Shown here piece by piece: positions 1-21,624 of a DNA stretch of 21,624 nucleotides. The stretch spans positions 186,001 to 207,624 of the forward strand of contig MEDY01000001.1 in NCBI GenBank assembly GCA_001724265.1, given 5' to 3'. The translations under genes and the position numbers were made by a program. The notes under the pieces are model-generated. The model had not been told where the DNA came from and made no database searches. It saw only the letters and a program-made list of their open reading frames with translations. Position 1 is the stretch's first letter. Each line of letters begins with the position of its first letter. The stretch is from Rhizaria sp. SCN 62-66. Taxonomy: Eukaryota.

Positions 1-808
1 GCCTTTTCCTCAGCTTATCGAGACCTGCTCCTCGAGATGAACGCTACGCTCGCGAGCGTGGCGATTAGGCTCGATGCAGTCGAGGGCACACTCGCTGGCT
101 TGACGGACGCGGTCGCTGGCTCGACGGACAGTGTCGATGTCATGGATGACAGCATGGCCCGTTTTTTAGGCTACATCCGGCGTCACAGCACGTTTGCCGC
201 TGAGCATAAGGCTAAGATTGACAGCTCTAACGCCGCTGCCATTGAGCGCCACAATCAACGGACCCAACAGGCACGCGGTTACCGAGCATAGCAACACCTC
301 CATGCGTACTTTAGCGAGATCTGTCAACACGTTTATTGCGAGGCTCAACAACACATGTGAGCCTGTGATGATGGCGGATGTGGGCCTCAACAGCACGGCC
401 CAGCTGAAGGCTGCTGCTGCCGACCTTGGATACTACACTTCACCGAGTGCGTCGATGGCTGCGCCGTCGGGAGTGCAGCATGCTGCGCTGCTGACCCTCC
501 CTACTCACTCATCACATGTCATGCCATGTACGTGCTCCTTGTTAAATACGTATCATCAAGAAACAAATGACCGGCTCGACCAACTTCAGGACCAGCTAGG
601 CCACATCTGTATATGTGTCGACATCCACCCACAACACGGCTTTCTGTGCCAAAGATGGACAAAAGACAGACAAGACAACATCTGCGGCATGAGTGTACGC
701 ATGAACGCTACGATCGCGTGCATATGCGGCAGGATCAAAGACTTCGGCGCCGCAAGCCGTGATATTCATACGATGTTGACCTCAAGTAGCAGGGTGGCTA
801 ATGACTGA
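1..808 (+). pseudogene. 3' part of a putative coiled-coil, internally repeated protein gene; frameshifted or degenerate
   Basis: Frame 1 is open from 1 to TAG 289-291 (…MNATLASVAIRLDAVEG…). Protein-like reading continues in frame 2 (to TGA 806-808) and includes a second MNAT unit; atgaacgctacg occurs at both 37 and 701. A possible intron runs 446-560 (GTGCGT…CAAG). No recognisable family. Confidence 0.35.
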
Positions 809-1190
809 CTTTAGTGGGAGGCCTTTTGTTGATTCGCATGCATGTTGTTTGAAAATAGATAACGAGAAATCACGTTGAAATACATCAAGGCTCTACGGAA
901 CAAGGTATTGCAAAATACACGATTATATTGAGAGATCTTTGGTTAGGTCATCCGTGACTCTCGAGTTACTTGTGATCCCAGCCCGCTGCAAAGCCGGTCG
1001 CTCGATCGCTAGTAGCCGAAGGAGACGGAAGGCGAATAAAAACTGTTTCGTTCGCGTCATCGCAATCGTTATTTCCCACATTTCTTTCGATTTGCGAATT
1101 TAATATGGAGCATTCTGACTAAATTTATGATTCTCAATTCAACAGACGCTATTTTATGCCTCATTTTTCTCCTTCGTAGTGGCAAGCACG

Positions 1191-4029
1191 ATGTTGAGGA
1201 CTATCATCATCGCTGCTTGGGTTGCGGCCATCTCCATGGTCGCTGCCGACCTCCCCATCCACTGCCTCAGTTCGCAGGTCCGTTATTCCGCCGAGAAATG
1301 CCCTATCGTACTATCTACAGTCCAATTAAACCGCGTCTTCGCCTCCTAAGGTATCCACTTTGCTCATTATCTCTTATCTCTTCTCTCCTTCGTCTTTTGC
1401 CTCCTCCAAACCGCGCGCCCGTTTCTCTGTATGCAGGTGGCCGGCACGTGGGAGTTTAGCCTCGGCTCTGCGGACTCGCCGACGCCGGACTTGTGCGGCT
1501 ACCGCCAGCCGGACAAGTCTAAGCACCACCTGGACGGCTCGTACCGCTACACGCTGTCCCCCGTCGCGACGACCACGGTCTCGCTGACGCTGCCCAACGT
1601 CGTCGCCTCCACGGGCCCGCACTCGATCGGCAACGGCACGTGGACCATGGTCTACGACGAAGGCTTTATGCTGACGATGACGGACGGCGAGTTCTTCGCC
1701 TTCAACGCCTACAAGCCCAAGAAGGGCACGATGCTCAGCAACATCAAGCCTGAGCGCTACATCTCCTTCTGCGACCGCACGCTCATCGGCTGGTTCCGCC
1801 GCGGCGACCGCTTCGGCTGCTGGCAGGGCCGCCAGACCAAGCCTGCGTACCCGAACCTCCGCATCGCCGCCGCGAGCGCCAACTCGGCCGAGGTTGACTT
1901 CGCCGTCGTCGCTCCCGACTCCCTGCCCAACAAGAACAACCACAATCATGCCAACGCGGCGACGCAGCGCGGACCCGTGTCCCCGTTCCCGTCATTGCTG
2001 CAGATGGGCTCTGAGAGCACGTCGGCGGCCTCGGCGAGCGCGCGCGCGCTGGACGAGCTGTTCAACCCCAACTACGCGCTCATCGAGGCCGTCAACAAGG
2101 ACCCCTCGGCGCTGTACGCCGCCGCGCCCTACGCGCCGTTCCTGGGCAAGACGAACCGCGAGATGCTGAACCTCGTCGGCGGGCTCCCTCACTCCGGTCC
2201 GTCGCAGCTCCCGCGTTCCGCGCCGTCGACGCCCGTCACGAGCGCCGAGATCGAGCAGTTCGCGGCGTTCCTGCAACTGGAGGAGGAGATCACCACGCGC
2301 CGCGAGCTCAGCAGCAACAGCAAGACCGCCGAGCAGCTCGCCGCCGAGGCTGAGGCGGACGCGGAGGGCCACGAGCTGCCCGTCTTCCTCCAGACCGACG
2401 AGAGCATCTCTGTCAACACTGAGGCCGACACTGAGGCCGAGGCTGAGTCTGAGGCTGAGACTGTCGAGAGTGAGAGTGTCGCGTTCGCGGTCGCCCAAGA
2501 CGCCGAGGATCTCGCGCTTCTGCAGGCCCATGGCGCCTCGCCCCACCGCACCAAGATTATCCGCTCCCGCGCCAGCGCCCGTGCCGCGCAGCGCAACGCC
2601 GCCAATGCCGCCGCCAAGGCCGCTGCGATCAAGGCTGCCGCAGCGGCCAACGACCCGCGTCTCATCATCCCCGGTAAGATCGAGAAGCTGCGTTCCCCCG
2701 ATTCGGCGGCGCGCGCTGGCAACGCGACGTGCGAGTACGGGCTGCCCTGCGCGCTCGACTGGCGCAACCACCGGGGCCACAACTGGCTCTCGTCCATCCA
2801 CAACCAGGTACGAGCAACAATGAGAATCAGATATCGCTACTAAATCGTTCCGTTGAGCACATTAATTGGTGTATCGTAACGTGAAACGGCACTATATTAT
2901 GACTATAGACATTTTTAGTTCATGGTATTAATTTGGATCTCTAACTCACTTATTCTCTTGTAATATCCCTCCGTTTTGTTATCTTATTTGCAGGGCTCGT
3001 GCGGCGCGTGCTACGCGATGGCGTTCATGGCCGCGATGGAGGCGCGCGTGCGCATCAAGCGCAACCAGCCGACGCGGCACCGCTACTCGGCGCAGCACGT
3101 GCTGTCGTGCTCGCAGTACAACCAAGGCTGCGACGGCGGCTTCCCCGAGCTTGTTGGGCTCCATGTACAGCACTTCGGCGCCGTCTCCGAGAAGTGCTAC
3201 CCTTACGCTGCACAGGTACGGAACGATTTGCACTCGCATATATCGCTCTTTACAAAGATTAGACTTGAATAACATCGTGTAAGTTGAATCCTAACTCATT
3301 CCCTCACAATACTTTCTCTTTGTTTTGTGTTCCCGATGCCTTGGCCTCTGTTTAGGACGGTTTCTGCCGCCAGACTTGCAAGCACGAGGAGCCCGAAAAG
3401 CCGATCCAGAACACCCGCTACGTCGGCGGCTACTACGGCAACACCAGCGAGGAGGCCATGATGAAGGAGATCGCCACAGGCGGGCCCATCGTCGTCGCCT
3501 TCGAGTCCCCCCACGGGCTCTTTTCGTACCACGGCGGCATCTTCACGGGCCCCAAGCCGCGCGCCGAGGACCAGGGCGTGCCGGGCGCGCCGCTGTGGCA
3601 GCACACCAACCACGCTGTCACGGCCGTCGGGTGGGGCCACACGATGGTACAGGGCAAGCGCGAGAAGTACTGGGTCATGATGAACTCCTGGGGCAAGAAC
3701 TGGGTACGTTTCACACACACATAACAAACAACAAACAACAATAACCATAGTCTCGCATGTAACAATAATGTGTTGACGTTGAGCCACGTTTCGAGACTTG
3801 CCAACGTGATGCCACTCATTGTGCTTCTGTATGATGTCTACTTTAACACGTATCTATGCTCCACGATGCTCTCCAAATGATCATACGCTCATGTCCATTC
3901 TGTCCTTCGATCTTTGTTTTGTTGATGCTGTAGGGTGAGGAGGGCTTCTTCCGCATCCGCCGTGGCACAGACGAGTGCGCGATTGAGTCGATGGCCGTCT
4001 CCTTTGACGTCAAGGACGGTGCCTTCTAA
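1191..4029 (+). CDS. CTSC: Cathepsin C / dipeptidyl aminopeptidase I-like papain-family protease, 5 exons (1191-1277, 1437-2807, 2994-3215, 3356-3703, 3934-4029), 707 aa
   Basis: Signal peptide [19 protein letters not shown] is followed by the exclusion-domain start [17 protein letters not shown] and [11 protein letters not shown]. Catalytic-domain motifs: [15 protein letters not shown] (Cys), [20 protein letters not shown] (His), NSWG (Asn), [19 protein letters not shown]. All four introns are phase-0 GT-AG and join in frame; stop is TAA. Confidence 0.95.
1278..1436 (+). other. Spliceosomal intron 1 of cathepsin C (159 nt)
   Basis: GTCCGT donor, long pyrimidine tract, ATGCAG acceptor; joins [10 protein letters not shown] to VAGTWEF. 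Confidence 0.9.
2808..2993 (+). other. Intron 2 of cathepsin C (186 nt)
   Basis: GTACGA donor, CTAAC at 2941-2945, TTGCAG acceptor; joins HNQ to GSCG. Confidence 0.93.
3216..3355 (+). other. Intron 3 of cathepsin C (140 nt)
   Basis: GTACGG donor, CTAAC at 3291-3295, TTTAG acceptor; joins YPYAAQ to DGFC. Confidence 0.88.
3704..3933 (+). other. Intron 4 of cathepsin C (230 nt)
   Basis: GTACGT donor, TGTAG acceptor; joins NSWGKNW to GEEGFFRI. Confidence 0.92.
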
Positions 4030-4478
4030 GCCAACGTGCATCTTAGTCCATGTCCAAACGAGAGAGCTAAACAACAGCACGAGAGTTGTTGTGGAAGGGA
4101 GGTTAAATTGCCCTGTTCGAGTGTGAATTTAAGAGATGTAGGTCTTACGTAGATGTCTATGCGCTCTAACAATACAAATATTACGTAGATTACTATCGAA
4201 ATTCTGAAATGCTTCATAATCGAGACTATATGACGTTGAACTTTAGAGAATTGCCAGTTGTGGTGCTGCTCGGGTGTTCTCTCCTTCCAGACGTATCCTT
4301 CACTTTACATATGAATATCACGATATCACGACCGTAAACAGAGATATGACGAATGATGCGACGTGCCATATACAACTTAAACTTATCCATTTAATAATAC
4401 GTCATAGATGTGTATTTAACCCTGACAATCGCCGGACAATTATGCGTTCATTCAACTCTCCCTCGTGACCACGTAAAG

Positions 4479-6155
4479 ATGTCTGCCCCCGAGCCCAAAG
4501 ACCCCGCTCCAGGCGACAACGCCAAGGGTCCCGCGGCGGCCGGCAGCGAGCCCGCCGCGCCCCCCGCGTACGACGGTCCGACGGAGCTTCTGATCGACCA
4601 GCTGAACCGCGACGTGGAGTACGTCGTCGTGACTGGCGACATTCCCATTCGCCGCTACCTCGAAGGCTCGCGCGCGCTCATGCTTGCCGGAGACCAGGCC
4701 TTCCTGAAGAACGACTACGCGACAGCGTTTAAGAACTACAAGAAGTTTGTCCGCTTGCTGCTCGTCGACCTGAAAAAGCACATGTTCTACGGCTCCGCGA
4801 CACACCGCAAAGACATCGACGAGCTCACCCAGTTCGCGCGCGAGTGCCTCACGAAGCTGGAGACGCAGATCGCGCCCAAGATCAAGGACCGGCGCGTGCC
4901 CATTCTTCCGCTGCCCTCCGCGACAACGGCGGCGGCTGACTCGTCGACGGGCGCGGGGGGCGCGGATGCTGCCGACGACGACCTCACTGCTCGGTTGAGC
5001 CGACTCGCAGTTGCTAAGGCTGCCGCTGCTGCTGAGGCCGCCAACGCCGCCGCCGCCGCCGCCGCGGGTGCGCCGTCGTCGCTCGCGTCGATCTACACGC
5101 CCAAGCCGCCGCCTGGTAGTTTGACCGCGGCGTCTGTGCCCGCGGCGGGCTCCGCGGTGGCGGTGGCGAGCAGCAAAGGCATGCGCACGCTGCACATCCC
5201 GGTGAGTCTGATCCCCAAGTTCAAGGGCATGTGCGACGATAACACGCGCGCAGGCGTGGAGACGTGCGCGCTGCTTATGGGCCGCGAGTATGACATTGCT
5301 AACGACGACGGCACTCTCGCAACGGTCACCGACGACGAAGACAATGCCGATGCCGCCGCCACTGTTGGCGACAACGACGACGAGGACGAAGACGGTACCA
5401 AGCCCGCCGACAGCAAAGATAAGAAAGCCGCCGCCGCCGCTGCTGCCGCGTTGAAGGCGGCAGCTGGCAAGGGCCGCAAAGTGAAGACAGCTCTTGTTGT
5501 GACGCACATGGTGTTCCCCGAGCAAAAGGGCTCGCCCAACTCGGTCGAGACGTTCAACGAGGAGCGTTTGATTGCAGTGCAGGAGGCGCACGACGTGTAC
5601 GCGCTGGGGTGGGTGCACACGCACCCGACGCAGACGTGTTTCCTGTCATCGGTGGACCTGCACTGCCAATGCTCCTACCAGACGCTGCTGCCCGAGGCCG
5701 TGGCGGTGGTCGTAGCGCCGCGCTTCAACGAGACCGGGCTCTTCCACCTCACGCCTGGTGGGATGAAGACGGTCGCGGCGTGCAGGGAGCCCCCCGCGCG
5801 GCACCACCCGCACGCGGCGCCCGCGAGTGATGGCGGGCACCTCTACGTGCACACAAATCACACCGTGCTGCATTACCCGAGGGGCCACCGCGCACACGAC
5901 GCCGCCGCGCTGCCCCGGCTCGCCGCGACCACTGCCGCGGGCCGCGCCGCGCTGCCGGACCTGGGCGGCGTCGGTGCGGTAACCGTAGTCGACCTGCGCA
6001 AGCCCGGCGGCGGCGGCGTGGGCGGCTTCCTCTCGGGGCTGTTCAGCTCCAGCGGCGGCAAGGGCAAGGACGGGGAGCCGCTGGGCCCGACGATGTACGG
6101 GCAGGCCGCGGGGCTGAGGTACCCGTCGATCCCCGCGAACCTCAAACTCAAGTGA
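4479..6155 (+). CDS. STAMBP: AMSH/STAMBP-like JAMM (MPN+) deubiquitinase, 558 aa, intronless
   Basis: N-terminal USP8-dimer/MIT-like region (IPIRRYL…AFKNYKKFVRLLLVDLKKHMFY), then ETCALLMG, the JAMM motif GWVHTHPTQTCFLSSVDLH, SYQTLLPEAVAVVVAP and the Ins-2 C…HPH. First ATG at 4479; stop TGA. Confidence 0.93.
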   Translation: MSAPEPKDPAPGDNAKGPAAAGSEPAAPPAYDGPTELLIDQLNRDVEYVVVTGDIPIRRYLEGSRALMLAGDQAFLKNDYATAFKNYKKFVRLLLVDLKKHMFYGSATHRKDIDELTQFARECLTKLETQIAPKIKDRRVPILPLPSATTAAADSSTGAGGADAADDDLTARLSRLAVAKAAAAAEAANAAAAAAAGAPSSLASIYTPKPPPGSLTAASVPAAGSAVAVASSKGMRTLHIPVSLIPKFKGMCDDNTRAGVETCALLMGREYDIANDDGTLATVTDDEDNADAAATVGDNDDEDEDGTKPADSKDKKAAAAAAAALKAAAGKGRKVKTALVVTHMVFPEQKGSPNSVETFNEERLIAVQEAHDVYALGWVHTHPTQTCFLSSVDLHCQCSYQTLLPEAVAVVVAPRFNETGLFHLTPGGMKTVAACREPPARHHPHAAPASDGGHLYVHTNHTVLHYPRGHRAHDAAALPRLAATTAAGRAALPDLGGVGAVTVVDLRKPGGGGVGGFLSGLFSSSGGKGKDGEPLGPTMYGQAAGLRYPSIPANLKLK

Positions 6156-6397
6156 AGCGGTGCGCGAGTGGAGTGGTGAGCGAACGACTGACTGCGCCGT
6201 TAGTGGCCAGAAGAGTGAGACAGTGAAGACTCACTGGTCAGAGGTCATGTTAATGATGGCCAGCTTGTTATATTAGTTTAGAACAATACAATAACAAATT
6301 TGCATCTGCTTGGACATGTCTATTCTAACTTCTGTCTACATGTAATCAATGTTGCGAGTCGTCTTGATGTAGGAGTGAGGACTTGTTTGTCAAGCTA

Positions 6398-6451
6398 AGA
6401 GTCCAAATTATCATGTAATAATTGAGAGTCCAAATTATCATGTAATAATTG
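6398..6451. repeat. Perfect 27-bp tandem duplication (agagtccaaattatcatgtaataattg x2)
   Basis: Read directly: copies at 6398-6424 and 6425-6451, in the spacer between convergent genes. Confidence 0.95.
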
Positions 6452-6579
6452 TATTATCTCGGGATTACTAATAAGTTATGATATACAAATATGGTTTGGG
6501 ATTTTGTTCCTAGTTTCTCTGTCCGTAATCATAAAACTGAACGTCGAGTATCATGATTTGCGTTTGTTGCGCGCCTTGC

Positions 6580-8100
6580 TTAGTCGGCCTTCTTGGCCGC
6601 AGTCTTGCCCTTAGCAGACGCCTTGGAGGGCGAGAAGTCCACCCGCGCCATGTCCGTAATCACGCCCTCGGTACCCGTGGTGCTCACGGTCGCAGTCGCA
6701 GTTGCAGACTCACCGGTACCGGCGGTGGTGCTCACGGTCTTGGCGGCGGTGGTGCGGGGACGGAGCCAGTTCTTGAACGGCACTTCGACAAGGTGGTAGC
6801 AGAGCGTGCCGTAGAGGAACGAAACCGCGATGACCGTGAGCGCGACGGGGATGAAGATGCCCCAGGTCATCTCGGTCAGCATGCCGTAGCGGTCAATGTA
6901 CATGTCCCAGATCTTCATGGCAAACGCGGAGTGAGTCAGGTACACGGCGTACGTCGGGATTTGCAGGTAGCCAAAGATCTTGTGAGAGAGGACGCGGGAC
7001 AGCGCGCCGAACACGGGGCTGACGGACGGGTTGATGAGCAGGTAGATGATGTAGTTGAGCGCGAAGAGCCAAAGGAGCCCGCCGACGGAGAAGAACGTCA
7101 TGTGCAGCGGAGACAGCCAGTCGGTGTAGAACGTGCCCGCAACGCCAAGCACGGTCACGGCCAGCGCGGCCCAGTGGAGGAGGCGCTTGGAGCCCGCAGC
7201 GGCGAGCTGCGCGGGGAGCTGGCGGAGGTTGATCTGGACCCAGGCCAGCAGCACGCCGGTGAAGATGCAGCCCAGGCGCTGCGGGGTGGACGAGTACCAG
7301 ACGTTGAAGTACATGAAGAACGAGTCCTTGTCGACGAGCTCGAAGACGTAGACCTTGGGCGGCGCGAAGGGCATCATGGCGTATGTGTAGAGAACAAACC
7401 GCAGCAGGCCGTGCAGACAGAGGCCGGCGAGGATGGCCTTGACGAGGCGCGTGCCGCGGCCGAACCAGCGGATGGCAAGGGGGAAAATAAGGTAGAAGTG
7501 CACCTGGACGCAGAGAGACCAGGTCCAGCCCATGCAGCCGCCGAAGGGGATGATGTTGTTGAGGAAGAGCAGGTTCGCGATGGAGATCTCGCAATTGGAC
7601 GGCACGCCGGTGAGGTCGGTGCGGCCGGCCACGGTCTCAACCATCTCGCGAATCCCGGTCGAGGGGTGGCGGTCCCACGCGAGCAGCGGGGAGCGGTAGA
7701 AGAGCCCCAGGCAGACGAAAAGCACGGAGACGATGAGCGTGGGGTAGACGCGGGTGACGCGGAGCCACACGAACTCGGACCATGTGCCGGTGCGCGCGCC
7801 CGCGAGCACGGGGTACGCCAGCAGGAAGCCCGTCAGGATGAAGAAGATGTCGACGGCAAAGAGCCCGTTATTGAGGAAACGCATCCAGGGCGCGTAGTAG
7901 AAGGCGTCGAATGCGGGCTCCTTGAGGATCATGGACGTGTGCCAGAGGACGTGGAAGGTGACGACCCACAGCGTCATCAGCACGCGCACGCCGTCCAGCA
8001 CAGGGAAAACCTCGTACCGGGCCTTGGCGGGCGTGGCGGCGGGCGCGGCGGGGGCGGCCGCGGGGGTCAGAGCGGTGGCGGCGTCGGAGGCGCGGGCCAT
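6580..8100 (-). CDS. Acyltransferase family 3 (OafA/NRF-6-like) multi-pass membrane O-acyltransferase, 506 aa
   Basis: Motifs LDGVRVLM..WVVTFH, AVDIFFILTGFLL, RVTRVYP, WTWSLCVQVHFYLIFP, TYAVYLTH, YHLVEVPF, with many hydrophobic segments. The start is placed at ATG 8100 because the upstream part of the ORF is a pyrimidine tract and AT-rich spacer. Stop TAA. Confidence 0.88.
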   Translation of the reverse strand: MARASDAATALTPAAAPAAPAATPAKARYEVFPVLDGVRVLMTLWVVTFHVLWHTSMILKEPAFDAFYYAPWMRFLNNGLFAVDIFFILTGFLLAYPVLAGARTGTWSEFVWLRVTRVYPTLIVSVLFVCLGLFYRSPLLAWDRHPSTGIREMVETVAGRTDLTGVPSNCEISIANLLFLNNIIPFGGCMGWTWSLCVQVHFYLIFPLAIRWFGRGTRLVKAILAGLCLHGLLRFVLYTYAMMPFAPPKVYVFELVDKDSFFMYFNVWYSSTPQRLGCIFTGVLLAWVQINLRQLPAQLAAAGSKRLLHWAALAVTVLGVAGTFYTDWLSPLHMTFFSVGGLLWLFALNYIIYLLINPSVSPVFGALSRVLSHKIFGYLQIPTYAVYLTHSAFAMKIWDMYIDRYGMLTEMTWGIFIPVALTVIAVSFLYGTLCYHLVEVPFKNWLRPRTTAAKTVSTTAGTGESATATATVSTTGTEGVITDMARVDFSPSKASAKGKTAAKKAD

Positions 8101-8785
8101 CAGCTCTGCGAAGTGGGCGGAGCGGGGCGGGTGCGGAGGGGCAGGGAGTGCGGGGGGCAGGACGGGAAAAGCGGAGTCCAGGACGTAGAAAGAGAGATGA
8201 GCAAATAATGAAATGGCTACATGTCTAATAATATGTACAATATTCTGGTGTAGTGCTCTTGAACTCACTGACGGATGATACGCAGAAAGCGAGAACTTCG
8301 GCAAAAGCAACTTCGCCTTCGCAACTGGCGACGACGTCTTTACTAATCTCTCTGACGGAGTCATCTTCTTCACATAGAGAGGCAAGATGATTGAGCATAC
8401 AAGTACATATTGAATATGATGCATTTCATTGCACAATGTACTTGAATTTATTATCAAATCTTGTCCTGACTCAGTAACCAGCCTGCTGGGCCTCTGTGTA
8501 GCGCCTGATGTGTAAACCATGCTTCTTTTCAATCCTATATCCTGAGAACGCCTCAAGTACACATATAAGCGCATTCCTAATTGTTTTCTTGTTTACAATC
8601 GGCATGCCTGCTGTATATATCCTTAGCCCTTCATCAGACGTCGTTATCCGAACTCTGAAGCGCACGGGCTGGTTGGAACGCGTAACGTCTTCTGCAATTG
8701 GCTGCCCACGTGCAGAGCGTCCCAAGGGGACTAAGGCGACAAAAGCTCGTCTGGTGCATCTAGAACGTGCTACTTTTTTGTCAGA

Positions 8786-10441
8786 ATGAGTGGCCCCCCG
8801 TAGCCCTATAGCCACCCGCGGCCCCGGCCCCAGTCATCCGCCGCCCGCCCAGCCTCCCACACAGCCCTGTTGTCAGCAACAACAGCACCACATACCACCG
8901 GTGCGCGCATCCCGTTCTCCCGCGCGCCCCCTACGGCCCGCCGCGCCGCGTTTGCCGCCGCGCGCCCGGTGGCCCCTTCTGTGATCCACAGCGCTGCCGG
9001 GAGTAACACCAGCAGTAGCGGCGGTATCAGCTCCTCCAGTCGCGCTCTCGCAGCCCCCGCCACGTCCGCCTCGTTCTCCACCACGGCGGCGTTCGGCCCC
9101 GGCGCGGGCGCGGGGTCCGACGCCGCAGCGGCGCTGGTGGGGCAGCTGCACAGCGTATGGTGCCGTGTCGCGGCGCTCCGAGCCAAGTGCGCGCAGGCCG
9201 AGGCCGCAGAAGCGGCGGCTGAGGCGGCGGCGGCAGGTGGGATGGAGAGAACTGTGCCAACAAGCCGTACCGGCTACAGTGGTGCTAGTCTTGGTCGCGT
9301 GACTGATAATGGGGATGATATTGGCGTGGTCGCGCAGATCAACGCACTGAGGCTGCAACAGCAGCATCAACAACAGCAGCAGCAACAAAAGCACAATCAT
9401 AAGCAGCAACAGCAGCCACAGCAATCCAGTGCGCGGGGCTACGACAGCAGTCGCAGCAACCGTAGCTGTGAGCGCCACTGCGCCAGTGGCGGAGCCGACG
9501 ACTGTGAGCTGTGCCTTGTCGCGCGCTACGGTGACTTTGACAACAATAGCAACGACGGCCATCACGATGACGATGATGACAATGTTCAGGATGATTTTGA
9601 TAATGCAAGCAGCGCGGACCCATTTGCGCAAGCACGGCGGCTGCGGCGCTTGCACGACGCACTTGTGGTTAAATACTCTCCGCTCGGCATCGGCTTCACA
9701 GTGCCTGGGCAAACGCACAGCGATGCCACGAGAGATGATGGTGACGGCCACAGTGCACTCGTGCCGCCTGCGCCGGGCCGCGCGTTATCCCGTGCCTCGG
9801 CGCGCGCAGAGCTGCTGCAAGTGCGTGCCGTGACGGAGCAACTCCGCGCGGAGGCCGCTGCGGTCTCCCAACGCACCCGTGCACTGCGGCACTCTGTTCG
9901 CGGTCACTCTGCAGCTCACGGTCAAGTTGGTGCTGCTCACGGTCACGATGCTGACGACGCGGACTATGAGTTCCAGCACGACTACGACACGGCCTTTTTG
10001 AGCGCAAACGCGTCCGCAAGGGCACGCAGCGATGGCAATAATCGCGGCGGCGCGTGCGCCAACTCGAGCGCGAGCGCAGCTTTCGCTACCGCGCTCGAGC
10101 TTGAGGACGGCCGCGCGCGCGCGCACGCCCAGGAGCAGCGGCTGCAGCGGCGCGCGCTGCTGGCAGCCGAGGCGTCCGTGTCGGCGTCGCTGGGCGCGCT
10201 GCAGGCGCAGCTGCGGCAGGCGCGCGGCGAGGCGGCAGCGCTGCGACGCGAGCACGCGCAGGAGCAGCCGCGGCTGACAGCGCTGGCAGCGGCCGTGACC
10301 GAGGACGCGGCTGCCGCGGCGGGCGAGCGCGCGCGCGCGGTGCGAGCCCGGGACGCCGCGGCGGCCGAGAGGGATGAGGCCGCGGCGCGGGTCGCGGTGC
10401 TGCGCAAAAGGCTTGCGGATATTGAAGCTGGACTAGTCTGA
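8786..10441 (+). CDS. Orphan Ala/Gln-rich protein with C-terminal coiled coil, 551 codons, with in-frame TAG at codon 6 (8801-8803)
   Basis: ATG AGT GGC CCC CCG TAG CCC TAT… is in frame with the 8870-10441 ORF. GC-rich coding-like composition starts at this ATG. Contains a polyQ tract (~9355-9425) and a heptad-like C-terminus; stop TGA. The start depends on how the TAG is interpreted. Confidence 0.65.
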
Positions 10442-11070
10442 CAAAGATTGCAGCTGTTATTAGCACTTGAAATGAGTTACATAGAAACAAGGGTAGTACA
10501 TAGTTGAATAAATTGAATATTGTCTTTTATTATCTGATATGTTTCTTGTGTACATCAGGACGCTATGTATAACTCTTTTAGTTACACGCTTTGCGTTTGT
10601 ACATCCAGTACGTACGGGATCCGAGTAAGCTTACTAGTAAACATTCCGTGCGAATTCAAAATCGGGAGTAAATGTTTGATATTGCACGTATGTCGGGATG
10701 TATTGCGTCTTCTACAAGTCATGAACATACATGCTTTCCGATGAAAACAGTGACAAATACGATGGCGACAACAATACCGCGATTGTGTAGCAAAAAAAAT
10801 ACGGAGGTGTTGCAAAGCAAAATGCAATCGCCTTTGTTTCCACAGCAACTTAGTCACGAGAGTACGGTTTAAGACACTTGATGGTTTAAAACAAAAAAAG
10901 GAAGATAAAAAAACAAACAATTATTAAAAGAGAAAACAAACAAGCGAGAAAAATCGGTTGCCGTATGCGTCGTATGATACGCTCCGTCGTCGATCTCGCC
11001 CTCTATGCAATGCAATCAAAACGTGCAAGTCGATAAACAGTGTGTCGGTGCGCAGAACATAAGAGCGCCA

Positions 11071-12942
11071 TTAGTACCTCCGCTGCGTCACAGGAAACGT
11101 CTCGTCGCCCAACGACCCCGCGTCACCGTCAGCTTCGGGGTCAAAGAATGTCGTGAAACCTTTATCCTTGTTCCTGTTGTACTGCCGCTGCGCCGCCAGC
11201 GCCGCGCTGTGGCCGCCGCCGCCCCACTCGTCTCCGGTCACGTTGGTGCCGCCCGCGCCGCGCTGCCCGCCGCCCGCGCCGCCGCCGCCGCGGCCGACGC
11301 CGCCCGCGTGCGGAGACAGAGGGCCACGCGCGCCGGCGCCGCCGCCGAACTCCGCCCCCGCGCCGCCCGCGCCGGCGTCGGCAGCGTGGCCGTGGCCGCC
11401 GCCGCCGCCGAGCGCGACCGAAAGCCCTGCAGGGCGGCTGCGCGCCGTGCCGCCGATGTCCATGGACGCGAGGCGGTGGCGCATAAAGGCCGCGGCGTTG
11501 TCGTCGTCGCCGCCGTCGCCGCCGCTGGCGCCCGGGACCGGCAGCTCGGCGACCGCGCACGCGCCCGGCACGACATGGCTTGGCGCCGCGCTGGGGTCGA
11601 ACGGGCTGTGCACCGCGTTGCTCAGCAGCAGGCTGTCCGTGCCGACCGACATGAGGTAGGCCCCGTGACGCAACACGTCGTCGTTCACTGGCGAGACGGG
11701 ATCCTCGCGGGCTGGAGCGGCGGCGGCGGCCCTGGCGCTGTGTGTGCCGCCTGTCTGCACGCGCAGCCCCATAGCGAGGCCGGACGGCGCGCGGCTAGAC
11801 CGGGTGCCGCCGCCGTCGCGGGCGCTCTCAGCAGCCGCAGCAGCAGAGGCTGCGTCGCCGTCTGTGGTGTCGGTCTCGTCGTTGCCGCCGCTGTTGTGTT
11901 GCTGCTTGGGCCAGGTGCTGTTATGCGCGCTGCTGGCCTTGAGACGCGCGCTCGCGCCGCTGTGGCCGCTGCCCTTCTTCGCGCTGCGACCAACTGCGCC
12001 GTCGTTATCGTCGCTACCGTCGTCGTCGTCGTCGTCCGCGTCAGCGCCAGCGCCAGCGCCGGGCGTGATGAACGAGTCGCTCACGCCGGCAACCGCGTGC
12101 GGCGTGCCCGCGGCGCGCGTGTGTGAGGCGTAGAAGCTCGTACTGGTGACGCCGCCGCTGCTGCTGCTGCTGCTGTGGCTGCTGCTGTTGCTTGGTGACG
12201 CTGATGCGACCATCACTCGCGCACCCGCAGCAGAGCCAGGCACGGCTGTGTTCAGCGTCGAGAACGGCATCGTGCCCGCGGCGGCCGCGGCGCCCTCGTT
12301 GCCGCTGCCGTCGTTGGCGTACTTGCTCTTTGCATACTTGGCACCGACAAACACAGCGCGTTGCTTCGCCTCGTCGCTCGCAGCCTCCGAGTGCGCGCGC
12401 ACAACCACCTTGAGCACGGGCGCGGTCGCCGCGGCGGCCTCGGCGGCTGTGGCCAGCGCGCCGTCGTGCGCCGCGATCGCGCCCCCTGTGGCGACAGTGG
12501 CGGCCTTGGCCAGCACCGAGTGGCCGTGGGGGCCTGCGTGGGTGAAGACGTAGTACTGCTCCTCTTCGAGCACTTCGGGCTTCGAGGACGCGGCGGTAAG
12601 CGCAACGCGCGCGGCGAGCGCGGCGACGTCGAAGCTGGCACGCCACTTGTCGCCGCCGTCGTCGCCGACACCTTTGACTGCGATGGTGAAGACTTTGCTG
12701 TCGAACGTGCCGGCGTGCTTGTCGGCAAGGAAAAGCGACGAGTAGAACGAGAGTGGTTCGTCCCAGTCTACGTTACCGTTGGAAACAAGCCCCAGCGCCG
12801 TCTGCACGACTTTCTCCTTGCGTTTGAGCTGGCACTGCAGCGCGGCGCCCTCGAGCGCGCGCGGCAGGTTGTGCAGGTGGCAGACGTAGACGTGGAAGTC
12901 GAAGCGGACCTTCTTGCGGCCCAGGTTCTTGAAGAACGACAT
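11071..12942 (-). CDS. NT-C2 (EEIG1/EHBP1-type C2) domain protein with long disordered tail, 623 aa
   Basis: N-terminus MSFFKNLGRKKVRFDFHVYVCHLHNLP…LKRKEK..QT…V.NGNVDWDEPLSFYSSLF…FDSKVFTIAV matches the NT-C2 pattern. The rest is Gly/Ala/Ser/Asp low complexity. Stop TAA. Confidence 0.8.
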   Translation of the reverse strand: MSFFKNLGRKKVRFDFHVYVCHLHNLPRALEGAALQCQLKRKEKVVQTALGLVSNGNVDWDEPLSFYSSLFLADKHAGTFDSKVFTIAVKGVGDDGGDKWRASFDVAALAARVALTAASSKPEVLEEEQYYVFTHAGPHGHSVLAKAATVATGGAIAAHDGALATAAEAAAATAPVLKVVVRAHSEAASDEAKQRAVFVGAKYAKSKYANDGSGNEGAAAAAGTMPFSTLNTAVPGSAAGARVMVASASPSNSSSHSSSSSSGGVTSTSFYASHTRAAGTPHAVAGVSDSFITPGAGAGADADDDDDDGSDDNDGAVGRSAKKGSGHSGASARLKASSAHNSTWPKQQHNSGGNDETDTTDGDAASAAAAAESARDGGGTRSSRAPSGLAMGLRVQTGGTHSARAAAAAPAREDPVSPVNDDVLRHGAYLMSVGTDSLLLSNAVHSPFDPSAAPSHVVPGACAVAELPVPGASGGDGGDDDNAAAFMRHRLASMDIGGTARSRPAGLSVALGGGGGHGHAADAGAGGAGAEFGGGAGARGPLSPHAGGVGRGGGGAGGGQRGAGGTNVTGDEWGGGGHSAALAAQRQYNRNKDKGFTTFFDPEADGDAGSLGDETFPVTQRRY

Positions 12943-14065
12943 TGTGGCGCAAAGCACAAAGCGTCGCTTAACTGCACGTGGTGTTAGGTGATCGAGGAAA
13001 AAAACGAGTTGTGGCGGTGACGCGACTCTAGATAACAAGAGTTTATAGGGATGGGTGCAAAGGCGCTCTGCTCGAAGGCCTCAGGTGGACGACTTTTGCT
13101 GCAAAACACACAAATTAGAGAGAGCTTAATATAAACCGTGAGATACAGCGCGATATTTTTCTGGTGTGCTGCCCAGAGTGGTTCTGGGGAGGTTAGGCGA
13201 GGAGATAGGGCAGGTTGTACAAAAGGGCAGGTGTGAGTTGAGAAGCACGTGGAGCAAGAAAGAACGGCTCAAACTCGCCAGCGCATCTTGATGGAGCCAA
13301 CAGCAGAGCAGCGTGCTATTTTCAATCGCATTCTTACGGGAAAAGTGTTATTTTGCTATCGCACTTCGTGGAACATAACGTATTGATGCATTCTGAAGGA
13401 GCGCCTCGCGACAGTGACGAGGCAACTAATACCGGCTCGACAGTAAGCGGTATATCATGCAAGAACACAAAAGGAAATTGGGCAAAGGAATTATCCATCG
13501 TCGCCCATAGATAAGTCTTCGTAGAATCGCGAACGACGGACTGCTGAGAGAGATACAATGACATTTGAGAATCGTCTCAAGAGGTGGTGCTAGTCGGTGC
13601 AACTCTTGGTTTCAACTGTCTCTTCAGTTTTGCGCTAGCTCGTCGAAAAGCATGAACACTGCAATATTGACGTCAACGGATGAGATCTTATTATGTTCAC
13701 GACTGAGACAACGAGTACTAGTGCATTGACTTAAAAGTACACTATGATCGCAATGCCTTTGTCACGCACTGTGCGCCCCCCTTCTCGGGTTGACCTTTGA
13801 GTGTGACTCCATTGTGACCCGATTGCCCTCTGACACCCAGCATGCCTACGTCCGATCTGCAATGGCGTAACAGTCGCGTGCGCAATGAATTATAGTTGTC
13901 TTTATACGTCATCAATTGGTTTCCCCTCTTAGCTCCTTCTCCAATCTCACATTCTGACGCTTCGAATATCTCCGCTCGCTCTTTCGGCTCTTCCCCACTC
14001 CCTCTCTCACTTCATTCCTCGCTCCGACGTGCCTTACCACAACGCCCGCAGCACTCCGTACCGCG

Positions 14066-14506
14066 ATGTTCCGCCGGGCCGCCTCCCGCGTCGCTACCGT
14101 GTCTGCGCCCCGCGCGCTGTTCTCCGCCGCCGCGCGCGTGCCGTCGATCAAGTTCACCCATGGCGCCCGCGCGCAGATCGAGGCCCAGCTCAAGGCCGCC
14201 GCGCTCGTCACCCCGGCCCACTTTGCCACCTTCACCGCTGGCGCCGCCTCCTCCGGCGTCGCTCCCGCCGTCGCGGCCGCGTCCGCGGGCTCCATGGTCC
14301 AGACCGTGGGCCCCACTGTCGTGGTCGGCGGCAAGAAGACCACCACCATCTACATGCCCGCGTCGTGCATGACCGACCCCTTCGGCCGCCCCGCGATGGC
14401 GTTCGACGAGGCCACCATTGCCATGATCGACGCCGGCGGCGCCGTCGACCCCCCGGTCAAGAAGGACGCCAAGGGCGGCAAGGGCGGCAAGCCCGCCAAG
14501 AAGTAA
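14066..14506 (+). CDS. KGD4: Mitochondrial KGD4/MRPS36-like protein (2-oxoglutarate dehydrogenase adaptor), 146 aa
   Basis: Arg/Ala/Ser-rich presequence MFRRAASRV…, then the RVPSIKF motif, a flexible Ala-rich linker and the C-terminal helix motif RPAMAFDEATIAMIDAGGA (compare the family pattern EEI..I..GG). Strong codon bias; stop TAA. Confidence 0.72.
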   Translation: MFRRAASRVATVSAPRALFSAAARVPSIKFTHGARAQIEAQLKAAALVTPAHFATFTAGAASSGVAPAVAAASAGSMVQTVGPTVVVGGKKTTTIYMPASCMTDPFGRPAMAFDEATIAMIDAGGAVDPPVKKDAKGGKGGKPAKK

Positions 14507-15687
14507 GCGCGCCAGCAACGAACACTGGCGGCGAACAAGCTTGAAATTGCATGTAACATTTGCTATTTGCTACCGATCACACGTGAGTTGGAGGTTTCTG
14601 CTCCTCGATCCACGTGTATGGTATGATTGCAAGTGTAGATGCAAGTGCTATGAAGTACACCACAAGCACCGACGATCTCAGATACGCTGCAGACTGCATG
14701 TTGTGTGTCTGTCGCTGTTGATGTGTTGTGCGTGTTGGAGGTGGAATCTATCTATTGTCGCAGTCTCTGTCTGTGTAAGTAACGACGAACAAACTTACAT
14801 GGTGGCAGTCAATGGTGTACGTGGGTGTGTGAGTACACACGCACACGTGGACTCTTGACAGCTGCGCTATTCTAATAACACAAATCAAATCTCAAAATCT
14901 CAATTTTATCTTACAACCTCAGGGAGTTGTTGCTTCTGTTGCTGTTGCAGCTGTGTAACGACACGGATTACGCTCTCGTTATAATTAGTAATAATACAAA
15001 TCTCATAAGAAAAATATAGCACGCTCGCGTAGTTTGAGACGCACGTATGATTTGCAAGAAAATAGGCATCGATAAGGGTCGGGGAAAACAAATGTTATTG
15101 TAAGCTTAATGAAATAAACCAATGAAATATACTTGCTGCGTTCTGCATCGGCAGCCCTGACCATTTGTGACACGCAGACTCACGATTTTCTTTTCAAAAC
15201 AACCAATCAACGCAATAACAACAAACATGAAATCAGTAATAAGCAAGAACAATTTCACTCTTCTTAGAAGGTTGTCAAATTATGTATTCATCTGATGACG
15301 TGCGGTCAATGATTCATATCGATATCTTCCGAAACCGTCCAAGTGTGTGCCCACTTGAATATAAAAATCCGGTGTCAATCGCGTAATCCCGTCATCCCAT
15401 CATAAGGTTAGTTGTGCTAGGTAATTGTGACATTATATGGAGCTTTCTTGTTGTCATATTGTAATGTTGCGGACGGAGAGAAGGTTGATATAGCTATATC
15501 ATATTGATACGTTTGCCCAGGCTGCTGGTCCATTCAAACACGCTCTTGAACGGTTTCATCCTCAGAGCTGGCCCGGCTCACACTTTTCTTGTCGCGTAGT
15601 GACGAAGTCGACCGCTTGATAAACCCGTCGGAATTGCCAGCGAGCGCCGCCAGCCCCGCTCGTAGTGATGAGCGCGGGGCAGGGTTA

Positions 15688-15929
15688 TCACTGCTGGCCC
15701 AGGCTCTGACTGAGGTCCAGACCCTGGCTTTGACTGTGTCTGCGGCGCGCCGGAGCAGGGCTCTCACCGGGCGGCCGCGGGCTCTCCCCCAGCGGCCGCG
15801 AGCGCCGCATCACAATGCGCCCGTCGCTGGCGCCAGAACCGACGTTGGCGACGACGTGCGGACTACCACTGCCACTGCCGCTGCCGCTACCGCGGCTGCG
15901 GCTGCGCGGCTGCTGCGGCGACTGCTGAC

Positions 15930-15984
<55 letters not shown>

Positions 15985-18498
15985 AGACGGCAAGGGAGAC
16001 TGGCCCCGCGACCCGCCACCGCCACCACCGTCGTTGCCGTTGTTGGCGTGAAGCCGCGCCCCCGCCGACGGCGGCCGCGCTTGTTCGCGGTGCAGGTTGA
16101 ACGAGCGCTGCCGCATCGGCACCACGCCCTGTCCGCCGGCGGCCGCGAAGCGGGCCTGGCTGTGCGCGCCCAGTGCCGACAGCGACGACGGCGACACCAG
16201 CACGGCGCCAACGCCGCTGTTTGCACTGACGCCTGCACTGTTGTTCTGAGCACTGACTGCGAGCGGGTTGAGGCTCGCTGCGGCGCCGCCGGCGCCCGCG
16301 GCTGCACCGGCCCCACCGGCACCAGCGGCGCTGACTGCGTTGGCGTTAAGCAGGATCGAGTGCGCAGGCGCTGTAGGCGCGCTGAACGGGTCGTTTGCAG
16401 TGACGATCGACCCGTCGGCCGCGATCACGGGCGGCGGCAGCGGCAGGAACATGCTGAACGCACGCATCAACGGCCCTTGCTCGCTGGAATGCGCCGTCGC
16501 GCCGTCCTCGTCGTCGTCGTCGTCGCTGCCGCTGCAGTCACACTGGAACGAGAGGCAGCACAGTGCGACGATGGTCAGCACAAACACCGCGACGAGCAGA
16601 CCGAGCGTGATGGCCTTGAACGTGATCAGCGTGTTGAGTGTCGACGTGATGGCAACAGTGCCGAAGCCCACGGTCTCTTCGCTCTCGTGTTCGGCGTCGA
16701 ACAGTGGACACGGCCCCAGCGGGCCCGCAGCGCCACCGCCGAAGCACTGGTTGTGGCAGTCTGGCACGGCGGCGGCCGCGAACGGCGGCACGGCGCACAC
16801 GCCGCACAGGGAGAGCAGCGATGGACCGCCGCGGACGCCCGCGCAGTCGGAGGCGCACACTTGCAACACACGCACGCTCATGTCGACGCTCACGGCATCG
16901 GCAGCGGCATCTGCGTCGGGGTCTGCGCCTGTGCCCGTGACGTCGCCAGGGGTGAGCGCAGTGCCGGCGCCGGCGTAGCGCGAGGCAGGCCGCTGCGCGA
17001 TGCAGTCGCACGTGTCGTCTACAGTGGGCGCCGCCGGCAGCGCGATGCCCGTCGCGCTCACGGCCACCGTGGCCGGCGCGGCGGGCCCGACGGCGGGAGC
17101 GTGGGCCCAGCGGAGGGGCAGCGCGGGCGAGAGCATAACGGTGCCCGCGGTGGCGTCCGGGGTGGCGATCCCGTTGGGCACCGCGAGCTGCAGAGTCAGC
17201 GGCGTGGCCGCGTTTGAGGTGGTGGGCGTGTTGCAGCGAAACACGGAGCCTGAGACAGCGCGCGCCAGGGCGCTGCGGCCGATGCTGAACGTGTTCGGGT
17301 CGTCAGAGTCCGCTGCAGCGGCCTCAGCATCGGCGGGGGAAACGCCCGTGGTCGCAAGCGGTAAGAACGGCGCGTCATGCGCAGCCTGCGGGAGATCGTC
17401 TGGGTCGGTTGTGATGAGACACCACAAAGTGGCGTCGTCGTCGCTGCTGCTCACAATCACGCCGTCGGCGGACACAGCAGAGGCGGAGCGCAGTGCGGGC
17501 GCAAAGGCCTCGCCCGCGGGCCCGCGGAAGCCGCGCGCGCGCAGCGGTGCGCCGAAGGAGGCGACTGTGAGCGCGGTCGTGCTGCTGTTACGCACCGGCA
17601 GCGGAGACAGACACGCCGCGGGGGCGACGGGTAGCGCCGCAAGGGTAACCGTAGTGCCCGCGAGCAGCGTCTCGGCCGGGAAGAGCTGCGATACCGGTGA
17701 TGCGGCCGCCGCCCCTGTGAGGAGCCCCGGCCAGTCTGTGGTGTGGGGCCAGCCGGAGGCCTCGGCGTTGGCGGCCGGCAGCAGCCCCCAGAGTGCAGGC
17801 GGCGCAGTGGCCATCGTCACGGTTTGCGCCTGCCCCAGCGCCGTCACGGCCGCGATCACGTCAGGGTCCCCGGTCACCGCGATGTCCTAGGCGTTGGCGA
17901 GCGTCAACGAGGCCCAGATCGAGTCGGGGGACTGTAGTACGACGTCCAGCGCCCAGATCGCCTTCGACAGCGCGGAGGCGTTTGTTGGAGTCGTGGAATC
18001 TGTGGCACGCAGCGGGCCGCGCGTGCGGAGCGCAAAGATGCCCGCCGCGGCGTCGCAGTGCACCCGACGGGAGAAGCTCAGCGCGTTCACGTTGAACTCG
18101 TATTTCTCAAGCGCGAATGGCGTGATAGAGCCCTTAATCGAGCCGGGGAGTTCGGCAGACGAGGCTGCAAGAGAATAGAGGCTTAGTGTCTGGCTGGTGT
18201 TCAGGTTGACGCCAACGGTGCTCGTAGACATGCCGAAGAGCGAGAAGGGGAAGGCGTAGGTGCGCGAGGTGGTGTAGGGAACACTGGTGAAGTTTGCGAC
18301 TGAAGACAGATCCAGCGCGGCAAACGCGGCATCCGCAGTAACTGGAAGCGGGTAGCGGTGCCAGCCTATGTACTGCGCACCCGCGCGCGGAGCCGCTAGA
18401 AGGCAGCAAAGTAGCGCGAGCGTGAGCGCCGCGGCAGAAACGGCGCGGCGGTGCGGCGGGCTGCAGGGGCGTGGAGACAACGACGGGGGCGGCGGCAT
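15688..18498 (-). CDS. Type I membrane/surface protein, 936 codons, with one in-frame TAG at 17889-17887
   Basis: Signal peptide (…AAALTLALLCCLLAAPRAGA|QY), ectodomain, Cys motif DCAGVRGG…CGVC…DCHNQCFGG, TM AITLGLLVAVFVLTIVALCCL, and a cytosolic low-complexity/polyQ tail. ORFs 17887-18609 and 15688-17877 are the same frame, separated only by the TAG. Ends TGA TAA. Confidence 0.75.
15931..15984 (-). repeat. (CAG)18 microsatellite encoding polyglutamine
   Basis: Uninterrupted CTG x18 on the + strand, inside the membrane-protein CDS. Confidence 0.95.
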
Positions 18499-19205
18499 GC
18501 TGCGCAAGGAGTGCGCGCGCGCGGGGAACAATTGAGAGTCCAAGGTCGTAGCGTGAGGCTCCGTGTGGAAGCGGGTGAACGCTGTTACGGTGTGCAGGAA
18601 AGGAGTCAAGAACTACGGACAAGTTTGTGGTGGGTGGTGGCCGACCGGCCGGAAGACCGCTTAGAGCTGCGTTTTCGTGAAACAGGAAGTAAACACGTGA
18701 AGTTGTAATGTAAGTATGTTTAGTATATCAAAAATGTGTCTGAATGCAACAAGTATGTGACAAACATGGGGTATACGCGCGTTTCTTGAGTGCATCAGAG
18801 GGATACGTGGGGCGCGGGAAAAAAGCAACTTGTAGTCGGTATATGTGCATAGATTGATCGTCAAAGTGGACAAGGATTATACCCCAGTGACTATTTCGAT
18901 CGCATTTATATTTCTTTAAAATATCAATCTCATATCGGTCCTTCACTCCTCTCTACACGGTATACATCCATCTTCATCCTGTCCGTTCGAACAAGGTCTG
19001 CTCTCGTGTGTACGAATTCAGCAACCACAACCCACGCTACTCTGCGACGACGCGCATTATCCCGGTGCATTCTGTTGCGTGCTTGTCTGTTTGTAGGCCG
19101 TACTCAGAGCGTAAACCAGTCACTAGCTCTTCTCTCTCGCTCCTGACCAACACAAATACTGAGCCAAATCATATCTGATAGAATCTTGACTGACGGCAGC
19201 CTAAC

Positions 19206-20107
19206 ATGTCGTCGTCATCGTCGCTATCCCCGTCGTCAGCGTCAACATCGTCGCTGTTTGATCGCACGGGCGCCAACGCCCGCCCTGGGCCTAATTCAAG
19301 CATGCATGGTACGCTCTCCTGATCCTAAAGTCACTTTGGTCCACCGTCTGACTTGAACAAACCTCATGACTGAGCAATGACAGCACGGCTATCACTATTG
19401 GCAAGCATTCCCGAGCTCAATTCGGTGGACACATCTCACTAACGCACTGTTTAATTGTGTATTAACGCAAACTCATTGTTATACGGCACAACTCAACCAA
19501 TATAGAGCGTGGCGGTCTGGTCCACACCGTTCTGGAGCAGTTCGGCCTCGAAGGCTCCTCCGACGAAGACACCGCCGCTGCCGCAGCCTCCGCCGCGGAC
19601 CCGAACTCTGCCGCAGGCGCGCGCTTTGGTCCCCTGAGTGCGCTGGCGCCCGCGTCCCACTCTGCCGCCGTCTCGGGGCCCCAGGGCCGATGCCTGGGCT
19701 GGCTGGCCCCGCCGACGCCGCGCGCGTATGCGGCGTGCTGCTTCCACGCCTGGGGCACCTACACAGCCCTCGCGCTGCTCGCTGCCGTCGCGCTGCTGGG
19801 CGGGGCGCTTGCGCGCGAGCCCGCGGCCAGCAAGCGCGCGCAGGAGAGCGAGGACGACGCGCTGGCGCGGGCGGCCAACACGCAGGCGGGCCGGCTGCTG
19901 GGCGCGTTCGGCACGCTCGCTGGACTGGCGTGGGTCGTGTGCTTTATGCGCCGCCGCAGGGCTAAGACGCATCTCCACAACACGGGTCATGGCACGGCCG
20001 CGCAGGCGCAGGGCCGCGGCGCGGGGGCGCGCAGCAGCGGCGGCAATAGTAACGGGGCGGGGCAGGGGCGAGATGATAACGGGGAGTACGAGGAGGAGTA
20101 TATGTGA
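19206..20107 (+). CDS. Orphan two-TM protein, 2 exons (19206-19308, 19506-20107), 234 aa; not in the ORF track
   Basis: Exon 1 reads MSSSSSLSPSSASTSSLFDRTGANARPGPNSSMH. A phase-1 intron 19309-19505 (GTACGC, CTAAC 19439-19443, TATAG) rebuilds GAG. Exon 2 reads ERGGLVHTVLEQF…YTALALLAAVALLGGALA…LLGAFGTLAGLAWVVCFMRRRR…EYEEEYM, then TGA. Confidence 0.78.
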
Positions 20108-20633
20108 GGGTGTACGCGTGAGGTACGCGTGGGAGATGTGTGAACGTTTGTGTCGATCTCCACTTTGACGGCAACTTACTGCTTGAAGTCCGCGTTTGTC
20201 CTGACTGTTTATCTTTGTGGCAGTGATGTGCGTTGAAGATACCACTGTGAGCGACGCGTGTCGCGCTTTTATATGTTACTTAGTATGATTATTGTGATTA
20301 TAATTCAGTTTTGTGTCACTATTGAGGTTTAAATACATCGAGTCAGTCGAAGCGAACTGTTAAGATAGGTGACTCATGAATCAAGGATGTATTGCCAGTT
20401 TCAAAGGACTCAAAAGATGCCAGATCAACTTGATAAGCTATAAAGTATGTATCCAAACGCTATATAACAATATGAGTAAGTATTACCCAGCTTTGTGACT
20501 CGGTTAGCACTCACCGGCTTAGTTCTCATCGATCACCAGCTATCATCACATGCGCCTTGCCGCGCCGACGATAGGCATGGTTGAGGACAGGTCGATTGTC
20601 AACACGGGTGTGACAGTAGCTAAAGTAAAGCAC

Positions 20634-20918
20634 TCATTGCGCAGCACCGTCGGCCGCGGGCGCGACCGTAGGCAGCGCGTTCTCGTCGCGAAGCTGCACA
20701 AACACCTGTGCCCCATCGGCCAGCACGTCGCAGAGCACTGCGGCCATGTCGAGCTCCTTGCCGGACTTGAGCACCACGCCCAGCGGCGCACCAAACTGGA
20801 TCCCAAATGTGGGGTCGTAGCGCGCCAGCGCAGCGTTCGCCAGCCACTGAACCGACTGGTAGCCCTCGCCGCACTGCAGGGTGATCATCTTATCCTTGAC
20901 GATAACGTGCACCTTCAT
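20634..20918 (-). CDS. Small ubiquitin-fold protein resembling the Par3/HAL N-terminal domain, 94 aa
   Basis: MKVHVIVKDKMITLQCGEGYQSVQWLANAALARYD…LDMAAVLCDVLADGAQVFVQL matches the V.CG.G...V.WL...A..RY…L…..DVL.D pattern of that domain. Stop TGA. Confidence 0.7.
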   Translation of the reverse strand: MKVHVIVKDKMITLQCGEGYQSVQWLANAALARYDPTFGIQFGAPLGVVLKSGKELDMAAVLCDVLADGAQVFVQLRDENALPTVAPAADGAAQ

Positions 20919-21204
20919 GAGCCTCGATGGGAGCTATACAGAAGGAAGAAGAAGTATAATTGAAATGACAAAGATATGTTATCAGATTAATATCATAAAT
21001 CGCATTGATGAAGCTCCTGACGGACATTGTGTAGTGATACGGTCATATTTCAAAGTGCTAAATGTAACGACTGTGTGAAGACTGGTTTGGAGTTTGTCGC
21101 GCGGTTCGCAAAAAGTCGGCGCTGGCGGTGGTTGCGCAAAGGGCTGACGAGGTGGGGCTGACTTTGAGCTGTTTGTTCTCGTCCGTAGAAACCACTCATT
21201 CAAA
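20919..21204. promoter_or_regulatory. Putative compact bidirectional promoter between the Par3/HAL-N-like gene and RPL27
   Basis: 286-bp spacer between divergent ATGs, with an acceptor-like site at each end. No specific promoter motif identified. Confidence 0.5.
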
Positions 21205-21624
21205 ATGGTGAAGATGTACGTCAATATACCTTTTTTACTGAACTCCTCAGTTGTTTAATTGCTTTGTGTGTGGCTGTCTTGCTTCTCAAATGGCTCCCCC
21301 GCCAGCTCGCCCCCGCCTGCCTCGCTGCTGTGCCTCACTTCCCTTCTGCCCGTCACTGTGTCGTCCCCATGTACCGTCTCCAGTCTCAAGCAGGGTAAGG
21401 TCGTTATTGTCCTCGCTGGCCGTTACGCTGGCAAGAAGGCCATCGTGGTTGCCGCCAAGGCTGCCACCAAGAAGCGCCCGTACGCTCACGCCCTCATTGC
21501 TGGCCTCATCCGCTCCCCCCGCGCTGTCTCCAAGACCATGAGCAAGACCACCATCATGCGCAAGTCCTCCATCAAGGTCTTCGTCAAGAACATCAACGCC
21601 GCGCACATCATGCCCACCCGCTAC
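21205..21624 (+). CDS. RPL27: 60S ribosomal protein eL27, 5' part (exons 21205-21215, 21384->21624), truncated by the window edge
   Basis: ATG GTG AAG AT|intron 21216-21383 (GTACGT…CTCCAG)|T CTC AAG gives MVKILKQGKVVIVLAGRYAGKKAIVV…RPYAHALIAGLIRSPRAVSKTMSK…KSSIKVFVKNINAAHIMPTRY, the KOW-containing eL27 signature. Confidence 0.96.

What the first reader, a model, noticed from the sequence alone, without database searches (positions are those of the whole stretch)
1191..20918. Candidate non-standard nuclear genetic code: UAG read as sense while UAA/UGA remain stops
Seen: two independent, otherwise intact genes contain an in-frame TAG (+8801-8803; -17889-17887). All nine complete genes end in TAA (cathepsin C, acyltransferase, NT-C2, KGD4) or TGA (AMSH, coiled-coil, membrane protein, two-TM, Par3/HAL-like), none in TAG. 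A 0/9 result alone has about a 4-8% chance if TAG were 25-30% of stops. Known: uncoupling UAG from UAA is rare in nuclear codes; examples are UAG=Gln in the fornicate Iotanema spirale, UAG=Leu in the rhizarian 'exLh', and a few ciliates. Inference: UAG is a rare sense codon here. Neither TAG sits at a conserved position, so the amino acid cannot be called; Gln and Leu both read plausibly. The polyQ tracts use only CAG/CAA.
Basis: partly seen in the sequence, partly recalled or inferred. Interest (0 to 1): 0.82.

Follow-up and report, generated by a model that had tools for sequence, protein, structure and literature searches.

The report
Two in-frame TAGs, code change unproven
Two genes of an uncultured GC-rich wastewater eukaryote really carry an in-frame TAG and no gene here ends in TAG, but this short stretch cannot show whether the organism reads TAG as an amino acid or simply carries a broken gene and a tiny upstream reading frame.

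Summary
TAG stands at +8801-8803 and at -17889..17887, and the nine gene models end 4x TAA, 5x TGA and 0x TAG.

Both TAGs are real DNA. Contigs from another study cover both with 0 differences, and a slightly different strain keeps the TAG at 8801.

Neither TAG can be removed by a splice of this organism's own type. 6 of 6 mapped introns begin GTMCG, and no such donor lies upstream of either TAG.

The TAG at 17887 sits inside coding sequence. Coding signal runs on in the same frame on both sides. A 774-aa homologue, 41% identical, crosses that column without a break.

The TAG at 8801 is codon 6 after the only usable ATG. It is followed by 146 coding-like codons with no in-frame ATG.

The evidence is thin: 2 TAG in 4355 codons and none in the five genes with a Pfam or fold family. 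About two thirds of one-step nonsense changes here give TAG anyway.

No genome, tRNA-CUA, eRF1 or RNA read across either TAG could be reached.

My odds are about 0.5 for the standard code with a premature stop plus a uORF or second lesion, and about 0.33 for UAG being decoded.

The parts
8801..8803 (+). TAG no. 1, codon 6 after ATG 8786 of gene 4
   Evidence: Sequence read. Unchanged in X3 (8162-9031, 0 differences) and in X4 (8074-9058, 2 differences elsewhere).
8786..10441 (+). Gene 4: orphan Ala/Gln-rich coiled-coil-like ORF of 551 codons if TAG is read through; ends in TGA
   Evidence: No Pfam family and no homologue found. 8804-9241 has GC 0.749 and scores as coding in this frame (-0.09, against -1.1 to -1.9 for spacers). 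The ATGs on the + strand in 8601-9300 are 8604 (other frame), 8786, 9157 (other frame) and 9242.
17887..17889 (-). TAG no. 2, codon 204 of gene 7
   Evidence: X3 contig 17800-20631 has 0 differences. The N-terminal piece ending here is on record from 6+1 contigs.
15688..18498 (-). Gene 7: signal-peptide-like N-terminus, large N-terminal domain, one membrane span, polyQ/Gly/Ser tail; 936 codons; ends TGA followed directly by TAA
   Evidence: GC3 periodicity stays in one frame from 15601 to 18451. Codon score is 0.01 upstream and 0.14 downstream of the TAG. Homologue P0003 (774 aa, 41% identical) matches residues 37-638 in one stretch.
4027..4029 (+). TAA stop of cathepsin C (exons 1191-1277, 1437-2807, 2994-3215, 3356-3703, 3934-4029)
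6153..6155 (+). TGA stop of the AMSH-like JAB protein (4479-6155)
6580..6582 (-). TAA stop of the Acyl_transf_3 protein
10439..10441 (+). TGA stop of gene 4
11071..11073 (-). TAA stop of the NT-C2 protein (12942..11071)
14504..14506 (+).
   Evidence: No Pfam hit.
15688..15690 (-). TGA stop of gene 7, followed in frame by TAA
20105..20107 (+). TGA stop of gene 8 (exons 19206-19308 and 19506-20107)
20634..20636 (-). TGA stop of gene 9 (20918..20634; weak Par3_HAL_N_term match, E 0.0016, below the Pfam cut-off)
8682..8803 (+). The only in-frame 'intron' I could construct to remove TAG no. 1 (ATG 8604, donor GTAACG, acceptor being the TAG itself); judged unlikely
   Evidence: The donor does not fit GTMCG, which 6 of 6 real introns have. 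GC is 0.54 against 0.35-0.49 for five of those introns. The putative exon 8604-8681 (entered as 8605-8682, one base off) scores as non-coding (-1.13 or below in all three + frames).

Best explanation
The organism most likely uses the standard code, and the two TAGs are ordinary events in two fast-evolving, dispensable genes.

TAG 17887 would be a premature stop. It is either a loss-of-function allele, possibly one allele of a diploid, or a very young pseudogene. It is fixed in the near-clonal population that was sampled repeatedly.

TAG 8801 would close a 5-codon upstream reading frame, or be a second nonsense change. Gene 4 would then be translated from a near-cognate or downstream start.

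The absence of TAG among nine terminators would be small-sample chance.

Shown here: the TAGs exist, they are reproducible, and they are not spliced by a consensus intron. Inferred: that they terminate translation.
For: - Base rate (my own knowledge, not a call): a nuclear change of UAG alone is known from very few lineages.
- Density is very low: 2 TAG in 4355 codons. None lies in the five genes with a Pfam family or clear fold family, which total 2540 codons (cathepsin C, AMSH, acyltransferase, NT-C2, the 146-aa ORF). In the rhizarian exLh, 384 in-frame UAG were found in 71 genes, many at conserved Leu columns (PMC5304391, passages read).
- With this codon usage TAG has 614 one-step sense neighbours, against 166 for TAA and 146 for TGA. 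About two thirds of random nonsense changes would therefore give TAG, and 'both are TAG' is weak evidence.
- In the only homologue, the TAG 17887 column aligns with Ser in a non-conserved stretch next to a 4-residue indel. No residue is implied.
- All records of the TAG 17887 piece are identical in sequence. This shows one strain, not conservation across diverged lineages.
- Another frame break lies in the partial gene at 1-830. Imperfect frames therefore occur in this stretch without any need for a code change.
- P(0 of 9) is 4-13% if TAG makes up 20-30% of stops.
Against: - Gene 4 has no ordinary start under the standard code. After the TAG come 146 codons with GC 0.749, against 0.39-0.49 for the 8 spacers. 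They score as coding in this frame (-0.09) and hold no in-frame ATG before 9242. An out-of-frame ATG at 9157 lies in the way. The one strain difference there (9073) is a synonymous third-position change.
- Gene 7 is otherwise intact for 732 codons after the TAG, keeps GC3 of 0.80-0.88, and has a full-length homologue.
- Two stop-interrupted genes among nine, both interrupted by the one stop codon that never ends a gene here, is an unlikely coincidence.
- TAG 8801 is kept in a second strain that differs by 2 letters within 985 bases.
Confidence: 0.5

Rival explanations
1. UAG is decoded as an amino acid in this organism, either by full reassignment or by efficient read-through, while UAA and UGA stay stops. 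A tRNA with anticodon CUA, or a near-cognate tRNA, together with an eRF1 that recognises UAG poorly, would insert a residue (Gln, Leu or another; it cannot be called here). The codon would be rare because the change is young, or because GC3-rich, strongly biased genes avoid it.
For: - 2 internal TAG against 0 internal TAA and 0 internal TGA in 4355 codons, and 0 of 9 terminators are TAG.
- Both TAGs are reproducible in other studies' contigs.
- No consensus donor (GTMCG, seen in 6 of 6 introns) is placed to splice either TAG out. 0 of 72 in-frame ATG/GT/AG combinations upstream of gene 4 have such a donor.
- Coding signal continues in the same frame across TAG 17887, and the homologue P0003 crosses that column.
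- ATG 8786 is the only in-frame ATG in front of 146 coding-like codons, and it has a purine at -3 like 7 of the 8 other start candidates printed.
Against: - Only two sites, both in orphan, low-complexity genes.
- No TAG in 2540 codons of the five family-bearing genes.
- No TAG falls at a conserved column.
- None of the 153 Gln codons (126 CAG, 27 CAA) in the nine models is replaced by TAG inside the polyQ runs.
- No tRNA in the window.
- The density is about two orders of magnitude below the published UAG-sense case exLh (PMC5304391, passages).
- The homologue of the acyltransferase on a 268-kb contig of another eukaryote ends in TAG. This shows only that any change is not shared widely.
Confidence: 0.33
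2. The TAGs are artefacts of the record or of the gene models: a consensus error, a chimeric assembly of strains, or an unusual non-consensus intron or alternative first exon that removes them from the mRNA.
For: - Depth is low, at word depth about 5-8 in the runs laid.
- An in-frame model exists for gene 4: ATG 8604, donor 8682, acceptor at the TAG, 122 nt.
- 2 of 6 real introns end in TAG directly before the exon, at 3931-3933 and 19503-19505.
- A 54-nt in-frame GT..AG stretch ends at TAG 17887.
Against: - The letters are identical in contigs of three studies and in 7 recorded contigs.
- The gene 4 donor GTAACG breaks the GTMCG rule, which holds in 6 of 6 introns. Its exon scores as non-coding (-1.13) and its GC is 0.54.
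- The 54-nt stretch in gene 7 has GC 0.63. By my reading, 16 of its 18 third positions are G or C. It also encodes residues (LQSPD..L.LA) shared with P0003.
Confidence: 0.07

Closest known systems
UAG-only nuclear reassignments: Iotanema spirale (UAG=Gln) and Rhizaria sp. exLh (UAG=Leu), Panek et al. 2017, PMC5304391 (passages read)
   Same: In-frame stops are exclusively UAG, and the terminators are only UAA and UGA (exLh: 56 UAA, 15 UGA, 0 UAG).
   Different: exLh has 384 UAG in 71 genes, many at conserved Leu columns, with eRF1 changes described. Here there are 2 in 9 genes, none at a conserved column, and no eRF1 or tRNA data.
UAG reassignments in phyllopharyngean ciliates (PMC11687900) and the ciliate PL0344, where UAA and UAG differ (PMC10553269); search listing and start of abstract only
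   Same: UAG is uncoupled from UAA.
   Different: The window has multi-gene, GC-rich DNA (exons 0.6-0.75 GC) and introns of 140-230 nt. By my recollection this does not look like a ciliate macronuclear genome. Taxonomy was not resolved here.
Premature termination codon alleles, young pseudogenes, and short upstream ORFs (general knowledge)
   Same: A single in-frame stop in an otherwise intact, non-essential, fast-evolving gene, and an ATG followed by a stop a few codons later ahead of a main ORF.
   Different: The main ORF of gene 4 has no AUG of its own for 146 coding-like codons. Both events use the one stop codon that is absent from the terminators.
NCBI translation table 15 (Blepharisma nuclear, TAG=Gln); recalled, not looked up here
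   Different: The amino acid cannot be called from this window.

Membership tests
Nuclear genetic code with UAG as a sense codon | Recurrent in-frame UAG in many genes, including conserved single-copy genes | tested here: inconclusive
   2 of 9 gene models carry one TAG each. 0 of 5 family-bearing genes (2540 codons) carry any. Only 21.6 kb is available and no genome is held.
Nuclear genetic code with UAG as a sense codon | In-frame UAGs align with one consistent amino acid at conserved columns of homologues | tested here: not met
   TAG 17887 aligns with Ser in a non-conserved stretch beside a 4-residue gap in the single homologue P0003. Gene 4 has no homologue. The sample of one column is too small for this to count against the hypothesis.
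Nuclear genetic code with UAG as a sense codon | UAG absent, or nearly so, among true terminators | tested here: inconclusive
   0 of 9 terminators are TAG (4 TAA, 5 TGA). The chance of this is 4-13% if TAG makes up 20-30% of stops.
Nuclear genetic code with UAG as a sense codon | A cognate tRNA with anticodon CUA | not testable with these tools
   ARAGORN finds 0 tRNA genes in the window. Rfam gives 0 matches.
Nuclear genetic code with UAG as a sense codon | eRF1 N-domain substitutions that weaken UAG recognition | not testable with these tools
   eRF1 is not in the window and no other contig of the organism could be fetched.
Nuclear genetic code with UAG as a sense codon | mRNA carries the UAG unspliced and protein runs across it | not tested
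   The single read-laying run listed no RNA contig across either TAG. An X6 polyA RNA contig carries a difference at 9073 in gene 4, but its span was not listed.
Premature-stop allele / young pseudogene | A stop inside a frame that is continuous in homologues, with no other lesion required | tested here: met
   P0003 crosses the site. The downstream 732 codons are open. This feature is equally met under read-through.
Premature-stop allele / young pseudogene | Other strains or alleles carry a sense codon at the site | tested here: inconclusive
   Every record found carries the TAG and is otherwise identical. By my reckoning from the depth table, the diverged strain X4 does not reach 17887.

The most novel reading that the evidence does not exclude
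An uncultured, GC-rich, intron-poor eukaryote from wastewater reactors has freed UAG from termination while keeping UAA and UGA as stops, and is at an early stage in which UAG reappears as a rare sense codon in weakly constrained genes. This would be a further independent uncoupling of UAG from UAA in a nuclear code. It would also be a rare snapshot of a reassignment in progress.
Probability: 0.3. Interest if true: 0.8.

Novelty: already known. Interest (0 to 1): 0.45.

Why it matters
If UAG is really decoded here, this would be one of very few nuclear codes in which UAG and UAA differ. It would be found in a non-ciliate, and its low codon density would suggest an early stage of reassignment, which theory predicts but which is seldom seen.

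If it is not decoded, the case is a useful warning. In genomes with GC3 near 0.9, about two thirds of nonsense changes produce TAG. A few in-frame TAGs plus a small sample of TAA/TGA terminators can therefore mimic a code change.

A 233,573-bp contig carrying these genes exists in public assemblies, so the question can be settled cheaply.

Tried and rejected
- Whole genome: none is held.
- Metagenome scan with the acyltransferase: the window's own contig was not returned. There were 5 loci, the best being L001 on a 268-kb contig at 44% identity. L001 shares no other window gene (0 of 14 other query pieces hit it), so it gave no orthologues of genes 4 or 7.
- Scans of genome contigs and viral contigs with AMSH: nothing.
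- Word-index homologue searches: gene 7 residues 1-640 found none, although the exhaustive HMMER search later found P0003. Gene 4 found none. P0002 found only itself.
- Exact look-ups of five further ORF versions: 1 of 5 was on record, with no variant.
- Crude read-through ORF counts on all six frames did not discriminate, because GC-rich antisense frames stay open. A scan for stops flanked by 40 open codons was dominated by antisense frames, where TAG arises from NNC-TAY.
- Taxonomy: the partial eL27 (21385-21624) best matches animal ribosome entries without resolution. Atlas neighbours of AMSH are opisthokont clusters. No taxon was assigned.
- RNA evidence: no RNA contig was listed across either TAG, and X4 seems not to reach 17887. 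This is no evidence either way.
- A 37-nt intron or a +1 shift to mend the frame break near 240-290 of the left partial gene was considered and left open.
- Literature: three full-text searches listed no report of a UAG change in a wastewater or GC-rich non-ciliate protist. Supplements are closed, so tables of codon counts in PMC5304391 were not seen.
Full report
WHAT THE WINDOW IS

The window is eukaryote-like DNA. Exons have 60-75% G+C with GC3 of 0.71-0.95. Spacers have 39-49% G+C, and genes lie on both strands every 2-2.5 kb.

Runs that hold the stretch are bioreactor, wastewater and activated-sludge metagenomes from six studies. No whole genome is held.

Pfam places four genes:
- cathepsin C exclusion domain
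- JAB/AMSH
- Acyl_transf_3
- NT-C2

A partial eL27 lies at the right end, and a weak Par3-like N-terminal domain lies at 20918..20634.

I mapped six introns:
- four in cathepsin C (1278-1436, 2808-2993, 3216-3355, 3704-3933)
- one in gene 8 (19309-19505)
- one in eL27 (from 21217)

All six begin GTMCG. CTAAC, or CTAAG in the first intron, lies 47-90 nt before the acceptor in four of the five introns I scanned. Those five introns are 140-230 nt long with GC 0.35-0.49.

THE OBSERVATION

My nine gene models hold 4355 sense codons with 2 internal TAG, 0 internal TAA and 0 internal TGA. They end 4x TAA, 5x TGA and 0x TAG.

ARE THE TAGs REAL?

Yes. Contigs of a run from another study (X3) cover 8162-9031 and 17800-20631 with no differing letter. 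A run from a third study (X4), whose strain differs at scattered sites, covers 8074-9058 with two differences, neither at the TAG.

The 203-aa product that ends at TAG 17887 is on record from 6 contigs in several repositories. The same sequence with another start call is on 1 more contig.

All these copies are identical. They show one strain seen many times, not conservation over evolutionary distance. The read-laying run listed no contig of the diverged strain over 17887.

TAG 17887 (GENE 7)

- GC3 periodicity stays in one frame from 15601 to 18451.
- A codon model trained on 2509 codons of the other genes scores the frame at 0.01 upstream and 0.14 downstream of the TAG. Spacers score -1.1 to -1.9.
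- An exhaustive HMMER search of 1.84 billion representatives found 2 proteins. One is the window's own N-terminal piece. The other is P0003, 774 aa and 41% identical, matching residues 37-638 in one stretch.
- P0003 has the same layout: N-terminal domain, membrane span, an 'RQRSFNLHREQA' motif and a polyQ tail. It runs straight across the TAG column.
- That column aligns with Ser, in a variable stretch next to a 4-residue gap, so no amino acid can be inferred.
- An intron is excluded. No minus-strand GTMCG lies between 17474 and 18615. The one in-frame GT..AG stretch (54 nt) is GC-rich with coding-type third positions, and it encodes residues shared with P0003.

The TAG therefore lies in a bona fide coding frame. 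Either it stops translation, giving a loss-of-function allele or a young pseudogene, or it is decoded.

TAG 8801 (GENE 4)

- The TAG is codon 6 after ATG 8786.
- The 438 bases after it have GC 0.749, against 0.39-0.49 for the eight spacers. They score as coding in this frame: -0.09, against -0.13 for the rest of the gene.
- On the + strand between 8601 and 9300 the only ATGs are 8604 (other frame), 8786, 9157 (other frame) and 9242.
- The one strain difference in that stretch (9073) is a synonymous third-position change.
- No + strand GTMCG lies between 8018 and 9063.
- Of 72 in-frame ATG/GT/AG combinations upstream, 0 have a consensus donor.
- The best combination is ATG 8604, GTAACG at 8682, and the acceptor at the TAG. 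Its exon scores as non-coding, and its GC is 0.54.

Under the standard code gene 4 therefore needs one of three things: a non-AUG start (14 near-cognate in-frame codons exist), a start at 9242 behind two upstream ATGs, or an atypical intron. Gene 4 has no Pfam family and no homologue was found, so its N-terminus cannot be checked by comparison.

WHY I DO NOT ACCEPT THE CODE CHANGE YET

- The density is 2 in 4355 codons. Both TAGs lie in the two least constrained genes, and the five family-bearing genes (2540 codons) have none.
- In the published UAG=Leu case there were 384 in-frame UAG in 71 genes, with 56 UAA, 15 UGA and 0 UAG terminators (PMC5304391, passages read).
- With this organism's codon usage TAG has 614 one-step sense neighbours, against 166 for TAA and 146 for TGA. 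Nonsense changes would therefore mostly be TAG anyway.
- 0 of 9 has a chance of 4-13% if TAG makes up 20-30% of stops.
- A further frame break sits in the partial gene at the left edge. Frame 1 scores as coding to about 240 and frame 2 from about 270, and TAG 289-291 is the first frame-1 stop after the break. Imperfect frames therefore occur here for other reasons.
- The tests that define a reassignment were out of reach: many conserved genes, tRNA-CUA, eRF1, and RNA or peptides across the sites.

WEIGHING

Three coincidences are needed under the standard code:
- a premature stop in a conserved-architecture gene
- an AUG-less coding-like N-terminus behind an in-frame ATG-5 codons-TAG
- no TAG terminator

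These are set against a low prior for a change of UAG alone, and against the unusually low codon density that such a change would need here. I put the standard code with ordinary lesions at about 0.5, decoding of UAG at about 0.33, and model or record artefacts at about 0.07. The rest is unassigned.

The question can be decided from public data, because a 233,573-bp contig with these genes exists.

Noticed in passing
window 1-830 (+): Partial multi-exon gene with repeated 'MNAT..A....R..D'-like units; a 21-nt repeat at 37-57 recurs at 701-721 with 90% identity. Coding potential is in frame 1 up to about 240 and in frame 2 from about 270. Frame 1 ends at TAG 289-291, and no consensus donor lies between. 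This could be a frameshift lesion, a +1 shift or a tiny intron. If frame 1 really ended there, it would be a TAG terminator. GC3 is only about 0.6, unlike the other genes.
   Followed up: partly
window 8101-8592 (-): The acyltransferase frame stays open for 164 more codons upstream of the Met at 8100, in 47% G+C sequence that scores as non-coding. The two strain differences there (8245, 8524) are both synonymous third-position changes, and a polyA RNA contig covers 8134-8476. The L001 homologue, however, starts near the Met at 8100. It may be an N-terminal extension or a long 5' UTR.
   Followed up: partly
window: introns 1278-1436, 2808-2993, 3216-3355, 3704-3933, 19309-19505, 21217-about 21383: The splice signals are very uniform. 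6 of 6 donors are GTMCG. CTAAC (CTAAG in the first intron) lies 47-90 nt before the acceptor in 4 of the 5 introns scanned. 2 of 6 acceptors are TAG sitting in frame directly before the exon.
   Followed up: yes
L001 9956-11314: A 268-kb eukaryote-like metagenome contig (GC 0.53) encodes a 44%-identical acyltransferase whose ORF ends in TAG. No other window gene is found on the 21 kb fetched.
   Followed up: partly
window 15685-15690 (-): Gene 7 ends with tandem stops, TGA then TAA.
   Followed up: no
window 3435-3547: Run X4 holds a second contig with a cluster of 17 listed differing letters in the fourth cathepsin C exon. This is a related strain, species or paralogue in that sample.
   Followed up: no
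P0003 (protein from a 15,099-bp metagenome contig): The only homologue of gene 7 starts at the position matching residue 37 of the window's protein, so it lacks the signal-peptide-like start. Its true 5' end may lie behind a stop or an intron. Its DNA could not be fetched.
   Followed up: no
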